DNA of 47,008 bases from a virus. How positions within the stretch are numbered: the stretch's first letter is position 1; each line of letters starts with the position of its first letter. The position numbers and the translations under genes are program-made. This document shows, one piece after another, positions 1-47,008 of the stretch. Location: UHGV virus genome UHGV-1362026; one strand, given 5' to 3'. The notes beneath the pieces were generated by a model. The model was not told where the DNA came from. It saw only the letters and a list, made by a program, of their open reading frames with translations, and searched no databases.

Positions 1-71
1 ACTTGGTGCGCTATCTCTGGTAATAAAAAACCTCTTTGAAATGTGGTGGAAGGTACGGGAGTCGAAAAAAA

Positions 72-464
72 ATGGCAGCACCAACACCTGAAGAACTGGT
101 CAGTCAGATGGCATCTCGCGGGATGACTATTACCACAACAGATGCATCTGGCATTCTGTGCCTTGTGGCGTCAATCAGTGAATGCCTTGAACTGAGCTAT
201 CCAAATGATGAATGCCGACAAAATGCGATCATGCTGTGGGCTTCCATCCTGATTAGCGCAAATACCGCTGGGCGTTACGTTACCAGCCAGAGCGCACCTT
301 CTGGCGCTTCGCAATCATTCGCGTATGGCAGTAAGCCGTGGGTGGCGCTGTACAATCAGATGAAGCTACTGGATACAGCCGGATGCACTGGCGATTTAGT
401 GGAAGACCCTGACGGAAGCGGTAAGCCGTGGTTTGCGGTTGTGCGTGGGAGTAAGTGCAAATGA
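72..464 (+). CDS. putative head-tail connector/neck protein (assigned by position only)
   Basis: Part of ORF 36..464; ATG at 72 follows a GGGAG RBS; first of four co-directional small genes upstream of the major tail gene. Confidence 0.45.
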   Translation: MAAPTPEELVSQMASRGMTITTTDASGILCLVASISECLELSYPNDECRQNAIMLWASILISANTAGRYVTSQSAPSGASQSFAYGSKPWVALYNQMKLLDTAGCTGDLVEDPDGSGKPWFAVVRGSKCK

Positions 465-802
465 CTTCGCTGGCTAACTGGAGTTATACGCAACCATGCA
501 CAATCTGGCATAAGAGCGGAACTGACAAGTACGGTAAGCCGACTTTTGATGCGCCAGTTGGCATCATGTGCGATTATGGCTTTAACGATGATGTATCGAC
601 CGATGCGAAAGGCAACGAGATTGTGCAGAAGAATACTTTCTGGACAGAATACACTGTCGCTAAGGTGGGTGATTACATCATGACTGGCACAGTGACAGAA
701 GCTGACCCGCTGGCGGCTGGTGCAAACCAGATTCTGAATGTGATTAATTATGGCAATACGTTCAATCGCGCTGAGCCACCTGACTTTGCACTGGTGACAT
801 AA
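455..802 (+). CDS. putative head-tail joining/head completion protein
   Basis: 115-aa ORF overlapping its neighbours in a tight neck-gene series; no motif recognised, assignment by synteny. Confidence 0.4.
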   Translation: MQMTSLANWSYTQPCTIWHKSGTDKYGKPTFDAPVGIMCDYGFNDDVSTDAKGNEIVQKNTFWTEYTVAKVGDYIMTGTVTEADPLAAGANQILNVINYGNTFNRAEPPDFALVT

Positions 803-1266
803 TGTCAGCGAAATTAAGAGGTATTCAGGAGGCAATCAGGAAAACTGAGCAGATAGTTGGCACTATCACGGCAGAAAAAGCAGTGAGAGCAATAAAAAGT
901 GCCAACTATATTATTCGCACAGAAGCGGCCACAATAACGCCAATTGATACATCAAACCTTATCAATAGCCAATATGATACGGTGGAGGTATCAGGGATGA
1001 GGATAACAGGGAAAATAGGTTATTCTGCTGATTATGCGCTATATGTTCACCGCGCGCCGGGGACACTAAAAGGAAAGCCACGCGCTCATTTTGGCAAGAC
1101 CAATAACCTTTCAGATTTCGGCCCGAAGCAAGTTAAGGAATTTGGCGGCGGCTCGCTGAAAGGTAACTACTGGGACCCAAATGCCGAACCACAATTCCTG
1201 ACCAAAGCAGCGCAACGCACAAAAGACCTTGTTGATGGCGTAATTAAGAAGGAGATGAAACTGTGA
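802..1266 (+). CDS. HK97 gp10-like tail component (tail completion)
   Basis: 154 aa; motif TPIDTSNLINS resembles the gp10-family signature PvDTGnLrnS; start overlaps the upstream stop. Confidence 0.6.
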   Translation: MSAKLRGIQEAIRKTEQIVGTITAEKAVRAIKSANYIIRTEAATITPIDTSNLINSQYDTVEVSGMRITGKIGYSADYALYVHRAPGTLKGKPRAHFGKTNNLSDFGPKQVKEFGGGSLKGNYWDPNAEPQFLTKAAQRTKDLVDGVIKKEMKL

Positions 1267-1637
1267 ATATGCTTGAACTGGTTGATGCATATCTTCAGGA
1301 TGCCGGATTGTATGATGGCTGGACTTCGCAGTTGCAGTTCTGGAATGACACCGGAGATGGCAACGAGCAATTTATTGTTCTGCAATCCAACGGCGGCACG
1401 CAGGTGATGGATGGCCTCGGTGGTGACTTCTATTTCTCGCTGTATGTTGTTGGGAAACAAGGCCAGTACAACGTAGCTGATGTCGATGCGAAGGCCAATG
1501 AGATTATCGAATACATCAAAACACATCCGATTGATTCATGCGTTAACTACATCCAGTTGCAAGCGCCGCTCGGTAGGCCAATGCTGACAGAAGAAAAAAG
1601 ACCAGTGCATGAACTGCTATTGCGTGCTGTGAAATAA
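1263..1637 (+). CDS. putative tail terminator protein (gpU-like by position)
   Basis: 124-aa ORF directly upstream of the major tail protein gene; ATGA overlap with the upstream gene. Confidence 0.4.
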   Translation: MNMLELVDAYLQDAGLYDGWTSQLQFWNDTGDGNEQFIVLQSNGGTQVMDGLGGDFYFSLYVVGKQGQYNVADVDAKANEIIEYIKTHPIDSCVNYIQLQAPLGRPMLTEEKRPVHELLLRAVK

Positions 1638-1640
1638 ATA

Positions 1641-1672
1641 AAGCCGCACGAGGCGGCCTTATTACTGGTTTA
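1641..1672 (+). terminator. weak rho-independent terminator after the neck genes
   Basis: GCCGC-acgag-GCGGC hairpin followed by cttattactggttt. Confidence 0.35.
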
Positions 1673-2192
1673 AGCATTGCCAGCGTGCTTTCTTAACATC
1701 CAGCCCCGTAACCCATACATACCCCTATATATGATTGCGATAATGCTGGATGTTAAGTGTTGTGGTGACAGGAATCGAACCTGCTTCCATCGGTGCGCTG
1801 CCGATTACAGTACGCGAGGCGGTCAGTTACATGACTAGTATTTTCACTGTCGCCTATCTGCTATCTCGCCATTGAGCTTCACCACAACGGAAAGAGCACT
1901 GCTTGTGATACTCCGCGAGCGATACATACCTCTGGCTAGGAAATACATTACGCATTCACATCTTTCTCACCGCGCCGCCAAGCGCGTGCAATGCCCTTAC
2001 CTGTTATGTTCCCTGACTTATTAATCACACCTCAGGGAAGCAGTGCGCCGAATTTGCTTACAAGGAGTCGGAATACCTTACTGACTTACAGGCTATTACG
2101 CCGCAATCAGAACAACATCATCGTTTTCATTTATCTTTGTGGTAAGTTTATAAAAAGTCAGCAAAGTCTCTCACGAAAACTATCTGAAATAC

Positions 2193-2236
2193 AATCTACA
2201 CCACAAAATAATCACTGTCAACACCTGTGATATAAT
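2193..2236. promoter_or_regulatory. divergent promoter module, copy 1
   Basis: Minus strand: TTGACA (rc of 2216-2221), 17-nt spacer, TAGATT (rc of 2193-2198), pointing left. Plus strand: extended -10 TGaTATAAT (2228-2236) about 36 nt before the ATG at 2273. A near-identical module recurs at 3587-3635. Confidence 0.55.
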
Positions 2237-2272
2237 CATCGCGTTAGCAGCTAACACAATTCGGAGATCGAA

Positions 2273-2989
2273 ATGGCTATTTGTGCAAATGATAAAGGCG
2301 TTCTTGTCGGTCGCATGACCCGCCTGTTCCTTGCTGAAGGGTGCGGTGACGCAGTTCCGTCAGCAGAAGACTGGAAATATTTAGGCTCAACCACCAGTAA
2401 AGGCGTGGACTACTCGCCGCAGACTACCACCTCGGAGGCAGACACCACTGGCGGCTTCGTTTCCACTCTCGTTACCAGTTCTGATATGACCATCAGCGCA
2501 GAGGTTGAAATCCGCAAGAATGACCCGAGCGATGAATTTGGCTTCCATCGTCTGGTTGAGATTTACGCCACTGAACTGAAGGCGCGTCGCCAGCCTTCCT
2601 TGTGGGTGCGTCAGGTGACTGGTGCAACTATCGTTACCGCGTACTGCAACATCACCAGCATCAGCTACGAAGGCGGCACGAATGACATCGTTACTGGTAG
2701 CCTTGAGTTCAAGGTTTACGATTCTGACAGTGTCACCGTTGAAAGCCTTGAGCCTCTGGCATTCACTACAGACTTGCCATCAACTGGCACTGCTGGCAGC
2801 CCGTTAACTGTTGCTGTTGAAGGTGGCGTCGCTCCTTACACTTATGTATGGCGCAAAGATGGCGCGGTAGTTAGTGGTGAATCCGGTGCAACACTGTCAA
2901 GCCCTACCGCTGGTGTGTATACCGTCACGGTAACTGATTCGTCTACCGACCCGGAAATTATCATCAGCACGGCTTGCACCGTATCCTGA
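2273..2989 (+). CDS. major tail protein with C-terminal Ig-like (Big_2-type) domain
   Basis: 238 aa; C-terminal LPSTGTAGSPLTVAVEGGVAPYTYVWRKDGA is typical of Ig-like domains on lambda gpV-type tail tube proteins; lies between neck and chaperone/TMP genes; own promoter and strong terminator. Confidence 0.75.
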   Translation: MAICANDKGVLVGRMTRLFLAEGCGDAVPSAEDWKYLGSTTSKGVDYSPQTTTSEADTTGGFVSTLVTSSDMTISAEVEIRKNDPSDEFGFHRLVEIYATELKARRQPSLWVRQVTGATIVTAYCNITSISYEGGTNDIVTGSLEFKVYDSDSVTVESLEPLAFTTDLPSTGTAGSPLTVAVEGGVAPYTYVWRKDGAVVSGESGATLSSPTAGVYTVTVTDSSTDPEIIISTACTVS

Positions 2990-2992
2990 TAA

Positions 2993-3024
2993 AGAAAAAG
3001 CCCCGAAAGGGGCTTTGTTTTATT
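2993..3024. terminator. bidirectional rho-independent terminator
   Basis: aaagaaaaaGCCCCgaaaGGGGCtttgttttatt, with A-run upstream and T-run downstream. Confidence 0.8.
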
Positions 3025-3220
3025 CTTGTGGCGGTTCTGGTGGATTGGCCCAGTGGGTAGCTGGAATGCCGTGACAGCGGTCTAATTCACCAACAAAAAT
3101 CTTACTGCCAATGTTGTCGATAACTTTACATACCGCAGTTCTAACGACACCACGAAATGCTGTGATAACCATCTCGCCTTCTTCAGGCATCCTATCACTA
3201 CACTTAATCCACTGGCTCAT
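3020..3220 (-). CDS. DUF551-like small protein (antisense moron inside the tail module)
   Basis: 66 aa; MSQWIKCSDRMPEEGE...ATHWANPPEPP matches the DUF551 pattern (WISVxDRLPE ... THWMPLPEPP); AAGGTGA RBS. Confidence 0.55.
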   Translation of the reverse strand: MSQWIKCSDRMPEEGEMVITAFRGVVRTAVCKVIDNIGSKIFVGELDRCHGIPATHWANPPEPPQE

Positions 3221-3356
3221 ATCACCTTATCCTCATCAAAAATCACACCAATCACACGAAGCAGGTCTTTTGCCATACGCTCTGCTTCTTCGTAGTCGTA
3301 ACCTGCATCGACATACAAATCTATGTAGAAAATCAGGTCAGCTTTTGTTTGTTCGT

Positions 3357-3551
3357 TCATTTCTTGTCGCCACTTTTAACCAATGCCCAGACAAGTGCTG
3401 CAACCCACCCAATAAAACTCCATCCGACAAGAATATTCAGCACACAGATTGCTGTCGTGTTTGTGTGCTTTCTTTGCAAAGCCACAAATGATGGAAGAAG
3501 ATAAGCAAATATCACCAATCCGGCGAAAAACAACAAAATAACAACATCCAT
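3357..3551 (-). CDS. small two-TM membrane protein, superinfection-immunity (Imm)-like
   Basis: 64 aa, two hydrophobic helices, LVGWSFIGWVAALVWAL motif recalling the Imm_superinfect family; GAGGTGA RBS; own TTGACA-17-TAGATT promoter. Confidence 0.5.
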   Translation of the reverse strand: MDVVILLFFAGLVIFAYLLPSFVALQRKHTNTTAICVLNILVGWSFIGWVAALVWALVKSGDKK

Positions 3552-3586
3552 AACTCACCTCATTAATATCTCGTTTCGATGACTTG

Positions 3587-3635
3587 AATCTACATCACCA
3601 CTTCGCAGGTGTCAACACCACTGAGATGATATAAT
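3587..3635. promoter_or_regulatory. divergent promoter module, copy 2
   Basis: Minus strand: TTGACA (rc 3610-3615), 17 nt, TAGATT (rc 3587-3592), driving the Imm-like gene. Plus strand: extended -10 TGaTATAAT (3627-3635) before the chaperone/TMP genes. Shares AATCTACA(T)CACCAC, TGTCAACACC and GATATAATCA blocks with copy 1. Confidence 0.55.
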
Positions 3636-3663
3636 CAACATCAGTCAAATTCAGGATGCAAAC

Positions 3664-4371
3664 ATGAGCAGTCGCACGCCACTAACAGAAATCGGAGAGA
3701 TGCGCATCTCTCTTTCCGACAGGAGTTTTTTCTTTAAGCCATCATTCCGCGCAATGAATGAAATCGGCACACCAAAAGAAATCGTCGAGGTGTATGCCAG
3801 ACTCAATGGCATTGATTATGTTGCGCCGTTGCAGCACGTCGAATGCCTGCCATTTGGCGCGCAGATGCAGGTTATGAAAACCATCAGCAAACCTGTTTAT
3901 GGTCGCCACGTACTGAGCGCAGCCTATATCGTCATGCAGTCATGCTGTGAGGATGATATTTCTGTGCTGATTGGCGGATGGAAGCCAACACCGCGTGGTG
4001 TGCGATACGTACCTGGCATTATGCCAGTGAGCGACATTATTATTATTGCTCGCAATCTGATGCAGCACGGCATCATTGGCAAGTCGCCACTCAAAGTACC
4101 TGAGCGTCTGGAAGAGCAAGGCAAGAAAACCACAAACGAATTTCATGCGTCGCAATACATCATCTCAGCACGCACGCACTTCGATATGACGCGCGATGAG
4201 GCAGAAAACCTGTCCATGACAGAGTTTCAGATGATGATTAAGAATAAATATCCAGAGCCGAAAGGGTTAACGAAAGAAGAGCGCGCGGCAGAGTACGATC
4301 AGGCTAAAGCAGACCGTGAGCGCATGAAGGCACTGGCTGAACGCAAAGCGAAAAAAGCGAGGAATACATAA
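3664..4371 (+). CDS. putative tail assembly chaperone (between major tail protein and tape measure)
   Basis: 235-aa ORF immediately upstream of the TMP with a TAATG overlap; position equivalent to lambda G/GT; no convincing -1 slippery extension found. Confidence 0.5.
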   Translation: MSSRTPLTEIGEMRISLSDRSFFFKPSFRAMNEIGTPKEIVEVYARLNGIDYVAPLQHVECLPFGAQMQVMKTISKPVYGRHVLSAAYIVMQSCCEDDISVLIGGWKPTPRGVRYVPGIMPVSDIIIIARNLMQHGIIGKSPLKVPERLEEQGKKTTNEFHASQYIISARTHFDMTRDEAENLSMTEFQMMIKNKYPEPKGLTKEERAAEYDQAKADRERMKALAERKAKKARNT

Positions 4372-6710
4372 TGGCTGAAGAAGTCGGCGGAATTGTCTAT
4401 GAAGTTGGGATGGATGTTAAAGGCCTGAAAGCTGGCGCGACAACAGCCGGTAAGACTTTAGATGACCTTGAATCATCACTAAACAAGACTACCGGAGAAC
4501 TCAACAAGCTGGACAAAGGCGCGCGCAACGCTGGCAGCGGAATGAAGAATGCTGGCGGCGCAGCTTCAGGGCTTAAAACCAGCATGTCGATGTTGGCTGG
4601 CGCAATATCCGTATCACTGATTATCGAATGGGGAAAGCGATTCCTTGAGGTTGCTGATAACATGACGCAGCTTCAGGCAAGGATTGCCCGCCTGTCAACT
4701 GACGCGAAAACCGCGAATGAAACATTCAGTTCACTGGCAAATATCGCCTCAACCACTGGCGCAAGCCTGAGTGATACCACGAGGCTATGGGAAACATTGA
4801 CGTCATCACTGAAAGAGGCTGGCGCGACAAATGCGCAGGTTCTTAACCTTACCGATACCCTGCAAAAAATAGGTCGAATTGGCGGATCATCAACCGAAGA
4901 AATGGCGAATGCATTACGTCAGTTCGGTCAGTCAATAGCATCTGGCACAATCCGCGCAGAAGAGTTCAACTCCATCCTTGAGCAGATGCCTGAACTTGCA
5001 CGCCAGATAGCCGCTGGTCTCGGTATTTCAATGGGTGAACTTCGCGCCAGAATGCTTGACGGAAAACTGACGGCAGAAGATGCACTGAATGCCATTCAGG
5101 ACAGGACAAGTGTGGTCAATGCTGAGTTTGCAAAACTACCGCGCTCTATATCTCAGGCGACTGGTAGTCTTGAAACATCATTTGCAAAAATGATAGCAAG
5201 CATAAACGAAGCAACCGGAGCCAGTTCCACTTTTGTTTCTGTTATTGATTCCATCACTTCAGCAATAAACAGACTTACTGGTCAATCTGTAAGTGCGGCA
5301 GAGGTTATTTCTGATTTGACGTCAACTGCAGAAATGTTCAGTCGCAGGGCGAGAACTTGGTCATGGGTTGGCGTTGACGGATGGGCGGCACAAAATCAGG
5401 CGATAGCGGCGGTAGCAAATCAGGCTGCAACTTTGGTCTCAGATATGGATGCCGTAACGAAGTCAACAGGAGAAGCAGCAGAAGCTCAGGCTCATTTGAC
5501 AGTGCCGCAAACACCACCAAAAGACGGGAAAGGAAAGGGCAAAAGCGCGGAAGAACGGCAAGCTGAGTCAGTAGCTGAAAAGCTGGAGAAATTACGCCAG
5601 CAAACCATGCTCAATGCCACATCTACCAGTGAACTATCCCGCGAACAGGCAATTCTCAACGCGCAGCAATCGCTTGGCAAAGCTGCCACTCAGGAGCAAA
5701 TAAAACTGGCTGGCGAGTACGCTGCGAAGATTTGGGACCAGAAGAATGCACTGAAGGAACAGGCGGCTGCGGAGAAAGAAAAGCAGCGCATAGAACAATC
5801 ATATCAGGGATTGCGCGCCATTGCGTCGCCAACATCTGGCATTGATAGTGAATACCAGCAACGCATGGCTGACCTTGACGCCTACGCCGCAGCATATCCG
5901 CAGAAAATTACGGAGATTGAGCAGACTCGCGCAGCAATTGAAGCGCAATACCGACAGCAGCGACTTGAAGCAATGTGGCAGGAGTGGAGTCAGCAAAGCG
6001 CAGCCACACAAGCGGCGGCGGCGGCGTTTGATGCTTTCGGGCAGACCGCTGGAAATGCGCTTACTGGTATCCTTACTGGCTCAATGTCTGTATCAGAGGC
6101 TCTGCGATCAATTGGCTCAAACATCCTGTCCAGTGTTATCAATGCGTTTGTGCAAATGGGTATAGACTGGGCCAAATCAGCTATCATGGGTGCAGCAGGA
6201 ATGACAGCAGCATCAGGCATGGCAGCGGCTCAGGCGCAAATTATTGCAGCGGCTATGGCACCAGCAGCGGCAATGACCTCACTTGCTACGGCTGGGGGCA
6301 ACGCACTGCCAGCACAGACTGGCATTGCTTCAACCGTTGGTCTTGCAAAGACACTATCCATTGCTGGCGCGCTGAAAAATGGCGGACCAGCTCAGGAAGG
6401 CTCAATGTACAGGGTGGGCGAGAATAACCTCCCTGAGATATTCCAGGCGTCAAACGGTCATCAGTACATGATACCGGGAGACAGCGGGCGCGTAATTAGC
6501 AACAAAGACCTGACAGGCGGCAGTAGTGGCGTTGTGGTTTATAATAGCGTTTACAATAATTCAAGTAATGCTAGCGCAACAAGCAGAGCCACTGATAACG
6601 GTGATGGCTCGATAACTATTGAGACATTTATATCCGATATGAATGAAGGAGGCCCAATGAGTCAATCTATCTCAAGGAACTTTAATACCAACAGGAGAGC
6701 AACCGAATAA
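4371..6710 (+). CDS. tail tape measure protein
   Basis: 779 aa, Ala/Gly/Gln-rich and helical, N-terminal region like lambda-family TMPs (...EEFNSILEQMPELARQIAAGLGIS...), C-terminal glycine-rich tract; largest gene of the tail operon. Confidence 0.85.
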   Translation: MAEEVGGIVYEVGMDVKGLKAGATTAGKTLDDLESSLNKTTGELNKLDKGARNAGSGMKNAGGAASGLKTSMSMLAGAISVSLIIEWGKRFLEVADNMTQLQARIARLSTDAKTANETFSSLANIASTTGASLSDTTRLWETLTSSLKEAGATNAQVLNLTDTLQKIGRIGGSSTEEMANALRQFGQSIASGTIRAEEFNSILEQMPELARQIAAGLGISMGELRARMLDGKLTAEDALNAIQDRTSVVNAEFAKLPRSISQATGSLETSFAKMIASINEATGASSTFVSVIDSITSAINRLTGQSVSAAEVISDLTSTAEMFSRRARTWSWVGVDGWAAQNQAIAAVANQAATLVSDMDAVTKSTGEAAEAQAHLTVPQTPPKDGKGKGKSAEERQAESVAEKLEKLRQQTMLNATSTSELSREQAILNAQQSLGKAATQEQIKLAGEYAAKIWDQKNALKEQAAAEKEKQRIEQSYQGLRAIASPTSGIDSEYQQRMADLDAYAAAYPQKITEIEQTRAAIEAQYRQQRLEAMWQEWSQQSAATQAAAAAFDAFGQTAGNALTGILTGSMSVSEALRSIGSNILSSVINAFVQMGIDWAKSAIMGAAGMTAASGMAAAQAQIIAAAMAPAAAMTSLATAGGNALPAQTGIASTVGLAKTLSIAGALKNGGPAQEGSMYRVGENNLPEIFQASNGHQYMIPGDSGRVISNKDLTGGSSGVVVYNSVYNNSSNASATSRATDNGDGSITIETFISDMNEGGPMSQSISRNFNTNRRATE

Positions 6711-7182
6711 TGACTATCATCAAATACCCTGACTGGCTGCCACTCGCACAGCGTGCCAGTAAAAACCTGACACAGCAAACCCCGTTCCGCAGCGACCAGC
6801 CTGCGGTTGGTGCACCAATTTTTCAGAAGCTGACAACTGATATTGCGGCGACATGGAGCCTGACGTGGATTTTTACACTGGCTGAGGAGCGCGCGTTTAT
6901 CCAGTGGTTGCGTAGCCCCAACTACCTCAACAAAGCAAACAACTGGTTTACCATGATGATTGACCTAGGTGGCAGCGGATTACAGGAGCAGACGCTGCAC
7001 TTTACCGATTATCCGGTGCAGACCAGTATTGATGGTGGAGTGGTTACGTGGACTGGCAATGTCATCGCTAAGAAACTCAATAACACGATGGACGAGTTTG
7101 ATGATGTTCTGGTTGAACTTGATTACAGATGGTATAGCTTCCTTGATGAAACTGTAAACAGAGAACTGCCAGAACACAGCAA

Positions 7183-7186
<4 letters not shown>
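6710..7186 (+). CDS. minor tail protein (lambda gpM-like)
   Basis: 158 aa; TAATG overlap with the TMP; pattern ...SLTWIFTLAEERAFIQWLRSP... resembles gpM (...VTLSVPREEATVLESFLEEHGG). Confidence 0.6.
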
Positions 7187-11184
<3,998 letters not shown>

Positions 11185-11223
11185 TACAATATACATCAAA
11201 TTCACAAAGGAGCATTTATTATA

Positions 11224-13164
11224 ATGGCTACCACACCAACCAATAAACCAATTCCGTCAGAAGACCTGCGAGACCTGAGGTTTAATGCCGGTAAGATTGA
11301 TGAGGTTGTAACATCTGACGCTCACTACTACACCGATCGTTTCGGTGTGCGCCGATTTACTATCGCAGGATTTCAGTACACCGCAGAAGAGGCTATCCGC
11401 AACTATGGCTACATTACGATGGACAGTTTTGAAGGTGGTGCGACACTGACACTACCTAATCAGGTGTTGCGCTACGAGGCTACTGGTGAATATTACCGTT
11501 GGGATGGCGAATTTCCTAAAACAGTAACTGCTGGTTCAACTCCAGAAAATACTGGCGGATTTGGTCTTGGATCATGGATTAGTGTTGGTGATGCTTCGTT
11601 AAGAACAAACTTAATTTCAACTGACGGGTTTTCATTAGTTGGAACTCCATACGGCGGGACCCTGAGAGATACTATTAAGTACGGCACGCCAGAGATGTAC
11701 TTATCGGTTTCTTCTGATGTGACAGCGGCAATACAGAATGCAATAGATAACCATGATGCTATAGACATGTCTGGTAGAGACTGGACACTCGAACGCCCCA
11801 TCAATCTTCATGATGGTAATAGCTTAGATTTGAGGTCAGCAAATATAACAAGTAACGTTGGGATTGAAAATCATATATTTGTCGCTGAAGACGCGATACA
11901 AAAGGGCATTAACGTAGTTGCTGGCGGCGGTGTAATTTCAGGTACTGCAAAGTCGGTATTCTATTTTCAGGGAAGTACCCTTACCCCTTCAGCTTCAGCC
12001 GACTATGCGAGAAACATACGAATTTCTGGAGTGTACTGCTCATCTGATAATATTGATCACTTTATCTATATGTACGGCGCCGTTCGTCAGGTTTTTCTGA
12101 ACAACTGCTATGCTTACGTTAAAGGAGGTATGTATGCCGAAGGGAAAATAGTAGAAATTTATTCAAATAATTGCATGTGGTACGGAAGTGGTTCGGCTAC
12201 TGAGTCTGATGCAAGACTTACTGTTAAGGCGATTAATTCTGGATATATTCCTGAAGGCTTCCATTTCACGGAAAACCTTTTCGACGGCACTGGTTATTCG
12301 TGGATAGTAGATGATATGTATGTCATGACCGTTTCTGGTGGCTACATTGGCGGTAATGCACGGTTTGGGCAACCAATAGCGTTAAACCATTTCATTAATA
12401 TCACTGGTTCTGAATGTAAGGGTAGCATCATCTTTAGCCCGACATCTGCTAATGACTACCGGGCAAATATCCAGCCAGCGATTATGCACTCAAAGGGTGT
12501 TTCAGGTTCGGTGATAATCGGTGATAACGCAAACGGGATAAATGTGACCACGAAGTTAATAGCTTCTGCGCACCCTTCAAATGCCGGGGTAGGCGTTGTA
12601 GTAGGTAATGGTTGTACTAATATCCAGCTTGATCTGTCCGTCGACCAGACTTATGACCGAGCGGCAACGTTTAATGGTGCATCTGGGGCGAGATGTTCCG
12701 TACTGGTGCGAAACTACCTTGGTAGTTCTAGCGCGGTATGCTCGGACCGCCCTGTAAACATTATATCAAGCCCTGTTACAAATTCGGTATCGCTAGGACT
12801 TGTTGAAAAATACGAGAATATACCCGCTGGCACTTATACCGTGGGAAGCGCTATGGCTTCTGTCTCTATTAATGCCGCCAGGGGTAAGAGAGGGGTCATT
12901 GTTTTAAACATGTCGCTTAGTGGGCTAGCAGCTGGAACTTCACAAGTATTTACGATAACGGTGCCGTCGAATATAATAGCTCCAAGCGGAACAGGATGGA
13001 CATCACTGAGTATCCGCCCACAGTTCACCTCTGGGTTAGTAAGTATGGAGATTCCGTTCTATGCAAACGCCGACATTGTTGATGGAAGTATAACTGTAAA
13101 TAATTTTGCAGGTAACTCCGCAGTTGTGGCGTTAAATGCTTACGTAGGTTACAGGTTGCTGTAA
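11224..13164 (+). CDS. tailspike protein (conserved N-terminal anchor plus beta-helix-like body)
   Basis: 646 aa; Gly/Asn/Ile-rich repeats suggest a parallel beta-helix; last structural gene before a bidirectional terminator. Confidence 0.7.
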   Translation: MATTPTNKPIPSEDLRDLRFNAGKIDEVVTSDAHYYTDRFGVRRFTIAGFQYTAEEAIRNYGYITMDSFEGGATLTLPNQVLRYEATGEYYRWDGEFPKTVTAGSTPENTGGFGLGSWISVGDASLRTNLISTDGFSLVGTPYGGTLRDTIKYGTPEMYLSVSSDVTAAIQNAIDNHDAIDMSGRDWTLERPINLHDGNSLDLRSANITSNVGIENHIFVAEDAIQKGINVVAGGGVISGTAKSVFYFQGSTLTPSASADYARNIRISGVYCSSDNIDHFIYMYGAVRQVFLNNCYAYVKGGMYAEGKIVEIYSNNCMWYGSGSATESDARLTVKAINSGYIPEGFHFTENLFDGTGYSWIVDDMYVMTVSGGYIGGNARFGQPIALNHFINITGSECKGSIIFSPTSANDYRANIQPAIMHSKGVSGSVIIGDNANGINVTTKLIASAHPSNAGVGVVVGNGCTNIQLDLSVDQTYDRAATFNGASGARCSVLVRNYLGSSSAVCSDRPVNIISSPVTNSVSLGLVEKYENIPAGTYTVGSAMASVSINAARGKRGVIVLNMSLSGLAAGTSQVFTITVPSNIIAPSGTGWTSLSIRPQFTSGLVSMEIPFYANADIVDGSITVNNFAGNSAVVALNAYVGYRLL

Positions 13165-13197
13165 ATATAACCCCGCTTCGGCGGGGTTAGTTTTATT
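13163..13197. terminator. bidirectional rho-independent terminator (tailspike / SSB convergence)
   Basis: aaCCCCGCttcgGCGGGGttagttttatt. Confidence 0.8.
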
Positions 13198-13198
13198 A

Positions 13199-13687
13199 TC
13201 AAAACGGAATGTCGTCGTCGAAGTCCATTGGAGGCTCATTCCCTCCTTGTTGGCTTTGTTGTTTTTGTGGATGCTGCTGTTGTGGTTTCGGTTGCTGTCC
13301 TGATTGCTGGCGCGGTTGTTGCTGACCAGAATCTTCGCGTTTACCACCAAGCATCTGCATTACGCCGCCTATCTGCGGGATGACAATCTCAGTGGTATAT
13401 CGGTCTACGCCATTGCTGTCAGACCATTTACGAGTGCGAAGCTGCCCTTCGATGTAAACCTGTGAACCTTTGCGAAGGTATTCTGCTGCAACTTCAGCAA
13501 GTTTCCCGAAGATGACAACGCGATGCCACTCTGTCTGTTCTTTCTTTTCTCCTGTCTGCTTGTCCTTCCACTGTTCAGATGTTGCAACAGAAAGATTGGC
13601 AATTGCAGAGCCTGATGCTGAATATTTAACTTCAGGGTTGTTACCTAGAGTGCCGACAATAATTACTTTGTTTACGCCGCGTGCCAT
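13199..13687 (-). CDS. single-stranded DNA-binding protein
   Basis: 162 aa; OB-fold motifs ([18 protein letters not shown] ... [37 protein letters not shown]) and acidic C-terminal tail DFDDDIPF. Confidence 0.9.
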
Positions 13688-13690
13688 TTA

Positions 13691-14350
13691 TTAAAATCCT
13701 TCAATTGGAGTTGGTTTGTGTTCGGTTTTTTCTTCCTGCTGTTCTGGCTGTTGTGGTTGCGGTTTAGCCAGTTTTGCAGGGTTGAATGATTCGCCTGACA
13801 CCATAAATTTTGCCTTCATTTCCTGATACGCACCAACAATAACGCGAGTTGCTGCATCATCACCACGGAACGACTTGTATTCTTCTCCATAGATTGAAGC
13901 TAACTCTTCCATGCTTGCTGCGTTGCGAATCAATGCTACTGCGTCTTTTGGTGATTTGCGCGCAGCATTACCATCATCATCAGCCTGAGCAATACCAAAC
14001 ATTGCCGCGATGGAATATCTGCGTGCATACGTCATTGCTGAACCGTAACCCTGCGCGTCCTTCTTTGCTACTGGCATTGGCATAACGGATGACATGTACT
14101 CGCCAGATTCATGCATTATCGTTGTTTCAAGTTTAAGCACATCCATTGAATCACCATCAATGGCATTCTGGATGATTATAAGACCGTTAGCCTCAAGCGC
14201 TGGGCGTATTGCATCAAGAAAAGACTCAAGGTTTGCGTAATTGTTTTTCAGGTGTGGGTTTTTGGCGTTTTTCTTTGCGCCGCTACTCATCACCTTACGA
14301 GCCTCAACCAGCGCCTTAATCAGGTTAGCTTTCTGTTCTGAGAAAATCAT
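13691..14350 (-). CDS. Erf-family single-strand annealing protein
   Basis: 219 aa; YANLESFLDAIRPAL and AQGYGSAMTYARRYSIAAMFGIAQADDDG match conserved blocks of P22 Erf. Confidence 0.75.
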   Translation of the reverse strand: MIFSEQKANLIKALVEARKVMSSGAKKNAKNPHLKNNYANLESFLDAIRPALEANGLIIIQNAIDGDSMDVLKLETTIMHESGEYMSSVMPMPVAKKDAQGYGSAMTYARRYSIAAMFGIAQADDDGNAARKSPKDAVALIRNAASMEELASIYGEEYKSFRGDDAATRVIVGAYQEMKAKFMVSGESFNPAKLAKPQPQQPEQQEEKTEHKPTPIEGF

Positions 14351-14365
14351 TTAATCACCTCACTA

Positions 14366-15322
14366 TTATAAATTAAACTGCTTTTTGAACCATTCAGGCG
14401 TGTCCATTTCGATGACATGATTACCCATTGAATAACCCGGCCATGAATTGGCTTTTTTGCACGCCTTGTAAATTTCCATAGCGCCATTCAACTGAATGCG
14501 ACCGATTCGTAATTGCTCTTCAGTCAAACGAATCAAAGCAGGAATGAACGGCGCTTTCTTTTCCTGCACGAGAAGATTCACAGAGCGTGGGGCGTGACCG
14601 TATGCCGCAACAAACATATCGTGTTGCATCGCCATCTTCATAAAGTAGCCAAGTCGCGCAGCGTGACGGAAAAACTCTTCAGGCTTGGCACTAACTGCTG
14701 TTTTGTAGTCAATGATGTCGCCACCTTTTGTCAGGCAGTCAAAGCGAACTTTTGCTTTCTCTCCGTTAAGCTCACCGAGAATTGACACTTCAGCATAAGC
14801 ACCAGCAAGAAGGCTACTGTAATGGCTGTTTGCGTGGATTACAGCACGCATTTGCTGAATGGCGTCATAATCACTACCTTCCAGCATCTGCTTTCCTGCA
14901 GCAGCTTTTTCAGCATCTTCACGGATGACATCGTAAATCTTCACAGGTTCGCCAGTTGCACGAATGATTTTGATCACCTCTGCTTTCGACTTACCTGAAA
15001 GCCCCTTGATGCCACGCTCTTTTGCCCATGAGTTCATATCGGCGGTAGTTACCAGCACCGTTGGTTTTCCATCCTTGTCTTTTGGAAAATCATCTACAAC
15101 AGGCATGCGAGCATATTCCGCATCGAAACGTTCAGGTTCAAGCAGAGCCGTATGGCTGCCAGTTCCGAAGACAAGAGCTTTTGATTGTTCATCTTCTTCG
15201 TCTTTGTACCGCCATGCTGCGGGGCATCTGTCATATATGTTCCACAAACCAGAACCATTAATATGCTCTGTGTCGGCATGGTACTGCTCGTTGCTGAGTT
15301 CGTTGTTTAGGTAGACTTTCAT
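14366..15322 (-). CDS. PD-(D/E)XK family exonuclease (RecB/Cas4-like nuclease domain)
   Basis: 318 aa; motif GGDIIDYKT; sits next to the Erf and SSB genes. Confidence 0.65.
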   Translation of the reverse strand: MKVYLNNELSNEQYHADTEHINGSGLWNIYDRCPAAWRYKDEEDEQSKALVFGTGSHTALLEPERFDAEYARMPVVDDFPKDKDGKPTVLVTTADMNSWAKERGIKGLSGKSKAEVIKIIRATGEPVKIYDVIREDAEKAAAGKQMLEGSDYDAIQQMRAVIHANSHYSSLLAGAYAEVSILGELNGEKAKVRFDCLTKGGDIIDYKTAVSAKPEEFFRHAARLGYFMKMAMQHDMFVAAYGHAPRSVNLLVQEKKAPFIPALIRLTEEQLRIGRIQLNGAMEIYKACKKANSWPGYSMGNHVIEMDTPEWFKKQFNL

Positions 15323-15747
15323 TGCATCTCCTCAACATCTCGCCAGTCCATGTTAGAGTTGTTTTGTCCGTAAACACCACCGTAAAAATAATTATCTCCA
15401 GGCCAAACGATATTGCCACCATAATACCCGTTAGAATCATTGCGGTAGTCGATTATCATTTCGCCTTTATCGGTGATGATTTTAGCCCCGTAGTATTGGA
15501 CAAAATCGCAACCAGGTATATCACCAAGGTCAGGCATATCTAAATCCTGGCACTCAATTATTGTAAATGGCAGACCAAGCGCTGGCATCTCTACAGACTC
15601 AATCCATGTGTATGAGCAGCAATCAGCGTCAACCATAACAACTAATTGCTCTCCATCATCAGAGACAAAAAGCATCGCCTCTTTGTCTTCTGCAATTTTC
15701 ACTTCAATAATTTTCTTACCAATAAGTAAGTTTTCCATCTTCATCAC
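15319..15747 (-). CDS. hypothetical protein
   Basis: 142-aa ORF with AGGTG RBS in the leftward operon; no motif recognised. Confidence 0.6.
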   Translation of the reverse strand: MMKMENLLIGKKIIEVKIAEDKEAMLFVSDDGEQLVVMVDADCCSYTWIESVEMPALGLPFTIIECQDLDMPDLGDIPGCDFVQYYGAKIITDKGEMIIDYRNDSNGYYGGNIVWPGDNYFYGGVYGQNNSNMDWRDVEEMQ

Positions 15748-15776
15748 CTCACCATTTATCGTTAATTGAATCTACA

Positions 15777-16217
15777 TCAATCTACATCTGAAAGCAAGCC
15801 AAAATACGCCAACACTGCAATCTTTATCTGGTCGAGTCCACACGCCACCGCAGAGAATGCACCAGCGTTGGCGCTATCATTGAGAAACGGTATCTGTCCG
15901 GGTTGCCATTTGCTAAGCGTTGAATCATGGCGCTTCAACTCTATCGTCGCTTTATGCCACATCACTCCAGGCGTCAGGATTATCACATCAGACACCCCTG
16001 ACCTGACACCTTTCCTTGCGCGCGATGCCAGATGCTGCACTGAGTTGCTTTTGGTCTCCTGAGACGGATGGAACCACAGCACATCAGGAAACCGGTAATC
16101 CATCCACCACTTGAACGCTATCAGGTCTGAATCCTCAAGCGGGCAATCGCCGCGGTAGCTATCATCAAACACAAAAACATTATCACTCAGTTCATGCTGC
16201 TTGAATCGCTTTTTCAT
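15777..16217 (-). CDS. VRR-NUC domain nuclease
   Basis: GVRSGVSDVIILTPG...ATIELKR matches the VRR-NUC signature (G..G.PD..., ElK); ATG at 16217 with AGGAGA RBS; overlaps the helicase 3' end by 26 nt. Confidence 0.65.
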   Translation of the reverse strand: MKKRFKQHELSDNVFVFDDSYRGDCPLEDSDLIAFKWWMDYRFPDVLWFHPSQETKSNSVQHLASRARKGVRSGVSDVIILTPGVMWHKATIELKRHDSTLSKWQPGQIPFLNDSANAGAFSAVACGLDQIKIAVLAYFGLLSDVD

Positions 16218-18126
16218 TATTCTCTCCTGTAAAATCTTTTCTGTGGATGATGTCTCGGCCTTTATCATTAATGCGATGCGTGATGCGTTTTGGCGCTTTA
16301 ATCAATCCCGCATACATCATGAATTGTTTGGCGTTCTGGCATTTCAGGATTTTCCCTGCCATTGACTTATCATCAAGGTGAGGGAAGATAGCCTTTGCCT
16401 TGAACATGTTTTTCATGTGAGTTGCTCCGCCATAAGGGTAGAAAACTTCGTTAGCCCACCCCTCCTTGCCATCACAACGATTAATCCAGTAGCGATACAA
16501 AATACCTTCTCCGTCCTTCGTTAACTGAACCTTGAAATCCATAACATCAGCCCATTCGTTGTCGGTATACGCACGCTCATTCAATGCCGCATTCGGGTCG
16601 CGCAAAACGTGATCGCAATGTCGGCAATAGCGAGCTGTCGGGTCGTTTTTAGTACCACATCCATCATCAAAAATACGGATGCCATGCTTATCGAAACCAC
16701 AACGGATATAACTGAAAAACTCTTCGCAACGACCATCTGGCGACAATGCATCTTTGCCAATACAGCGGCGCGCATATGGGCTGTTCATTGTTCCGCATTT
16801 AGGACACGGAACTTGTTCACCACTTCGTTTTGAACGTTGCGCTTCAGCTTCTTCCAGAATTGGGTCTTCATATAGCTGACCAAGCTCAAACATCGTGCCT
16901 GAGAAATCAAGAACCAGATGGTCTTCTTTATGATACCCGGCGTCAATTTGCTCTTTCTTTAGCAGGCGCATTCCGCGACCAAGCAACTGAACAAGAAGAG
17001 TGAGTGACATTATTTTTCGCAATATGCAGCTCGTATCCCATAACGGTATATTTACGCCAGTGGTAAGGGCGGCTATCTGGAATGTGAATTTTTTGCGCCC
17101 GGTGTATGCATCTTTTAGAGCTTTCCTTCTGGCTTTTGACCCCATATCTTCTGTGACTATTGAATAACTTCCTTCAGGCAAATATTTTGCCGCCTCCTGA
17201 CAATGCTTCTTACCAGCACATGTAATTAGCACTCCGTTCCTGTTTTTAGTCAATTCCATAACCTTAAGCATGATTTTCTGCGTCAACGTACCTTGCTCAA
17301 GAATTTCTTTCTGCATCTGCTTGAGCTGCTCGGCGGTAAAGTCCTGAGTACCATCAACATCTGAACCATGAAAATCTGAAAGGTCATAATGCAGACTATC
17401 AACATCATGAAGACCAAAAATTGTTGGCACAAGAAAACCGTTTTCAACCATGTACTTGGTGTCTATGTTGATAATCTCTTTCTTCCAGAAAGCTCCTTTT
17501 ATTGATGTAGTTCCGCGAAACGGTGAGCCTGTATAACCTATTATTCTCAACTCATGGCCGTGCTTATCTTTGCACCTTTTCATTAGCTCATTAATTATCA
17601 CTGCATACTGCGTATCACCATCATTAACAACATCAATGTCATTAACCATATGATTTTCATCGATCAGCAGGAATCTTGGGTAAAAGTCAGAAAGCGCACC
17701 TTTTGCAATAACATTCCCTGACTCATCCTTTTTATCAAACAAAGCATTTACAACAGTACCCTCAGAACCACAGATTATTGGGTACGTAGAACTTTTCCTA
17801 CCCAACGAAGCACTGAATAGCGAGTTTCTAACACCAAGCGACCATAGTTCTTCCGCATCTTGCTCCACTATTTCGCCCTGTCTTGATAAAATCATCCCTG
17901 AATAGCCCATTTCCTGAAAACGCTTTGCTATCATGGCAATCATCAGTGACTTTCCGCTACCGACGCTTGCTGTTACATAACTCGGGCCAACATAATGACG
18001 AATCACCTCACCAGTTAACTTATATATCAACCACTGGTAGGGTCTTGGCTCGATATCACCAGTATCCAGGCAGGATTTCAGCAAGTTAATGTCAATCTTT
18101 GAAATCATTTTGTCTATTTTATGCAT
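16192..18126 (-). CDS. SF2 (DExH) DNA helicase with C-terminal zinc-ribbon
   Basis: 644 aa; Walker A VGSGKSLMIA, DExH box LIDENH, C-terminal CPKCG...CRHCDH. Confidence 0.8.
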   Translation of the reverse strand: MHKIDKMISKIDINLLKSCLDTGDIEPRPYQWLIYKLTGEVIRHYVGPSYVTASVGSGKSLMIAMIAKRFQEMGYSGMILSRQGEIVEQDAEELWSLGVRNSLFSASLGRKSSTYPIICGSEGTVVNALFDKKDESGNVIAKGALSDFYPRFLLIDENHMVNDIDVVNDGDTQYAVIINELMKRCKDKHGHELRIIGYTGSPFRGTTSIKGAFWKKEIINIDTKYMVENGFLVPTIFGLHDVDSLHYDLSDFHGSDVDGTQDFTAEQLKQMQKEILEQGTLTQKIMLKVMELTKNRNGVLITCAGKKHCQEAAKYLPEGSYSIVTEDMGSKARRKALKDAYTGRKKFTFQIAALTTGVNIPLWDTSCILRKIMSLTLLVQLLGRGMRLLKKEQIDAGYHKEDHLVLDFSGTMFELGQLYEDPILEEAEAQRSKRSGEQVPCPKCGTMNSPYARRCIGKDALSPDGRCEEFFSYIRCGFDKHGIRIFDDGCGTKNDPTARYCRHCDHVLRDPNAALNERAYTDNEWADVMDFKVQLTKDGEGILYRYWINRCDGKEGWANEVFYPYGGATHMKNMFKAKAIFPHLDDKSMAGKILKCQNAKQFMMYAGLIKAPKRITHRINDKGRDIIHRKDFTGENNEKAIQAA

Positions 18127-18716
18127 TATTTTACCCTACCAAATTCACCATTAAGAACTGATGATGCTTTTGCATACGCTTTATGTGCATCTTCAGGTGT
18201 ATTAAAATAACCAATAACTTTCTTCTTGCCTCTAACCCAAATCTGAGCAACCCATTTCTTCTCCCTTGAGAACCAGCTAACACCTTTATATCCGCTAGTG
18301 TTATTTGATGACAAACCTTTATTCCATTTGTTTTGACTGCAATCAGCCAGCCTGAGGTTTTCTATCCTGTTATCGTTCTTAATAGTATTAATATGATCTA
18401 TATCCATAAGTCCAGGGTCTTGCTGTTTGCATATAGCCCACACAATTCTATGTGCTTTATAATAAACGCCATCAATCATCACTAGCCTGTAATTCATCTT
18501 ATCAACCTTGTTATCAGCAGGCTTGCCCAGATACCGTGCATTCCATGTTTTGTGATGTGGTGTTAATTCCTCTCTCTTTTTCCAATATAGGCGTCCATTG
18601 ATGACCTCTAACCTTGATGTCACGTAATCAACATCAATCTTTAGCACCTTTCTTTTTTTCTCTAAAACTTTTGAGTCGGCATCCTGAGCAACAGAACTCA
18701 GCTCTTGCTGTTCCAT
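18126..18716 (-). CDS. HNH homing endonuclease with AP2 domain (second copy)
   Basis: IDHINTIKNDNRIENLRLADCSQN and SGYKGVSWFSREKKWVAQI...IGYF; TAATG overlap with the helicase start. Confidence 0.8.
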   Translation of the reverse strand: MEQQELSSVAQDADSKVLEKKRKVLKIDVDYVTSRLEVINGRLYWKKREELTPHHKTWNARYLGKPADNKVDKMNYRLVMIDGVYYKAHRIVWAICKQQDPGLMDIDHINTIKNDNRIENLRLADCSQNKWNKGLSSNNTSGYKGVSWFSREKKWVAQIWVRGKKKVIGYFNTPEDAHKAYAKASSVLNGEFGRVK

Positions 18717-18836
18717 AGAATTCTCTCCCGCAGTTTTTGCACTTTTTCATAGTGATCGCCATTTCTTGTCCTCGATATTAAACTCAGTTGCGTTTCAAGT
18801 CAATAACGCTTGTGCGTTTCATGCGAGTAAATTACA

Positions 18837-19823
18837 ATGATTCTACATCATCGTCAACAGGAAGATTTTGTGAGATACGACTGGAAAGACATTGAGCCAA
18901 AAATGCTTGGCAACTGGCAGGCCGCCATCATGTCTATCGTCAATGTGGATAGCAGAGTTTTCAATGGCAAGCACCAGCCATGCCCGTCATGCTCAGGAAA
19001 AGACAGGTATCGCTTTGATGATAACTTCGAAACAAAAGGCGATGGCGGAGCAATCTGCAATCAGTGCGGTTCCGGTAGCGGCATGAACTGGCTGATGAAA
19101 CTCTCCGGCATGAGCTTTCCTGAAGCACTGGAGGCGCTGGGAGGATTCCTGAACATGCACCCACGCGAAAAGCTGGAGGCAATCAGGAAGGAGTTACCGA
19201 AGATAAATTACAACGATGACTTCATCACCGAACAGGAAGTCGCCGCAATCATGGCTAAAACAACGCGTGTCGCAATGAATGAGTGGACTTTGATAAATGG
19301 TATTGGTTGCGACATTAACGTCGTCAGAGGTAAATCTGGGGAGCTTATTGCTGTTGAACTGATGCGTGCTGACACAATGAAGCCGTGCAACGTGGCATTC
19401 ATTGGCATGGATGATTATTCATTCAGAACGTTTTTCCGTGCTGGATACGACAAAGACTCAGCTATCAACGGAAAGCTCACGCGCGGAGCGATAAGCCCAA
19501 TCGGAGAAGACAACGGAAAGTTCATTTACCTGGTATCTGATTATGCCGATGCGTGGAAGTGCCATTACTTCACTGGCGCTCATGTCTGGTGCTGCTGGTC
19601 GCCGGAAAATATGTGGGAAGTGGTGCGTTCTGTTAGCGATGAGACGAAAGCACGGTTACGCTGCATAGTTAATTATAAATTTGACGAACTTTGCGCTGCG
19701 GAAAACGCAGGACTACCGGTGATGCTGCCTGATGATGCTGACACAATCAGGATGGCAAAGAGAATCAGGAGAAAAATTTATGACGCTGGCGAGTTGATAG
19801 GTAAAATGTCAGTAAGCAGATAA
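18837..19823 (+). CDS. DNA primase (T7 gp4-type zinc-binding domain plus TOPRIM region)
   Basis: CPSCSGKDRYRFDD...CNQCGSGSG resembles the Prim_Zn_ribbon motif; start uncertain (ATG 18837, GTG 18870 with AGGAAG RBS, or ATG 18903). Confidence 0.7.
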   Translation: MILHHRQQEDFVRYDWKDIEPKMLGNWQAAIMSIVNVDSRVFNGKHQPCPSCSGKDRYRFDDNFETKGDGGAICNQCGSGSGMNWLMKLSGMSFPEALEALGGFLNMHPREKLEAIRKELPKINYNDDFITEQEVAAIMAKTTRVAMNEWTLINGIGCDINVVRGKSGELIAVELMRADTMKPCNVAFIGMDDYSFRTFFRAGYDKDSAINGKLTRGAISPIGEDNGKFIYLVSDYADAWKCHYFTGAHVWCCWSPENMWEVVRSVSDETKARLRCIVNYKFDELCAAENAGLPVMLPDDADTIRMAKRIRRKIYDAGELIGKMSVSR

Positions 19824-19825
19824 AA

Positions 19826-19856
19826 GAAACCCTCCGATTGGAGGGTTTTTGTTATT
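19826..19856. terminator. bidirectional rho-independent terminator
   Basis: aaACCCTCCgattGGAGGGTttttgtt. Confidence 0.75.
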
Positions 19857-19924
19857 CATTAAACTCTGGCGCTTCAGGCCAGAAGTGCTCAGGTAAGATT
19901 TTTAGTTCGTGTGCTCTGCTTATC

Positions 19925-20122
19925 TTAAACATCATCATAACACCAATATGCAACACGCATTATTTCAACCAAATCATTTGATGATAAAAAATTATTGCCA
20001 TTATAAATTGCGTGGATTCTTTCACCATCAACAGTTAATGCCACAACATTTCGTCCTATTTGTGGTCTCCACAGATAGCAATCAAACCATTCAACATCAT
20101 ACCAATCATCTTCTGGAATCAT
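19925..20122 (-). CDS. hypothetical protein
   Basis: 65-aa ORF with ATGA overlap to the upstream 548-aa gene. Confidence 0.45.
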   Translation of the reverse strand: MIPEDDWYDVEWFDCYLWRPQIGRNVVALTVDGERIHAIYNGNNFLSSNDLVEIMRVAYWCYDDV

Positions 20123-21765
20123 TTCAACCTCGGATTAATGTGGACAGTATTACCAATAAAAACGCAGTAACCATCCTCTTCAAGTGATGGTAATACACTT
20201 GATCTGAGTCGGTCATAAATTTTAGGTATACCTTTGAATGGTCGCACGTTTTTAAGTGAATCATAAAGCCACTTCACCGTTACGTTTGTTTTTCCTTTCT
20301 GAGCGGCAGAGCGTAGCTTTTCGGCAACAACATCAAATTCAGAACGCTCGCCAGCATATCCATTTGATTCCACGGCGTCGGTGAATGTTTTTGTCAGTGC
20401 GTCATAAACACTGATAGCTCGACTAATCTCATTTTCACCGATAATCTTTGAACGCTTTCCTCCATCGCACCAGTTTTCAGCAGCGTGAAATATTGCTGCC
20501 AGACGGATTATTTGCTTATCAGCTTTACCCATCGCGCCACGAAGAAGGACGTGGTCCCACTTACCGCCTGGAAGGAAGTTTTTCTCCCACTGGTTTCGCA
20601 ACAGACCTATCATTCTTGCTGAGTCATTGTGAAGCGTCAGTTTTGTTTTTTCTGCTGACACAACATTATGTATAAATCTTGCATATTCCGACCTCAAGCT
20701 GTCTGGCATTGGCTTGCTTACAGGGCAGTCATTAACCATGTCCCAGTGTTCGCGATAGCCAAGCATTGATTGCTCGCGCAGCATCAGGAAACGTTCAGAA
20801 AGCCCGTTCCCCCTGTCGCCAGCGGCAAGAATGGCATCAATACTTTCATCCTGAGCAATCACACTTATGTTTCCAAGTACGTAACCAGATGAAACGCCAC
20901 GACCAACACGAGCGGAACCAATAAATCCACCATCCCAGCCCTTCAGGATGACTTCGGCGTTTGCCTTTCCACCTTCTTTTCCGTAAGAGAGGCCAAGGCA
21001 TGTGTTAAGAACGCTCGCCTCGTCACTTATCAGATTAAAAAAACCACCCTCATGGATTGCCTGATGCTGAACAGCCTCCGGCGTTGCGTCAGTCAGTGGA
21101 TATGTAATCGTATAAAGCTCTTCCAGCTTCTCCTTTTCGCGAGCAATATCATCGCCGATTAGTGCCTTTGCATTTTGGTTGCTTGCCTCTTTGTATGCCT
21201 TCATCAACTCTTCAATGCGAAGGTTTATTTTTATGATCTGCTTTTCCATCTTTTTGGAAAGGTTGTCATATTCAATCTTCACCGGATTCATATGCATTGA
21301 GTTAATAGCGGTTTTCCCTGCTGATGGAGGCTGAGAAGTAACCACGTAAAGAGAAACTGGAAGTTCTGAATGGTAATACTCAACGCTAAAGTTTCTCGTC
21401 ATTGCACTGGCAACGCACCCAAGTAAATGCATGAACGATGTATTTATTGGGAACTGAACAGCGCGAGCTGCAGCGATTGCATAACGAGACAGCAAATCAG
21501 TCCGGTGCTCACTGGTGAGTTCTGTTTCTGAGTAAGTTACATCACGCTCCTTACCTTCCTTGATGTCAAGCCACATGTTAGAACTTGGTGTCATGCCATG
21601 ATGGAAGGCAACGCGAGCAGGAGATACTTTTAATTCCCTTGCTTCATTGAAGATATCTTGCGCTGTGATCATCACTGAACCCTTAAAATTGTTAATTCGC
21701 ATGTGTCCCTGTTGTATTTTGTCCAGTACACAAAGTCGTTTTTCTTTGAAATCTTGGACAGGCAC
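20119..21765 (-). CDS. large replication-associated protein of unknown function (possibly primase-associated/DUF3987-like)
   Basis: 548-aa ORF (track start is GTG; ATG at 21702 has an AGGGA RBS); weak P-loop-like PSAGKT; co-transcribed leftward from the origin-like region; naming uncertain. Confidence 0.4.
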   Translation of the reverse strand: MPVQDFKEKRLCVLDKIQQGHMRINNFKGSVMITAQDIFNEARELKVSPARVAFHHGMTPSSNMWLDIKEGKERDVTYSETELTSEHRTDLLSRYAIAAARAVQFPINTSFMHLLGCVASAMTRNFSVEYYHSELPVSLYVVTSQPPSAGKTAINSMHMNPVKIEYDNLSKKMEKQIIKINLRIEELMKAYKEASNQNAKALIGDDIAREKEKLEELYTITYPLTDATPEAVQHQAIHEGGFFNLISDEASVLNTCLGLSYGKEGGKANAEVILKGWDGGFIGSARVGRGVSSGYVLGNISVIAQDESIDAILAAGDRGNGLSERFLMLREQSMLGYREHWDMVNDCPVSKPMPDSLRSEYARFIHNVVSAEKTKLTLHNDSARMIGLLRNQWEKNFLPGGKWDHVLLRGAMGKADKQIIRLAAIFHAAENWCDGGKRSKIIGENEISRAISVYDALTKTFTDAVESNGYAGERSEFDVVAEKLRSAAQKGKTNVTVKWLYDSLKNVRPFKGIPKIYDRLRSSVLPSLEEDGYCVFIGNTVHINPRLK

Positions 21766-21884
21766 ATCCTGAAAATAAGCGCCTCAATACCTATCGTCTT
21801 AAGATTTATAACCTTTTTCTCGTCAACCCTCATTCTTGAGACTATATCGCGAACTCGTTTCATATTTGACATTTTTACCGCCAA
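21672..21884 (-). CDS. hypothetical small protein
   Basis: 70-aa ORF overlapping the 5' end of the 548-aa ORF in another frame; first ORF left of the AT-rich region; may be spurious. Confidence 0.3.
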   Translation of the reverse strand: MAVKMSNMKRVRDIVSRMRVDEKKVINLKTIGIEALIFRMCLSKISKKNDFVYWTKYNRDTCELTILRVQ

Positions 21885-21984
21885 CCGTGGTTAATCATGG
21901 TGTGGAAGATTATATAAAGATATAAACGAAATAGCAACCACATCATTTCTGGTGTGGCTTAAGAGACTGAATGGTTAGCTATGG

Positions 21985-22292
21985 GTAACGTGGGTAAAGC
22001 GTGGGGCAACCAACCTTCCCCACGAAGTTTCACTCTAAGTATATGTAATATAATATAATTATTATTATTTGGGTTAATGGGTAATATTATTATTCATATT
22101 ATAGATAGTAATTAACATAATATTAACAAATGGATTATTTGAATATATTTATAAGGGGATGGGTATGAAATCTGCCCCTTTTTACCCACGAAAAATAAAA
22201 ACATCAAAATCAATAATTTACGATAAAAAACGTGGGGCAACCAACCTTCCCCACGACCTGCCCCACGGGCAAAAATTTACCCCACGAGCACG
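21985..22292. repeat. iteron-like repeat cluster flanking an AT-rich core: candidate replication origin / divergent control region
   Basis: Identical 26-mer CGTGGGGCAACCAACCTTCCCCACGA at 22000-22025 and 22231-22256 (itself a 7-bp inverted repeat). At least 8 CGTGGG/CCCACG units and several GGGTAA/GGGTTAA units. AT-rich core (~85% AT) at 22030-22160. Confidence 0.5.
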
Positions 22293-22309
22293 TTTTTAAC
22301 GAGTTGCTG

Positions 22310-22338
22310 TTGACGTAGAATCACAACTGATGTAGATT
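22310..22338 (+). promoter_or_regulatory. sigma70-type early promoter TTGACG-17-TAGATT (rightward)
   Basis: TTGACG 22310-22315, 17-nt spacer, TAGATT 22333-22338; built from two copies of the 12-mer TTGA(C/T)GTAGA(A/T)T; about 30 nt upstream of the ATG at 22370. Confidence 0.55.
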
Positions 22339-22369
22339 GAATGCATCAACAACGAATGAGGTAGTGAGG

Positions 22370-22684
22370 ATGAGCAAGCAAATAGCTGAACTTACAAGAA
22401 GTCAATGTGAGGCAATACTCAATGATGACTGGGTAATTGCTGATGATTGTGATGGAATGGTTAACTGCGAAGAAATAAAATCCATGGCACGAATGGCAAT
22501 TAAGTTCATTAATCTTAATGATAAATGTTGCAAAATTTCAGATGTGTCATATGTAGATGGGCTTAAACGTGGATTTAGCCTTGGTCAGACTAACAATCAA
22601 GATGATTTCCATGACGAGGTTGAAAGATACAGAAATGGTATCAGAGATGAAATTAAAAATATAAGGGATGGTAATAATGAGTAA
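22370..22684 (+). CDS. hypothetical early protein
   Basis: ATG at 22370 follows a GAGGTAGTGAGG RBS; 104 aa. Confidence 0.55.
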   Translation: MSKQIAELTRSQCEAILNDDWVIADDCDGMVNCEEIKSMARMAIKFINLNDKCCKISDVSYVDGLKRGFSLGQTNNQDDFHDEVERYRNGIRDEIKNIRDGNNE

Positions 22685-22876
22685 AGTCACCTACAGACGC
22701 AAAACACTGAAGCCTGAGCCTGGACTTGTAGGAACGCAGCAATGCAGCCTTTAATCTCAGCGTATGGACTCAGCAAATGACAGGCGCAGCACTCGAACTT
22801 ATCGCCAGTCTGGTTATTGTGGCGTTTATTGTCATCGCAGTGGCAGTTTCTAAATCAGGATATAAGGAGTAACAAA

Positions 22877-23035
22877 ATGAGCAACAAACCAATCCAACCA
22901 ACAGAAGAAATGATTGAAGCAGGTATTCGTGAGGTTATTGAAAACTTCGATATCGACTACCTAACTGATGATGAGCTAAGCGATGCCGTTGTGTTCATCT
23001 GGCAGGCAATGTATCAGGCGCACACGGAGAAATAA
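22877..23035 (+). CDS. hypothetical small protein
   Basis: ATG follows an AAGGAGT RBS; 52 aa. Confidence 0.5.
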   Translation: MSNKPIQPTEEMIEAGIREVIENFDIDYLTDDELSDAVVFIWQAMYQAHTEK

Positions 23036-23038
23036 CAA

Positions 23039-23221
23039 ATGGCAAAGACTATCTATCGTCGCGAAAAGCTGGAACAAGAACTTGGTCACGTTGGCGCGCA
23101 GAACTTCATGAGCAAGCAGGCACGCAATGCAATGGAATCTGTTCGCGTAAACCGCGTTGTGCGCGTGTTTAATGGTGAAGGTAAGCGAAGAGTAATGGAT
23201 GAGCTGATTATCGTGTTCTGA
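23039..23221 (+). CDS. hypothetical small protein
   Basis: 60-aa ORF tightly spaced after the previous gene. Confidence 0.5.
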   Translation: MAKTIYRREKLEQELGHVGAQNFMSKQARNAMESVRVNRVVRVFNGEGKRRVMDELIIVF

Positions 23222-23257
23222 ACACGATTCAGCAGGTTTATTTAGAATGGTGATGAC

Positions 23258-23494
23258 ATGGCAAAAGTAAAAACATACGAGTTCTGGTTTTGCACAAGCA
23301 TATTTTGCAAAGTGCGCAAAAACATCAAACGCGCTCACTGGTGGAGCAAGCCTTTACTGCTGGCACTTTACACTGTGAATGCAAAGTGCAAATTCAAAGC
23401 GATTGATATCACAGATGAGGATGCGCTCACAATCGCGAAGATTGAGTTTGAAGAAGATGGTTATTACGAAGAAATTATGGGGGTTGGGGTATGA
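23258..23494 (+). CDS. hypothetical small protein
   Basis: 78-aa ORF with ATGA overlap to the next gene. Confidence 0.5.
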   Translation: MAKVKTYEFWFCTSIFCKVRKNIKRAHWWSKPLLLALYTVNAKCKFKAIDITDEDALTIAKIEFEEDGYYEEIMGVGV

Positions 23495-23853
23495 GTGATG
23501 TGAAGCGTTATGACATCTCTTGCTTTGGTGGCATGTCTATGGATGAGTGTGGCGATGGTGCTTATGTTAATTACGAGGACTACGCAGCACTTGAATCAAA
23601 ATTAGCACAACTGATTAATGAGAATATTAAGCTCAAATCCGGGATATCCGGTCTGATACACCTCGGCATTCGATATGCAGATGTTGATGTAATGAAAATT
23701 GCTGCAGACGCTCAGCTTTCTACGCCATGCACTGACAGTATCATAAACAGCATTGTCGCAGGTAGTTATTTGAAAGATGATGGTGAGCCTAACTCAAATA
23801 TGACTTGCGACACCACCAACCAGCAATTCGAAAGCCTGGCTAAAAGTGAATAG
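23491..23853 (+). CDS. hypothetical protein
   Basis: 120-aa ORF translationally coupled to the upstream gene. Confidence 0.55.
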   Translation: MSDVKRYDISCFGGMSMDECGDGAYVNYEDYAALESKLAQLINENIKLKSGISGLIHLGIRYADVDVMKIAADAQLSTPCTDSIINSIVAGSYLKDDGEPNSNMTCDTTNQQFESLAKSE

Positions 23854-23916
23854 CTACCCTTTCATATTAATTATCAGTGCGCTCTATGTGGCGCACGCTT
23901 TAGTGGAGGCATACTC

Positions 23917-24024
23917 ATGAACAACCACCAACGACGCCAATATACCACTTGCGCTAAAATCTTTCTTGTTGTTTATGTGCTGGCACTGGTAGCAGCTATT
24001 GCAGGAGTTGTGCATTATGTTTAA
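23917..24024 (+). CDS. small single-TM peptide (35 aa)
   Basis: GGAGG RBS 8 nt upstream of the ATG; hydrophobic core IFLVVYVLALVAAIAGVV; below the ORF-track size cutoff. Confidence 0.4.
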   Translation: MNNHQRRQYTTCAKIFLVVYVLALVAAIAGVVHYV

Positions 24025-24337
24025 TAAATTAGCTGATTTCTATAAAGCATACTCGGACTGGATTGATGCTGGAGCACCAGAAGGTGAGCCATTTAGTCGT
24101 CGCGTCGGGCTTTGCGGTTCTTTATGTTTATACCTTGCAAGCAAAGGTTGCAGATTCCCGGAAAGGGATATGACGTTGCAGTTAATGAAGTCGCAATTCA
24201 TTAAGGCCGAACTCAGCCGTGATTACCCGTTTAATAACGCAGACAACTCATACCGCATGGAAAGCATGAATGGACTGATTCACACCAACAAGAACCGCGT
24301 AGCATGGGTCAAAAGGGAGTGGCAGCATTATGTTTAA
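24017..24337 (+). CDS. hypothetical protein
   Basis: In-frame ATG at 24017 of ORF 23999..24337; 106 aa. Confidence 0.5.
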   Translation: MFNKLADFYKAYSDWIDAGAPEGEPFSRRVGLCGSLCLYLASKGCRFPERDMTLQLMKSQFIKAELSRDYPFNNADNSYRMESMNGLIHTNKNRVAWVKREWQHYV

Positions 24338-24495
24338 CGACATTGGCGACGCAATGCAAAACATGTGGGAACGGCACTGGAACAGCATGAAGACGTGTCA
24401 CTACATGATGGTACAGATAGGTAATTACATTGAGGTTGTGCCAGATAACGGCGTGCATGACATCAAGTACATGTGCTCAACAAGGGATTTCGATA

Positions 24496-24669
24496 ATGCA
24501 AACCACTAAGCAAAAAGTCTGGCAAATCGCAAAGCAGCACGAACTGGATGACTTCATCGCGAAGGTAGCAAAAGCATTCCCTGATGCGCTTGAAATCGTT
24601 CATGTGCAGACGCGAACAGAAAATGCATGGTGCTATGCTGGCAAGCGTGATAATGATGGTGTACAATAA
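24496..24669 (+). CDS. hypothetical small protein
   Basis: ATG at 24496 with AAGGGA RBS inside ORF 24430..24669; 57 aa. Confidence 0.45.
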   Translation: MQTTKQKVWQIAKQHELDDFIAKVAKAFPDALEIVHVQTRTENAWCYAGKRDNDGVQ

Positions 24670-24712
24670 ACGCATAACCACCATTGCTTTCACTCATATC
24701 ATCACCAAACCT

Positions 24713-24742
24713 TCAACCCGCCTTGTGCGGGTTCTTTTTTAT
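24713..24742 (+). terminator. rho-independent terminator ending the early small-gene unit
   Basis: AACCCGCcttgtGCGGGTTcttttttat. Confidence 0.8.
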
Positions 24743-24787
24743 CTGTGTTAAACTAACTATATCGAAATACGAAAAGACGAAAAAAGA

Positions 24788-25234
24788 ATGGCTAATCCAA
24801 ACCCTGTCATGAAATTTTCCTCTGAATACCAGCCCGCTGGCAGAGGATTAAGCTACAGAAACAGGCTTATTGAAGCATTAAAACGCTGCGGACTTGGTGA
24901 GGAGGAATTCCTTGACGCATTCATCAGGACGTCAATCAAGATGACTGAGGAAAACCCGACTCAGGGCGTGCAAATGCTGAAGGAAATATTCCTGCGCATC
25001 AGCCCAGTGCAAAAAAGTATGGCACCTCCGGTTAATTTTAAATACCGCAAAGATGCTACTCCAGTTGAGCAGATAGAGGACGTCATTCAATCTGTTTCCA
25101 GTGGAGAACTACCAATTGATGTTGCGTCTCAGGTTGTATCTATGATTAAGGTTGGTCTTGACGTGAAAGAATTAACCGAACTCGCCGCGCGCCTTGAGCG
25201 ACTGGAGAAATTACTGGAGCAGCAGAATGCGTGA
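24788..25234 (+). CDS. putative terminase small subunit (assigned by position upstream of TerL)
   Basis: 148-aa ORF, first gene after the terminator and immediately before the large terminase gene; helical and charged; no specific motif. Confidence 0.5.
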   Translation: MANPNPVMKFSSEYQPAGRGLSYRNRLIEALKRCGLGEEEFLDAFIRTSIKMTEENPTQGVQMLKEIFLRISPVQKSMAPPVNFKYRKDATPVEQIEDVIQSVSSGELPIDVASQVVSMIKVGLDVKELTELAARLERLEKLLEQQNA

Positions 25235-25385
25235 TGTTGTTACGTGGTGCTTTGTGGCATCTATCGCCATGAGCATGATTAGCGCGATTATGCCATCAAG
25301 GGATTTTGCTGGCAGCATATTCGCATTCATGTTCTGGATATCAGGATGGGTTATCGCTTGGGGTCGGATTCGCTATGGCTCGTAA
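25227..25385 (+). CDS. small hydrophobic protein between the terminase subunit genes
   Basis: 52 aa from ATG 25227; two hydrophobic segments; its stop overlaps the TerL start. Confidence 0.4.
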   Translation: MRDVVTWCFVASIAMSMISAIMPSRDFAGSIFAFMFWISGWVIAWGRIRYGS

Positions 25386-26799
25386 ACGACTCTCAGCGCT
25401 GGCAATCGAAAAGCTGGAAGCTCAGATTGATGATGCAATGACAGATGTTGCAGAGTCAGCCATTTTTGGCATCTTCGACATGCAGAAAAACGTTATCAAG
25501 CGCTTAAGGATGACTGCTACTGGCGTTGATGATGTGACCAATGCAACCACTCATGCCGACCACCTGATCCCTGCAAAGCTGGAGCGCCTGCTTTACCCCA
25601 AACGATTTAAGTTTGTCTACGGTGGCCGTGGGTCAGGGAAAACGAGAACGATTATCACTATACTCACTGAGCGCGCAAGGTTTCGACCTGACCGCTTCGC
25701 CTGCTTTCGCGAGATTCAGCAATCCATTGAAGACTCAAGCTACCAGGAGCTTGTTGACGAAATAGCCCGCAAGGGTGAGTCATCAGAGTTTCGCATTATC
25801 AACAATGAGATAACGCACAAAAAGACTAAGGCTAAATTTCGCTTTAAGGGGCTGTATCGCAATCAGACTACGGTTAAGGGTTTTGCTGGCATCACCGTTG
25901 GCTGGGTAGAGGAGGCAGAGAACGTCAGCCAGACAAGCTGGGATATTCTGGTTCCCACTATCCGCGCTGCCAATTCCGAACTGTGGTGCTCATTCAACCC
26001 CAACAAGGAAACAGACCCGACGTGGAAAAACTGGATTGCCCCTTATCAATCGCAGATGGTTGATGGCATATTCGAAAATGATGAAATTCTGATTATCGAA
26101 TGCAACTATTCAGATAACCCGTGGTTCTGGGATACGCCTCTGCCATCAGCCATGGAGCAAATGAAGCGAACTGATTACGACCGTTATCGCTGGATTTGGA
26201 TGGGAGCCTTCAACAAACGCAGCGACGAGCAGGTCTTCGGCGGCAAATGGCGCATTGATAACTTTGAGGTTAAACCTGAATGGCATGGCCCATATTTCGG
26301 GATGGACTTCGGTTTTTCCACGGATCCTACCGCAATGGTTGAGGTTTACATCGAAGAGTTACCAGGCGGGCGGAGAAACATTTATATTAATCGCGAGTAC
26401 GGCAAGGTTGGGCTTGAGATTACCGACACGCCAGCTGCGATGGAGCAATCATTCCCGATGGCTAAACGTGCACGATGGTATGCCGACTGTGCGCGACCTG
26501 AAACCATCAGCCACATCAAGCGTTCTGGATTCGATATTCATCCATGCACAAAATGGCCCGGAAGTGTCGAGGATGGCGTAACGTGGCTGCGAGGCTGTGA
26601 CAGCATCGTCATTCACGAGCGGTGTAAGGAAATGCAGAATGAGGCAGCAATGTACAGTTACAAGGTCGATAAGCTGACCGGAAACGTACTGACTGATATT
26701 GTTGATGCATACAACCATTACTGGGATGCGGTTCGTTACGCACTCAATGACCACATAGTCCAACGCGGCAGCGGGATGCTAATCCGTCGCAGGCGATAA
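25375..26799 (+). CDS. terminase large subunit (PBSX/Terminase_6-type)
   Basis: Walker A VYGGRGSGKTRT; 474 aa from ATG 25375. Confidence 0.9.
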   Translation: MARKRLSALAIEKLEAQIDDAMTDVAESAIFGIFDMQKNVIKRLRMTATGVDDVTNATTHADHLIPAKLERLLYPKRFKFVYGGRGSGKTRTIITILTERARFRPDRFACFREIQQSIEDSSYQELVDEIARKGESSEFRIINNEITHKKTKAKFRFKGLYRNQTTVKGFAGITVGWVEEAENVSQTSWDILVPTIRAANSELWCSFNPNKETDPTWKNWIAPYQSQMVDGIFENDEILIIECNYSDNPWFWDTPLPSAMEQMKRTDYDRYRWIWMGAFNKRSDEQVFGGKWRIDNFEVKPEWHGPYFGMDFGFSTDPTAMVEVYIEELPGGRRNIYINREYGKVGLEITDTPAAMEQSFPMAKRARWYADCARPETISHIKRSGFDIHPCTKWPGSVEDGVTWLRGCDSIVIHERCKEMQNEAAMYSYKVDKLTGNVLTDIVDAYNHYWDAVRYALNDHIVQRGSGMLIRRRR

Positions 26800-26814
26800 A
26801 TCTGCACCACCACA

Positions 26815-26843
26815 CTTGACCAATCTACACCGAGCGCATAGTA
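26815..26843 (+). promoter_or_regulatory. candidate sigma70 promoter TTGACC-17-TAGTAT for the cassette downstream of TerL
   Basis: TTGACC 26815-26820, 17-nt spacer containing AATCTACACC, TAGTAT 26838-26843; a second motif copy ATCTACATCA at 26845-26854. Confidence 0.4.
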
Positions 26844-26874
26844 TATCTACATCAGGATTACCGGAGATATCACT

Positions 26875-27084
26875 ATGCGCAGCTATGCAGGATTCACACA
26901 GGAGGAAAAAGAACAGGTTTATTCGCTGGCGCGGGCTGGCGTGCCTGATGATGTGATTTGCCGTCGGTATGACATCGACAAGGATTTTCTGCTGCGCGTT
27001 ATTGATGATGTTTTCGTTAACCTGCAAGAGAAGCGCGGGTACAAGGGTATCTGCTGCAAGAATGATTTTTTGAGGGGTGAGTGA
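26875..27084 (+). CDS. hypothetical small protein
   Basis: 69-aa ORF; GGAG upstream; first gene of the cassette. Confidence 0.5.
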   Translation: MRSYAGFTQEEKEQVYSLARAGVPDDVICRRYDIDKDFLLRVIDDVFVNLQEKRGYKGICCKNDFLRGE

Positions 27085-27269
27085 TGCTTAAGATGAGCAA
27101 CAGAAGCAAGATTGGCAGGATTGCTTTATTGCCAATCTTCCTGCCTGTGTGGTTGTTATGGGTTTTATTTTCTGGGGCGAGAAATTTATTTGAGTATCTT
27201 GAGTTTTGGCAGAAAAAGGTTATGCGAAAATTCAATGATGTCATTGATAAGTGGTTTCCGCTTTGTTGA
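27084..27269 (+). CDS. small membrane protein
   Basis: 61 aa; hydrophobic IALLPIFLPVWLLWVLFSG; GGGTGAGTGATG junction (RBS, overlapping stop, start). Confidence 0.5.
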   Translation: MLKMSNRSKIGRIALLPIFLPVWLLWVLFSGARNLFEYLEFWQKKVMRKFNDVIDKWFPLC

Positions 27270-27274
27270 GGTGA

Positions 27275-27463
27275 ATGATGAGCGTTTATTTTATTCATGC
27301 TGAAGTTTCTCTGAGAAACGGAATCGTTGTTGAGAATATATCGATGATCATTTCTGCGCATGATGCAAATTCAGCGCATGAACTATTTTGGTTGAGCGAC
27401 ATGGTGACTGGAATCCAGAAAGGGCTTATTGTGGTTATTGATAAATTTGAGAGGGTTGAGTGA
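27275..27463 (+). CDS. hypothetical small protein
   Basis: 62-aa ORF; GAGGTGAATGATG junction. Confidence 0.5.
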   Translation: MMSVYFIHAEVSLRNGIVVENISMIISAHDANSAHELFWLSDMVTGIQKGLIVVIDKFERVE

Positions 27464-27963
27464 TGACCACAATAGCGTGGGACGGGAAAGTAATTGCACA
27501 TGACAGCCAGTCTACGGCGGGCAACCTTGTCATGGCTAATCAGGTTAAATCCTTTATCGTAAATGCCAGTGACGCATTGTTTATTCGTGGAGAGTTAGCA
27601 AAGCTGATTGTTTGCAGTGGAACGGCTGGTGATGAGCGATGGGGTGCGCACTTCATGCGCAATAGCTCAGTTGATGACATTCTTGAATTACCTGAAGAAC
27701 TGACATTTAATTTGTGGGTGTTTACTGAGCGCGGTAACTGCTACGCAATTCATAAATACCAAGGGAATAAGCACCCATCAGTTTACGTGATAATCCCGCC
27801 ATTCGCATCCGGTAGCGGCACAGACATAGCGATGACTGCAATGTATTTGGGGCAGACGGCTGAGGAGGCCATTATCACTGCGTCGGTACTTGATGCTTAC
27901 ACGGATTCAAATGTTAAATGCTATGACTTTGTTCATGGCGCTACTGATAACGAACTTTGCTGA
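27463..27963 (+). CDS. HslV / proteasome beta-subunit-like (Ntn-hydrolase) Thr-peptidase homolog
   Basis: 166 aa from ATG 27463 (TGATG overlap). MTTIAWDGKVIAHDSQSTAGNLVMANQVKSF aligns with HslV [35 protein letters not shown] (Thr after the initiator Met, Asp17-like, Lys33-like). C-terminal FASGSGTDIAMTAMYLGQTAEEAIITASVLDAYTD aligns with [36 protein letters not shown]. Confidence 0.6.
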   Translation: MTTIAWDGKVIAHDSQSTAGNLVMANQVKSFIVNASDALFIRGELAKLIVCSGTAGDERWGAHFMRNSSVDDILELPEELTFNLWVFTERGNCYAIHKYQGNKHPSVYVIIPPFASGSGTDIAMTAMYLGQTAEEAIITASVLDAYTDSNVKCYDFVHGATDNELC

Positions 27964-27971
27964 GGTGAGTG

Positions 27972-28181
27972 ATGATTATTGAAAGAGAAGATGGGTTTTT
28001 AGCAAAAGATAAAACAATTTCATACATGAGTGGCGAGATTGACGTTGAATCCGCTGAAACGCTCGGTACTGAATTCATTTCGCTGTATCAATGTGGAGAG
28101 CAGGTTGCTATGACAAAAACGCAGGCCACCAAACTCATCGCAGTGCTTCAGAAATTGATTGATGGCGGGGAGGTGGAATGA
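27972..28181 (+). CDS. hypothetical small protein
   Basis: 69 aa; GAGGTGAGTGATG junction. Confidence 0.5.
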   Translation: MIIEREDGFLAKDKTISYMSGEIDVESAETLGTEFISLYQCGEQVAMTKTQATKLIAVLQKLIDGGEVE

Positions 28182-28390
28182 TGACCAGAATTGAACTTCA
28201 TGAGCTTGCCGTAATATGCAGACAGAGACTTGAAGATGTATGGATGAGTTGAGTATTTAATACCAAAAGTTACAGCCTTCATGCAAAATGCAGAGGGCTT
28301 GTGGCTGGAGACAGAATGGAGTTGGCGATATTCCACCACGACAACGAAGCGCTCAAAAGGCGCGCGTTTGATGATTGATACCATGCTATA

Positions 28391-28419
28391 ATCCCATCCA
28401 ACGTGATGGGATTTTTTAT
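28391..28419 (+). terminator. rho-independent terminator directly upstream of the portal gene, overlapping an extended -10 element
   Basis: CCCATCcaacgtGATGGGattttttat; TGcTATAAT at 28384-28392 sits immediately upstream. Confidence 0.65.
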
Positions 28420-28427
28420 GGTGACAT

Positions 28428-29840
28428 ATGTCCAAAATTGATGCATTAAACGCCTACATACGCGACCGCGTGGCGAACAATAACCGGGCGCTTCAGCAGC
28501 AACGGCTTTGCGCTGGCGGGAAGAATCTTGACCAGAAGCACGACAGACTCTGGACGGAATGCGGCTACCCGCAGGAAATCACCGCCGAGATGTTCCGCTA
28601 TGCATACGAGCGACATCCAGCTGCCGCCGCTGGCATTAATCGCATTATTAATAAATGCTGGCAGAAATACCCTGAGGTTGTCGAAGATGGCGAGGATGAC
28701 AAGAACTCAACGCCGTGGGAGCTGTCCATCAACGACATGATGAAGCGCGCATACCCATTCATCAAAGAAGCTGACAAGCGCAACGCCATCAACCGCTATT
28801 CCGCTGTTATCCTGCAAATCCGTGATGGCAAACAGTGGAGTGAGCCTGTAGACATCACCAAAACACGCCGCATTAAAGATAAATCCATTGTTCGCTTTAT
28901 TCCAGTATGGGAGGAGCAGCTACGCGTTAGCGCATGGAATAACGACGAAACCAGCGAAGACTACGGCATGCCTGAGATGTACGAATATCAGGAAAGCGCC
29001 GTGGAAGATTTCGATAGTGACGGCAAGCCTGAGCGTTCAGTGCAGATTCATCCTGACCGCATCATAATTCTGGCTGAAGGTAGTTTTGACGGCAGCATGT
29101 TTAGCGGTATCCCGATGCTACGCGCTGGCTACAACAGCCTTATCGATATGGCGAAGGTTTCCGGCAGTTCTGCGGAAGGCTTCCTGAAGAATGCAAGCCG
29201 CCAACTGGCTGTTAACTACACGAAGGATAACGTAACGCCAGCAAGCCTCGCGCAGTCGATGGGTGTCGATATCGAAGAGCTAACCGAAATCATGAATGAG
29301 AACATTGAGGCGCTGAACTCAGGCATTGACGCCGCTATGTTCACAATGGGGGCGGATGCGAAGGTTCTTGCTGTCACGCCATCTGACCCGAAACCTACAT
29401 GGGAAGTGGCTGCCAACCAGTTCGCTGCATCAATGGCGCTTCCGTTCACCGTCATTTTTGGTCAGCAAACTGGACGCCTTGCAAGCGATGAGGACAAAAT
29501 GCAGGAGGCGATGACCGCCAAACAACGTCGTGAAACATGGGTTGATTATGTCATCTCAATGTTCGTTGAACGCATGATTCAGTTCGGCATTGTCGATAAA
29601 GCACCAGCGAATGGTTACAAGGTTAAGTGGGATGATTTACTTGCTCCATCGGAACTGGATAAAGCTGAATTGCTGGCTAAGCTCGCCACTGCGAACAAGT
29701 CGTTCTTTGATGCTGGTCAATCTGCGTTGCTGACCGTCGATGAGGCGCGCGGCATGGTTGGTATGGAACCAATTGAACTTGACGAAAGCTATCGCGAAGA
29801 CACACCACCGGAAGATGAAGATGAAGATACTCCGGTTTAA
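28428..29840 (+). CDS. portal protein (HI1409/DUF1073-type, pairs with the Mu F-like gene)
   Basis: 470 aa between TerL and the F-like morphogenesis gene; acidic C-terminus [10 protein letters not shown]. Confidence 0.75.
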
Positions 29841-30771
29841 CGCCAGACTTCCACAACCGCGCATATCGCAGAGTCTTACGGACCCGTTAGGCGCTGCGAC
29901 TCGCCTGTCGAAAATGGATAAGGTGATAACGCGCAAATACAAACAACTCAGGACTCGTGCGATTGAGTTGTTTCGCGCCATTCCGAGCAGTCATACCAAC
30001 GCAGAATCAAGTGGTCTGTATTTCTACGATTTCAGCAGTGCACGCGCTGCGACATTTATGGATGAGTTGCAGGCGCTGATTGACGAGATTCTGCTTGAAG
30101 GTGACGATTTCGGACACGACAGGATGTGGGCCAATGTATTCATCGGTGATGCGTATCAGGCCGGAACGCAGAAGGCAAACTCAGAACTATCAAGCCTGTC
30201 TCCTGTTTATGCTGAACAGCGACCGATTGCTGCGATACTCTACAGTGAGCCTTATCTGAATCGACTGCAACTGGCTTATACGCAAGGATACTCAGACTGG
30301 CGCGGACTGAGTGATTATTCCAGGCAACAACTTGCATCTGTCATTATGGAAGGAATTGCCCGTGGCGCTAACCCTCGTGATGTTGAATCTGACATCATTA
30401 AGCGCGTCGATGTGTCTCACAGCTACGCGAAACAGATAGCGCAGACAGAAATCACTGGAACACTGCGGCAGGCTAACAGGCGGGAAGTCATTGAGGCGCG
30501 CGAGGAATTAGGTATTGAGACGGTGATGCTGTGGCAATCAGCATTGATGCGCACAACACGCCAGACGCACGCGGAGAGACACGGACGGTTTTATACGCCA
30601 GAGGAGATTGACACGTTCTATAGTGAGGGAGCAAACCGCAGGAACTGCCACTGCGCACAGACTCCGGCTTTGTTAATGGATGGTAAGCCGGTAATCCTTG
30701 AATCTTCACAGGAAAGACTTGATAAGCAGCGTGAAGCGTGGCAATCAGCCAACAAAAAGCCCTCTAAGTGA
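29815..30771 (+). CDS. head morphogenesis protein (Mu F / SPP1 gp7-like)
   Basis: Conserved C-terminal block ...[20 protein letters not shown]...NCHCAQT (H-x-NC(R/H)C); start uncertain (ATG 29815/29821 inside the portal 3' end). Confidence 0.7.
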
Positions 30772-30786
30772 GGGCTTGGTTTTATC
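30756..30786 (+). terminator. rho-independent terminator
   Basis: GCCCTCtaagtGAGGGCttggtttta; the stop codon lies in the loop. Confidence 0.75.
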
Positions 30787-30854
30787 TTATCAGCATGCAC
30801 AGAACAAATATTATTATCGCATAGCACAATATCTCTACGATGCTGAATATTGTT

Positions 30855-31448
30855 TTAATCATCCAGTTTAACGCCGGGAATTTTGCCAGCTGCAATGGCG
30901 TCGTAAATGATTTCGTACTCACTATAAATCCAGTTGTCACCCTCATCAGCTTCCCTCTGCATTGCCTCTATTGCTGCATCTCGCTTCCTTTCTGCTTCTG
31001 TGCGTAGCGGTTTTATGCGCCCTGAGTTAGCCTGAATGGAGAAGTATTTGCAGGCAGGAACGTTGCGCATCACAACAGCCTTTCCGTCAAAATCATAACC
31101 AACAACAATGCAATGAATTACACCCTCATCAACATGGCATTCACACTCACACCAAACTGGCGGGACGCCTTCGCCGTCCCATGCTGGATTTTGCGATGCT
31201 GCGAGTGCTGATTCGTATTCTTTAGCTGTAACTATGCAACCATACAATGTATCGCCAAGGCCACCAATACCAGAAAAAACCATCTCTTCCTTTGATGTTA
31301 TTGAATTATTTCCTGCGCCAACTTGTCTGTGGGAAAAAACAATAGTTAAGCAGTGGCGATCATATTGTGTTAGATGACAGTATTCCGCATCCTCAGGCCA
31401 CCCGCCACGCTTAGGTAATTCTTGAACTAACAGGTCGATAAGTTTCAT
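30855..31448 (-). CDS. hypothetical protein
   Basis: 197 aa, last gene of a leftward accessory operon; Cys/His-containing. Confidence 0.55.
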   Translation of the reverse strand: MKLIDLLVQELPKRGGWPEDAEYCHLTQYDRHCLTIVFSHRQVGAGNNSITSKEEMVFSGIGGLGDTLYGCIVTAKEYESALAASQNPAWDGEGVPPVWCECECHVDEGVIHCIVVGYDFDGKAVVMRNVPACKYFSIQANSGRIKPLRTEAERKRDAAIEAMQREADEGDNWIYSEYEIIYDAIAAGKIPGVKLDD

Positions 31449-31669
31449 TTTGTTTCTCCGTCAGAAAGTATTTCTTTATATTCACCCTCAACCTCGTGCA
31501 ACTCACCCAGCTTAAATACCTCATACGAGCTTTGGCCACCTTCGCGCCATGCGTGAACGTCATTCAGTTTTTCAGCCACCGCATTAGCCTCCTGCTCAGT
31601 TGGATAAATTGCAACGACATTTAATGAGACACCGCATTCGATACATCCAATATTAAATACAAGCCACAT
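31445..31669 (-). CDS. hypothetical small protein
   Basis: 74 aa; ATGA overlap. Confidence 0.5.
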   Translation of the reverse strand: MWLVFNIGCIECGVSLNVVAIYPTEQEANAVAEKLNDVHAWREGGQSSYEVFKLGELHEVEGEYKEILSDGETK

Positions 31670-31671
31670 GA

Positions 31672-32007
31672 TTATTCTCCCAGCGCCTTATTAACCGCCG
31701 CACGTGCATTATCCAGAGCGCGACGCTTGCTTGATGTTGTCCAGACTTTGCCGGAGTTGTCGTCGTAGATTTCCAGTAGTTGCTGGAGTGCTGATAGTAG
31801 CTCTGGTTGTGATGAGTAACGAGAGCCAGAATACATATCGATCTGACTAACTAACTCAGAAACATCAACATCAAATGATTCCAGCGTTTCGCACCCACCG
31901 ACCTTAGCTCCACATAGTCGATGTCCAGATGATTCATCACCAATAAGAAGAGAGTAGCCACCGCACTGGTTTTCGCTAATTTCAATCAATACGCTTTTCT
32001 TGCTCAT
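31672..32007 (-). CDS. hypothetical protein
   Basis: ATG 32007 (MSKKSV...) with AGGTTGGTG RBS; 111 aa. Confidence 0.5.
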   Translation of the reverse strand: MSKKSVLIEISENQCGGYSLLIGDESSGHRLCGAKVGGCETLESFDVDVSELVSQIDMYSGSRYSSQPELLSALQQLLEIYDDNSGKVWTTSSKRRALDNARAAVNKALGE

Positions 32008-32015
32008 CACCAACC

Positions 32016-32159
32016 TCATTTAATATATTCAACAATCTTAACTTCACGCATCTGCACCAGACCAAATGGTGCAACCAATTTACCGCACGGACGGATTTTG
32101 ATTTGCTCAAGGCCGAACACTCCGCAGCGTCCGCTTTCTTTGAATTTGACCATTACCAT
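32016..32159 (-). CDS. hypothetical small protein (47 aa)
   Basis: GAGGTG RBS; ATGA overlap with the downstream gene; below the track cutoff. Confidence 0.35.
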   Translation of the reverse strand: MVMVKFKESGRCGVFGLEQIKIRPCGKLVAPFGLVQMREVKIVEYIK

Positions 32160-32161
32160 AA

Positions 32162-32476
32162 TTACACCTCGAATGATTTTGTTAAATTGCCGAGTGGCTT
32201 ACCGATAACGCCAGTTACCACCCCTTGATATGACAACCTGACCTCATTCAGGAAGCATGGGTGAGTCTGCGTAAATTCAATGCAGTCAAACCACATTGAA
32301 AAACCAGCGTTCTTCAGTGTGCATAGATTGCAATACCACTCAATACGAAATCTTGCGCCATCAGGGGTCTCTATGCGTATATCGCGCAAGCTCAAATCAT
32401 CAATTGACTTCAATGCGCCTTTTTCTTTCGCTAACTCCAGTAGTTTAATTAACTCTTCTCTATTGTTAGTTTTCAT
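32162..32476 (-). CDS. hypothetical protein
   Basis: ATG 32476 (MKTNN...) with GAGGTG RBS; first gene of the leftward operon. Confidence 0.5.
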   Translation of the reverse strand: MKTNNREELIKLLELAKEKGALKSIDDLSLRDIRIETPDGARFRIEWYCNLCTLKNAGFSMWFDCIEFTQTHPCFLNEVRLSYQGVVTGVIGKPLGNLTKSFEV

Positions 32477-32507
32477 CTTCATCACCTCATTCACCGTTTG
32501 ATGTAGA

Positions 32508-32554
32508 TACTATGCACTACCACTCAATCTACGTCAACCTCATTGTGATAGAAT
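32508..32554. promoter_or_regulatory. divergent control region with an inverted pair of the 12-mer and an extended -10
   Basis: TTGATGTAGATA (32508-32519) and AATCTACGTCAA (32527-32538); TGaTAGAAT extended -10 at 32546-32554, 27 nt upstream of the ATG at 32581. Confidence 0.45.
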
Positions 32555-32580
32555 TAATCATTATTTGAACAGGAGGCAGA

Positions 32581-32859
32581 ATGAAACTATCGCAACGCGG
32601 CATGGAGACGCTTGGAATCACCAATGCCGTGGATATATCGCCTTACATCACCACTGAGACAACGCAGAATCAGTTTGATGCGCTGACAAGCCTTGCCACC
32701 GACATCGGCATTGACTCGTTCCGCAAATCAACGCTTCTGAAGAAACACAACCTTCGCTGCTTCTCATGTGTCGTCGCGCATTTCATCGTGTGGGGTGAGA
32801 AGACTGGCGACAAAGCAAAACGCAAGGCTGAAAAAGAGGTTTACTGGTATGGCTATTAG
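32581..32859 (+). CDS. hypothetical protein (first gene of the lysis unit)
   Basis: 92 aa with AGGAGG RBS; hydrophilic, not holin-like. Confidence 0.5.
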   Translation: MKLSQRGMETLGITNAVDISPYITTETTQNQFDALTSLATDIGIDSFRKSTLLKKHNLRCFSCVVAHFIVWGEKTGDKAKRKAEKEVYWYGY

Positions 32860-33313
32860 CAAAAACATGAAGGCTTTTCTGGATATGCTGGCGTACAGCG
32901 AGGGCACGGATAATGGGCGACAGAAAACCAATAATCATGGCTATGATGTGATTGTAGGTGGCTCACTGTTTACCGACTATTCCGATCACCCGCGCAAGCT
33001 GATTAGCCTGCCTAAGCTGGGCATCAAATCCACTGCAGCCGGACGCTATCAGGTGCTGGCTAAGTTTTATGACGCGTACAAAAAGCAACTGCACCTGCCT
33101 GACTTCTCCCCCGCATCACAGGACGCCATTGCAATACAGCTAATCCGTGAGTGTAAAGCAATGGCAGATATTGAGACTGGGCGGATTGCTGATGCTATTC
33201 ATAAATGCCGTTCCCGCTGGGCCTCACTGCCGGGCGCTGGTTATGGTCAGCATGAGCAGAAACTGGATAAGCTGATTCAGGTGTACAAGGCCGCAGGCGG
33301 GGCGGACGCATGA
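32849..33313 (+). CDS. endolysin, lambda R-like lytic transglycosylase
   Basis: KAFLDMLAYSEGTDNGRQKTNNHGYDVIVGGSLFTDYSDHPRKL...WASLPGAGYGQHE is near-collinear with lambda R; the catalytic Glu in SEGTD is conserved. Confidence 0.85.
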   Translation: MAISKNMKAFLDMLAYSEGTDNGRQKTNNHGYDVIVGGSLFTDYSDHPRKLISLPKLGIKSTAAGRYQVLAKFYDAYKKQLHLPDFSPASQDAIAIQLIRECKAMADIETGRIADAIHKCRSRWASLPGAGYGQHEQKLDKLIQVYKAAGGADA

Positions 33314-33549
33314 AAAAGCTAAGCAACTGGCTACTCGGCGCATGGATTTCGGTCTGCTCGCTGCTGCAAATCTGGCCTGAGTCCATGCTTTACGTGTGGG
33401 GTATGATGCCTGACGACCTGAAATCTGCGCTACCGCCAATCGTGGTCAAAGGGGTGAGCTATTCAATCATGCTGGTTGGCATTCTCAGCAAGATGCACGG
33501 CATGAGGAAGGAAAACCGGAGACTGCGCAATGATGTCGATTCTCGCTAA
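33310..33549 (+). CDS. putative holin (two TM segments)
   Basis: 79 aa; two hydrophobic helices and a basic C-terminus; lies between endolysin and spanins. Confidence 0.5.
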   Translation: MKKLSNWLLGAWISVCSLLQIWPESMLYVWGMMPDDLKSALPPIVVKGVSYSIMLVGILSKMHGMRKENRRLRNDVDSR

Positions 33550-34027
33550 ATACTGGCGACCGCTGGCAATTATTATAATTGTTGTTATCTGCGTGTTGTG
33601 GGTTGTCAGCAAAGTGTCCAGTTATGGTGAGCAGCAATATGCCGCTGGATATGCAAAAGCAGTCGCCGAACAGAAAGCCGCAGACAAAAAAGAGGAGCAA
33701 CGACGCAATGCAGAACTGCAAAAGATTCAGGCTGACGCACAGCAACGGATTGATACTGCGCGTAATGATGCTGTCAATGCTGCTGCTAAGTCTGGCAGGT
33801 TGCAGCAGCAGCTCGCAAATATCCGCAGACAGCTCGTCGGATATTCCACCACTGAGTCCATTGGCAATCCAGCCGCAGATACCGGAGTTTTGCTTGCCGA
33901 CGTGCTCGCAAAGTCTGTCGAAAGAAATCGACAGCTGGCAGATTACGCTGACAGGGCAAGGGAAGCAGGATTAGCGTGTGAGGCGCAGTACAATTCATTG
34001 ATGGTGGGGAATGCTAAGCAGAGATAA
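33530..34027 (+). CDS. i-spanin (Rz-like)
   Basis: N-terminal TM (LAIIIIVVICVLWVV) followed by a coiled-coil periplasmic domain. Confidence 0.65.
   Translation: MMSILAKYWRPLAIIIIVVICVLWVVSKVSSYGEQQYAAGYAKAVAEQKAADKKEEQRRNAELQKIQADAQQRIDTARNDAVNAAAKSGRLQQQLANIRRQLVGYSTTESIGNPAADTGVLLADVLAKSVERNRQLADYADRAREAGLACEAQYNSLMVGNAKQR
33765..33974 (+). CDS. o-spanin (Rz1-like lipoprotein), fully embedded in the i-spanin gene in the +1 frame
   Basis: MMLSMLLLSLAGCSSSS: signal peptide plus lipobox LAGC; Ser/Pro-rich mature part. Confidence 0.65.
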   Translation: MMLSMLLLSLAGCSSSSQISADSSSDIPPLSPLAIQPQIPEFCLPTCSQSLSKEIDSWQITLTGQGKQD

Positions 34028-34158
34028 GCGAGAAGAGTATGACAAGATGGCTTCTGATGTGGCAAGTGGTCGCGCTGGTTATCAGCCCGCGGTGAAATGC
34101 AGGCTAAGCAAATCACCAAAGAAATGCTATGGAAAACCACCTGAATCACTGCAATAAA

Positions 34159-34180
34159 AAAGCCCCGTGATGGGGCTTTA
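34159..34180. terminator. rho-independent terminator (convergent lysis unit / leftward block)
   Basis: aaaaaAGCCCCgtgatGGGGCTtta; the U-tract is on the minus strand. Confidence 0.7.
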
Positions 34181-34183
34181 CTG

Positions 34184-34438
34184 TCAACCAATAACCATCC
34201 AGTCGCTTGCGTTCATATCGGTTTGACTTGCCAGCCATGGCACCAGCTTACCGTCAGCCGTTTTCATGCAGATAAAAGGTAGCGTATCAAGCCCGTCAAC
34301 CCCATCAATGTCGCACTCAAAATCCCATGCTCCTCCTGCTATCATGAATAGGAACATACCCTTTCCATTCCACCCATTTCTTGCTACCTTGCATCCAATG
34401 CCCATCTCATTTAAGGCCTCACCAAAGCTTAAAGGCAT
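34184..34438 (-). CDS. DUF2829-like small protein
   Basis: MPLSFGEALNEMGIGCKVARNGWNGKGMF...DGKLVPW...SDWMV fits the DUF2829 pattern; AGGTG RBS before ATG 34438. Confidence 0.5.
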   Translation of the reverse strand: MPLSFGEALNEMGIGCKVARNGWNGKGMFLFMIAGGAWDFECDIDGVDGLDTLPFICMKTADGKLVPWLASQTDMNASDWMVIG

Positions 34439-34447
34439 TTTCACACC

Positions 34448-34594
34448 TCATTCGTATAGTGGTTTCATTTCATAGCCAAACATAATTGCATTCCGATGCT
34501 CAACGCCACCAGAAAACACCAGATAGCGGCGACCACGATTATCCGCAACGATGTAGGCAGACGGCTCACTCTGCTGGCAATGTTGCTGGCTCAT
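34448..34594 (-). CDS. possible 48-aa ORF
   Basis: GAGGA RBS; fills the gap between two genes; weak evidence. Confidence 0.25.
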   Translation of the reverse strand: MSQQHCQQSEPSAYIVADNRGRRYLVFSGGVEHRNAIMFGYEMKPLYE

Positions 34595-34904
34595 CAACAG
34601 ATTCCTCTATTTGTTTGGGTTCCTTTTCCACTTTCGATGTGAATTTAGCTACATTGCCATCAACGCGATGCTCAACTCGAACGTTATAGCCATCAACCGC
34701 GGTGAATGCCAGGCCTCCATCCTCCCCAGTGCAACTCACCATCTCAAGGTCTATAGCTTTTGCCGGGATGCGGAATTTCACCCCTCCAGATTCAATCGTA
34801 ATATCAGGAGCCACCAGGTAAGGATGACCATCACGTTCAAATACTACGTCGCTACCCGCATCGCTAATCAGCACACTGGCTGGTGATAGTTTTTCAATTT
34901 TCAT
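34566..34904 (-). CDS. hypothetical protein
   Basis: ATG 34904 (MKIEKL...) with GGAGGA RBS; 112 aa. Confidence 0.5.
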   Translation of the reverse strand: MKIEKLSPASVLISDAGSDVVFERDGHPYLVAPDITIESGGVKFRIPAKAIDLEMVSCTGEDGGLAFTAVDGYNVRVEHRVDGNVAKFTSKVEKEPKQIEESVDEPATLPAE

Positions 34905-34905
34905 T

Positions 34906-35169
34906 TTATTCCTCCACAATCCGCACCAGTGAACACTCAAGATTTGGTGCGTTGTAATTACCAGCCAAAAACAGAACACTACCAGTGCTAATCAGCACCT
35001 GCTTTGCGTTCGCCTGTGACAGATTCTGCACGATGAATTGCGCTGTTTCCGTGCCGATTTTTAGCACTGCGCTGCCGTCGCTGTTCAGTGATACCAGTTG
35101 TGCGGAAGTGTCAGCAATGTTGGTGTAGTTCGCGTTTCGTTGCGCGATTGTGATGTCGCAGAATGACAT
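34906..35169 (-). CDS. hypothetical protein
   Basis: 87-aa ORF in an operon. Confidence 0.5.
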   Translation of the reverse strand: MSFCDITIAQRNANYTNIADTSAQLVSLNSDGSAVLKIGTETAQFIVQNLSQANAKQVLISTGSVLFLAGNYNAPNLECSLVRIVEE

Positions 35170-35170
35170 T

Positions 35171-35383
35171 TTATGCTCCTGTGTTGAATTTCATTAACCC
35201 ATTTCCACTTCGCGTCTGCGTTTCAATAGATGCAGTGATTACAGAAATAGCATTTGGCGAAGCATTAAGATGAAAATTGATTACGCCAGCAACTTGCCGT
35301 CCATCCTGATCGACAATCATTGTCCTGCCGTTAACCTGCTCAACATGAAGATACACCATCTCAAGTTCTTTCTGTGTTTGCAT
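35171..35383 (-). CDS. hypothetical protein
   Basis: 70-aa ORF in an operon. Confidence 0.5.
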   Translation of the reverse strand: MQTQKELEMVYLHVEQVNGRTMIVDQDGRQVAGVINFHLNASPNAISVITASIETQTRSGNGLMKFNTGA

Positions 35384-36009
35384 TACTTGCTCTCCAGTTC
35401 TTTTGCGCGAATTGCGCTATCGATGATGTCTTGCAAATCCTGTTCGCGCGATTTGTGTCCGCGCTCGCCAGCCTGCAACGCCTTTTTAATCAAGTGCTGC
35501 AGGGCTGGGTTGGTGACATTCCACGCCATGAGCACATCGTACACGTCAACAAATATACCCGGCTTAATCTCGCGCAGGTATTTGTTTCCAAGTTGCGCCT
35601 CATGCCATTTTCCATCTGTGTGAAGTTCTCCAACCTTAACTGCCTTGCATCGGCAATTGGGATGACCAAAAATCGGATACCCTTCAGGCAAGAAATCGCC
35701 AGCAAATGGTTTGGAGTTTGCAATAAGTCCGCCTCGTTTCGCGTCAGCTTCCGGCGCGCCAATGCACTCGTTAAGGTCTTGCTCGTCGCCTGCTACTGGC
35801 TCACGAATACCAACCAAAAACCAATTCTCCTTATTGCCAATGAAATACGTGTTCTTTTTGCCTGGCTCCCACATGGTGGCGTGAGTTTCCAGTTTTTCAC
35901 ACCATGCCAAACGATTATCCATCCTGTGCCGTATCGCCAAACGAACATTTGCTGGTGCTCCGACAAAATCGCAGGCACCACCTTTAAGCAATCTATATCT
36001 TGTTATCAT
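35383..36009 (-). CDS. protein carrying the H-x-NCRC motif of the Mu F-like head-morphogenesis domain (second copy, outside the head module)
   Basis: 208 aa; GYPIFGHPNCRCKAV, compare RRNCHCAQT in the F-like protein at 29815-30771. Confidence 0.45.
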   Translation of the reverse strand: MITRYRLLKGGACDFVGAPANVRLAIRHRMDNRLAWCEKLETHATMWEPGKKNTYFIGNKENWFLVGIREPVAGDEQDLNECIGAPEADAKRGGLIANSKPFAGDFLPEGYPIFGHPNCRCKAVKVGELHTDGKWHEAQLGNKYLREIKPGIFVDVYDVLMAWNVTNPALQHLIKKALQAGERGHKSREQDLQDIIDSAIRAKELESK

Positions 36010-36212
36010 TTCTCATCCTCTTTCATTGTCACCCTATTATTCTCGTCAACACTGAAGTTAGCACGAATCAAATCATACATATCATCCTTCGGCATATCAG
36101 CCAGTGCCACATAGCAACGGGCAAAGTAGCGAACATCACGGAGTGTCAGCGGCTGCCGCTTCTCCACAATGCTGGTGATAATGTCCATCGGCTCTCGTCG
36201 TGCTCTTGGCAT
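36006..36212 (-). CDS. hypothetical small protein (first gene of the leftward operon)
   Basis: 68-aa ORF with ATGA overlap to the next gene. Confidence 0.5.
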   Translation of the reverse strand: MPRARREPMDIITSIVEKRQPLTLRDVRYFARCYVALADMPKDDMYDLIRANFSVDENNRVTMKEDEK

Positions 36213-36240
36213 ATTTACTACTCCTTTTCGAAATTTATTA

Positions 36241-36284
36241 TTGACGAATCTACGTCACTTAGTCAATACTTATTGACGTAGATT
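36241..36284. promoter_or_regulatory. divergent control region with three copies of the 12-mer element
   Basis: TTGACG (36241-36246) followed by AATCTACGTCA (36247-36257), then TTGACGTAGATT (36273-36284); sits between leftward and rightward operons. Confidence 0.45.
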
Positions 36285-36312
36285 GTACCACAACGAAAGA
36301 GGTGATGTGGAA

Positions 36313-36510
36313 ATGCAATACAAAGAAATAGCAGCGAGATACCAGAAGGAGGTTCGCGAGGTTATGGAAATACTTAACGTTCGCGAGGATACCATTAAGT
36401 TTGTGGAAACTGCCATGTGCTCACTAGCGCTTGAAGCGGAGGTTGTAGGTCGTGAAAAGGCTGACGAACTTATATCTGCGGTGGTTTATAGTTCAACCAG
36501 TAACGGTTGA
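36313..36510 (+). CDS. hypothetical small protein
   Basis: ATG 36313 with GAGGTG RBS; 65 aa. Confidence 0.5.
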   Translation: MQYKEIAARYQKEVREVMEILNVREDTIKFVETAMCSLALEAEVVGREKADELISAVVYSSTSNG

Positions 36511-36570
36511 GGATGAAGGTTATCTGTGCGTTGAGCACGTTGTTATCAAATTCTACGGGAGAAATTATAA

Positions 36571-36765
36571 ATGGCGCATGACGAGCTGTACGAAGAATCG
36601 TTAATCCAGCGACTAAATGAAGTTGAGCGCACTCGTGAATGGCTGGAGTGCGAACTACGAGAGGTGCGTAACCGACTGCAGCGTAAGCGCAGCCAACAGA
36701 AAGATGTTATCGACTGGTCTGGCGATGCGCCTAAATTTAATAATCTTGGAGAATGGATAAAATGA
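36571..36765 (+). CDS. hypothetical small protein
   Basis: GGGAGA RBS; 64 aa. Confidence 0.55.
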   Translation: MAHDELYEESLIQRLNEVERTREWLECELREVRNRLQRKRSQQKDVIDWSGDAPKFNNLGEWIK

Positions 36766-37010
36766 CAGTGCCATATATGCCGATGATGAATGAGCACGGA
36801 TTGCTAGAGTGTGATAATTGCGGTGGCTTAAGGGTTGTTCCTTGCGCAGTACCTCACGGATGGATTATTGAATGCCTTGATTGTGGCAAGAAAAGTGAAG
36901 AATACGTCAGATTACGTAGCGCAAGGGGAAGATGGAACACCCGCAACGGACACCTATACACAGCGGAAGATTTCAACCAGGCGACACAGGAGCGTGATTA
37001 TGGATTATAA
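36762..37010 (+). CDS. Lar-family restriction alleviation-like zinc-finger protein
   Basis: LECDNCGGLRVVPCAVPHGWIIECLDCGKKS (CxxC ... CxxC) resembles the Lar_restr_allev family; ATGA overlap. Confidence 0.5.
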   Translation: MTVPYMPMMNEHGLLECDNCGGLRVVPCAVPHGWIIECLDCGKKSEEYVRLRSARGRWNTRNGHLYTAEDFNQATQERDYGL

Positions 37011-37488
37011 ATCACAAATTATGCGCGTGATTATCAATCATCCCGGAGCAACGCGTGCATATATTGAAAAGCATTGCGGCGGTAAGCATTCAAGCACCAC
37101 AACGCATCGTCTGCATGAGATGCTTGCGCTTGGTTTCATTCGCCGCGAGAAGTCAGTGATTCGCGGCGGAAAGTGGCAGTATAAATACTTTATCTCTGAT
37201 GATACTGCGGGCATTGATGATGCGATTAAGTGCCATTTGCTTGATAACTCTGGTGCGGAAGTGAAAGAAATCAGCTCAGCGACTGGCATTGATTATCGCA
37301 TCGTGACAAGCCGCATTCGCATTATGCTTCATAACGGTGATGTGACGCGAAGCTATGACCACCACAAGAAGCTATGGCGTTACTCATGGCGTGAGCAGGA
37401 GGTTAACGTCAGCAACCTGTTCAATTCACTGCTTCGCAATGTAAGAGGTCATCATGGGGAAAGCCAAACGCAAGAAGCAAGAGTATGA
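37000..37488 (+). CDS. tandem winged-helix DNA-binding protein (putative transcription or replication regulator)
   Basis: 162 aa; two wHTH-like repeats (IEKHCGGKHSSTTTHRLHEMLALGFIRRE and VKEISSATGIDYRIVTSRIRIMLHNGDVTRS). Confidence 0.45.
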   Translation: MDYKSQIMRVIINHPGATRAYIEKHCGGKHSSTTTHRLHEMLALGFIRREKSVIRGGKWQYKYFISDDTAGIDDAIKCHLLDNSGAEVKEISSATGIDYRIVTSRIRIMLHNGDVTRSYDHHKKLWRYSWREQEVNVSNLFNSLLRNVRGHHGESQTQEARV

Positions 37489-37721
37489 GCCACTACCGCC
37501 ATGCGAAATGTCAGGAATCCCGCAGCAGGAGGATGTGATTCTCACCGAAGCTGAGTGGCGCAAGGTGGCAAGGATGCAAATTATGTTCCGCAAACTTGCT
37601 GAGGATGTACTAAATGAGATGGGCTATTAAGCATAAATCATGCAGAACTCTGTTTGTGACATCAGATGAGTTTATTGCCAATAACCGTAGAAAGATGGGC
37701 TGGATAGTGGAGGAAGTAAAG

Positions 37722-37991
37722 ATGACGAGTAGAGAGCAGTTCGAATTATGGGTTAGCGGAACGACTAATTCTGATTTTCACAGAAGCATCATGTTGTGTC
37801 GCCATGAAAATGGAAATTATAACCACCTTGAAACAAATCATAAGTGGGAAGCATGGCAGGCATCGCGCGCAGCAATTGAGATTGAGCTTCCTAATCAATT
37901 TCCCGGAGAGTATTACCTCGACAGAGATGTAATTTACGCAGATGAGCTTATTGAAGAACTCGAACAAGCAGGCCTAAAGGTGAAAAAATGA
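37722..37991 (+). CDS. hypothetical protein
   Basis: ATG 37722 with GAGGAAG RBS inside ORF 37614..37991. Confidence 0.45.
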   Translation: MTSREQFELWVSGTTNSDFHRSIMLCRHENGNYNHLETNHKWEAWQASRAAIEIELPNQFPGEYYLDRDVIYADELIEELEQAGLKVKK

Positions 37992-38314
37992 TTATCCAAT
38001 TAAACGACATTATGAAAGCAGACATCATTCAGCTTGAAGATTATGACGTGCAACTGGCATTTGAAATCGAAACCGTTGAGCGTCAACTTCAATATGCGGA
38101 TAAGAAGAATGACCGAGTCTGGCATGAGAAAGCACTTAAGGCACGCGACCACATGAAGCGCACGCGAGCACTTATTAAAACGCGGCTTGATAAGCTATAT
38201 TACGGCGAGGAAAGGATGATTCACGGAGCAATTCTGGCGCAAATCCGCAAGGAGATGCCAATTGGCAAATTCATGTCATACGTACACCGCGCAAAACAGG
38301 AGGCCGGTTTATGA
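37988..38314 (+). CDS. hypothetical protein
   Basis: 108 aa; ATGA overlap. Confidence 0.55.
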   Translation: MIIQLNDIMKADIIQLEDYDVQLAFEIETVERQLQYADKKNDRVWHEKALKARDHMKRTRALIKTRLDKLYYGEERMIHGAILAQIRKEMPIGKFMSYVHRAKQEAGL

Positions 38315-38457
38315 TCCCATTACTGTGGATATTATCAGCCTACGCATTCGCAAGGGTATTTGAGGCTGATACTCTGTACCAGATGATTTGCTATGGCGCA
38401 CTGTTTTGCTTATCTGGCGCTGCTCTAGCATTCATGGATGATGTGATTTCAGACTAA
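38311..38457 (+). CDS. small membrane peptide (48 aa)
   Basis: AGGAGG RBS 8 nt upstream; hydrophobic; below the track cutoff. Confidence 0.45.
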   Translation: MIPLLWILSAYAFARVFEADTLYQMICYGALFCLSGAALAFMDDVISD

Positions 38458-38651
38458 CTCCGTATATCTTTTGTTCATCATGGGCTGCTATCATTTAATC
38501 AGGAGGTAGCCCATGAACATAATCCCTATCACTTACTTTCTCACGCTATACGCACTCACCAATTCGCCATTGTTTGCACTGGCTACCGCCTCATGGTGCT
38601 ATATCTCCCTGTGTTATAATTCGACCACAAACTAACCGTGGAGAGTTAACC

Positions 38652-40531
<1,880 letters not shown>

Positions 40532-40533
40532 TA

Positions 40534-41604
40534 ATGGAAAAGATTATTTTTACCAAAGACCTGGTAGCCAACTCCGCAGTGGTGGCTGACCAGTGGAAAC
40601 ATCTCACCATCGACCGTAAAGTGTTCTGCAATGCAGAAGCTGAGCTGGCGAAAACCTATGGCGTTAACGCCACCGCACTGGTAACGAAAGATTACTGGCG
40701 CGACGTGGATGACGTCACCACCCGCGTTTTCCGCAACGAAGCTGGTCAGGATATGATGGCTGACCTGATGGGTATCGCGGCAAACATCAACATCGGCAAG
40801 ACTGTGGCAATCAGCCGCATTGCTTCCGATGCTGGCAAGGTCGTCCGCACTCTGTCTGGTCAGGAGCCGGAGGATTTGGATAAAACTCGCTACGATTACA
40901 CTGGCGATGTGATTCCGATCTTCAAAACTGGCTACAGCCGCGAATGGCGCGAACTGCTGGGTATGCAGTCTGAAGGTTTTGACTCGCTGCTGGATGATCA
41001 GGCTAACGTCACCTTCAACCTGCGTTCCGATATGGCGCAGTACCTGCTGACCGGCGACCAGACTCTGAACGTGAACGGCGTTTACACTGGTTACGGTATC
41101 ACCAACCACCCGAACACCATTCAGGTTAACCTGAATGCTTCCGGCGACCTGAATATCGACCTGCAAACCGCAACGCCAGATGAAATCGTGACCTTCTTCA
41201 ACCAGGATTTCCAGGCTATTCTGGATGCGCAGAACGTATTTGAGCAGGTGACTCTGTGGGTTTCCCCGGCAGTGCGTCGTAGCTTCATGCGTCCGTATTC
41301 TGATGCAGCAGGTTTCAAAGGTGGAACTGTTGAACAGTACATCACGCAGTTTGGCAATGGTCGCATCGGCAAGATTGGCACCAACTTCCTGCTGACTGGC
41401 AACCATTTCGTTGGCTACGTTCGCAACGACATGTACATCCGTCCGCGTGTTGCTCAGCCTGTTTCCACCTATGCGGCAGCCCGTGACAACCCGCACGATA
41501 ACTTTAACTTTATGGTGTGGTCAGCTTTCGGTTTGCAAATCCGTAAGGATTTCACTGGTAAGTCCAAAGTGTTCAACGGCTACGGCACGCAAACTCCGCT
41601 GTAA
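40534..41604 (+). CDS. major capsid protein
   Basis: 356 aa, follows the scaffold and decoration genes, strong terminator after it; no internal Met/Cys-rich oddities. Confidence 0.8.
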   Translation: MEKIIFTKDLVANSAVVADQWKHLTIDRKVFCNAEAELAKTYGVNATALVTKDYWRDVDDVTTRVFRNEAGQDMMADLMGIAANINIGKTVAISRIASDAGKVVRTLSGQEPEDLDKTRYDYTGDVIPIFKTGYSREWRELLGMQSEGFDSLLDDQANVTFNLRSDMAQYLLTGDQTLNVNGVYTGYGITNHPNTIQVNLNASGDLNIDLQTATPDEIVTFFNQDFQAILDAQNVFEQVTLWVSPAVRRSFMRPYSDAAGFKGGTVEQYITQFGNGRIGKIGTNFLLTGNHFVGYVRNDMYIRPRVAQPVSTYAAARDNPHDNFNFMVWSAFGLQIRKDFTGKSKVFNGYGTQTPL

Positions 41605-41632
41605 TAAAAAAGGGGCGAAAGCCCCTTTGTAA
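41605..41632 (+). terminator. rho-independent terminator after the capsid gene
   Basis: aaaaaAGGGGCgaaaGCCCCTttgt. Confidence 0.75.
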
Positions 41633-41647
41633 CCATTAGAGGTCACC

Positions 41648-42037
41648 ATGGGTAATAAAGGCATTGAGCAAGAGATTCAGGACAAAGGCAGTGAAGCGTC
41701 ACGAGTAACCAGAAAACACATTGAAGACGTCATTGTCAGCGAGCACTACTTTACGGGTTATGATGGACGTAATGGCGCCATTTCCAGCAACGAATATTGT
41801 GGCAGGGAAAAACCAGAAGAAGGCGATCGTGATTTATCACCATTGAAGTTGCTCACTTTCTGCGTCTTGGTGTTGAAAAACGGATTCACCGTGACCGGAG
41901 AAAGCGCCTGCGCCAGTCCAGAGAATTTCGATGCTGAAATTGGTCGCAAGATTGCCAGAGAGAATGCGGTAAATAAAATCTGGATGCTTGAGGGTTATCT
42001 CCTTAAGCAGAGTCTTTCGGAGGTAAAAAATGGCTAA
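41648..42037 (+). CDS. N4 gp49 / Sf6 gp66-family phage protein
   Basis: TFCVLVLKNGFTVTGESACASPENFDAEIGRKIARENAVNKIWMLEGY matches the Gp49-like family. Confidence 0.6.
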   Translation: MGNKGIEQEIQDKGSEASRVTRKHIEDVIVSEHYFTGYDGRNGAISSNEYCGREKPEEGDRDLSPLKLLTFCVLVLKNGFTVTGESACASPENFDAEIGRKIARENAVNKIWMLEGYLLKQSLSEVKNG

Positions 42038-42227
42038 ATACGAAGTCATCGCACGCGGAATATTTGTTAAAGAGAAAGGCAAGATTCGTGAATTGCAGCT
42101 TGGCGAGGTTATCACAGAGCCTGCTGAGCATCTGATGTCAAAGCTGCGCGTTATGCCGGAGCTGGAAAAGTCTTTCGAAGTCGCAACCCCACAAGAAAAG
42201 ACGACAAAGAAAAAGAAAGCAGAGTAA
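42030..42227 (+). CDS. hypothetical small protein
   Basis: GGAGGT RBS; 65 aa; lysine-rich C-terminus. Confidence 0.55.
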   Translation: MAKYEVIARGIFVKEKGKIRELQLGEVITEPAEHLMSKLRVMPELEKSFEVATPQEKTTKKKKAE

Positions 42228-42231
42228 ACTG

Positions 42232-42258
42232 AACCCGCATAATGCGGGTTTTTTATTG
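42232..42258 (+). terminator. rho-independent terminator
   Basis: aACCCGCAtaaTGCGGGTtttttatt. Confidence 0.8.
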
Positions 42259-42267
42259 GGGGGTTCT

Positions 42268-43086
42268 ATGGCTATCAGGTACGAAATAAACACAACTCCG
42301 GCTGATGGAGAGGTTTTGCTTAGCGAAACCATGTCAGCAGACTGGTCAGCACTGCAGGTACAGATTGTGCCGCTAAATTCCTCCGGTGGCTATGAGCCAT
42401 TAACAAGCGGGGCTGTTTCCGTAATGGTATCGCCGTTTGCGTCTGGTGATTTCTGGATTGACGTCAACAATAATAATTATTATGGCGTGGCGCTGCGACT
42501 GAAGGTGATTAAGTCACAAATACCAGCTGGCATTGCATCCCTGAAAGTCCTGGTATGGCGATCTGCCACATCAGTACCATCAAGTCAGGTTGTCGCGCAG
42601 TCCTATGCAGAGTTTGCTAACAAGCAAGGGAAGTTATTCACCGCATCGCGTCGCGTGACTGACGTTGCTGGCGGAGCTAACCTTGACAGCATTTTTATTA
42701 CCGGCTCAAAACAGGTCGTTTTTAATCAACGCATCATCGGCTACACCGGTAAGGGTGTCGTAGCGTCAATCTACCGTGGAGCTGTAGCCACTGGCGGCAC
42801 TGCTGCGGAGATTAATAACCCAAATGACATAGCGTCGCATACTGCAACGGCGCAGCTTCTGACTGGCTCTACGATCACAAGTATTGGGCAGCTGACGGTA
42901 GCAGCAACATACAGTGAGGGCAACGCATCGAATCAGGGTCAGGGTAACTCGCAGGCGAAACTCGGCGAGCAGATTATCATGGCACCAAATACGACGTATT
43001 TGCTTCGCATAACATCACTGGATACTGCGGTGCAGAATATCAATGCGTATGTCTCGTGGTTTGAGGATGATACTTATCTGGCGTGA
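42268..43086 (+). CDS. hypothetical (probably virion-associated) protein flanked by terminators
   Basis: 272 aa from ATG 42268; Ser/Thr/Gly/Ala/Gln-rich, beta-rich; stand-alone transcription unit. Confidence 0.45.
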   Translation: MAIRYEINTTPADGEVLLSETMSADWSALQVQIVPLNSSGGYEPLTSGAVSVMVSPFASGDFWIDVNNNNYYGVALRLKVIKSQIPAGIASLKVLVWRSATSVPSSQVVAQSYAEFANKQGKLFTASRRVTDVAGGANLDSIFITGSKQVVFNQRIIGYTGKGVVASIYRGAVATGGTAAEINNPNDIASHTATAQLLTGSTITSIGQLTVAATYSEGNASNQGQGNSQAKLGEQIIMAPNTTYLLRITSLDTAVQNINAYVSWFEDDTYLA

Positions 43087-43088
43087 TA

Positions 43089-43122
43089 AAAGAAAAGCCC
43101 CGTAAAGGGGCTTTGGTTTACT
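43089..43122. terminator. bidirectional rho-independent terminator
   Basis: aaagaaaaGCCCCgtaaaGGGGCtttggtttact. Confidence 0.8.
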
Positions 43123-43399
43123 GTCTGGAAATTAGCTTTTCACGCAGTAAAGATATTGCGTTATGCATGACTTGAACATGATAAAGTTCGCGGTCTTCAT
43201 ATGCCAGCTTGCTGCTACCAACCGATGTTGTTACAGATGTTATTATCTTACCCCTCATTATATCAATTAATTCAAGTAACTCCCTTTCATCTCCGGAGCG
43301 AAGAATAATACTTACCAACTTTTCGTATTCATTATTATGTTCATCGACGCCGCTTTGCTTAACTCCGCAAAGCCTGCATGGCTTCATCTCTGCACTCAT
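43118..43399 (-). CDS. hypothetical protein (CxxC-containing)
   Basis: 93 aa, last gene of the leftward accessory operon; ATGA overlap. Confidence 0.5.
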   Translation of the reverse strand: MSAEMKPCRLCGVKQSGVDEHNNEYEKLVSIILRSGDERELLELIDIMRGKIITSVTTSVGSSKLAYEDRELYHVQVMHNAISLLREKLISRQ

Positions 43400-43938
43400 T
43401 AATCAATCCTCATCGGCATAACAACAATTTTCGCAGTCTCACCAGTTGGCGAACTAAGGCAGCAAACTGCGGCATTTGTGTTTCCATTCAGCTCAAACTT
43501 AACGCCACAGAATTTAGGATTAAACAGCTTCGCAGCTTTCTCGATATCAACCAGATAGCCAGCATTGAAGCCAATTTCCTCTGCTGCTTTCGTTTCTTTT
43601 GGTATCACGCGGTCAATGTCAGGGAATCGACCATCAATCTCTTCGCAGATACCAGCGCCAACCATCACGCCAGCTTCATCATGATACGTTGCAATTTTCG
43701 TTTTGGTATCAATAATGGCGTAGTCATAGCGTTTTGTTTGAGATTTGCCAATCTTGATAATCACATTTTCTGTCAGCTTATTGTCATGGCTGCCGCCAAT
43801 AAATGCGCGATGACCGTCAGTTGATGCAATGCGACCATCAGGCATAAAGCAGATGCCATTCAGGTAGTAGCGCACATCATTGCGCGCCTGAAATATTAAT
43901 GCTGATTCAAGTAATAATTTGCTGATTTTTAGTTTCAT
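43399..43938 (-). CDS. truncated beta sliding-clamp (DnaN)-like protein (~180 aa)
   Basis: NDVRYYLNG...TDGHR matches E. coli DnaN 'DVRYYLNGMLFETEGEELRTVATDGHR'; IDGRFPDIDRVIPK vs VDGRFPDYRRVLPK; EIGFNAGYLVDI vs EIGFNVSYVLDV; C-terminal KIVVMPMRID vs AAYVVMPMRL; ATG 43938 with a TGATG overlap. Confidence 0.6.
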   Translation of the reverse strand: MKLKISKLLLESALIFQARNDVRYYLNGICFMPDGRIASTDGHRAFIGGSHDNKLTENVIIKIGKSQTKRYDYAIIDTKTKIATYHDEAGVMVGAGICEEIDGRFPDIDRVIPKETKAAEEIGFNAGYLVDIEKAAKLFNPKFCGVKFELNGNTNAAVCCLSSPTGETAKIVVMPMRID

Positions 43939-44111
43939 CACTTCACCTTAATCATGTGCTGTTTTGCAACCTTCAGGCATTCTTCAAAAATGCCACCCTT
44001 CTTTGCGCTCTGATTGCGCTTGTAATACTGAATTGCCGCATCAATTGCCATCTGGTCGATTTCAGGCAGCTTGGTTCGAAGTTGTTTTTCGATGAATTGT
44101 TCGGCGTTCAT
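43938..44111 (-). CDS. hypothetical small protein (57 aa)
   Basis: TGATG overlaps at both ends; below the track cutoff. Confidence 0.4.
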   Translation of the reverse strand: MNAEQFIEKQLRTKLPEIDQMAIDAAIQYYKRNQSAKKGGIFEECLKVAKQHMIKVK

Positions 44112-44920
44112 CACATCTTCTCCAGAATTGCCATAACCTCGTGAATGTCAGCGACAGGAATCTGGATAAATTCCTCATCCTCTGCCACCACATGACCAGC
44201 AGGGAGAATCACATGGTCTGCTGGCTTCAATAACTCAATCAGGCGGTCTACTGGCTTAATCTTTTTCGACTTCAGCACTTTGGCTGTGACCTTGTCTTTG
44301 CCTTGTGCTTTAGCTTCTTCAACTGCCTCGTCGATAACTTTAACCGCGTCATCGCCATGCTCACGAGTTACTGCTACGGCATTTGCATAGCTTATTTGCC
44401 CGGCGCTGATTCGCGCTTTTACTTCCGCTGGCACATCACCCAGCGACAGGTGCATCTGCACGTCAGATACTGAACGCCCTACCTTCCTGGCGATTTCTTC
44501 ATTCGTCCAGCCAAAACCTTTCAGTCGCGTGTAAGCCTTTGCACGCTCAAACGGGTCAAGCTGCTTACCCTGGCTGGATGACACCATGAAGGCGATTTTA
44601 TCTGCTTCGTCTCCTGTAAAATCCTTACACTCAATGCGAACGATTGGTGCGCCACGCTCAATGGCACGCAATGCGCCGAGATAGCGATGCTGACCATCAA
44701 GAATGCGCATTCCCTTCTCGTCTGGAATAACTGTTAATGCTGGCAATGGCTGACCTGATTCCCAGCACTGTGCGAAATACTCCACATGCTGCTCATCTGC
44801 CTCACGGATGTTGTATCCCGGCTCCAGATAGATTTGCTCAACTGGCACGAGATAGGTTTTGTTAACAGCGATTCCGTTGCGCGTTTCTTTGTCTGAATAG
44901 ATTTTGCTGAGTGTTTTCAT
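44111..44920 (-). CDS. ParB-like nuclease domain protein
   Basis: ILDGQHRY... motif (ParB/Srx fold, DGxHR) in the N-terminal half; 269 aa. Confidence 0.7.
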   Translation of the reverse strand: MKTLSKIYSDKETRNGIAVNKTYLVPVEQIYLEPGYNIREADEQHVEYFAQCWESGQPLPALTVIPDEKGMRILDGQHRYLGALRAIERGAPIVRIECKDFTGDEADKIAFMVSSSQGKQLDPFERAKAYTRLKGFGWTNEEIARKVGRSVSDVQMHLSLGDVPAEVKARISAGQISYANAVAVTREHGDDAVKVIDEAVEEAKAQGKDKVTAKVLKSKKIKPVDRLIELLKPADHVILPAGHVVAEDEEFIQIPVADIHEVMAILEKM

Positions 44921-45297
44921 TGTTTCTTTCCTAATGCTTTCTTGATTGCTTTGTTTGCCAGATTTAATGGGTGGTCATCATGGCAATCATCCGACGATAC
45001 TGCGCAAACATCCTCAACGTAATCGCGAAGCTGGCGAAGTGCTTCGAGCAATTCTGGCGCTGCGGCTACTAACTTTGCATTCGACAAATGCTCAATGCGT
45101 GATACATCCCTATGAGCGCCTTCATCGCTCCAGTGTTCAAACCCAGCCTTCTCCCAGCCAGGGATAATTGCTATAGAATTAATCACCCTAATGATCACAA
45201 ATCCATTATCATCAACTACATCAGTATAAACTTCATGGCGCTTAACGCACTTCCACTCACCTTTCGTACCCTTGAATTCATCTTTCATATCATTCAC
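44917..45297 (-). CDS. Ead/Ea22-like C-terminal domain protein
   Basis: ...NAKLVAAAPELLEALRQL... motif typical of the Ea22-like family. Confidence 0.4.
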   Translation of the reverse strand: MNDMKDEFKGTKGEWKCVKRHEVYTDVVDDNGFVIIRVINSIAIIPGWEKAGFEHWSDEGAHRDVSRIEHLSNAKLVAAAPELLEALRQLRDYVEDVCAVSSDDCHDDHPLNLANKAIKKALGKKQ

Positions 45298-45481
45298 CGC
45301 TTTCCTCTAATAAAAGTTCATAGTTTGCAATGTACGCATTAGCCAGATAATATATTTGCTCTGCGGCACAACGCTCTGGCACGCTGAAGTCATCAATAGA
45401 ACCAGCATTGCTGAGTGCATCAACACAATTTCTGAAATCAGCCATAGTATTGCGGAACATACAGTATGACATGTTTGCCAT
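45290..45481 (-). CDS. hypothetical small protein
   Basis: 63-aa ORF in an operon. Confidence 0.45.
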   Translation of the reverse strand: MANMSYCMFRNTMADFRNCVDALSNAGSIDDFSVPERCAAEQIYYLANAYIANYELLLEESGE

Positions 45482-45483
45482 AA

Positions 45484-46107
45484 TTACTCCTCATCACCAG
45501 AATTAGCAATATCGTAAAACTGACCGTAGGTTATCTGCTTAAAGTTATCAGGTATCTCTACCTGCCCGTGACCTTCATCTTTTGTATTTGGTACAGCAAA
45601 AATCAGGAAATCATCCCTTTGCGGGTGTTTGCCGCCATAAGTAGACAGCATTGCAAAACCAAATCCGCGACCAGATCGCTCACCAATGCCTGTGCGCGCA
45701 ATTCCATAATGATTAACGATGTAGTCTTTCCATTCTGGCAATAACTTTAATTTCTCGTTTGCCTCGCGCATCACTGCGTCCAGCTTTTTGTTGTATTCGC
45801 GACCATCCTTTGTGTTTCCTTTCCCGCGAGCCACAATTACACGCTGACCTCCCCAGAACTCTTCGCGCTTTATTGTCACTTGGCACGGAAATTCAAACTG
45901 ATTACTCCACACAAAACTCTCAAGCAGGCCTCCGCCAACAGCACCCCAACTGCGCGTTGTGGTAAATGCGATAGCGCCAACCTTTTTCATTGCATCACCG
46001 AGAATTTCATTGCGGCGCTTTTGGATGTCATCATATGCGTCAATAACTTTCTTAACATCAGCACCTTCAACCATGTAATAATCATAATGTTTTGCGTTAC
46101 TGCTCAT
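45484..46107 (-). CDS. hypothetical protein (first gene of the leftward accessory operon)
   Basis: 207 aa; GAGGTG RBS; downstream of a TTGACG-17-TATAGT promoter. Confidence 0.55.
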   Translation of the reverse strand: MSSNAKHYDYYMVEGADVKKVIDAYDDIQKRRNEILGDAMKKVGAIAFTTTRSWGAVGGGLLESFVWSNQFEFPCQVTIKREEFWGGQRVIVARGKGNTKDGREYNKKLDAVMREANEKLKLLPEWKDYIVNHYGIARTGIGERSGRGFGFAMLSTYGGKHPQRDDFLIFAVPNTKDEGHGQVEIPDNFKQITYGQFYDIANSGDEE

Positions 46108-46146
46108 TTCATCACCTCTAACATTTATTGTTGTTTCTACGTCATT

Positions 46147-46192
46147 ACTATAAACACCCTCTCAATCTACGTCAACAGGAATATGCTAAAAT
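46147..46192. promoter_or_regulatory. divergent promoter pair with two copies of the TCTACGTCA element
   Basis: Minus strand: TTGACG (rc 46170-46175), 17 nt, TATAGT (rc 46147-46152) driving gene 45484-46107. Plus strand: extended -10 TGcTAAAAT (46184-46192) before the ATG at 46223. Confidence 0.55.
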
Positions 46193-46222
46193 CATGCTAA
46201 TCAAACAACAGGAGATTTAAAC

Positions 46223-46342
46223 ATGGGTTCAACCAACTCGCCTTCTCGTTCGCGCGCTACTGGTAACACCAAAACTGGCGGCAAAACTGGCGCAGTGAAG
46301 CCAAACGGCTCTACCCGCTCACCATCGCGCGGTAAAAAATAA
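46223..46342 (+). CDS. 39-aa highly basic Ser/Thr/Gly-rich peptide
   Basis: AGGAGA RBS 8 nt upstream; TAATG coupling to the next gene; MGSTNSPSRSRATGNTKTGGKTGAVKPNGSTRSPSRGKK. Confidence 0.45.
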   Translation: MGSTNSPSRSRATGNTKTGGKTGAVKPNGSTRSPSRGKK

Positions 46343-46782
46343 TGTTCAGCGCAGATATTGCCATCATGATCATGTATGTGCTGGGTTTTGCCTGCACGGG
46401 TATGGTTGCGTTTCTGGTGTTCATTCCGGCAATGGTGATGTCTGTGTATCTTGGATGGGTGCTTGTTGATTCATTTCCCGCCGAATATCTGTATTACCTT
46501 GCGCAGTCTATGATCTGGTTGTTTCCGGCTATTGCGCTGCGCAAAAGTACAAAGATGGCGCTCTGCGTGCTGACGATGAGCCTTTACGAATGGCTGGTTG
46601 CGATAGAGTCATTCGTATGGGAATTTATCACGCCTGTAGAAACGCCGCTTCATGCGCAGTACGCATTTATTATTATCGGCATCCATCTGTTCATCCTTTC
46701 CATCACTTTTAAATGGGGCGGCGAAATTGGACATTATTCTTGGCGTGGTCGCCATTGTTTTTTCGCTGATTCAAATCTATAA
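46342..46782 (+). CDS. multi-pass membrane protein
   Basis: 146 aa with about four hydrophobic helices. Confidence 0.55.
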   Translation: MFSADIAIMIMYVLGFACTGMVAFLVFIPAMVMSVYLGWVLVDSFPAEYLYYLAQSMIWLFPAIALRKSTKMALCVLTMSLYEWLVAIESFVWEFITPVETPLHAQYAFIIIGIHLFILSITFKWGGEIGHYSWRGRHCFFADSNL

Positions 46783-46814
46783 GTGCTGGAAACATATCAT
46801 CAGCGAGACACGCA

Positions 46815-47008
46815 ATGAACGGAGCACTAAGGCAAGTCGCAGAGCAGGTTATAAGCGGAACGGCAGGGCAGGTGATTGATAAGGCTGGATATGCTTCTAT
46901 TGGCACTGGCATCGGCCTGAAAGTCGCAGAGCAAACACCTGTCACGCAATCTTATTTTGAGGCTATGATTCCACACAGCCTGACAGAGTGGGCGGCAGTT
47001 GCATCAAT
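46815..47008 (+). CDS. partial ORF running off the window end (membrane/holin-like?)
   Basis: ATG at 46815, open to the end; MNGALRQVAEQVISGTAGQVIDKAGYASIGTGIGLKVAEQ...; not in the track because no stop was reached. Confidence 0.3.
   Translation, partial: MNGALRQVAEQVISGTAGQVIDKAGYASIGTGIGLKVAEQTPVTQSYFEAMIPHSLTEWAAVAS

What the first reader, a model, noticed from the sequence alone, without database searches (positions are those of the whole stretch)
1761..1888. tRNA-like element on the minus strand inside a 630-bp ORF-free gap, downstream of a leftward promoter
The minus-strand sequence starts with TGTGGTG (acceptor 5' arm). It carries a D-arm-like GCTCAATGGCGAGA and ends with GCAGG-TTCGATT-CCTGT (T stem-loop) followed by CACCACA, which pairs with the 5' arm. 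Between the arms lie about 50 extra nt, including a long imperfect hairpin (GGCGACAGT ... ACTGACCGCC), so the total of about 128 nt is too long for a canonical tRNA. It may be a tRNA with an insertion, a tRNA-derived remnant, or a distinct small RNA. The leftward TTGACA-17-TAGATT promoter at 2193-2221 and the hairpin at 1641-1672 would give a transcript of about 550 nt covering it. Such a gap is unusual in the middle of a structural operon.
Basis: seen in the sequence. Interest (0 to 1): 0.6.

Follow-up and report, generated by a model that had tools for sequence, protein, structure and literature searches.

The report
Unannotated phage tRNA-shaped RNA family
The tRNA-like sequence is real and belongs to a widespread, so far unannotated family of phage-encoded tRNA-shaped RNAs that cannot decode codons, carry an extra long arm tipped by a self-complementary loop, and sit in the slots where related phages keep ordinary tRNA genes.

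Summary
The element is real. It lies at window 1761-1886 on the minus strand and is 126 nt long. ARAGORN and Rfam do not recognise it.

It is the local copy of a family I call R1:
- I found 62 distinct sequences in Skate-like Salmonella phages, lambdoid and P22-like phages and prophages (158 of 5,426 complete E. coli genomes), a Pantoea phage and IMG/VR contigs. No record annotates it correctly.
- Covariation supports six helices: acceptor, D arm, T arm, a 5-bp/7-nt-loop hairpin, and a two-part extra arm. 92.8% of cells pair, against 32-44% in slid controls, and 19 pairs show double changes.
- The extra arm's loop always carries a 6-nt palindrome that changes yet stays palindromic. This suggests kissing-loop dimers.
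- R1 replaces true tRNA genes at the same loci and sits inside tRNA arrays.

It is not a pseudogene, not an intron-containing tRNA and not a tmRNA. My best reading is a non-decoding tRNA mimic that the tRNA-processing enzymes cut out of a processed multi-RNA transcript. Its target is unknown.

The window's copy carries several substitutions at otherwise invariant positions.

Unexpectedly, the same transcript starts with a conserved RNA that has a tmRNA-like 10-codon tag frame. That RNA's 5' domain is antisense to host tmRNA nt 68-108.

The parts
1761..1886 (-). R1 tRNA-like RNA, whole element (126 nt)
   Evidence: Model R1 scores it 130 bits, E 1e-30. It shows 94-96% identity in Skate, Seszw and CECAV_048, and 92-93% in HK75 and 611R6.
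1880..1886 (-). Acceptor stem, 5' strand (UGUGGUG). The inferred RNase P site lies between 1887 and 1886.
   Evidence: It pairs with 1761-1767. The family shows compensatory changes: UGAGGUG/CACCUCA, AGUGGUG/CACCACU, UGUGAUG/CUUCACA.
1864..1877 (-). D arm GCUC-AAUGGC-GAGA. The GG of the loop is invariant. Position 1864 is A where the family has C, which gives a G.A mismatch unique to this window.
   Evidence: pair 10-24: GC in 32 sequences, other in 1, which is the window.
1807..1861 (-). Extra arm. It consists of helix H1 (1861-1858 with 1810-1807), the conserved internal loop AUA / (G)CGCGUA, and the long hairpin H2 (1854-1818).
   Evidence: In H1, 3 of 4 pairs show double changes; in H2, 8 of 9 do.
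1834..1839 (-). Self-complementary hexamer ACUAGU at the centre of the H2 apical loop
   Evidence: The aligned hexamer is self-complementary in 33 of 33 sequences of alignment A3 (one uses a G.U pair). Variants are ACUAGU, GCUAGC, UCUAGA, UCGCGA, ACCGGU, UCCGGA and UCUGGA. All 62 distinct members hold a perfect 6-nt palindrome in the apical region.
1789..1805 (-). Hairpin AUCGG-CAGCGCA-CCGAU: 5 bp with a 7-nt loop, 4 nt (GGAA) before the T stem. It occupies the position of either an anticodon arm or a variable arm.
   Evidence: The stem covaries: AUCAG/CUGAU, AUUGG/CCAAU, AUAGG/CCUAU. The loop reads Y-A-[G/U]-C-G-C-A.
1768..1784 (-). T arm GCAGG-UUCGAUU-CCUGU
   Evidence: 3 of 5 pairs show double changes, and the loop UUCGAYU is conserved.
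1761..1767 (-). Acceptor stem, 3' strand (CACCACA). It is followed by ACAC, so no CCA is encoded.
   Evidence: trailers vary across the family.
1892..1998 (-). 'Punctuation' hairpin directly upstream. AAGGGCAUUG (1998-1989) pairs with CAGUGCUCUU (1901-1892) around a variable loop. The leader UCCGU follows.
   Evidence: Both strands are conserved in Skate-like phages and in lambdoid HK75 while the loop varies. The pairing is read directly from the sequence.
2193..2221 (-). Sigma-70-type promoter TTGACA-17-TAGATT of the RNA operon
   Evidence: It is invariant in 6 relatives. Homology of the downstream RNA in unrelated phages begins at about 2184.
1990..2184 (-). Co-transcribed upstream RNA ('MLD RNA'). 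It has an anti-tmRNA 5' domain (2182-2151), a tag-like frame GAA...GCG UAA UAG (2128-2093), a closing helix and pseudoknot-like helices (2080-2004).
1692..1757 (-). 13-bp perfect inverted repeat CUUAACAUCCAGC...GCUGGAUGUUAAG downstream of R1
   Evidence: Read. It is conserved in all six aligned relatives.
1632..1657 (-). Intrinsic terminator GCCGC-CUCGU-GCGGC followed by UUUAUUUAUUU. It is probably bidirectional, because it also closes the + strand gene that ends at 1637.

Best explanation
The element is a functional gene for a non-decoding, tRNA-shaped small RNA. I call the family R1.

Proposed pathway:
- It is transcribed leftward from the TTGACA-17-TAGATT promoter as part of a roughly 545-nt multi-RNA precursor.
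- It is cut out the way a tRNA is. RNase P cleaves at the 5' end of the acceptor stem (1887/1886). The 3' trailer is trimmed. Host nucleotidyltransferase adds CCA, because none is encoded.

The mature RNA keeps the parts of a tRNA that proteins and RNase P read:
- a 7-bp acceptor stem stacked on a 5-bp T stem;
- a D-loop GG and a T-loop UUCGAYU, which form the elbow.

It lacks a usable anticodon loop. In place of one it has two things:
- A long two-part arm whose apical loop displays a 6-nt self-complementary sequence. This most likely lets two molecules join by a loop-loop kiss.
- A 5-bp/7-nt-loop hairpin with the invariant loop Y-A-K-C-G-C-A. It has the geometry of an anticodon arm and a GCG or UCG 'Arg-like' triplet, but A33 and C37 where a decoding tRNA needs U and a purine.

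I infer that it acts as a tRNA mimic. It would bind, titrate or recruit a host factor that recognises tRNA shape. Candidates are a tRNA-targeting defence nuclease, a synthetase such as ArgRS, or a processing or modification enzyme. It would not take part in decoding.

What is shown: the sequence, its conservation, the structure, the genomic placement, and the absence of canonical tRNA and tmRNA features.

What is inferred: transcription, processing, dimerisation, and above all the target.
For: - Conservation across unrelated phage types. Identity is 94-96% in Skate-like phages, 92-93% in lambdoid HK75, P22-like 611R6 and Lambdavirus PDP110P1, and 81% in Pantoea phage PdC23. The homology block ends 2 nt after the acceptor's 3' end.
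- 62 distinct family members were recovered from two independent pattern scans.
- All six helices are supported. 92.8% of cells pair against 32-44% for slid partners. 19 of 34 pairs change on both sides. 0 of 500 shuffles reach the observed values.
- The loop hexamer stays self-complementary while changing: pair 50-55 is UA 16 / AU 14 / GC 3, and pair 52-53 is UA 21 / GC 9 / CG 2 / UG 1. It pairs in 100% of cells against 24-41% in most slid controls. All 62 distinct members hold a perfect 6-nt palindrome in the apical region.
- G.U pairs in H2 show that selection acts on the RNA and not on the DNA.
- R1 occupies tRNA slots. Relatives carry tRNA-Met, Ile, Arg or Ser in the same gap. In lambdoid phages it sits between tR' and the holin gene, where Sf6 and S137 carry tRNA-Thr and tRNA-Asn (PMC8022706). 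In L129 it lies 7 nt upstream of tRNA-Arg and tRNA-Met.
- It is common but unrecognised. 158 of 5,426 complete E. coli genomes hold it, and PGAP annotates none.
- The promoter and terminator bracket the unit.
- tRNA elbow nucleotides are invariant.
Against: - There is no expression or processing data for this RNA.
- Folding energy of the single sequence is unremarkable (z = -0.99).
- A8 replaces the near-universal U8, the first pair is U1-A72, the discriminator base varies (A, C or U) and no CCA is encoded. Efficient aminoacylation or even standard processing is therefore not assured.
- In one subfamily the acceptor helix continues for 7-10 more base pairs. There the RNA may stay embedded in a longer transcript directly upstream of small ORFs.
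- The same closing stem (UGUGGUG...CACCACA) frames quite different interiors in other phages, and even 'empty' hairpins. Part of the conservation may therefore reflect a processing or cassette role and not a trans-acting one.
- No binding partner is identified.
- The window's own copy has a broken D-stem pair and other changes at conserved sites, so this particular copy may be impaired.
Confidence: 0.55

Rival explanations
1. Processing signal only. The tRNA-like fold exists to attract RNase P, as mascRNA does at the 3' end of MALAT1. Cleavage would define the 3' end of the upstream RNA and the 5' end of whatever follows, and the excised piece itself would have no further role.
For: - R1 sits at boundaries: after the tmRNA-like RNA, and before tRNAs, an inverted repeat or small ORFs.
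- The closing stem with its directly abutting 5-bp hairpin (7+5 stack) is kept, while the interior is swapped for unrelated sequences in ZCEC08, ASO78B, pYD38-A and about 180 E. coli prophages.
- A conserved 'punctuation' hairpin precedes each cassette.
Against: - RNase P needs only the acceptor/T stack and the elbow. That does not explain the invariant loop YAKCGCA, the invariant internal loop AUA/GCGCGUA, or a palindrome kept through six sequence variants.
- 'Empty' cassettes such as UGUGG-CGA-CACAAC cannot be RNase P substrates, yet they keep the flanks.
Confidence: 0.2
2. Acceptor (tRNA-like) half of a split phage tmRNA. R1 would be charged and would work together with the tag-encoding RNA made from the same promoter.
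For: - R1 lies 248 nt downstream of a tmRNA-like tag frame in the same transcription unit.
- Rfam's only hit on R1 is tmRNA: 9.7 bits, E 0.15.
- In phiEa104 and Ag3 other non-canonical tRNA-like elements lie next to the tag RNA.
- A TLD-only phage molecule is known (mycobacteriophage DS6A, PMC4131195).
Against: - Only 9 of 142 R1 copies have the tag RNA nearby, and most tag RNAs have no R1.
- R1 has no G3:U70; the pair is U3-A70.
- R1 has a full D arm and an arm in the place where SmpB would sit.
- No complementarity links R1 to the tag RNA or to tmRNA.
- The tag RNA is antisense to the host's own tmRNA, which points to host tmRNA as its partner.
Confidence: 0.07
3. A real decoding tRNA interrupted by a small intron or insertion. 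Candidates are tRNA-Arg(GCG/UCG) or a class II tRNA. Splicing, or tolerance of the insertion, would give a working adaptor.
For: - The cloverleaf order is canonical.
- The hairpin 1805-1789 has exact anticodon-arm geometry, with Y32, A38 and Arg-type triplets GCG/UCG.
- ARAGORN in intron mode calls tRNA-Arg in a few members.
Against: - A33 and C37 are invariant where U33 and a purine are required, and A8 replaces U8.
- ARAGORN intron mode calls only 3 of 62 members at its default threshold. At 80% threshold it gives mutually inconsistent identities (Ala, Arg, Thr) and intron positions.
- The 'insertion' is itself under strong structural selection.
- No group I intron or other ribozyme hit was found in Rfam.
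- The Rfam tRNA model scores below 9.7 bits against a gathering score of 29.
Confidence: 0.04
4. Decaying tRNA pseudogene or integration scar (an att-site remnant) with no function.
For: - Phages and islands integrate into tRNA 3' ends.
- This window's copy carries several unique substitutions.
- One GenBank record annotates a 58-nt 'tRNA-Ser' fragment inside it.
Against: - 19 base pairs show compensatory double changes across dozens of lineages.
- The family is kept in virulent phages that have no integrase, and at non-att positions in lambdoid phages.
- Full length is always retained.
Confidence: 0.03

Closest known systems
Bacteriophage T4 small stable RNAs, species 1 and 2 (rnaC, rnaD)
   Same: Both are phage-encoded stable RNAs of 119-139 nt and unknown function. 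They lie inside a tRNA gene cluster and are co-transcribed and processed with tRNAs. rnaC ends with a T-arm-like hairpin.
   Different: There is no detectable sequence or structure homology: model R1 scores rnaC 14.6 bits, the level of ordinary tRNAs. T4 rnaC and rnaD have not been described with a palindromic loop or a five-helix cloverleaf (from my own knowledge).
Canonical and class II tRNAs
   Same: R1 has a 7-bp acceptor stem, a D arm with GG, a T arm with UUCGAYU, and a 7/5 stack. It is interchangeable with tRNA genes at the same loci.
   Different: R1 is 126 nt long with five arms. It has no loop with U33 and a purine at 37, and it has A8. ARAGORN makes no call, and the Rfam tRNA model scores below 9.7 bits against a gathering score of 29.
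tmRNA tRNA-like domain, and the TLD-only molecule of mycobacteriophage DS6A
   Same: Both are tRNA mimics in which a long helix replaces the anticodon arm. Both are phage-encoded examples. A TLD-only RNA is reported to inhibit trans-translation (PMC4131195). A tmRNA-related RNA shares R1's transcript.
   Different: R1 has U3-A70 and not G3:U70. It has a complete D stem and an additional hairpin. It has no tag frame between its acceptor strands. Rfam tmRNA scores it 9.7 bits against a gathering score of 47.
Bacterial Y RNAs with tRNA-like domains (YrlA, Yrn1)
   Same: Both are non-coding tRNA mimics that keep D/T-loop tertiary nucleotides and are recognised by tRNA enzymes. YrlA is also found in phages (PMC4201824).
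   Different: YrlA is permuted (T arm, then an acceptor stem-loop, then the D arm) and is encoded next to Ro60/rsr. R1 has the normal order and no associated protein gene, and it occurs in E. coli K-12 phages whose host has no Ro60 to my knowledge.
mascRNA / MALAT1-type tRNA-like processing elements
   Same: Both are tRNA-like folds embedded in a longer transcript. RNase P cleavage at such a fold creates the end of the neighbouring RNA.
   Different: mascRNA is eukaryotic and about 61 nt. R1 carries much extra conserved structure that RNase P recognition does not need.
Loop-loop (kissing) dimerisation elements, e.g. the HIV-1 DIS
   Same: Both have a 6-nt self-complementary sequence flanked by purines in a hairpin loop. 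The sequence varies but always stays palindromic.
   Different: The context is entirely different. Dimerisation of R1 is inferred only.

Membership tests
tRNA (RF00005 / ARAGORN definition) | 7-bp acceptor stem with a 5-bp T stem and T loop UUCRANY | tested here: met
   Acceptor 97.8% paired and T stem 100% paired, with covariation. The loop is UUCGAYU.
tRNA (RF00005 / ARAGORN definition) | D arm with conserved GG | tested here: met
   The family has GCUC-AAYGGC-GAGC. The window has one G.A mismatch.
tRNA (RF00005 / ARAGORN definition) | Anticodon arm with a 7-nt loop carrying U33 and purine 37 | tested here: not met
   The only 7-nt loop is Y-A-K-C-G-C-A, with A33 and C37 invariant. The other candidate arm ends in a 14-18-nt loop.
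tRNA (RF00005 / ARAGORN definition) | Detection by standard tools at their thresholds, and a length of 70-95 nt | tested here: not met
   ARAGORN makes 0 calls. The Rfam gathering search gives 0 hits, and any tRNA-clan hit scores no more than 9.7 bits. The length is 124-127 nt.
Intron-containing tRNA | Removing one insert gives the same canonical anticodon arm and identity in all members | tested here: not met
   ARAGORN -i of 62 members. At -ps80 the calls are Ala, Arg or Thr with intron positions 29-37. The insert helices covary.
tmRNA (RF00023 and relatives) | G3:U70 alanine identity pair in the acceptor stem | tested here: not met
   Pair 3-70 is U-A in 31 of 33 sequences and A-U in 2.
tmRNA (RF00023 and relatives) | Tag reading frame and pseudoknots lie between the two acceptor strands, and the model scores at or above gathering | tested here: not met
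   The interior is 112 nt with no tag frame. The score is 9.7 bits against 47. ARAGORN tmRNA mode gives no calls.
YrlA-type Y RNA | Permuted tRNA-like domain on a Ro60-binding stem, encoded next to rsr | tested here: not met
   R1 has normal tRNA order. Its neighbours are tail genes, or Q and holin. The family definition is from PMC4201824.
allo-tRNA / tRNA-Sec (8/4, 9/3, 8/5 stacks) | Acceptor stem longer than 7 bp with a compensating shorter T stem | tested here: not met
   The 7/5 stack is supported by covariation. The 8th pair suggested by the MFE fold of the window is not conserved in relatives.
T4 species 1 RNA (rnaC) | Homology to T4 rnaC | tested here: not met
   Model R1 scores it 14.6 bits, the same range as ordinary T4 tRNAs.
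R1 family (defined here) | Six covarying helices, the loop YAKCGCA, the internal loop AUA/GCGCGUA, and an apical 6-nt palindrome | tested here: met
   The window copy scores 130 bits against true tRNAs at 12-35 bits. All features are present, with one D-stem mismatch.
R1 family (defined here) | Expression as a discrete, processed RNA | not testable with these tools
   No transcript data are held. The promoter, the terminator and the neighbouring tRNAs are only consistent with it.

The most novel reading that the evidence does not exclude
R1 is a trans-acting, dimerising tRNA mimic. It would be one module of a previously unrecognised system: arrays of exchangeable small-RNA cassettes that enterobacterial phages use to manipulate the host's translation and RNA-surveillance machinery.

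The arrays occur in lambdoid late leaders, in the tail-gene gap of Skate-like phages, and in the tRNA regions of N4-like, Vi01-like and FelixO1-like phages.

The neighbouring cassette is an RNA that is antisense to host tmRNA around its resume codon and carries its own 10-codon ssrA-like tag frame. It could block the host's trans-translation template or replace it.

R1 would be the counterpart aimed at a tRNA-recognising factor, for example a tRNA-Arg-directed nuclease or ArgRS.
Probability: 0.25. Interest if true: 0.9.

Novelty: new variant of a known kind. Interest (0 to 1): 0.72.

Why it matters
Phage tRNA genes are usually explained as codon supply or as escape from tRNA-cleaving defences. 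R1 shows that the same genomic slots also hold a conserved tRNA-shaped RNA that cannot decode.

R1 is common: it occurs in about 3% of complete E. coli genomes and in many Salmonella phages used in biocontrol work. It is invisible to tRNAscan-type tools, to Rfam and to NCBI's annotation pipeline.

A covariance model now exists to annotate it. The structure gives direct handles for experiments:
- loop palindrome swaps;
- mutants of the 7-nt loop;
- RNase P and CCA assays.

The finding also exposed the modular organisation of these non-coding islands. Within them lies a tmRNA-related RNA that is complementary to host tmRNA. If that is confirmed, it would be the first phage RNA known to target trans-translation by base pairing.

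Tried and rejected
- Standard detectors. ARAGORN gives no call in default, intron, tmRNA or mitochondrial modes, or gives inconsistent calls. Rfam finds nothing at gathering, and only sub-threshold tmRNA hits by E-value.
- Single-sequence folding. It is not significant, so I did not use it as evidence.
- An 8/4 'allo-tRNA' reading taken from the MFE fold. I rejected it because relatives lack the 8th pair.
- ARAGORN's low-threshold pairing AUAGG/ACUGU. I rejected it in favour of H1 (GCAG/CUGY), which covaries.
- YrlA. I rejected it after reading PMC4201824.
- A genome-contig scan with a 17-mer. It returned almost only chance matches. Two were real: a Klebsiella pneumoniae prophage and a lambdoid-like contig. 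It says little about host range.
- Complementarity of R1's conserved unpaired segments to E. coli tmRNA or to the co-transcribed tag RNA. There is none above shuffles.
- A TLD for the tag RNA inside the same RNA, or a permuted arrangement. I found none.
- A possible tertiary pairing of the loop GCGC with the internal-loop GCGC in R1. Both are invariant, so it is untestable.
- Literature searches for the sequence, for phage tRNA-like RNAs and for anti-tmRNA RNAs. Nothing relevant turned up.
- The P22 sRNA P22E, which comes from the same slot. It is a different sequence.
Full report
**1. The observation**

It has an acceptor 5' strand, a D arm, a long imperfect hairpin, a T arm and an acceptor 3' strand. 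The element proper is 1886 down to 1761, 126 nt.

The leftward promoter TTGACA-17-TAGATT (2221-2193) matches 10 of 12 positions. A G+C hairpin with a U run lies at 1657-1632.

Standard tools see nothing:
- ARAGORN makes 0 calls.
- Rfam at gathering thresholds gives 0 hits.
- With permissive E-values, Rfam gives only a 9.7-bit tmRNA match on the element.
- The MFE of the single sequence is not better than shuffles, z = -0.99.

On its own the sequence would therefore be inconclusive.

**2. What the window is, and what relatives have at this place**

The region matches Skate-, Seszw-, Akira- and Jersey-like siphophages of Salmonella and E. coli at 90-95% identity. In relatives the same gap carries minus-strand tRNA genes: tRNA-Met in Akira, tRNA-Ile in ZCEC08, and tRNA-Arg plus tRNA-Ser in ASO78B. 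The gap is therefore a conserved RNA island and not an anomaly.

**3. The element is conserved far beyond its own phage group**

BLAST with 171 nt gave matches across several phage types:
- 94-96% identity in Skate, Seszw, INT55/59 and CECAV_048;
- 83.5% in ST1UNAM;
- 92-93% in the unrelated lambdoid phage HK75, the P22-like phage 611R6 and Lambdavirus PDP110P1;
- 81% in Pantoea phage PdC23.

The shared block ends 2 nt after the acceptor's 3' end.

In HK75 and 611R6 the element lies between antiterminator Q/tR' and the holin gene, on the late-transcript strand. Other lambdoid phages keep tRNA genes in this same slot. The same flanks hold tRNA-Thr and tRNA-Asn in Sf6 and S137, and PMC8022706 describes two tRNA genes at the 5' end of the phage L late operon.

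Two independent pattern scans of IMG/VR, one using a 3'-half motif and one a 5'-half motif, gave 62 distinct full-length members.

In complete E. coli genomes, 158 of 5,426 carry the HK75-type copy. The RefSeq annotation shows no feature under it, apart from one 'hypothetical protein' CDS in the sampled rows.

One GenBank record annotates a 58-nt 'tRNA-Ser' inside it. That is an artefact of a relaxed tRNA search.

In contig L129 the element is followed after 7 nt by tRNA-Arg(UCU) and tRNA-Met.

**4. Structure**

I aligned 33 diverse members (A3) and counted a six-helix structure on the alignment.

| Helix | Cells paired | Pairs with changes on both sides |
|---|---|---|
| Acceptor | 97.8% | 3 |
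| D stem | 99.2% | 0 (almost invariant) |
| H1 | 85.6% | 3 of 4 |
| H2 | 80.6% | 8 of 9 (alignment register shifts depress the pairing percentage) |
| 5-bp hairpin | 100% | 2 |
| T stem | 100% | 3 |

Overall, 92.8% of cells pair, against 32-44% when partners are slid by 1-3 columns. 19 of 34 pairs change on both sides, and no shuffle out of 500 reaches the observed values. G.U pairs in H2 show that the constraint is on RNA.

A covariance model (R1) scores the family 123-138 bits, and the window copy 130 bits. Genuine tRNAs score 12-35 bits.

The tRNA elbow nucleotides are invariant: the D-loop GG and the T-loop UUCGA.

**5. The unusual parts**

(a) The extra arm. H1 starts 2 nt after the D stem. 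It leads through a strictly conserved internal loop (AUA on one side, (G)CGCGUA on the other) into a 9-10-bp hairpin, H2, with a loop of 14-18 nt.

At the centre of that loop sits a hexamer that is ACUAGU, GCUAGC, UCUAGA, UCGCGA, ACCGGU, UCCGGA or UCUGGA in different lineages. Treated as an intermolecular helix, it is 100% 'paired' in 33 of 33 sequences, and two of its three positions covary. Five of the six slid controls reach only 24-41%; the remaining one rests on a single pair. All 62 distinct members contain a perfect 6-nt palindrome in the apical region.

A 6-nt palindrome cannot pair within one hairpin loop. The simplest reading is a loop-loop kiss between two molecules. Computed duplex energies range from -3.6 to -8.7 kcal/mol. 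This is inference.

(b) The 5-bp/7-nt-loop hairpin. It stands exactly where an anticodon arm would stand relative to the T arm, with a 4-nt 'variable loop' GGAA. Its loop is Y32-A33-(G/U)34-C35-G36-C37-A38.

The triplets GCG and UCG are both arginine anticodons, and Y32 and A38 are tRNA-like. But A33 and C37 are invariant where decoding needs U33 and a purine.

The molecule can therefore be read in two ways. It is either a tRNA-Arg-like cloverleaf with a 57-nt arm inserted at position 26, or a class-II-like tRNA whose anticodon arm is hugely extended and whose 'variable arm' is this hairpin. Sequence alone cannot decide between them. Either way it should not decode.

**6. Rejected identities**

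- Intron-containing tRNA. ARAGORN's intron mode calls only 3 of 62 members. At a lowered threshold it gives Ala, Arg or Thr with different intron positions, and the 'intron' helices covary.
- Pseudogene or att scar. The compensatory changes and the constant full length rule this out.
- tmRNA. The pair 3-70 is U-A, the D stem is full, there is no internal tag frame, and the score is 9.7 bits against a gathering score of 47.
- YrlA. That family is permuted and linked to Ro60.
- allo-tRNA or tRNA-Sec. The 7/5 stack is supported.
- T4 rnaC. It shows no homology, at 14.6 bits. It is nevertheless the closest precedent in kind: a small stable RNA of unknown function in a phage tRNA cluster.

**7. Context: a modular, processed RNA operon**

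Alignment of the gap in six relatives (A2) and inspection of lambdoid and metagenomic loci show a repeated layout:
- a 'punctuation' hairpin: (ACAACAGG)UAAGAGCAUUG, a variable loop, then CAGUGCUCUU(U/A)(C/U)CGU;
- then a module closed by UGUGGUG-AA ... CACCACA-ACAC.

The interior of that module takes one of three forms:
- R1.
- A different RNA of about 105-215 nt. Its 5' hairpin loop GGCUGA is complementary to its 3' hairpin loop UCAGC, so it may be an alternative elbow mimic. It occurs in ZCEC08, ASO78B, L157 and about 180 E. coli prophages. pYD38-A carries yet another interior with only a partial form of this motif.
- Almost nothing: UGUGG-CGA-CACAAC.

The closing stem covaries in these too, for example UGUGCUG/CAGCACA.

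This is why I keep 'processing signal only' as the main rival. It does not explain R1's own invariant loops and palindrome.

**8. The upstream RNA (noticed in passing, partly followed)**

From about 2184, the predicted +1 of the promoter, to about 1990 lies an RNA with weak Rfam hits to tmRNA models. Scores are 23-31 bits to tmRNA_permuted and 18-22 bits to beta_tmRNA, and 20.3 bits to alpha_tmRNA. All are below gathering.

BLAST finds it at 70-93% identity in 550 phage records of unrelated families:
- N4-like: PGN829.1, Pollock, Bp4;
- Vi01-like: Ag3, Menlow, phage 38;
- FelixO1-like: phiEa104, inside its tRNA array;
- Klebsiella KpV2811 and Vibrio pYD38-A.

It also occurs in lambdoid prophage late leaders.

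It contains a frame with no start codon that is always exactly 10 codons plus a stop. I found 19 distinct nucleotide versions and 12 peptides: ANDDVVLMAA, ANEEMYLAVA, ANDDLMLMAA, ANDEQFLAVA, ANDAQFLAVA and others. For comparison, E. coli ssrA encodes ANDENYALAA. The other two frames are broken by stops.

The end of the frame sits in a covarying helix, followed by a pseudoknot-like pair of helices. Overall 96.5% of cells pair, against 31-51% for slid partners.

No tRNA-like domain belongs to it.

Comparing it with E. coli K-12 ssrA gave an unexpected result. Its conserved 5' domain (GAUAGUUUUCGU..GCGAC.UUUGCGG..UUUUUA) is the reverse complement of tmRNA nt 68-108. That stretch covers the 3' half of PK1, the A-rich stretch, the resume codon and codons 1-6.
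- Antisense alignment scores are 15-22, against 8.3 +/- 1.3 for shuffles.
- For 6 of 9 variants, 0 of 1000 shuffles reach the observed score (1 of 1000 for Ag3).
- The sense orientation gives only background scores.
- RNAduplex puts the best site at tmRNA nt 55-66 onward in nearly all variants.

The RNA therefore looks built to hybridise to host tmRNA while presenting its own tag frame. That would mean either blocking the host template or replacing it. I found no description of this in the library. Hudson, Lau and Williams 2014 list phage ssrA only in mycobacteriophages and Bacillus phage G.

R1 and this RNA are independent modules. Only 9 of 142 R1 copies have it upstream, and R1 shows no complementarity to it or to tmRNA.

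**9. State of the window's own copies**

Both RNAs in this window carry substitutions at positions that are otherwise invariant.
- R1: the D-stem C changes to A (1864), and a G changes to U next to the internal loop (the position is only nearly invariant in the family).
- Upstream RNA: GCGAC to GAGAC, GCGG to GCUG, UAGAAAC to UAUAAAC, CUGACC to CUUACC, the resume codon GCA to GAA, and AUG to AUU.

As a result, the upstream RNA's complementarity to tmRNA falls to near background. Most of these changes are G-to-T or C-to-A. This copy may be under relaxed selection or may contain errors. The family-level conclusions do not depend on it.

**10. Verdict**

The element is a member of a new, well-supported family of phage tRNA-like RNAs.

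- Most likely mechanism (confidence about 0.55 for the general form): excision by the tRNA-processing machinery, followed by action as a non-decoding, probably dimeric tRNA mimic. The target is unknown.
- Main rival (0.2): a pure RNase P processing signal.
- Novelty: a new variant of a known kind (tRNA mimics and phage small stable RNAs).
- Interest: 0.72. The score is raised by the breadth of the family, by its invisibility to annotation, and by the RNA-cassette system and anti-tmRNA RNA that it led to.

Noticed in passing
window 1990-2184, minus strand (tag-like frame 2128-2093): A conserved RNA starts at the promoter's +1. It has a tmRNA-like 10-codon tag frame without a start codon (ENDDVVLIAA here; ANDDVVLMAA, ANEEMYLAVA, ANDAQFLAVA and others elsewhere), double stop codons, a covarying closing helix and pseudoknot-like helices. 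It has homologues in 550 phage records of unrelated families and in lambdoid prophages. It is annotated nowhere and scores below Rfam thresholds.
   Followed up: partly
window 2151-2182, minus strand; consensus taken from L003, L073, L190, L162, L159, L160 and L163: The 5' domain of that RNA is antisense to E. coli tmRNA nt 68-108, which cover the end of PK1, the resume codon and codons 1-6. Alignment scores are 15-22 against shuffles at 8.3 +/- 1.3, with 0 of 1000 shuffles reaching the score for most variants. This suggests that the RNA blocks the host tmRNA template or substitutes for it. I tested only against E. coli K-12 ssrA.
   Followed up: partly
window 1864, 1816, 2167, 2160, 2149, 2144, 2127, 2105 (minus-strand RNAs): This window's copies of both RNAs carry substitutions at otherwise invariant or nearly invariant positions, mostly G-to-T or C-to-A. 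They include the resume codon (GCA to GAA) and a D-stem pair. The anti-tmRNA complementarity is reduced to near background. The cause may be relaxed selection, mutational bias or sequence error.
   Followed up: partly
window 1892-1998; L006 2955-3015; many loci: A conserved 'punctuation' hairpin, (ACAACAGG)UAAGAGCAUUG - variable loop - CAGUGCUCUUUCCGU, precedes each RNA module in Skate-like phages and in lambdoid late leaders. It is possibly an RNase III or RNase E processing site.
   Followed up: partly
L157 1577-1792; L003 and L004 (alignment A2, columns 590-720); L185; L161 1792-1897 (partial motif only): The same closing stem UGUGGUG-AA...CACCACA frames unrelated interiors of 105-215 nt. 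Their 5' hairpin loop (GGCUGA) is complementary to their 3' hairpin loop (UCAGC), so they may be an alternative elbow mimic. About 180 complete E. coli genomes carry this version. It has no Rfam hit.
   Followed up: partly
L194 (about 4398-4411) and L181: 'Empty' cassettes occur: the leader is followed only by UGUGG-CGA-CACAAC or UGUGGCAGCACAAC. This suggests that modules are inserted or deleted at the base of the closing stem.
   Followed up: no
window 1692-1757, minus strand: A perfect 13-bp inverted repeat (CUUAACAUCCAGC...GCUGGAUGUUAAG) with a 40-nt loop lies between R1 and the terminator. It is conserved in all six aligned relatives, with or without R1.
   Followed up: no
L163 1254-1421 (phiEa104); L159 1304-1371 (Ag3): Other non-canonical tRNA-like elements lie just upstream of the tag RNA. 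In phiEa104 there is a roughly 165-nt RNA with acceptor GGGUGAU/AUCACUC, a T arm, an encoded GCCA end and a D-arm motif resembling R1. In Ag3 there is a roughly 68-nt mini tRNA-like element with no anticodon arm. ARAGORN calls neither.
   Followed up: no
window 2197-2203 and 2137-2143, minus strand: The acceptor heptamer UGUGGUG recurs inside the promoter spacer, and ACCACA recurs just upstream of the tag frame. They could pair with each other or with R1's strands if transcription started further upstream. Variants occur in pYD38-A and KpV2811.
   Followed up: no
L005 887-944 (PQ186186.1 21833-21890): GenBank annotates a 58-nt 'tRNA-Ser' that is only the 3' part of an R1 copy. This is a mis-annotation.
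   Followed up: yes
L159 853-2705 (Shigella phage Ag3); L160 994-2889 (PGN829.1): These are ORF-free regions of about 1.9 kb that hold the tag RNA, tRNA-like pieces and a partial STnc100 match (33.7 bits). They are probably large arrays of small-RNA cassettes.
   Followed up: no
L164 2054-2172 (T4 rnaD) compared with window 2037-2011: T4 species 2 RNA contains CCCUGAG...UUAAUAA, which resembles the CCCUGAGGUGUGAUUAAUAA motif of the tag RNA's last pseudoknot-like hairpin. This may be chance.
   Followed up: no

Follow-up and report, generated by a model that had tools for sequence, protein, structure and literature searches.

The window, i.e., the whole 47,008-nucleotide stretch of virus genome UHGV-1362026 that was analysed, contains a 12-14 bp motif with the consensus nTGAYGTAGATTSA that is found in nearly all early-gene promoters of this virulent 47 kb phage and of its relatives. 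The motif is asymmetric and usually occurs twice per promoter, in either orientation, overlapping the -35, the -10, the spacer or the +1 region. At the left of the window, the copy GTGGTGTAGATTGT (2191-2204, minus strand; 15.3 bits) provides TAGATT as the -10 of a leftward TTGACA-17-TAGATT promoter (2221-2193) facing a tRNA-like match (1760-1886, minus strand), at the position of which relatives carry intact tRNAs. The copy GTGATGTAGATTCA (3585-3598, minus strand; 18.1 bits), kept in five aligned genomes (the window, IME207, swi2, E1 and DP01), was assigned by promoter scan to the -10 of a leftward promoter (3615-3587) that drives the superinfection-immunity operon, starting at 3551. Tandem minus-strand copies, 10 bp apart (15767-15790; 19.4 and 13.2 bits), lie in a TTGCTT-17-TAGATT promoter preceding the DUF7448, exonuclease VIII, Erf and SSB genes, the downstream copy being the -10 (TAGATT, 15769-15774) and the upstream copy occupying the spacer. 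A first-pass annotation of this DNA had described the tandem copy (15769-15790) as having no promoter-like context; a TTGnnn-17-TAGATT promoter is, however, conserved there in all five of the same aligned genomes. Sequence reading and alignment placed the copy ATGATGTAGAATCA (18838-18851, minus strand; 15.2 bits) in the spacer of a leftward promoter, TTGACG (18857-18852)-17-TAATTT (18834-18829), and also immediately downstream of the rightward primase promoter's -10 (TACAAT, 18833-18838).

Further to the right, promoter scanning identified two direct plus-strand copies, 17 bp apart (22310-22340; 18.6 and 18.7 bits), as the -35 (TTGACG) and the -10 (TAGATT), respectively, of a rightward early promoter serving a gene that starts at about 22367, as judged from its ORF and ribosome-binding site; the upstream copy at 22310 is conserved in DP01. 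Two weaker minus-strand copies (26820-26855; 11.2 and 11.7 bits; promoter scan and alignment) fall within the rightward promoter TTGACC-17-TAGTAT (26816-26844), one abutting the -35 in the spacer and the other spanning the -10/+1 region, upstream of a gene encoding a 69-aa protein (26875-27084, plus strand), the first after this promoter. Promoter scanning and a seven-genome alignment defined an inverted pair at 32498-32537 (23.2 and 14.2 bits), in which the copy at 32524-32537 (minus strand) is the -35 (TTGACG) of a leftward early promoter (32537-32509) and that at 32498-32511 (plus strand) spans its -10/+1. In the divergent pair at 36245-36286 (17.6 and 20.3 bits; promoter scans and alignment), the copy at 36245-36258 (minus strand) sits in the spacer common to two face-to-face promoters (36241-36270, plus strand; 36266-36237, minus strand), while that at 36273-36286 (plus strand) spans the +1 of the first of these and shares bases with the -10 of an extended -10 promoter that points leftward (TGGTACAAT, 36290-36282). 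Finally, two direct minus-strand copies, 30 bp apart (46132-46175; 23.2 and 15.3 bits; promoter scan and footprint against DP01), belong to the leftward promoter TTGACG-17-TATAGT (46175-46147), the copy at 46162-46175 being its -35 and that at 46132-46145 spanning the +1 and beginning a conserved leader. Within the operon of this promoter is a gene encoding a ParB/KorB-like protein (44111-44920, minus strand). When scan coordinates were overlaid on the site list, some 12 of 15 copies overlapped or abutted the best sigma70-like sites, and the sigma70-like pairs proposed earlier at 22310-22338 and, on the minus strand, at 2221-2193 and 3615-3587 were all recovered. Most earlier coordinates were exact or off by 1 (starts at 2193, 3587, 15769/15779, 18840, 22310, 22327, 26822, 26844, 32526, 36247, 36273, 46134 and 46164), the copy listed at 32508-32519 really lying at 32498-32509, and pairs are spaced by 10-30 bp rather than by 15-25 bp.

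The repeated element is genuine and occurs far above chance expectation. The exact 12-mer TTGAYGTAGATW is present in five copies in the whole window, as compared to 0.06 expected, and in 35 copies when up to two mismatches are allowed, as compared to 13.1 expected. The 9-mer TGACGTAGA is the most over-represented both in this genome and in the distant Klebsiella relative DP01, GTAGAT is the top intergenic-enriched hexamer, with 12 of its 18 copies in about 8% of the genome, and TGACGTAG has six intergenic copies and no coding copies. A 14-column matrix trained on Klebsiella phage DP01 only was then applied to the window with a threshold of at least 12 bits and 100 shuffles. This yielded 15 sites, as compared to 1.45 expected (shuffle maximum, 6), of which 13 lie in the roughly 8% of the window that is non-coding. 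Every one of the 13 sites scoring 13 bits or more is non-coding, that at 15777-15790 touching only the stop codon of the upstream gene. The assertion that the 12-mer is found only in intergenic DNA applies to strong copies; two-mismatch copies do occur in coding DNA, at chance level.

With a matrix built from the window, 10 related genomes each gave 13-18 sites, as compared to about one expected, at syntenic promoters that have kept the motif while their flanks drifted; in IME207, 15 of 16 sites are intergenic (8.1% of that genome). The motif is identical in phages of Escherichia, Salmonella and Klebsiella hosts, and between the window and the Klebsiella phages DP01 and KpV2811 it is unchanged at syntenic promoters, the adjacent spacer bases having diverged. 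Conservation reaches beyond the promoter hexamer in use. Where TTGACG is the -35, the downstream TAGATT(GA) is invariant across genera and the remaining spacer diverges; where TAGATT is the -10, the upstream TGAYG stays conserved. In the 46162 region, TTGACGTAGATT is conserved, followed by 11 variable nt and TATAG, and TAGATTGA is conserved at copies where use as a -35 needs TTGACG alone. The earlier proposal is supported on four points: the element is particular to this phage group, it is confined to control regions, it goes with promoters, and it amounts to more than a promoter hexamer on its own.

In the literature searched, neither transcription start sites nor binding data were found for phages of this group. 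Because copies lie in spacers and over +1, in both orientations, and are conserved beyond the hexamer in use, we favour an operator: that the motif is a protein-binding site in the core of early/middle sigma70-type promoters, bound by a trans-acting factor, is given about an even chance, and a putative regulator most likely docks there to tune or shut off early transcription. The first-pass annotation had likewise suggested an operator for a phage regulator, and not a promoter core alone. The C1 repressor of phage P1 has asymmetric operators of about 17 bp, more than 10 of which are dispersed over the genome, single or paired, in either orientation and overlapping promoters, and the motif resembles them in asymmetry, dispersal, pairing and position. 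By contrast, P1 is temperate and C1 maintains lysogeny, whereas the present phage is virulent; no C1-like protein was recognised in it, and the operator sequences are unrelated to those of P1.

The motif itself holds good -35 and -10 hexamers, and promoter function alone could explain part of its conservation. One may accordingly ask whether it acts purely in cis, as a composite of TTGACG (-35-like) and TAGATT (-10-like) read by sigma70 holoenzyme with no dedicated regulator, giving overlapping or alternative promoters and, at sense copies just past the start, sigma70-dependent promoter-proximal pausing of the lambda PR' type. The halves do match sigma70 hexamers and serve as -35 or -10 in at least six promoters, and sense copies stand at the +1 of the promoters at 46175-46147 and 36241-36270 and of the primase-region promoter in IME207 and seszw. 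At lambda PR', the -35-like and -10-like pair are adjacent and at the start site, and such adjacent hexamers at the transcript start are seen here as well. Nonetheless, the phage copies are inconsistent in orientation, many being upstream of or antisense to the start site, and no Q-like antiterminator was recognised in the phage. Copies over the +1/-10 at 26842, 32498, 18838 and 36273 (the last relative to the leftward promoter) are antisense and offer no TAnnnT on the non-template strand, the spacer copies (26820, 36245, 15777 and 18838) have no known sigma70 role, and positions outside the used hexamer are invariant across genera. A purely cis-acting motif is therefore considered unlikely.

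If a protein binds the motif, as we infer, it could be supplied by the host. Escherichia, Salmonella and Klebsiella would then share a transcription factor or nucleoid protein that the phage exploits to time its early genes. Such a reading would account for a motif that is identical across three host genera while the phage DNA-binding candidates other than the ParB-like protein have diverged, and for neither the ParB-like protein nor a tandem winged-helix-turn-helix (wHTH) protein (37000-37488) being present in every motif-bearing genome tested. On the other hand, two lambdoid phages that infect related hosts (Erwinia and Klebsiella) lack the motif, and we know of no enterobacterial factor with this consensus, which further counts against a host protein. 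In the nearest, the FNR site TTGAT-N4-ATCAA, the invariant GTAG would fall in the unread spacer and the right half-site would be missed. A host factor is thus regarded as quite improbable.

On conservation grounds, the best candidate binder is the protein encoded at 44111-44920, with a ParB N-terminal domain and HTH, which was absent from the candidates listed earlier. It matches Pfam HTH_ParB (4.6e-11) and KorB (2.9e-5), as well as Spo0J (1vz0; 2.3e-13). Across genera, the protein and its Klebsiella homologue share 81% identity and an unchanged HTH; the promoter of its operon bears two motif copies, and its gene is retained in the 36.5 kb minimal mutant seszw_290L, in which most operon neighbours are deleted. 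In Klebsiella phage VLCpiS13a, the protein is truncated, lacking both the ParB N-terminal domain and the HTH, yet 15 sites are present; as this phage is close to ParB-bearing relatives and unused sites would not have had time to decay, this only shows the protein to be dispensable there. No motif is present in lambdoid phages whose ParB homologue is 46-47% identical. The closest parallel is KorB, the ParB-family global repressor of plasmid RK2, and its site OB. In both cases a ParB-fold protein with an HTH is encoded by the replicon, one short site is repeated over the replicon at or beside sigma70 promoters (as with OB, which immediately precedes the -35 of PkorA), and the protein's own operon carries the site. 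Still, ParB- and KorB-type HTH dimers normally read palindromes, and OB is a 13-bp palindrome, in contrast to the asymmetric phage motif. KorB sites, moreover, flank the core promoter or stand far off, whereas the phage copies lie inside it, and KorB acts with KorA at the -10, no KorA-like partner having been identified in the phage. The ParB-like protein is a candidate binder only and is lacking in one natural relative.

The 69-aa protein ranks second and is a possible, albeit weak, HTH-like candidate. Its model comprises three helices (pLDDT 76), and its best fold matches are HTH domains, with E values of at least 0.26. It is found in all 10 motif-bearing genomes tested and in 206 phage records, mostly from the same hosts as this phage group, and its identity in Klebsiella relatives is 51%.

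Seven extended -10 late promoters were detected by regex scan of non-coding DNA, at 2228, 3627, 11182, 28384, 32546, 38612 and 46184. That at 32546-32554 (plus strand; TGATAGAAT), conserved in seven genomes, belongs to the lysis cassette. The claimed link between motif and extended -10 did not hold: the promoters at 11182, 28384 and 38612 have no strong copy, although the weak motif-like TTGATGTATATTGT (11186-11199, minus strand; 12.2 bits) overlaps the -10/+1 of the tail-fibre promoter at 11182, and the geometry is not conserved in DP01, differing there at the tail promoter. Of the copies said to lie about 10 nt upstream of an extended -10, only those at 32526 and 46164 do so; for the promoters at 2228 and 3627 the distance is 23-28 nt, the nearby element being an inverted TTGACA. 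The late promoters are a class apart from the motif-bearing early promoters, and the motif is no part of them; the association is a by-product of early and late promoters standing back to back.

This bears on the motif as a late-promoter activator box, bound near -30 by a phage activator in place of the absent -35. T4 middle promoters combine a phage-specific MotA box near -30 with a good -10 and no -35, and this arrangement is matched at 32524-32554 and 46162-46192, where the copies at 32524-32537 (lysis promoter) and 46162-46175 lie at -35 to -24, 10-12 nt upstream of the -10 hexamer, a spacing conserved in KpV2811 and DP01. Only these two of the seven late promoters fit, however, the motif centre being near -44 and -49 at 2228 and 3627, and most copies are on early promoters with a -35, in positions typical of repression. 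No MotA or AsiA family match was found among 40 proteins scanned, and an activator box appears very improbable.

Equally doubtful is the tandem wHTH (MarR-like) protein (37000-37488, plus strand), a candidate regulator named in the first-pass annotation. It falls in the PHROG family 'MarR family regulator' and matches Pfam MarR at 7e-5, which does not reach the curated cutoff. With two domains on a single chain, it could read an asymmetric site of 12-14 bp, and its gene is in an early operon downstream of a motif pair. It is, however, only 35-37% identical in Klebsiella relatives with an unchanged motif (37% in KpV2811, with both putative recognition helices substituted at most positions). Its gene is split in IME207 and has been deleted from seszw_290L, a viable mutant with large plaques that keeps all sites (18).

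Returning to the favoured operator, this Skatevirus-cluster virulent siphophage would have nTGAYGTAGATT(S)(A) built into its early/middle promoter cores, with most early promoters offering two copies in either orientation, one on the -35 or spacer and one on the -10/+1. A factor bound at the motif would block host RNA polymerase, such that early transcription, including that of the factor's own operon, would be tuned or shut off. The late structural and lysis operons would rely on separate extended -10 promoters with no recognisable -35 and no need for the motif. Where early and late promoters stand back to back and their -35 regions overlap (32498-32554 and 46132-46192), occupancy of the motif would silence the early promoter and could also free or help the late one.

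The window corresponds to an essentially complete phage genome, that of a small, virulent siphophage belonging to the Skatevirus cluster, showing approximately 88-91% nucleotide identity with IME207, C1, Bas77-80, Skate, swi2 and E1, while Klebsiella phages, such as KpV2811 and DP01, are remoter relatives. In the BASEL paper, these scattered genera are treated as a single Skatevirus group, with Roufvirus as root. A gene map of the window was prepared by transfer of IME207 proteins, together with a check of ORFs and ribosome-binding sites, and placed the non-coding share at approximately 8%.

The exact pattern TTGAYGTAGATW occurs five times in the window, as compared to 0.06 occurrences expected, with 35 occurrences being observed and 13.1 expected when up to two mismatches were allowed. 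Among hexamers, GTAGAT shows the strongest enrichment in non-coding DNA, where 12 of its 18 copies are found, and TGACGTAG is present in six copies in non-coding DNA and in none within genes. When over-representation was considered genome-wide and free of annotation, TGACGTAGA was the leading 9-mer both in the window (six copies; 0.17 expected) and in Klebsiella phage DP01 (eight copies; 0.21 expected). Alignment of 15 window copies yielded the consensus nTGAYGTAGATT(S)(A), with G3, G6, T7, A8, G9 and A10 being invariant; this consensus is without dyad symmetry and is not self-complementary. A 14-column matrix trained on DP01 only and applied to the window returned 15 sites scoring at least 12 bits, as compared to 1.45 in shuffled sequences, and all 13 sites scoring at least 13 bits are non-coding. 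These counts, including those obtained against shuffled controls, bear out the repeated element first noticed in the sequence. The coordinates listed in the first-pass annotation are mostly right, the exception being 32508-32519, which should read 32498-32509, and copies are indeed paired, although at a spacing of 10-30 bp rather than the 15-25 bp originally described.

The literal motif string, when searched for in the literature, matched only primer sequences of no relation to it, and no description of promoters or motifs was found in the literature searched on Guernseyvirinae, phage E1 and Skatevirus. The repeats annotated in the E1 GenBank record were considered as instances of the motif and rejected, as they represent a different element, namely, origin-like CCCCACG repeats. 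A scan of IMG/VR with exact 14-mers mixed relatives with chance single matches and was uninformative. The element is filed here as a putative phage-group-specific operator/promoter motif that is undescribed in the literature searched.

The motif is found in every strand-switch control region of the window except one made by an inserted gene. The window contains two HNH endonuclease genes, at 7183-7674(-) and 18126-18716(-), with the former creating the sole divergent intergenic region (7675-7852) that is devoid of the motif, consistent with recent insertion of this gene. Promoter scans and alignments mapped the motif copies onto core elements of predicted sigma70-type promoters, defined as -35-like and -10-like hexamers lying 16-18 bp apart upstream of a gene and together presenting at least 9 of 12 matches. 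Nine such sites include or abut motif copies, namely, 2221-2193, 3615-3587, 22310-22338, 26816-26844, 32537-32509, 36241-36270, 36266-36237, 36311-36282 and 46175-46147. The TTGACG of the motif serves as predicted -35 hexamer at 46175-46147(-), 32537-32509(-) and 22310-22338(+), while its TAGATT serves as predicted -10 hexamer at 3615-3587(-), 2221-2193(-), 22333-22338(+) and 15769-15774(-). Other copies lie within the promoter spacer (starting at 26820, 36245, 15777 and 18838) or over the -10/+1 region (26842, 32498, 36273 and 46132, as well as 18838 in the case of the primase promoter). Most early promoters contain two copies, six copies lie 27-36 nt from a start codon, and motif orientation relative to transcription is variable, with spacer and +1 copies appearing in both orientations. 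The tandem copy at 15769-15790, earlier thought to be without promoter context, in fact falls within a TTGnnn-17-TAGATT arrangement conserved in five of five aligned genomes.

The window and DP01 present almost the same 5' leader at 46108-46145, TGACGTAGAAACAaCAATAAATGTTAGAGGTGATGAA, and IME207 and seszw contain a near copy at a second promoter, that of the primase region. Several early genes share the ribosome-binding-site context GAGGTGATGAAnATG. Downstream of the leftward promoter at 2221-2193, and faced by it, is a tRNA-like gene, at 1760-1886(-), with 69 nt inserted in the region of the anticodon arm; this gene scored 27.3 bits against the Rfam tRNA model, slightly below the gathering score of 29, and ARAGORN found no tRNA at this position, where relatives encode one to three intact tRNAs.

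Comparison with related phage genomes, as had been proposed, revealed the motif to be kept in each of the 10 genomes considered, with a matrix built from the window detecting 13-18 sites per genome at a threshold of at least 13 bits, as compared to approximately one expected. These sites occupy syntenic places across the relatives and, in IME207, 15 of 16 fall within annotated intergenic DNA, which makes up 8.1% of that genome. When orthologous control regions were aligned, the motif stood out as a clear footprint. Around 46162, the window, IME207, swi2 and DP01 all share TTGACGTAGATT, the 11 bases that follow differ in all four genomes, and TATAG is then again conserved. In the 3587 region, bases upstream of TGAYGTAGATT vary freely. 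Conservation of the hexamers alone, separated by a free spacer, as expected of a plain sigma70 core, was thus not what was seen; rather, bases outside whichever hexamer is used are invariant across genera. As the motif is asymmetric, invariant beyond what sigma70 needs and found twice per promoter in either orientation, it is read as an operator. As such, the earlier suggestion of an operator, as opposed to only a promoter core, is supported, with the motif predicted to be an operator shared across the early regulon, namely, a site for a trans-acting protein that would block polymerase.

The possibility that the motif acts only in cis, as a composite module of -35-like and -10-like elements, including sigma70 pausing in the manner of lambda PR', was also considered. 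A -10-like hexamer in the sense orientation, at about +1 to +15 of the non-template strand, is found at 46132 and at 36273 (relative to the rightward promoter), so that sense copies at +1 would be accounted for. The copies at 26842, 32498 and 18838 are, however, antisense, and antisense and spacer copies are left unexplained by such a module, as is conservation outside the hexamer used. An explanation in cis only hence seems unlikely. Reading of the motif by a host factor would account for its invariance across genera, yet we know of no enterobacterial factor with a matching site, and we regard this as quite improbable.

Seven extended -10 elements (TGnTAnnAT) are found in non-coding DNA, all on the plus strand and directly upstream of late operons, namely, at 2228 (major tail), 3627 (tape-measure operon), 11182 (tail fibre), 28384 (portal), 32546 (lysis), 38612 (coat) and 46184 (head-tail). 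No consensus -35 was seen upstream of those elements inspected by eye, and the predicted promoters suggest a late class that is independent of -35 recognition. The motif had been described as an element lying upstream of the extended -10. Such placement, at -35 to -24, holds for only two of the seven, where the TTGACG of the motif doubles as the -35 of a back-to-back early promoter. In two others, the motif lies farther upstream, because here too early promoters are arranged back-to-back, and the remaining three have no strong copy. Moreover, the tail late promoter of DP01 lies at a different distance from the leftward -35 than it does in the window. These observations argue that the link to the extended -10 arises as a side effect of promoter packing and, judging from these predicted layouts, the motif is not a feature of late promoters. 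It is likewise highly improbable that the motif is a MotA-like activator box for late promoters, a reading that fits the same two of seven promoters; T4 middle promoters each present a MotA box at about -30, and no match to MotA or AsiA was found among 40 window proteins compared to Pfam and 10 compared to PHROGs. An RNA hairpin formed from inverted motif pairs was rejected, since KpV2811 contains direct repeats at the same promoter.

In the operator reading, a trans-acting protein bound to the motif over the -35/spacer and -10/+1 regions would block polymerase. Motif occupancy would turn down early transcription, while the -35-independent late promoters would carry on; the two late promoters in back-to-back arrangements might, in addition, benefit once a competing polymerase is gone. 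That occupancy represses, and which protein is the binder, are what we infer.

Candidate binders were sought by comparing 40 window proteins to Pfam and 10 to PHROGs, revealing DNA-binding matches in only two proteins. We rank the candidates, for which binding is predicted, as the ParB/KorB-like protein, followed by a 69-aa protein, a host factor and a tandem wHTH (MarR-like) protein. The ParB/KorB-like protein, encoded at 44111-44920(-), combines a ParB N-terminal (CTPase-fold) domain and an HTH in one chain (Pfam HTH_ParB, 4.6e-11; KorB domain, 24.4 bits; cutoff 22.3). Residues 25-225 match the structures of Spo0J, ParB, Noc and KorB (Spo0J, 2e-13), and the GxxR box reads GQHR. By sequence, this is a true ParB homologue. 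The protein is 81% identical in the Klebsiella relatives, where the motif is unchanged; its HTH segment, GFGWTNEEIA(R/K)KVGRSVSDVQMHLSLGDVP, is otherwise unchanged there, such that an identical motif goes together with an identical HTH. The gene is retained in seszw_290L despite deletion of most of the surrounding genes, and almost every Salmonella-phage record in the group contains ParB (127 matches, as compared to 128 for a group marker). In the complete natural genome of Klebsiella phage VLCpiS13a, the gene is reduced to a remnant encoding the 60 C-terminal residues (7618-7800), despite which all 15 motif sites persist; the distance of this genome from relatives with ParB is too small for sites out of use to have been lost. 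The motif is absent from two lambdoid phages whose ParB homologues are 46-47% identical, a comparison that does not discriminate because the recognition helices there differ. A paper on a ParB-dependent thymine dioxygenase was set aside as a parallel, as the ParBs concerned are without a DNA-binding domain. That the ParB/KorB-like protein, of a chromosomal type and possibly a CTP-gated clamp, is a global repressor of early promoters, loading at asymmetric sites that double as -35/-10 elements and switching transcription from -35-dependent early promoters to the extended -10 late promoters, is offered tentatively, as a possible but unlikely scheme.

The 69-aa protein, encoded at 26875-27084(+) after a motif pair, is present in every motif-bearing genome examined and is 51% identical in the Klebsiella relatives. 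Its model contains three helices, with HTH domains as the top, non-significant, fold matches, and the putative recognition helix is acidic and not conserved. No Pfam match at E <=0.01 was found (HTH_Tnp_1 appeared at E=0.13 in two of six homologues), nor was a PDB sequence match. The protein is retained as a weak candidate binder. The tandem wHTH protein (37000-37488(+)), earlier put forward as a candidate regulator, is not supported as such, being only 35-37% identical in Klebsiella relatives where the site is unchanged, with both putative recognition helices substituted. Its gene is split in IME207 and is deleted in seszw_290L (36.5 kb), a viable, large-plaque minimal mutant that retains 18 motif sites. 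The pattern of a MarR-family operator, with a conserved regulator and helices that co-vary with the site, was therefore not found. A conserved 108-aa protein (37988-38314) was dropped as a DNA binder, given a helical hairpin model and no significant fold match, as was a 272-aa protein (42268-43086(+)) that is deleted in seszw_290L and belongs to no known family, despite 93% identity between genera. No protein is better conserved between the window and DP01 than this last, whose gene is flanked by terminators. The seszw_290L genome (MZ375351.1) is without homologues of the tandem wHTH, RusA, SSB, the 272-aa protein and many small early genes, and keeps the genes for the ParB-like protein and for the 69-aa, 108-aa and 68-aa proteins; in its lysis control region, part of one motif copy is lost to a deletion of 17 nt around position 34789 of that genome.

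By analogy, the functionally closest systems would be the KorB/OB network of RK2 and the C1 operators of phage P1. As proposed for the window, RK2 relies on a ParB-family repressor and multiple operators at promoters. KorB operators are, however, palindromic and mostly flank the core promoter, whereas the motif is asymmetric; OB and OA are both palindromes. The C1 operators of P1 are dispersed and asymmetric, as are the motif copies. Partition involves a ParA partner and clustered palindromic parS sites. Here, sites are asymmetric and dispersed at promoters, and no ParA is named in the annotation of relatives or matched in Pfam among 40 window proteins. Because both palindromy and ParA are missing, the motif is not considered a partition centromere.

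Elsewhere in the window, a probable replication origin lies at 21985-22300, beside the helicase gene. There, the iteron-like inverted repeat GTGGGGCAACCAACCTTCCCCACGA is found at 22001-22024 and 22231-22254, with further CCCCACG copies at 22261 and 22280, flanking a very AT-rich stretch at about 22040-22160; this origin-like repeat is also annotated in the E1 record. GC-rich hairpins of the AAAGCCCC...GGGGCTTT type, with T-runs on both strands, are found at or near gene-cluster boundaries (2997-3016, 34159-34179, 41609-41628, 43094-43114, 19825-19850 and 30757-30777) and look like bidirectional intrinsic terminators. A leftward early operon includes 34184-34444(-), encoding a protein with a Tad2-like (Thoeris anti-defence 2) domain (Pfam, 1.5e-23).

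Phages of the Skatevirus cluster are common candidates for therapy and biocontrol directed at Salmonella, E. coli and Klebsiella, and one member, seszw, is a chassis for genome minimisation. The analysis results in a testable map, on which some nine early promoters share a putative operator and seven late promoters are of the extended -10 type, together with three candidate regulators open to ranking; such a map would permit rational promoter engineering. If the motif proves to be bound by the ParB-like protein, transcriptional control in the style of KorB would reach beyond plasmids into lytic phages and would take in asymmetric sites.

Follow-up and report, generated by a model that had tools for sequence, protein, structure and literature searches.

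The window, by which we mean the whole 47,008-nucleotide stretch of the virus genome UHGV-1362026, carries two divergent promoter junctions in its tail region. Three sequence blocks recur in both, as the original prediction held: AATCTACACCAC at 2193-2204 with its counterpart AATCTACATCACCAC at 3587-3601, TGTCAACACC at 2216-2225 and 3610-3619, and GATATAATCA at 2229-2238 and 3628-3637, the last ending 2 bp beyond the predicted limit of 3635. On the minus strand, leftward copy 1 (2193-2221) consists of a -35 TTGACA (2216-2221), a 17-bp spacer and a -10 TAGATT (2193-2198), with a predicted start near 2186; leftward copy 2 (3587-3615) has its -35 TTGACA at 3610-3615, the same 17-bp spacer and its -10 TAGATT at 3587-3592, with a predicted start near 3580. 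Near-consensus hexamers with a spacer of 16-18 bp are the signature of a sigma-70 -35/-10 promoter; each site matches the consensus at 10 of 12 positions, and the two are the best sigma-70 matches within the first 9 kb. The corresponding top-strand pattern, AATCTA-N17-TGTCAA, is found at only these two sites in 47 kb (2193-2221 and 3587-3615), against 0.02 expected, and in 0 of 100 shuffles. The significance lies in the spaced combination, as the count of the 10-mer TGTCAACACC by itself is not significant. On the plus strand, TG-a-TATAAT elements at 2228-2236 and 3627-3635, in which a TGn adjoins a near-consensus -10, form extended -10 promoters with predicted starts near 2243 and 3642; copy 1 has no recognisable -35.

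The gap separating the leftward -35 from the rightward -10 measures 9 nt in copy 1 and 14 nt in copy 2, and the junctions are therefore not a rigid 50-bp duplicate; in a clade of Klebsiella phages the same gap is 3-5 bp. The predicted starts of the paired opposing promoters are 57-62 bp apart. The idea of a duplicated module of about 50 bp holds in that the blocks recur, but it understates the case, since the two copies belong to a family of sites for the 12-mer CAATCTACRTCA (TGAYGTAGATTG on the transcribed strand) that numbers 10 genome-wide against 0.49 expected, 4 of them bidirectional junctions.

Comparison of the promoters at 77 related loci gave 60 distinct sequences, 21 of copy 1 (from 76 loci) and 39 of copy 2; the loci span two clades that share only about 55% identity in their major tail proteins. 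Leftward copy 1 retains TAGATT in 21/21 and TTGACA in 19/21 distinct sequences, and leftward copy 2 retains TTGACA in 39/39 and TAGATT in 38/39, changes otherwise falling in the spacer alone. Pooled, TAGATT is present in 59 and TTGACA in 58 of the 60, the hexamers and their spacing being held as the spacer drifts. The rightward element is equally stable, with TGATATAAT in all 21 distinct sequences of copy 1 and either TGATATAAT or TGGTATAAT in all 39 of copy 2. That the TTGACA-17/18-TAGATT geometry is kept in two clades with variable intervening bases points to selection on the promoter hexamers, and rarity statistics together with conservation across the 77 loci exclude a chance match as the source of the modules. 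Sequence and conservation thus bear out, for each copy, the predicted leftward -35/-10 promoter overlapping the upstream part of a rightward extended -10.

Two terminators frame the major tail protein gene (2273-2989, plus strand; phrog_853, E = 2.7e-87). Upstream, the hairpin GCCGC-N5-GCGGC at 1643-1657 serves both strands, ending the head-tail joining operon on the plus strand and, followed by UUUAUUUAUUU, an RNA on the minus strand. Downstream, the predicted bidirectional intrinsic terminator is present at 2997-3016, where an 8-bp stem with 5 GC pairs is flanked by a T-run on each strand; it ends the major tail unit on the plus strand and a leftward cassette on the minus strand. The major tail gene requires its own promoter because the terminator at 1643-1657 lies upstream, and the terminators likewise make each promoter of the region necessary. 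As read from the sequence, the predicted rightward promoters set the major tail gene apart as a separate transcription unit. A perfect palindrome, GTTAGCAGCTAAC (2243-2255, plus strand), lies where the major tail mRNA is predicted to begin and could act as a 5′ hairpin or a dimer operator. It is unchanged in close relatives and becomes GTTTAGCTAAAC, still palindromic, in a Klebsiella phage; a KorB-type operator network built on it was set aside, as it occurs once in the window. Rightward copy 2 precedes the gene at 3664-4371 and the tape measure gene at 4371-6710. The original prediction had the rightward promoters feeding the major tail gene and the chaperone and tape measure genes, and the positions agree, but the chaperone label is positional only: the protein encoded at 3664-4371 matches only the profile families DUF6246/phrog_791.

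Leftward copy 2 precedes the predicted Imm-like and DUF551-like genes, its start lying about 29 nt ahead of the Imm start codon, and both genes end at the bidirectional terminator as had been proposed. The cassette (3020-3551, minus strand) holds three genes, however, and not a pair: Imm_superinfect at 3357-3551 (PF14373, 65.9 bits against a gathering score of 27.9), a 47-amino-acid ORF at 3217-3360 (phrog_17424) and DUF551 at 3020-3220 (PF04448, 43.7 bits), translationally coupled through overlapping start and stop codons. Its description as a moron is harder to judge. Like morons, the cassette has its own promoter (3587-3615, minus strand) and terminator (2997-3016), sits amid tail genes, between the major tail gene and those of the tape measure region, and differs in gene content among relatives; PHROGs assigns Imm to its category ‘moron, auxiliary metabolic gene and host takeover’. 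Unlike morons, the cassette has a promoter junction that belongs to the fixed, conserved layout of the tail region and is not a sporadic insertion. Some cassette is present in every relative, and the label is uncertain because none of about 78 seszw genomes, wild-type and genome-reduced, has lost the cassette.

Leftward copy 1 had been thought to point into an empty, ORF-free region. Instead, a noncoding RNA gene of about 550 nt (1640-2186, minus strand), conserved and structured, has its 5′ edge exactly at this promoter and runs from there to the terminator at 1643-1657; the sequence and position of leftward copy 1 are such that it appears to drive this RNA. Fold, strong covariation and G.U asymmetry all support the gene: the predicted folding energy is -187 kcal/mol for the minus strand against -159 for the plus strand, and G.U changes favour the minus strand by 113 to 10. 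Copies in prophages and other phages become homologous from 2184 on, about 2 nt into the predicted transcript; in relatives, the sequence diverges right after the -10 with the promoter unchanged. Relatives’ units contain 0-4 tRNA genes, co-oriented and downstream, which the window is without.

The RNA is modular. Its 5′ part, a leader that carries a short reading frame discussed below, contains a hairpin with stop codons in its loop (2081-2110), the outer 4 bp of which are 100% paired and which includes one covarying pair (GC 17, AU 13). Adjoining it, at 2048-2080, is a hairpin at 2080-2061 with loop UAUUCCGACU, 3 of whose 5 stem pairs covary, and a PK2-like pseudoknot in which CCGA (2071-2068) pairs with UCGG (2051-2048). 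The pseudoknot is 100% paired in 30 sequences, with covariation at 2 of 4 pairs (CCGA/UCGG, CCAG/CUGG, CCAA/UUGG) and a covariation score reached in 0 of 500 shuffles; the stop-codon hairpin and pseudoknot together are 99.5% paired, with covariation, and they align with the pseudoknot region of beta_tmRNA. A further hairpin (2011-2037) presents an invariant 15-nt loop, GGUGUGAUUAAUAAG, on a stem whose four inner pairs have each undergone 6-8 changes on both sides. Candidates that did not survive comparison in the leader were a long-range helix, GACUUUGC/GCAAGGUC, since CAAGG covaries with CCUUG in a local hairpin and GACUUUGC is invariant, and an AUG-started small ORF, MQTMMLF, whose length ranges from 4 to 12 codons among leaders. 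The leader is near-identical between the clades with 55%-identical major tail proteins, and is thus conserved beyond that adjacent gene. The whole RNA locus is intact in all of the roughly 78 seszw genomes, a 36,991-bp minimal mutant included, a retention that may perhaps mean just that the noncoding region was never targeted in genome reduction.

Downstream of the leader lies module A (1883-2008), a long hairpin in which a conserved base, ACAUAACAGGUAAGGGCA paired with UGCUCUUUCCGUUGU, surrounds a 93-nt variable insert found only in this phage. Across 67 distinct instances the base is 93.6% paired, with compensatory changes at 14 of 20 pairs and 0 of 500 shuffles scoring as high, and the inserts fall into at least 28 unrelated families. 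We found no complementarity of 13 nt or more between variable inserts and the phage’s own genome; a role as antisense guides was rejected, the sole 14-mer match being same-sense and inside the invariant 3′ domain. The 3′ arm of module A (UGCUCUUU) has what we take to be a resemblance to rrn boxA, but a sequence-specific boxA role is doubtful because the arm covaries with its partner. There follows a tRNA-like cassette (1760-1886) with an acceptor stem, a D-like arm and a T arm, in which 69 nt replace the 17-nt anticodon arm and which has neither G3:U70 nor an encoded CCA. It scores 27.3 bits with the Rfam tRNA model, under the gathering score of 29, and is not classed as a tRNA; ARAGORN at default settings calls none there. 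The E. coli 55989 prophage copy shows a compensatory T-stem change. The invariant 3′ domain, module C (1665-1757), is built of a 13-bp helix enclosing a G-rich hairpin (1757-1692), followed by GCACGCUGGCAAUGCUUAAACCAG (1691-1665). Present in 140 phage records, it is 98.9% paired, with 2 compensatory pairs and with every one-sided change yielding G.U on the minus strand. The terminator at 1643-1657, with an invariant stem and a variable loop in relatives, provides the final hairpin of the minus-strand fold.

The reading frame in the leader (2096-2128, minus strand) resembles a tmRNA tag. From a resume codon at 2128 it runs for 10 codons, ENDDVVLIAA, to 2099, where it meets a UAA stop (2098-2096) and then a UAG. 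The resume codon in the window is GAA, directly preceded by AAAGAUAAAU, and this GAA-initial tag is a singleton variant; the codon is GCA in 19 of 22 distinct versions, and relatives’ tags read ANDDVVLMAA or ANEEMYLAVA. In 81 of 81 leaders, representing 22 distinct nucleotide versions, the frame spans exactly 10 codons plus the stop, and the other frames vary in length. It has no in-frame start codon, and all four third-position bases are seen at the last Ala codon; pairs of tag sequences differ by 910 nonsynonymous and 285 synonymous changes. The hairpin formed by the last codons could account for part of their pattern. The E. coli tmRNA tag is ANDENYALAA, and the phage RNA resembles tmRNA (SsrA) in its start-less 10-codon tag of the ANDxxxLxAA type ending in a stop, in the placement of that stop in the loop of a helix-5 hairpin and in the pseudoknot directly downstream. 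The resume context, CAUAAAU followed by GCA AAC GA..., is shared as well, and the likeness holds especially for the coding piece of permuted two-piece tmRNAs (RF01850 beta_tmRNA, RF04321 tmRNA_permuted). One or other of these Rfam models matches at the same position in five independent loci with E of 9e-5 to 0.05, the scores of 14.7-33.7 bits remaining below the gathering scores, 47 and 84.

The RNA falls outside the canonical tmRNAs, because we found no alanine-type tRNA-like domain. G3:U70 and an encoded CCA are absent from every cassette examined, position 3:70 being Watson-Crick in both the window (UGUGGUG/CACCACA) and Vi01 (UGCGGUG/CACCGCA), and HK633 is without a tRNA-like domain. The alignments to the tmRNA covariance models in the five loci never reach into a tRNA-like domain. 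ARAGORN returned no tmRNA other than one spurious call on an isolated unit, at locus L030, a chimera of a module A flank and a genuine tRNA 3′ end with its tag ‘not identified’. We considered the tRNA-like cassette as the acceptor domain and rejected it, as it lacks G3:U70 and CCA and co-occurs poorly with the tag domain: it accompanies the tag domain in only 3 of 18 units, and 4 of the 18 lack tRNAs and tRNA-like cassettes alike. A permuted order with an upstream acceptor piece in Vi01 was likewise rejected, since that element is another socket-type tRNA-like cassette and the tmRNA models stop short of it. Among siphophage relatives, 12 of 30 distinct units (about 40%) carry other 5′ segments instead of the tag-bearing leader. 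As opposed to tmRNA, the phage RNA has optional tRNA-like cassettes in a non-canonical arrangement, and its tag part sits inside a longer, modular RNA whose inserts can be swapped.

We found homologues in 406 phage records and in 307 of 5,426 E. coli genomes (about 6% of complete genomes), nearly all unannotated. The phage carriers belong to unrelated families (Skatevirus-like, Vi01-like, N4-like and lambdoid), and in unrelated phages the module sits in tRNA regions. Loops and a pseudoknot are maintained between unrelated families. In HK633, EC1-UPM, Vi01 and prophages, the element is co-directional with local transcription, whereas the copy in the window runs antisense to the neighbouring genes, with a promoter and a terminator of its own. 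A literature search by family names, conserved RNA words and tag peptides returned no description of the element.

We favour, with a probability of about 0.7, a reading of the sequence in which the divergent junctions split the tail region of this siphophage into separate transcription units and a tmRNA-like modular RNA of about 550 nt is transcribed from leftward copy 1. Each junction would combine a near-consensus sigma-70 promoter, TTGACA-17-TAGATT, firing leftward with a -35-less TGaTATAAT promoter firing rightward. Because the leftward -35 is merely 9-14 bp from the rightward -10, polymerase footprints must overlap, and the paired promoters probably compete or act at different times. Rightward copy 1 would give a monocistronic, terminator-bounded major tail mRNA and rightward copy 2 would restart transcription for the DUF6246 and tape measure genes, while leftward copy 2 would express the Imm_superinfect/47-amino-acid/DUF551 cassette. 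The predicted product of leftward copy 1 comprises, in order, the tag domain, the hairpin with the 15-nt loop, a ‘socket’ with its swappable insert, the tRNA-like cassette, the 3′ domain and the terminator, the variable and tRNA-like cassettes presumably being exchangeable accessory parts. With low confidence, we infer that the tag frame might be decoded in a reaction like trans-translation, or that the RNA might engage the host ribosome-rescue machinery otherwise. A tentative extension, possible but not one we would lean on, is that the RNA is a new, horizontally mobile tmRNA derivative, a tag template without the canonical alanine tRNA-like domain that tags with a non-canonical partner, either a swappable cassette or one in trans, or subverts host rescue. 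In that case the hypervariable cassettes might be modules of an arms race, for instance acting as decoys for tRNA-targeting defence nucleases.

Whether the tag is decoded divides this reading from one in which the leader is a structured 5′ leader for processing or stability of tRNA operons, its tmRNA likeness a matter of ancestry and its tag never decoded. The leader usually lies upstream of tRNAs or tRNA-like elements, an alanine-type domain is lacking, and the long hairpins, conserved at their bases, could serve as stalks for processing. We nevertheless find this account rather doubtful, since a fixed frame of 10 codons plus stop with four-fold variation at the third position of the last Ala codon is hard to explain without decoding, and the leader is kept without any tRNA in the window and in 4 of 18 units. 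Much less credence goes to the gap being a decaying tRNA island, with hitch-hiking remnants of tRNA genes and spacers and a leftover leftward promoter. That would suit the highly mosaic content, the loss from the window of the tRNAs present in relatives and a tRNA-like cassette just under the tRNA threshold, but decay would hardly leave compensatory changes upholding helices that are not tRNA-like, loops and a pseudoknot shared by unrelated phage families, a 10-codon frame in 81 of 81 leaders, a leader conserved beyond the adjacent major tail gene and a locus kept in minimised genomes.

The shared blocks of the junctions might, on the other hand, be mainly operators for a phage-encoded regulator, with CAATCTACRTCA conserved as such and its -10 likeness secondary. 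Beyond the excess of sites (10 against 0.49 expected), the 12-mer is often paired, directly 10 bp apart at 15768/15778 and inverted at 36246/36274, it is not placed uniformly with respect to TTGAC (at the -10 in both copies, abutting the -35 at 32525 and 46163), and relatives encode repressor-like, KorB/ParB-like and winged-helix proteins. We consider it unlikely as the principal explanation because the exact promoter geometry is kept in both copies across two clades, although an operator may overlap a promoter and the two readings are compatible. That the region acts as DNA, as an origin, a packaging site or single-strand initiation hairpins, with leftward copy 1 an orphan duplicate, would fit a large noncoding region rich in inverted repeats. 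This is scarcely credible given the G.U strand asymmetry, the bracketing of the region by a strong promoter and a terminator, the tRNA genes that relatives carry within the unit in the same orientation, and the presence of the same element in the lambdoid late-operon leader as well as in unrelated phages that replicate and package their DNA by different systems.

Phage tmRNAs are not new in themselves: 79 have been reported (PMC11915505), and a CDS-less form is known from DS6A. Our literature search found no report of the tag-domain form without a canonical tRNA-like domain. In general character the RNA resembles GOLLD and ROOL, phage and prophage RNAs that often lie near tRNA islands, extend over several hundred nucleotides and fold into multiple hairpins and pseudoknots; GOLLD has a conserved and a less conserved half and sometimes embedded tRNAs (PMC12286853). 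It differs from them in coming from phages of Enterobacterales hosts and in its tmRNA-like tag frame and cassette architecture, and the GOLLD and ROOL Rfam models gave no match, whether in the window with E <= 10 or in 10 loci with E <= 0.05.

In E. coli genomes, the homologues lie exactly at the lambdoid late-operon leader, a ‘moron insertion site’ between Q and holin and downstream of P_R′/t_R′. In related prophages, Shiga toxin genes and virulence sRNAs are located in this Q-holin leader. Elements known from the P_R′ site include the tRNAs ileZ-argN-argO of Stx phages, which the tRNA types of the relatives here (CAU, UCU) presumably parallel, and the sRNAs AgvB, AsxR, Pas and StxS. The known sRNAs of this site are 50-75 nt long and bind Hfq (PMC4104026, PMC7547250), and none of them gave an Rfam match here. 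Identity of the phage RNA with AgvB, AsxR, Pas or STnc100 was rejected, there being no Rfam matches in the gaps.

The RNA that leftward copy 1 appears to drive matters more than the promoter architecture, as a conserved, covariation-supported molecule with an unmistakable tmRNA-style tag frame, which annotation pipelines miss because they seek the tRNA-like domain. P22-type hybrid phages have long been observed to depend on host tmRNA. If the tag is decoded, phages would supply their own tagging template for ribosome rescue, and if it is not, the RNA would be a new kind of tmRNA mimic; either outcome would bear on the tmRNA dependence of P22-type hybrids and on the reasons for tRNA islands in phages. 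The system lends itself to experiments, as HK633 and E. coli K-12 phages in the BASEL collection carry the element.

The promoter architecture itself is ordinary, and a neat case of a small lytic phage dividing its tail region by paired promoters of two mechanistic types. Lambda P_R/P_RM are back-to-back divergent promoters, and the phage junctions share with divergent bacterial promoters the opposing sigma-70-type elements, a shared upstream stretch and possible mutual interference. They differ in always pairing a -35-dependent promoter with a -35-less extended -10 promoter, and in that at least 4 junctions have a common 12-mer.

The window phage is a 45–48 kb enterobacterial siphophage of the Skatevirus, Cedarrivervirus and Akiravirus group; in a related Klebsiella-phage clade the major tail protein is approximately 55% identical to that of the window's group. 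A hairpin at 1643–1657 closes the upstream head–tail joining operon, and a bidirectional terminator, confirmed here at 2997–3016, ends the leftward cassette as well as the major tail gene, which is thus a monocistronic unit. The genes beyond it need transcription to restart; because these two terminators isolate the units, each needs its own promoter. Three related terminator hairpins of the form AAAAGCCCC-N4-GGGGCTTT lie at 2991–3017, 34153–34179 and 43088–43114, and a single bidirectional terminator design appears to be reused across the phage genome.

The three sequence blocks originally reported as shared by two back-to-back promoter modules, copy 1 (2193–2238) and copy 2 (3587–3637), are present at both places. 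Each copy carries a leftward promoter on the minus strand, TTGACA and TAGATT separated by a 17-bp spacer, and a rightward extended −10 on the plus strand, TG-a-TATAAT at 2228–2236 and 3627–3635, with no usable −35 for the rightward promoter at either copy. Across the 47 kb of the window the leftward composite AATCTA-N17-TGTCAA has exactly two occurrences, where 0.02 would be expected, and these sites are the top sigma-70 matches within the first 9 kb. From the leftward −35 to the rightward −10 it is 9 nt in copy 1 and 14 nt in copy 2, so what had been described as a duplicated module of about 50 bp is a pair of adjacent promoters at both places but not a rigid duplicated block. Conservation was counted over 77 loci, which yielded 21 distinct copy 1 and 39 distinct copy 2 sequences; the loci gathered include 33 from IMG/VR, of the window's siphophage group, and 40 of the Klebsiella-phage clade. 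The leftward −10 TAGATT is kept in 21/21 copy 1 and 38/39 copy 2 sequences, the leftward −35 TTGACA in 19/21 and 39/39, and the rightward extended −10 in all, as TGATATAAT in copy 1 (21/21) and as TGATATAAT or TGGTATAAT in copy 2 (39/39), with a gap between leftward −35 and rightward −10 of 9 or 5 nt in copy 1 and 14 or 3 nt in copy 2. Substitutions among the 77 loci fall in the spacers only, which is the pattern that selection on the promoter elements would be expected to leave. The promoter reading is largely upheld, with corrections. The predicted start sites of the divergent pair are separated by 57 bp in copy 1 and by 62 bp in copy 2, a spacing at which simultaneous binding of two polymerases to one junction seems unlikely, and the paired promoters would presumably compete. 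A perfect palindrome, GTTAGCAGCTAAC, unique in the window, occupies 2243–2255, where the major tail mRNA is predicted to begin. It is altered to GTTTAGCTAAAC in Klebsiella phage ZCKP2 with its palindromy kept, and it has the look of a KorB-type operator half-site; a KorB/ParB-like protein is encoded in relatives.

The two copies are alike, as had been proposed, but they are not a mere pair: they belong to a family of ten sites matching CAATCTACRTCA with at most one mismatch, where 0.49 would be expected. The sites lie at 2192, 3586, 11187, 15768, 15778, 22328 (minus strand), 32525, 36246, 36274 (minus strand) and 46163. All except 11187, a one-mismatch match inside a different rightward promoter, are upstream of start codons, frequently in direct or inverted pairs, and those at 2192, 3586, 32525 and 46163 each lie opposite a rightward TGnTAnAAT element. 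In the last two of these four, TAGATT directly abuts a TTGACG −35 rather than acting as a −10, and the 12-mer may therefore also, or instead, be the operator of a regulator, a role compatible with its place in the leftward promoters. Near a strand switch at about 22.3 kb, two 30-nt direct repeats (AAAGCGTGGGGCAACCAACCTTCCCCACGA; 21996–22025 and 22227–22256) are 97% identical and 231 bp apart, each with a GC-rich hairpin.

The leftward promoter of copy 1 was said to point into an ORF-free region of 630 bp. The promoter stands, but the region is not empty: a promoter that seemed to point at nothing appears to drive an RNA, predicted to be read from the minus strand at about 2186–1640, whose structure is conserved and which has a tmRNA-like tag domain. 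In relatives, divergence starts right after the leftward −10, the promoter itself being fixed, and the transcribed part is pieced together from conserved blocks and exchanged inserts. The 5′ leader, which bears the tag, has a hairpin, pseudoknot and outer helix that are 99.5% paired over 30 sequences; the pseudoknot is 100% paired, with two of its four pairs covarying. Module A, a long hairpin with a variable insert, has a basal helix in which 93.6% of cells are paired over 67 distinct sequences (34–65% when slid) and 14 of 20 pairs are compensatory, values reached in 0/500 shuffles. Module C, the invariant 3′ domain, is 98.9% paired over 14 sequences with 2 compensatory pairs, and every one-sided change yields G·U on the minus strand. 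A hairpin under an invariant 15-nt loop is 79.4% paired over six pairs in 17 sequences, with 6–8 changes on both sides at each of the four inner pairs. The strand is marked by 113 G·U pairs in module A on the minus strand versus 10 on the plus strand, and by fold energies of −187 versus −159 kcal/mol.

Module A inserts fall into at least 28 unrelated families, some common to both phage clades; that of the window is 93 nt long and unique. There is a second socket, occupied by a tRNA-like cassette (Rfam tRNA 27.3 bits, gathering threshold 29) with its anticodon arm replaced by 69 nt. These swappable cassettes may have a role. On its left, the gap in relatives also ends with 0–4 genuine minus-strand tRNA genes, among them Met/Ile-CAU, Arg-UCU and Ser, and ARAGORN finds none in the window. 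The 58-nt ‘tRNA-Ser’ annotated in PQ186186.1, a 99%-identical relative (locus L069, 851–908), is an artefact: it coincides with the 3′ half of the tRNA-like cassette, and tallies of tRNAs for these phages could be thrown off by it. Extra module A hairpins lie directly upstream of the leader in L119 (1917–2005) and in the Klebsiella-clade loci L095, L097, L105, L108 and L113, with the outer helix re-matched to the local flank (CUAUC/GAUAG, not ACAAC/GUUGU), as would be expected of a hairpin element that base-pairs with the site it enters.

The Rfam models tmRNA_permuted and beta_tmRNA align, below threshold, to the same stretch of the leader in five independent loci (E 9e-5 to 0.05), spanning the resume context (CAUAAAU|GC.), the tag and its stop codon and reaching into the pseudoknot. 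The tag frame has exactly ten codons and a stop in 81/81 leaders (22 distinct nucleotide versions), none with an in-frame start codon, and the length of the other two frames is not conserved. Third codon positions are the most variable, with all four bases found at the last Ala codon. The tag of E. coli tmRNA is ANDENYALAA; that of the window, if decoded, would read ENDDVVLIAA (2128 to 2099), and those of other leaders include ANDDVVLMAA, ANEEMYLAVA, ANDEQFLAVA, ANDDLMLMAA and ANDNTFLAVA. Like helix 5 of tmRNA, the leader places its stop codons in a hairpin loop, and downstream of this comes the covarying pseudoknot.

A tmRNA requires an alanine-accepting tRNA-like domain, and none was found for the tag RNA in the cassettes, in HK633, with covariance models or with ARAGORN. 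The tRNA-like cassettes have a Watson–Crick pair at 3:70 and do not encode CCA; in HK633 a T-loop element is absent altogether; no alignment to the tmRNA covariance models reaches into a tRNA-like domain; and the single ARAGORN tmRNA call, on an isolated unit, is spurious. Among 18 distinct tag-bearing siphophage units, 3 have a T-loop tRNA-like cassette, 13 have genuine tRNAs and 4 have neither. We therefore do not file the RNA as a tmRNA; judged by its leader, the element would work like the coding piece of a tmRNA or descend from such a piece.

The element occurs widely and goes unannotated. Its invariant 3′ domain is found only within the window's phage group (140 records), and the leader with module A occurs in 406 phage records of unrelated families, including Vi01-like Ackermannviridae, N4-like Schitoviridae, lambdoid HK633 and Cronobacter, Enterobacter and Aeromonas phages. 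Homologues of the RNA are found in 307 of 5,426 complete E. coli genomes by the leader, the best matches adding module A and the tRNA-like cassette; this homology starts about 2 nt into the predicted transcript, at 2184. A two-anchor pattern search of species-representative genomes located the element in only three others, all Enterobacterales. In the prophages and HK633 the element sits between the antiterminator Q and holin genes, downstream of P_R′ and t_R′ and oriented with late transcription; EC1-UPM and Vi01 have it in gaps of 2 kb and over 3 kb, beside tRNA-like elements or tRNAs and in the direction of the neighbouring genes; and in the window phage it is antisense to the surrounding genes, with its own promoter and terminator. 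The whole RNA architecture recurs in EC1-UPM, an unrelated N4-like podophage (locus L118): downstream of the tag domain are three T-loop (GGTTCGAWTCC) elements, not accepted as tRNAs by ARAGORN, and a G-rich hairpin similar to the invariant 3′ domain (3094, 3224, 3291 and 3444).

The current tmRNA database reports 79 tmRNAs from phages, as well as a phage form that has no CDS and inhibits the tmRNA of the host (PMC11915505); the pipelines behind the database need a tRNA-like domain and would therefore miss this element. GOLLD and ROOL are likewise phage RNAs near tRNA islands (PMC12286853), but share neither sequence nor structure with the window RNA. The sRNAs known from the lambdoid P_R′ ‘moron site’ are short and Hfq-binding (PMC4104026), and do not match the element. 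Searches of an incompletely covered literature with conserved RNA words or tag peptides found no published description. A match to int-alpA RNA (RF02996; 38.3 bits, gathering threshold 35.8) precedes the homologue of the major tail gene in Enterobacter phage BHUENT3, a more distant relative (L071, 2296–2363).

The leftward copy 2 promoter faces an antisense cassette described as a gene pair. Both genes are there, Imm_superinfect (PF14373, 65.9 bits) and DUF551 (43.7 bits), but a 47-aa ORF (phrog_17424) makes three, all on the minus strand with overlapping stop and start codons. On the rightward side, the chaperone label for 3664–4371 was positional only; the gene is DUF6246. The cassette is built like a moron, but it was not lost from any of the approximately 78 genomes deposited in a genome-reduction study of seszw, a relative of the window phage (PMC9825161): cassette, major tail gene and upstream gap have 100% coverage in all, and the region is intact even in a 36,991-bp mutant although the neighbouring HNH and lipoprotein genes are gone. 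This retention is only suggestive, because deletions may never have been aimed at the noncoding gap. Among relatives, the first cassette gene is exchanged at a conserved 5′ UTR. A third divergent module (TTCAATCTACATCAG...CCCTGTCAATGATATAAT), at about 3990–4090 in phage BS5 (L004) and also in L005 and L016, flanks in BS5 an extra leftward gene annotated as ‘ABC transporter permease’, which suggests cargo insertion through duplication of the promoter junction. Given this third module and the swapped first gene, the promoter junctions behave as fixed boundaries for cargo exchange. Elsewhere among the plus-strand tail genes, a 204-aa ORF on the minus strand (7183–7797) has its own promoter-like site at 7830–7802, and in relatives HNH homing endonuclease genes occupy other positions of this tail region.

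Follow-up and report, generated by a model that had tools for sequence, protein, structure and literature searches.

The window analysed here, a stretch of 47,008 nucleotides taken at its full length, is the essentially complete genome of a virulent Skatevirus/Macdonaldcampvirus-like siphovirus. Its kin include Salmonella phage Vi II-E1, Shigella phage DS8 and Escherichia phages C1, HC6 and Bas78/79; these relatives have been classed as Macdonaldcampvirus, Deseoctovirus or Akiravirus, and the BASEL paper lumps them as 'Skatevirus'. The element under study lies, as a preliminary description of the sequence had placed it, between a leftward unit consisting of a small ORF and a DUF3987 helicase gene and a rightward unit of small early genes. 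Beyond the helicase gene on the left come a primase, an HNH endonuclease and an SNF2-like helicase. The positions of these genes, of the predicted promoters and of the repeated sites are collected in Table 1.

Table 1. Genes, predicted promoters and sequence features of the locus, with positions in the window
Feature	Position	Strand	Remarks
SNF2/ResIII-type helicase, zinc-ribbon inserts	16192-18126	-	Pfam Helicase_C/ResIII and zinc ribbons; phrog_16
DnaG-type primase, T7-like zinc ribbon	18837-19823	+	PF08273; phrog_510
DUF3987 (SF6, MCM-like) replicative helicase	20119-21675	-	PF13148, E 1e-34; predicted C-terminal winged helix
Small first gene of the helicase operon	21672-21872	-	66 aa from ATG 21872; no Pfam or PHROG match
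Leftward sigma70-like promoter (predicted)	21909-21937	-	TTGCTA-17-TATAAT; 10/12 matches in consensus scan; window-specific flank
Left outer half-sites L1, L2	21982-21997	+	TGGGTAA at 21982 and at 21991; direct, 9-11 bp apart; 30/30 relatives
Left 26-bp palindrome (L3, L4)	22000-22025	.	core TGGGG-N11-CCCCA at 22002-22022; centre 22012
Conserved AT-rich core	22034-22135	.	holds C1, C2 and an invariant TTAACA-N6-TTAACA (22112-22129)
Inner half-sites C1, C2	22070-22084		TGGGTTAATGGGTAA; inside the conserved AT-rich core
Proposed DNA-unwinding element	22086-22154	.	88% AT; within the least stable 100-bp duplex
Inner half-site block C3-C6	22155-22190	.	AGGGGA TGGGTAT ... GCCCC ... TACCCA; two direct, then two inverted
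Variable spacer	22191-22229	.	length constrained, two classes ~9 bp apart; mean identity 58%; indels
Right 26-bp palindrome (R1, R2)	22231-22256	.	core 22233-22253; centre 22243
Right outer half-sites R3, R4	22259-22286	-	TGCCCCA, TACCCCA; mirror L1, L2; 30/30; R4 invariant as TGGGGTA
Rightward early promoter (predicted)	22310-22338	+	TTGACG-17-TAGATT; TTGACGTAGA -35 region invariant

The helicase, which had been given a length of 548 aa, has 518 aa when read from its ATG at 21675. Its gene is the best conserved nearby, and the proteins of close relatives are 87-100% identical to it, all with 517-518 aa. An AF2 model made with a 47-sequence alignment reached a pLDDT of 90 and a pTM of 0.86; its best Foldseek matches were MCM2-7 and archaeal MCM chains, with a probability near 1 and TM-scores of 0.32-0.39, and its residues 443-513 form a winged helix of the order helix-strand-helix-helix-strand-strand (H-S-H-H-S-S). 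A search of PDB sequences with the helicase returned no match, the fold search alone being informative. The MCM-like model agrees with Kazlauskas et al.; DUF3987 proteins have been classed as SF6 replicative helicases (PMC4889955), and a PriCT-DUF3987 protein has been shown to possess 5'-3' helicase activity (PMC11724360).

The slot of the small first gene is filled in relatives by at least three unrelated families (unassigned, weakly AP2-like and Cro/YdaS-like) beside identical arrays of repeats, and in Vi II-E1 the gene is a pseudogene. The AP2-like similarity was seen in some phages only and lay below the Pfam cut-off. A 70-aa protein encoded here had been suggested as a binder of the repeats; given this exchange of families and the pseudogene, the small ORF, a swappable cassette, is a poor candidate.

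Repeat units and their layout

An identical 26-mer, CGTGGGGCAACCAACCTTCCCCACGA, occurs twice in the gap at a distance of 231 bp, and the repeat can be extended to 30 nt at 97% identity. Each copy is an inverted repeat of the form CGTGGGG-N12-CCCCACG. The preliminary description had reported these palindromes correctly, together with at least eight CGTGGG/CCCACG units, of which we counted eight in the region, and five GGGTAA-type units, all of which are present. CGTGGGG has eight matches in the 47-kb window, six of them within 22000-22286, against 2.6 expected for the whole genome, and a total of eight was reached in none of 100 shuffles. The unit itself had nevertheless been mis-defined as CGTGGG: the conserved core is TGGGG/TGGGT, the leading CG being confined to one clade, and the unit derived from 30 relatives reads (T/A)GGG(G/T)NA. 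Counted as TGGG[G/T], 12 half-sites fall within 311 bp against 0.63 expected with the rest of the genome as basis (Poisson P = 5e-12); other 311-bp windows of the genome hold at most 4, and composition-matched shuffles gave a mean of 0.5 and a maximum of 4. Repeated sites, as looked for in an iteron-type origin, are therefore clustered far above chance.

The half-sites occupy 14 positions in an ordered layout, with a left array of three direct and one inverted site, the inner sites C1-C2 and C3-C6, and a right array of one direct and three inverted sites. The two outer arrays are mirror images of each other and surround the AT core.

That segment had been described as about 85% AT between 22030 and 22160; it is indeed AT-rich, although the figure is 82%. 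The richest 100 bp (22047-22146) reach 86% AT, whereas the next-richest window of the genome has 72%. The duplex of the core is also the least stable 100 bp in the genome, its nearest-neighbour dG of -97.8 kcal/mol lying 5.8 SD from the mean of -138.3 kcal/mol (SD 7.0). An easily melted AT-rich element that adjoins the sites, a second feature looked for in an iteron-type origin, is thus present. As a separate observation, the AT core of this phage group repeatedly breaks short-read assemblies and draws spurious CDS calls in GenBank records.

We also considered whether the region encodes a product. A 46-aa ORF at 22159-22299, annotated in Bas79, has no start codon in relatives and was rejected. 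No match near the gathering score was found in Rfam, and neither a tRNA nor a conserved ORF accounts for the region. The 'possible hairpin' noted earlier at 22155-22185 did not hold up, as the fold of 22150-22195 was no better than that of shuffled sequence (z = -0.11); the G and C runs in this stretch are conserved as sequence, in the manner of extra half-sites, and show no compensatory changes. With this shuffle-like fold, the lack of an Rfam match near gathering and the lack of covariation, a structured RNA or terminator was likewise rejected.

The palindromes themselves raised the question of whether DNA structure or a host protein, acting through cruciforms, G-quadruplexes, terminator hairpins between the units or host binding, could explain the element with no phage-specific binder. 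The 26-mers can be folded as hairpins with 7-bp stems (dG -7.5 and -7.7; z -2.7 and -3.3), the G-runs are clustered, and an IHF core consensus, one of three in the genome, lies at 22208-22220. Complementarity outside TGGGG/CCCCA is not kept, however, loops of 10-11 nt are poor for hairpins, and no T-run follows the palindromes. There are usually only three G-runs on the same strand, too few for an intramolecular quadruplex, and the IHF match falls in the non-conserved spacer. DnaA boxes (TTATNCACA) are represented by a single one-mismatch match in the region and number 46 genome-wide against 52 expected; as they are not enriched, they provide no host-initiator signature for an origin. Finally, the motif is found in one marine phage (Tara) besides the enterobacterial phages, so that a host factor would need to be nearly universal. 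We regard this explanation as extremely unlikely.

Conservation, spacing and promoter distance

The intergenic region was aligned from 30 distinct relatives, whose hosts are Salmonella, Escherichia, Shigella and Klebsiella and, as labelled, also Vibrio and Aeromonas. Whether the repeats recur in related genomes had been named as a check, and they were found in all those examined. Eleven of the 14 half-site positions were present in 30/30 sequences and the other three in 21-29/30, with the C3-C6 sites kept in 21-30/30; single sites drift between TGGGG and TGGGT yet stay inside the motif. In both palindromes the TGGGG and CCCCA pentamers were invariant in 30/30, while the 11-nt spacer between them was free in sequence and constant in length (10 nt in one subgroup), and complementarity beyond the pentamers was lost across the relatives. 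Invariant pentamers and length-fixed spacers with no complementarity kept are the behaviour of a dimeric protein site, not of a hairpin.

The conserved AT-rich core was itself strongly constrained, with 65 of 102 columns invariant among the 30 sequences and a mean identity to the window of 88%. It is more conserved than the adjacent coding DNA, the helicase gene having about 76% nucleotide identity to the Klebsiella clade. The left flank behaved differently: the promoter zone and the small ORF were unalignable, at 24-34% identity (mean 24% for the promoter zone), whereas the left array was conserved.

Spacing followed a strict rule. The distance between the palindrome centres was 231-232 bp in 21 sequences and 222-222.5 bp in 10, corresponding to 22.0 or 21.1 helical turns, and in L041, a relative whose helicase is 62% identical, it was 230.5 bp even though the DNA between the palindromes could not be aligned. 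From the centre of the right palindrome to the start of the invariant -35 (TTGACGTAGA) the distance was 66-68 bp in 30/30; the L041 type has 87-88 bp here, two turns more. These fixed turns suggest a single nucleoprotein complex of set geometry. Sites in fixed register with a promoter, as an operator array would have them, were found on the right side, while the left side has no conserved promoter.

The same geometry could be that of a transcriptional control region, in which a regulator on TGGGG operators would loop the ~231-bp segment in the style of AraC, GalR or DeoR and switch the divergent early promoters, the AT core serving as UP-element or promoter DNA. The element does lie between outward-facing sigma70-like promoters; the right dyad keeps its distance from the -35 or shifts by two turns, half-site R4 has its centre near position -62 relative to the predicted start, the dyad spacing falls into two classes about one helical turn apart, and the core contains an invariant minus-strand TATAAT (22103-22098). 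On the other hand, promoter-like matches were not enriched (8 against 4.6, SD 2.2, in shuffles), and it is the left array and not the left promoter zone that is conserved. No regulator gene is common to the TGGGG-bearing lineages, the small gene being swapped and, in Vi II-E1, a pseudogene, and in the lineage L045 the element follows the helicase terminator and does not stand in a divergent promoter gap. Nor does looping give a reason for the least stable duplex of the genome. Taken as the whole account of the element, transcriptional control appears unlikely to us.

A spacing of ~220-230 bp and a fixed promoter distance are, as such, equally typical of transcriptional looping elements, which weighs against an origin. 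The transcriptional and origin readings are nevertheless compatible, and the same complex could serve both. An early control role besides that of an origin is plausible, since the right array stands at a fixed 66-68 bp from the invariant rightward promoter.

Genes that the element accompanies

More distant loci were collected through helicase homologues, and a cluster was scored where at least five TGGGG/CCCCA occurred per 350 bp beside AT-rich DNA. Such clusters were found 0.05-1.8 kb from the DUF3987 gene at helicase identities of 87-100% (the window's own clade), 61-62% (L041, L073 and L076), 49% (Pectobacterium phage Ymer), 43% (L045) and 33% (L046, a Tara Oceans marine phage); in the window the array lies 0.3 kb from the helicase operon. 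In Ymer, read across the circular junction, three direct and one inverted half-sites are followed by an inner pair, ~130 bp of AT-rich DNA, an inverted inner pair and the right dyad. About 25 T1-like and other loci with helicases of 34-41% identity had no such cluster, the maximum being 2-4. At one Webervirus-like locus an analogous layout was seen with a different motif, 32-nt inverted arms lying 301 bp apart around an AT-rich palindrome.

The terminase genes of these phages differ. The window has a Terminase_3 and an unassigned candidate TerS (phrog_9747), Ymer a GP3_package/Sf6-type TerS, L045 a Terminase_2 with Terminase_6N/6C, and L046 a GP3_package with Terminase_6N. The neighbourhood proteins that the TGGGG-bearing lineages have in common are the DUF3987 helicase, the SNF2-like helicase, the primase and SSB only. 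As this replication core alone is shared while terminases and small regulators are swapped, the element follows the replication module. Its place beside replication genes and its inheritance with them, as sought in an iteron-type origin, come from loci sampled through the helicase, and the association with that gene is therefore partly built in. What is informative is the survival of the motif where the terminase family and the small regulator gene have been replaced, which speaks against both a pac site and a simple operator.

A packaging initiation site still had to be weighed. SPP1, a headful-packaging siphovirus, has a pac site (pacL-pacC-pacR) in which two sets of repeat boxes flank a central segment upstream of terS, and the two sets of repeated boxes around a central segment are matched here; by analogy with pacL and pacR, a small terminase could bind the two arrays and place the first headful cut in the AT core. 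The ends of at least six sequences from relatives, public records or metagenomic contigs, fall inside that core, relatives package by the headful mechanism, and the element is always upstream of the terminase module, in Ymer only ~170 bp from terS. Unlike in SPP1, however, the same motif and architecture persist across three unrelated TerS families (phrog_9747, GP3_package/Sf6-type and Terminase_2) and two TerL families; a TerS recognition site would not persist across TerS families, and this counts against a pac function. A position within or adjoining terS was seen in Ymer only. In the window the candidate terS lies ~2.5 kb, roughly ten genes, downstream, and in Bas79 the distance is again ~2.5 kb, with the element ~3.4 kb before terL.

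The record ends that cluster in the AT core look like breaks of assembly. They were spread over ~75 bp; the Akira record is a circle opened at this place and lacks a terminal repeat, the end of KpV2811 is degraded, and ZCKp20p came from a 69x Nextera library and fits assembly dropout in 86% AT DNA. PhageTerm gave no defined termini on KlebP_265, and PhageTerm analyses of relatives are reported to indicate headful packaging and permuted genomes with no defined terminus. We therefore rate a pac site as very unlikely. In all lineages the element sits between the replication and terminase modules, an observation that for its part speaks against an origin.

The repeat has an earlier record. In the GenBank entry of Vi II-E1 (AM491472), 'repeat_region' features present since 2008 mark the same element at the homologous place, as two copies of GTGGGGCAACCAACCTGCCCCACGA 231 bp apart; only the two repeats are marked, and the entry says nothing of a function, a grammar of half-sites, a rule for their spacing or an occurrence across genera. 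The repeat had thus been on record since 2008, and elements of this general type were known, whereas the grammar of the sites, the strictness of their spacing, their spread over several genera of phages and one marine lineage, and their link with DUF3987 helicases are new. A full-text literature search with the repeat sequence matched unrelated primers only, none in a phage context, and neither plasmids nor 5,426 E. coli genomes, searched for satellites and prophages, contained a match to the element.

The element as a probable replication origin

The analysis established by computation where the sites lie and how they are conserved, oriented and spaced, how unstable the duplex is, which genes surround it and which fold the helicase is predicted to have. 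On this basis the region 21982-22286 is probably where vegetative DNA replication begins, an iteron-plus-unwinding-element origin whose sites are probably bound by one of the phage's own replication proteins, for instance the helicase. It is likely the replication start for a group of Salmonella, E. coli and Klebsiella phages. An origin had been proposed in the preliminary description, and the conserved repeats, the skew, the spacing, the instability and the co-occurrence with the helicase speak for that interpretation, while the repeat unit had to be redefined, the hairpin was not supported and the 70-aa protein is a poor candidate for the binder. The cumulative GC-skew minimum, which had been named as a check, lies at 21886, ~100 bp from the array, and that of Bas79 at 44678, within the homologous gap; GC skew is weak evidence here because its sign flips at every gene-orientation switch.

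From these data we infer the identity of the binder, melting, loading and origin activity itself, in the following scheme. A phage replication protein would first bind the half-sites cooperatively. The adjacent DUF3987 helicase, using the winged helix at its C-terminus, would be the most likely protein for this role; the SNF2-like helicase or the primase could fill it instead. The two dyads, 22 (or 21) helical turns apart, would then join in one nucleoprotein complex, and the AT core would be stressed and melted; the melted element would comprise ~70-100 bp of 86-88% AT, flanked by arrays each ending in a TGGGG-N11-CCCCA dyad. Helicase would next be loaded on the melted strands, the neighbouring DnaG-type primase would prime, and host DNA polymerase III would be recruited, a step proposed because the relatives have been reported to lack a DNA polymerase. 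Transcription from the rightward promoter at its fixed distance may help opening, or may be governed by the same complex.

On the fold model and the gene neighbourhood, the DUF3987 helicase is the best phage-encoded candidate for the TGGGG binder. The SNF2/ResIII-type helicase is an alternative candidate; it is common to L041, L073, L045 and L046 and belongs to the replication core, and it is also found at T1-like loci. When winged-helix sequences were compared with the presence of the motif among helicase lineages, TGGGG-bearing and TGGGG-lacking lineages were not cleanly split, and, its sequence not tracking the motif, the winged helix is a putative reader of the sites. A more specific version, in which the MCM-like helicase would be its own origin recogniser, with the C-terminal winged helix reading the G-string pentamers and head-to-head loading onto the AT-rich core from two mirror-image arrays spaced exactly 22 turns, is put forward tentatively, as a possibility that we would not favour at present. 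Were the helicase to read the sites, it would illustrate how a helicase of the MCM-like kind finds its target in bacteria. It could further mean, though we consider this doubtful, that initiation in the style of archaea (ORB) or eukaryotic viruses (T antigen), independent of DnaA and DnaC, operates in bacterial viruses from enterobacterial to marine phages.

We found no origin defined for this widespread virulent siphovirus group (Skatevirus, Macdonaldcampvirus, Roufvirus and relatives), several phages of which have been proposed for biocontrol or therapy, nor a defined origin for any phage relying on a stand-alone DUF3987 helicase. As the grammar of the sites is explicit, their spacing strict and the candidate binders few, the question of the origin is directly testable.

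The proposed origin can be set beside several known systems. In the lambda ori, which lies inside the O gene and is activated by transcription, four tandem iterons for the O protein stand on one side only of an AT-rich region. Dyad-symmetric iterons by an AT-rich unwinding region and the presumed use of host polymerase III are shared with it, and here, too, replication may depend on transcription close by; unlike that of lambda, the present element is intergenic and has an array on either side of the AT core, in mirror image, and neither an initiator nor a loader of the O/P type was found. In the core origin of SV40 and polyomavirus, GAGGC pentanucleotides are bound by the replicative helicase, the SF3-type large T antigen, which assembles head-to-head; the SV40 core has four such pentamers in ~64 bp. 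Both systems have G-rich inverted pentanucleotide half-sites beside an AT tract, but the element described here has 14 sites over ~300 bp, dyads 231 bp apart and an SF6 helicase, and bears no sequence relation to that of SV40.

In archaea, inverted G-string elements (ORB and mini-ORB) are arranged around a DUE beside orc1/cdc6, are recognised by winged helices and serve MCM. The suggested likeness extends to inverted G-run arrays around an AT-rich element, a winged helix and an MCM-type helicase. In contrast to archaea there is no Orc1/Cdc6 homologue, so that the phage helicase or another protein would be needed as reader, and the resemblance could be convergent.

A further parallel is the origin of SaPI (staphylococcal pathogenicity island), associated with the work of Ubeda et al. 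(2007, 2012), in which two sets of short repeats reportedly flank an AT-rich segment, an adjoining helicase is its own origin-binding initiator and a primase is adjacent. Repeats in two sets around an AT-rich segment, an adjoining helicase gene and a primase gene in the neighbourhood are all seen at our locus. The helicase here is, however, an SF6/MCM-like DUF3987 protein, the motif is another one, and the element lies upstream of the helicase operon and not 3' of rep; moreover, SaPI Rep is the binder, whereas the DUF3987 helicase is a candidate binder only. Among the fold matches to the helicase model, the SaPI5 primase-helicase chain appeared as a weak match at rank 39.

Sequence features inside the element

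The spacer of the proposed origin varies among the relatives, and it holds in the window a perfect match to the IHF core consensus, AATCAATAATTTA, at 22208-22220. This is one of only three such matches genome-wide, and it is retained only in those Salmonella-type relatives whose palindromes belong to the 231-bp spacing class. The AT core (86% AT) contains the direct repeat TTAACA-N6-TTAACA (22112-22129), which was found to be invariant in all 30 relatives; its reverse complement, TGTTA-N6-TGTTA, may be similar to the ArcA direct-repeat box. At least six public genome records or metagenomic contigs of related phages begin or stop within this core, at scattered positions, and these ends most likely reflect short-read assembly dropout rather than real termini.

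In GenBank records, small "hypothetical protein" CDSs are annotated over the non-coding element. Because the 46-aa ORF found there in the window (22159-22299) showed no conservation, with its start codon absent in the related locus L007, such CDSs are probably spurious calls.

Coordinates of record ends, first-gene slots and annotated small CDSs (L-numbers denote compared loci or contigs)
Feature	Position	Records
Record ends in AT core	Equivalents of window 22050-22126	Akira MK599416, KpV2811 MT682064, ZCKP8 MZ440881, ZC2, ZCKp20p
Contig ends in AT core	Equivalents of window 22050-22126	IMG/VR contigs L034/L068 and L072
First-gene slot	21672-21884 (-)	Window
First-gene slot	223-495	L003
First-gene slot	2304-2630	L004
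First-gene slot	2250-2522	L007
First-gene slot	3174-3475	L001
Annotated small CDSs	44322-44670	Bas79_0081/0082 (L012)
Annotated small CDS	1-153	Ymer CDS0001 (L127)
Annotated small CDS	2762-2941	MK54_52 (L008)

Repeats at distant and T1-like loci

TGGGG arrays were absent from the T1-like phages, which encode DUF3987 helicases sharing 35-39% identity with that of the window. The T1-like locus L043 (5602-6334) carries different inverted and direct repeats, and a divergent gap in the Webervirus-like Klebsiella phage RCIP0001 (L044, 6187-6850) has a layout analogous to that of the window's element, with 32-nt inverted arms, 301 bp apart, enclosing an AT-rich palindrome, together with TGTTTGGTAAGATTT repeats. 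Both may be equivalent elements of different specificity. At the distant TGGGG-bearing loci L045 (11121-11480) and L046 (8070-8470, a Tara marine phage), the TGGGG sites alternate with copies of another motif, CTGCCGCAAA or CCGCAAA, which the window lacks.

Helicase operon and neighbouring genes

The preliminary description had quoted a 548-aa protein, whose frame (20119-21765, minus strand) begins at an upstream GTG overlapping the small ORF at the head of the operon. The protein is 517-518 aa long in all relatives, a length that favours the ATG at 21675 as the true start of the DUF3987 helicase; this codon overlaps the small ORF's stop codon. The operon's first gene itself is a swappable cassette: at least three unrelated families are found at this one position, although its surroundings are otherwise nearly identical. 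One of these families shows weak similarity to AP2 (E-values of 2e-5 to 6e-4, under the Pfam cut-off), and in Vi II-E1 the gene is a frameshifted pseudogene.

An alternative candidate for the DNA-recognition component could be the SNF2/ResIII-type helicase (16192-18126, minus strand), which is common to all lineages compared and shows zinc-ribbon matches at residues 441-508. Between this gene and the primase lies an HNH-AP2 homing-endonuclease gene (18126-18716, minus strand); the same junction is without any gene in the close relative Bas79, which suggests a mobile insertion.

What the first reader, a model, noticed from the sequence alone, without database searches (positions are those of the whole stretch)
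43399..43938. Truncated beta sliding-clamp (DnaN) homolog in an accessory operon
The 180-aa protein shares the DnaN domain-II block DVRYYLNG...TDGHR and the domain-II/III linker DGRFPD..RV.PK. It also shares the EIGFN.SY..D block of domain III and the extreme C-terminus VVMPMR(L/I). About half of domain II and most of domain III are deleted. The arrangement is reminiscent of E. coli beta* but shorter. The phage encodes helicase, primase, SSB and recombination proteins but no DNA polymerase. A mini-clamp or clamp mimic could recruit, or interfere with, host Pol III, delta or other clamp-binding proteins. It is co-transcribed with a ParB-like nuclease and an Ea22-like gene.
Basis: partly seen in the sequence, partly recalled or inferred. 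Interest (0 to 1): 0.85.

Follow-up and report, generated by a model that had tools for sequence, protein, structure and literature searches.

The report
Half-size phage copy of the β sliding clamp
This phage gene encodes a half-size relative of the bacterial DNA sliding clamp that keeps the pocket where polymerases and repair proteins dock but has lost the parts needed to form the usual ring; it belongs to a large, unstudied phage family and is dispensable for laboratory growth in a close relative.

The parts
43399..43938 (-). CDS of the short DnaN-like protein. 179 aa from ATG 43938; the ORF listing gives an alternative GTG at 43941 = 180 aa, and residue numbers in this report use the 180-aa numbering.
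43636..43941 (-). Residues 1-102: equivalent of DnaN domain II (E. coli ~129-237). Holds strand 1, helix 8-17, DVRYYLNG (22-29), TDGHR (41-45) and eight strands. The second helix of the domain is replaced by loop 65-73.
   Evidence: 62.8 bits to DnaN 123-250
43582..43635 (-). Residues 103-120: domain II/III linker DGRFPDIDRVIPK (E. coli 238-250), carrying pocket residues P107 (P242), R111 (R246) and V112 (V247).
43402..43581 (-). Residues 121-180: a single beta-alpha-beta-beta-beta unit equivalent to the C-terminal half of DnaN domain III (E. coli ~313-366), carrying N126 (N320), Y129 (Y323) and VVMPMR 173-178 (360-365).
   Evidence: (24.5 bits to 305-366 vs 6.7 bits to 245-312)
43938..44114 (-). 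58-aa ORF (phrog_4439, unknown function), translationally coupled to the DnaN-like gene. Conserved next to it in 47 of 48 Skatevirus-type loci. Deleted early in seszw genome reduction.
44111..44920 (-). ParB/KorB-like DNA-binding protein (269 aa). Conserved partner in Skatevirus-type loci (47/48) and adjacent to the homologue in Serratia phage Eta. Retained in the nine genome-reduced seszw mutants that lack the DnaN-like gene.
44917..46107 (-). Variable upstream cargo of the operon: 126-aa (phrog_1273), 63-aa (phrog_8760) and 207-aa (phrog_2260, 'EaC' in relatives) ORFs. None has a Pfam or PADLOC hit.
46147..46175 (-). Sigma-70-like promoter TTGACG-17-TATAGT (10 of 12 matches) upstream of the first gene of the minus-strand operon.
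   Evidence: consensus match only; the number of sites in the region is not above shuffles
43094..43114 (.). Bidirectional intrinsic-terminator hairpin (8 bp stem, 5 GC pairs) that closes both the minus-strand operon and the convergent plus-strand head genes.
43118..43399 (-). 93-aa ORF downstream of the DnaN-like gene, last gene before the terminator. No family hit; present in only 1 of 48 related loci.

Best explanation
The gene encodes a stand-alone, non-ring derivative of the beta sliding clamp. It consists of the elements that build the clamp's peptide-binding cleft: domain II, the II-III linker, and the C-terminal half of domain III including the C-terminal tail. It lacks domain I and the half of domain III that carries the dimer interface, so it cannot form the canonical head-to-tail beta2 ring.

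It is expressed with early or replication genes. Here that is a 7-gene minus-strand operon with a sigma-70-like promoter; in lambdoid relatives it is the cII-O-P operon.

Most likely it acts as a soluble receptor for clamp-binding motifs (QL[SD]LF / QLxLxL type) of host proteins such as Pol III alpha/epsilon/delta, Hda, Pol II/IV/V and MutS/MutL. By competing with host beta it would re-route or damp clamp-dependent host transactions in favour of phage DNA replication. It is an accessory function, not an essential one.

Shown: homology, architecture, pocket conservation, family size, genomic contexts, and dispensability in a close relative. Inferred: that the pocket binds clamp-binding motifs, that the ligands are host proteins, and that the effect is competition rather than recruitment.

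For: Architecture: domain II 62.8 bits, C-terminal half of domain III 24.5 bits, N-terminal half 6.7 bits, domain I none; only two long helices.

Pocket: the residue list comes from PMC11139829. 16 of 18 residues are identical in this protein. 10 of the 15 most conserved columns in 131 representatives (one per 50%-identity cluster) are pocket residues against 1.5 expected (hypergeometric P=1.5e-8; Mann-Whitney P=5e-7). These include surface polar residues (R152, H175, N320 and R365 equivalents) that serve ligand binding in beta.

Family: 284 phage records; 2,111 cluster representatives at E<=1e-3, almost all 170-215 aa and end-to-end; BFVD models of 178-215 aa at TM 0.8-0.87.

Not a host fragment: no blastn hit in 5,426 E. 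coli genomes.

Context: CI | cII - X - O-position gene - DnaB-like helicase or lambda P in 30 lambdoid loci; SSB - ParB-like - X - helicase in Serratia phage Eta; sigma-70-like promoter here.

Ligands likely host proteins: no canonical clamp-binding motif in real phage proteins here or next to homologues elsewhere.

Accessory: nine seszw mutants of 36.5-40.5 kb lack the gene yet were isolated as plaques.
Against: There is no binding evidence of any kind. Pocket residues also hold domains II and III together, so part of their conservation could be structural. L177 is Ala and V344 is Thr here, and the R176, V360 and M364 equivalents are poorly conserved in the family. A pure decoy for Pol III alpha or delta would be self-harming in phages that depend on host Pol III (this window; lambdoid loci), which argues for selective targets or for a recruiting role. 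The family is neutral to basic (median pI 7.9 vs 5.25 for E. coli beta) with conserved Lys/Arg on both helices, which fits DNA binding better than a purely soluble decoy. Expression timing is unknown; promoter scans in EP23 and Sciku were inconclusive.
Confidence: 0.5

Rival explanations
1. Loader-independent tether or adaptor, working like herpesvirus UL42. The protein binds DNA directly through a basic face formed by its two helices and holds host Pol III or another clamp-binding protein through the retained pocket. This would bring host replisome components to phage replication intermediates without needing the clamp loader.
Against: DNA binding is not shown. The gene also occurs in phages with their own PolA, which carry no clamp-binding motif. 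It is dispensable in seszw. No second, phage-specific interface has been identified.
Confidence: 0.2
2. A true sliding clamp with a new subunit arithmetic. Orphan half-domains of two protomers pair across a twofold axis to rebuild a full domain III, and four protomers (4 x 1.5 domains) close a six-domain ring around DNA.
For: A clamp domain is two beta-alpha-beta-beta-beta halves related by a pseudo-twofold axis (established fold knowledge). The protein has exactly one such half left. Its first strand (121-125) forms only isolated bridges in the monomer model. Basic residues are conserved on the helices. A size series of about 370, 250 and 180 aa exists among phage beta-like proteins.
Against: No multimer model could be made. 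Domain II has lost its second channel-lining helix, so a ring would have 8 rather than 12 helices. A D2 ring would put pockets on both faces, which is incompatible with the known geometry of clamp-loader contact. The phage encodes no clamp loader. The gene is dispensable.
Confidence: 0.12
3. A clamp-fold scaffold whose pocket conservation is purely structural. The real function would use other surfaces, for example partnership with the adjacent ParB/KorB-like protein.
For: ParB-like and DnaN-like genes are adjacent in 47 of 48 Skatevirus-type loci and in Eta. Pocket residues lie at the domain II/III junction, where they also have a packing role.
Against: The ParB-like partner is absent from lambdoid, EP23, Sciku and Shewanella contexts, while the pocket stays conserved across all of them. 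seszw mutants keep ParB-like but lose the DnaN-like gene. Exposed polar pocket residues (R24, H44, N126, R178) are conserved without an obvious packing reason.
Confidence: 0.1
4. The database labels are right. Either it is a RusA-like Holliday junction resolvase (RefSeq, phrog_3007 label), or it is simply 'the DNA polymerase III beta subunit', a functional beta2 clamp.
For: Labels in RefSeq and GenBank records and the PHROG description.
Against: A Pfam scan at E<=10 returns only DnaN domains and no RusA, and the fold is a beta clamp. As a DnaN it fails TIGR00663 (33 vs 137.65 bits). It lacks domain I and half of domain III.
Confidence: 0.02

Closest known systems
Bacterial beta sliding clamp DnaN (E. 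coli P0A988; PDB 2POL, 1MMI; TIGR00663; PF00712 + PF02767 + PF02768)
   Different: Half the length. It has no domain I, no N-terminal half of domain III (I272/L273 interface helix, E298-E304 strand) and no second helix in domain II. It therefore cannot form the head-to-tail dimeric ring. It is neutral to basic instead of acidic, phage-encoded and dispensable.
E. coli beta* (UV-inducible product of an internal start in dnaN; Paz-Elizur/Skaliter/Livneh, J Biol Chem 1996; cited from my own knowledge, the papers are not in the held library)
   Same: A shorter clamp form lacking domain I that retains the polymerase-binding region.
   Different: beta* keeps complete domains II and III (about 26 kDa) and was proposed to assemble into a PCNA-like ring of six full domains. 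The phage protein has 1.5 domains (about 20 kDa), is a separate old gene family, and is only about 30% identical to host DnaN.
Herpesvirus processivity factors UL42 (monomer) and UL44 / PF-8 (C-shaped dimers)
   Different: They have two complete domains, no sequence relationship to DnaN and an essential role with a cognate viral polymerase. Here no cognate polymerase is encoded and the gene is dispensable.
Phage proteins that target or replace Pol III holoenzyme parts: Twort Gp168 (beta-clamp inhibitor, PDB 7EVP, seen) and P1 Hot (theta homologue that can substitute for host theta; cited in PMC7556043)
   Same: Phage-encoded accessory proteins that interface with the host Pol III holoenzyme. 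Hot is a precedent for a phage carrying a homologue of a holoenzyme subunit.
   Different: Gp168 is an unrelated small protein that binds beta. Hot is a full-length homologue. The present protein is a truncated homologue of the hub itself, presenting the hub's binding site.
phrog_3007 (PHROGs v4) and the GenBank-annotated 'DNA polymerase III beta subunit' of Skatevirus, Dhillonvirus, Kagunavirus, Serratia phage Eta and others
   Same: Direct family membership (E=8e-64 over the whole profile; 284 phage records).
   Different: Nothing structural. The family's PHROG/RefSeq name ('RusA-like Holliday junction resolvase') is wrong, and the alternative name overstates it as a complete beta subunit.

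Membership tests
Bacterial beta sliding clamp DnaN (TIGR00663; PF00712/PF02767/PF02768) | Three tandem clamp domains (N-terminal, central, C-terminal) of about 120 aa each | tested here: not met
   180 aa. There is no match to domain I, and only the C-terminal half of domain III is present. No PF00712 hit even at E<=10. The model has 1.5 domains.
Bacterial beta sliding clamp DnaN (TIGR00663; PF00712/PF02767/PF02768) | Scores above the curated family thresholds | tested here: not met
   TIGR00663 33 bits vs cutoff 137.65. PF02767 16.2 bits and PF02768 15.1 bits vs cutoff 27.
Bacterial beta sliding clamp DnaN (TIGR00663; PF00712/PF02767/PF02768) | Head-to-tail dimer interface (I78, F106 of domain I with I272, L273 of domain III; PMC11139829) | tested here: not met
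   Domain I is absent. The retained half-domain matches residues 305-366, not 245-312 where I272/L273 lie. This particular protein has a local resemblance to 270-285, but it is not conserved at family level.
Bacterial beta sliding clamp DnaN (TIGR00663; PF00712/PF02767/PF02768) | Clamp-binding-motif pocket (subsites I and II, 18 residues) | tested here: met
   16 of 18 residues are identical, and the family's top conserved columns are enriched for pocket residues (P=1.5e-8). This is sequence-level only; pocket geometry could not be measured because model coordinates are not exposed.
Bacterial beta sliding clamp DnaN (TIGR00663; PF00712/PF02767/PF02768) | Clamp (DNA-clamp) fold | tested here: met
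Bacterial beta sliding clamp DnaN (TIGR00663; PF00712/PF02767/PF02768) | Closed ring around DNA, loaded by a clamp loader, conferring processivity | not testable with these tools
There are no biochemical data in the literature searched.
phrog_3007 (short phage DnaN-like family) | Full-length match to the family profile | tested here: met
   E=8.4e-64, residues 2-179 on profile positions 1-186 of 190. End-to-end homologues of 170-215 aa.
RusA Holliday junction resolvase (PF05866), the label attached to phrog_3007 and RefSeq records | RusA fold or profile match | tested here: not met
   No RusA hit in Pfam at E<=10. The fold is a beta clamp.
E. coli beta*-type shortened clamp | Complete domains II and III, derived from dnaN itself | tested here: not met
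   Half of domain III and helix 2 of domain II are missing. There is no nucleotide similarity to E. coli genomes.
Anti-phage defence or known counter-defence components (PADLOC-DB) | Match to any PADLOC model | tested here: not met
   No hit for this protein or for the six other operon proteins at E<=0.01.

The most novel reading that the evidence does not exclude
The 1.5-domain protomer is the subunit of a fourth kind of sliding clamp. Orphan half-domains of two protomers would pair on a true twofold axis to rebuild domain III, and four protomers would close a six-domain, D2-symmetric ring carrying four polymerase-binding pockets, two on each face. Such a ring might self-assemble on phage DNA without the host clamp loader.
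Probability: 0.1. Interest if true: 0.9.

Novelty: new variant of a known kind. Interest (0 to 1): 0.55.

Why it matters
The beta clamp is the hub of bacterial replication and repair, and its peptide pocket is an antibiotic target. This is a widespread, naturally minimised version that evolution has trimmed to roughly the pocket-forming elements and kept under selection in many phage lineages. If it binds clamp-binding motifs, it would be a new class of phage tool for hijacking or jamming the host replisome. It would also be a ready-made soluble 20-kDa pocket module for screening clamp inhibitors. If instead it assembles into a ring, it would extend the known clamp architectures (dimer of 3 domains, trimer of 2 domains). 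On the practical side, hundreds of RefSeq/PHROG records call this protein a RusA-like resolvase, which should be corrected. The gene is removable in a relative, so deletion and complementation experiments are straightforward.

Tried and rejected
1. Recent capture of host dnaN: rejected. No blastn hit in 5,426 E. coli genomes, about 30% protein identity, and a large diverged family.

2. RusA-like resolvase label: rejected.

3. 'Needed because the phage lacks a polymerase': rejected as a general rule, because EP23 and Sciku have PolA plus this gene.

4. Essential replication factor: rejected for the close relative seszw. Genes 16 and 17 are deleted in nine viable mutants.

5. Phage-encoded partner with a clamp-binding motif: none found in real ORFs of this window, nor in EP23, Sciku, Eta or lambdoid neighbours. 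The motif carries little information, so this is weak negative evidence.

6. Defence or counter-defence match: no PADLOC hit.

8. afdb50 fold search: the library was unavailable.

10. The search for related loci with the 104-sequence alignment failed for lack of a conserved stretch. It was solved with a sub-alignment.

11. Promoter scans upstream of the lone EP23 and Sciku genes: nothing above chance.

12. Supplementary tables of the seszw paper are not held. This was replaced by direct comparison of the deposited mutant genomes.

13. Context look-ups for the most divergent members returned only short contigs.

14. Literature searches for a functional study of the short family found none.

Full report
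WHAT IS THERE. The window is a nearly complete genome of a Skatevirus-type siphovirus. It is 87-92% identical at the nucleotide level to Salmonella, Escherichia and Klebsiella phages such as Skate, seszw, Sf11 and IME207. A minus-strand ORF lies at 43399..43941. Its likeliest start is ATG 43938. That ATG overlaps the stop codon of the upstream 58-aa ORF as TGATG and has AAGGTG five bases upstream (sequence), and homologues are 178-179 aa. Residue numbers below use the 180-aa translation from the GTG at 43941.

ARCHITECTURE. The model has strand 3-7 and helix 8-17, then three strands, then four more strands with no helix between them. The linker is 103-120. After it come helix 127-140 and three strands. 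Against pieces of E. coli DnaN, the family profile scores 62.8 bits on domain II, 24.5 bits on residues 305-366, 6.7 bits on residues 245-312, and nothing on domain I. The protein is therefore domain II with its second helix reduced to a 9-residue loop, plus the linker, plus only the C-terminal beta-alpha-beta-beta-beta half of domain III. According to the review PMC11139829, the beta dimer interface is made by I78 and F106 of domain I and I272 and L273 of domain III. Both parts are absent here, so the canonical head-to-tail ring cannot form.

WHAT WAS KEPT IS THE DOCKING POCKET. The same review lists the 18 residues of the pocket that binds clamp-binding motifs. Subsite I is R152, L155, T172, G174, H175, R176, L177, P242, R246, V247, V360 and M362. 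Subsite II is H175, N320, Y323, V344, M362, P363, M364 and R365. In this protein 16 of the 18 are identical; L177 is Ala46 and V344 is Thr155. I then looked at 131 family representatives, one per 50%-identity cluster. Ten of the fifteen most conserved columns are pocket residues, against 1.5 expected (hypergeometric P=1.5e-8). Pocket columns average 0.73 top-residue frequency against 0.36 for the rest (Mann-Whitney P=5e-7). Several of these residues are exposed polar side chains in beta (R152, H175, N320, R365), and their known role there is ligand contact. This is the main evidence for function, and it is inferential. Model coordinates are not exposed, so pocket geometry was not measured, and some of the conservation could simply reflect packing of the two domains.

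GENOMIC CONTEXT. In the window the gene is sixth of seven tightly packed or overlapping minus-strand genes. A sigma-70-like promoter (46175-46147, 10 of 12 matches) precedes them and a bidirectional terminator hairpin (43094-43114) follows. The unit is inserted between head and neck/tail genes that run the other way. Across 48 Skatevirus-type loci the conserved core is ParB/KorB-like gene, 58-aa ORF and DnaN-like gene, present in 47 of 48. The 'EaC'-type 207-aa gene and the other small ORFs are variable cargo, and the 93-aa ORF downstream occurs in only one other locus. I found no support for an 'Ea22-like' assignment.

Elsewhere the context changes in an informative way. In 30 lambdoid loci (45-65% identity) the order is N antiterminator and CI repressor, then divergently cII, the DnaN-like gene, a ~300-aa gene in the O position, and a DnaB-like helicase or lambda P. 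In Serratia phage Eta the order is SSB, ParB-like, DnaN-like, helicase, with a divergent primase. In EP23, Sciku, Shewanella phage 1/41 and one metagenomic contig the gene is a lone gene antiparallel to structural genes. Where neighbours are informative, they are early or replication genes.

TWO FACTS THAT CONSTRAIN THE MECHANISM. First, the window encodes SSB, Erf, a PDDEXK nuclease, VRR-NUC, an SNF2-type helicase, a primase and a DUF3987 protein, but no polymerase. All other large ORFs are structural or packaging genes. However, EP23 and Sciku carry both this gene and a family-A polymerase, so the gene is not a substitute for a missing polymerase accessory.

Second, the CRISPR genome-reduction study of Skatevirus seszw (PMC9825161) deposited its mutant genomes. 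seszw gene 16 is about 93% identical at the protein level to the window protein. At >=99% nucleotide identity the coat gene is found in 72 records, gene 16 in 47, and the small upstream gene 17 in 15. Nine mutants of 36.5-40.5 kb lack about 670 nt covering genes 16 and 17 while keeping the ParB-like gene. This was confirmed on clone 290L. The protein is therefore dispensable for plaque growth on the laboratory host, at least in that relative.

MECHANISM. My best-supported reading (about 0.5) is a non-ring, soluble clamp-binding-motif receptor made early. It would bind the QL[SD]LF-type motifs of host replisome or repair proteins and compete with host beta. No real phage protein carries a canonical motif, either here or next to homologues elsewhere, so the ligands are more likely host proteins.

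Whether the outcome is sequestration or recruitment is unresolved. A blunt decoy for Pol III would hurt phages that depend on Pol III. The family's basic shift (median pI 7.9 against 5.25) and its conserved lysines on both helices fit a DNA-bound tether of the herpesvirus UL42 kind, which is the first rival (0.2).

The orphan half-domain invites a more radical reading. Because a clamp domain is two halves related by a pseudo-twofold axis, two protomers could rebuild domain III and four could close a six-domain ring (0.1-0.12).

VERDICT. The object is a new architectural variant of a known kind: a 1.5-domain beta-clamp derivative that keeps the binding pocket. It is widespread, mislabelled and functionally unstudied. 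It is of moderate to good interest and experimentally tractable, because the gene can be deleted and the predicted ligands are well-defined peptides.

Noticed in passing
window 43399-43938 (-) and RefSeq relatives (e.g. NC_054639 Skate gp41, NC_021563 Eta_0010): The PHROG phrog_3007 description and many RefSeq records call this protein a 'RusA-like Holliday junction resolvase'. No RusA signal exists and the fold is a beta clamp, so this is a propagated misannotation affecting hundreds of records.
   Followed up: yes
window 43094-46175; L002 (EP23) 6007-6519; L005 (Sciku) 3357-3878; L008 (Shewanella 1/41) 5004-5552; L174 4977-5525: In five unrelated siphovirus contexts the gene lies antiparallel to, and embedded in or abutting, the head/tail gene cluster. 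In Sciku it sits between the portal and head-morphogenesis genes, with its own bidirectional terminator. Why an early-type gene repeatedly sits head-on inside late operons is unexplained.
   Followed up: partly
window 43118-43399 (-): A 93-aa ORF between the DnaN-like gene and the terminator has no Pfam, PHROG or PADLOC hit and is present in only 1 of 48 related loci. It looks like lineage-specific cargo.
   Followed up: partly
L001 (vB_SenS_ST1UNAM) 17787-18584, compared with window 44111-44120: Close relatives (ST1UNAM, HC6, ZCEC08) carry a C-5 cytosine methylase between the small ORF and the ParB-like gene. This window lacks it and has different small ORFs upstream of ParB, so the operon is a hotspot for cargo exchange.
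   Followed up: no
L172 (Serratia phage Eta) 2870-6856; window 44111-44920: A ParB/KorB-like gene is the immediate upstream neighbour of the DnaN-like gene in Skatevirus-type phages and in Eta, where the pair sits between SSB and a helicase. It is absent from lambdoid and lone-gene contexts. ParB-family proteins are themselves CTP-dependent DNA clamps (my own knowledge), so a functional pairing may be worth testing.
   Followed up: partly
BFVD hits (G9FGZ4 REQ2 266 aa; A0A385DZJ4 Horus 238 aa; A0A0A0RQG5 Seurat 246 aa): Phage beta-like proteins come in at least three size classes: about 370 aa (three domains), about 240-270 aa, and about 180 aa. This suggests repeated or stepwise trimming of the clamp in phages.
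   Followed up: no
window 18126-18716 (-): An HNH endonuclease with an AP2 DNA-binding domain sits between the SNF2-type helicase and the divergent primase gene. It is probably a homing endonuclease inserted in the replication module.
   Followed up: no
L009/L010/L011 (seszw mutants MZ375320, MZ375321, MZ375351): In the seszw reduction series the 58-66-aa ORF upstream of the DnaN-like gene is lost first (present in 15 of 72 records) and the DnaN-like gene later (47 of 72). The ParB-like gene is kept in the nine mutants listed that lack the DnaN-like gene. This suggests graded fitness contributions within the trio.
   Followed up: partly
window residues 136-150 of the protein (nt about 43492-43536): This particular protein, though not the family consensus, has a stretch AAKLFNPKFCGVKFEL that resembles DnaN 270-285 (AAILSNEKFRGVRLYV), the end of the dimer-interface helix and the following loop in the N-terminal half of domain III. 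Yet the unit as a whole is homologous to the C-terminal half. It could be pseudo-symmetry, convergence or a chimeric deletion junction; this is unresolved.
   Followed up: partly
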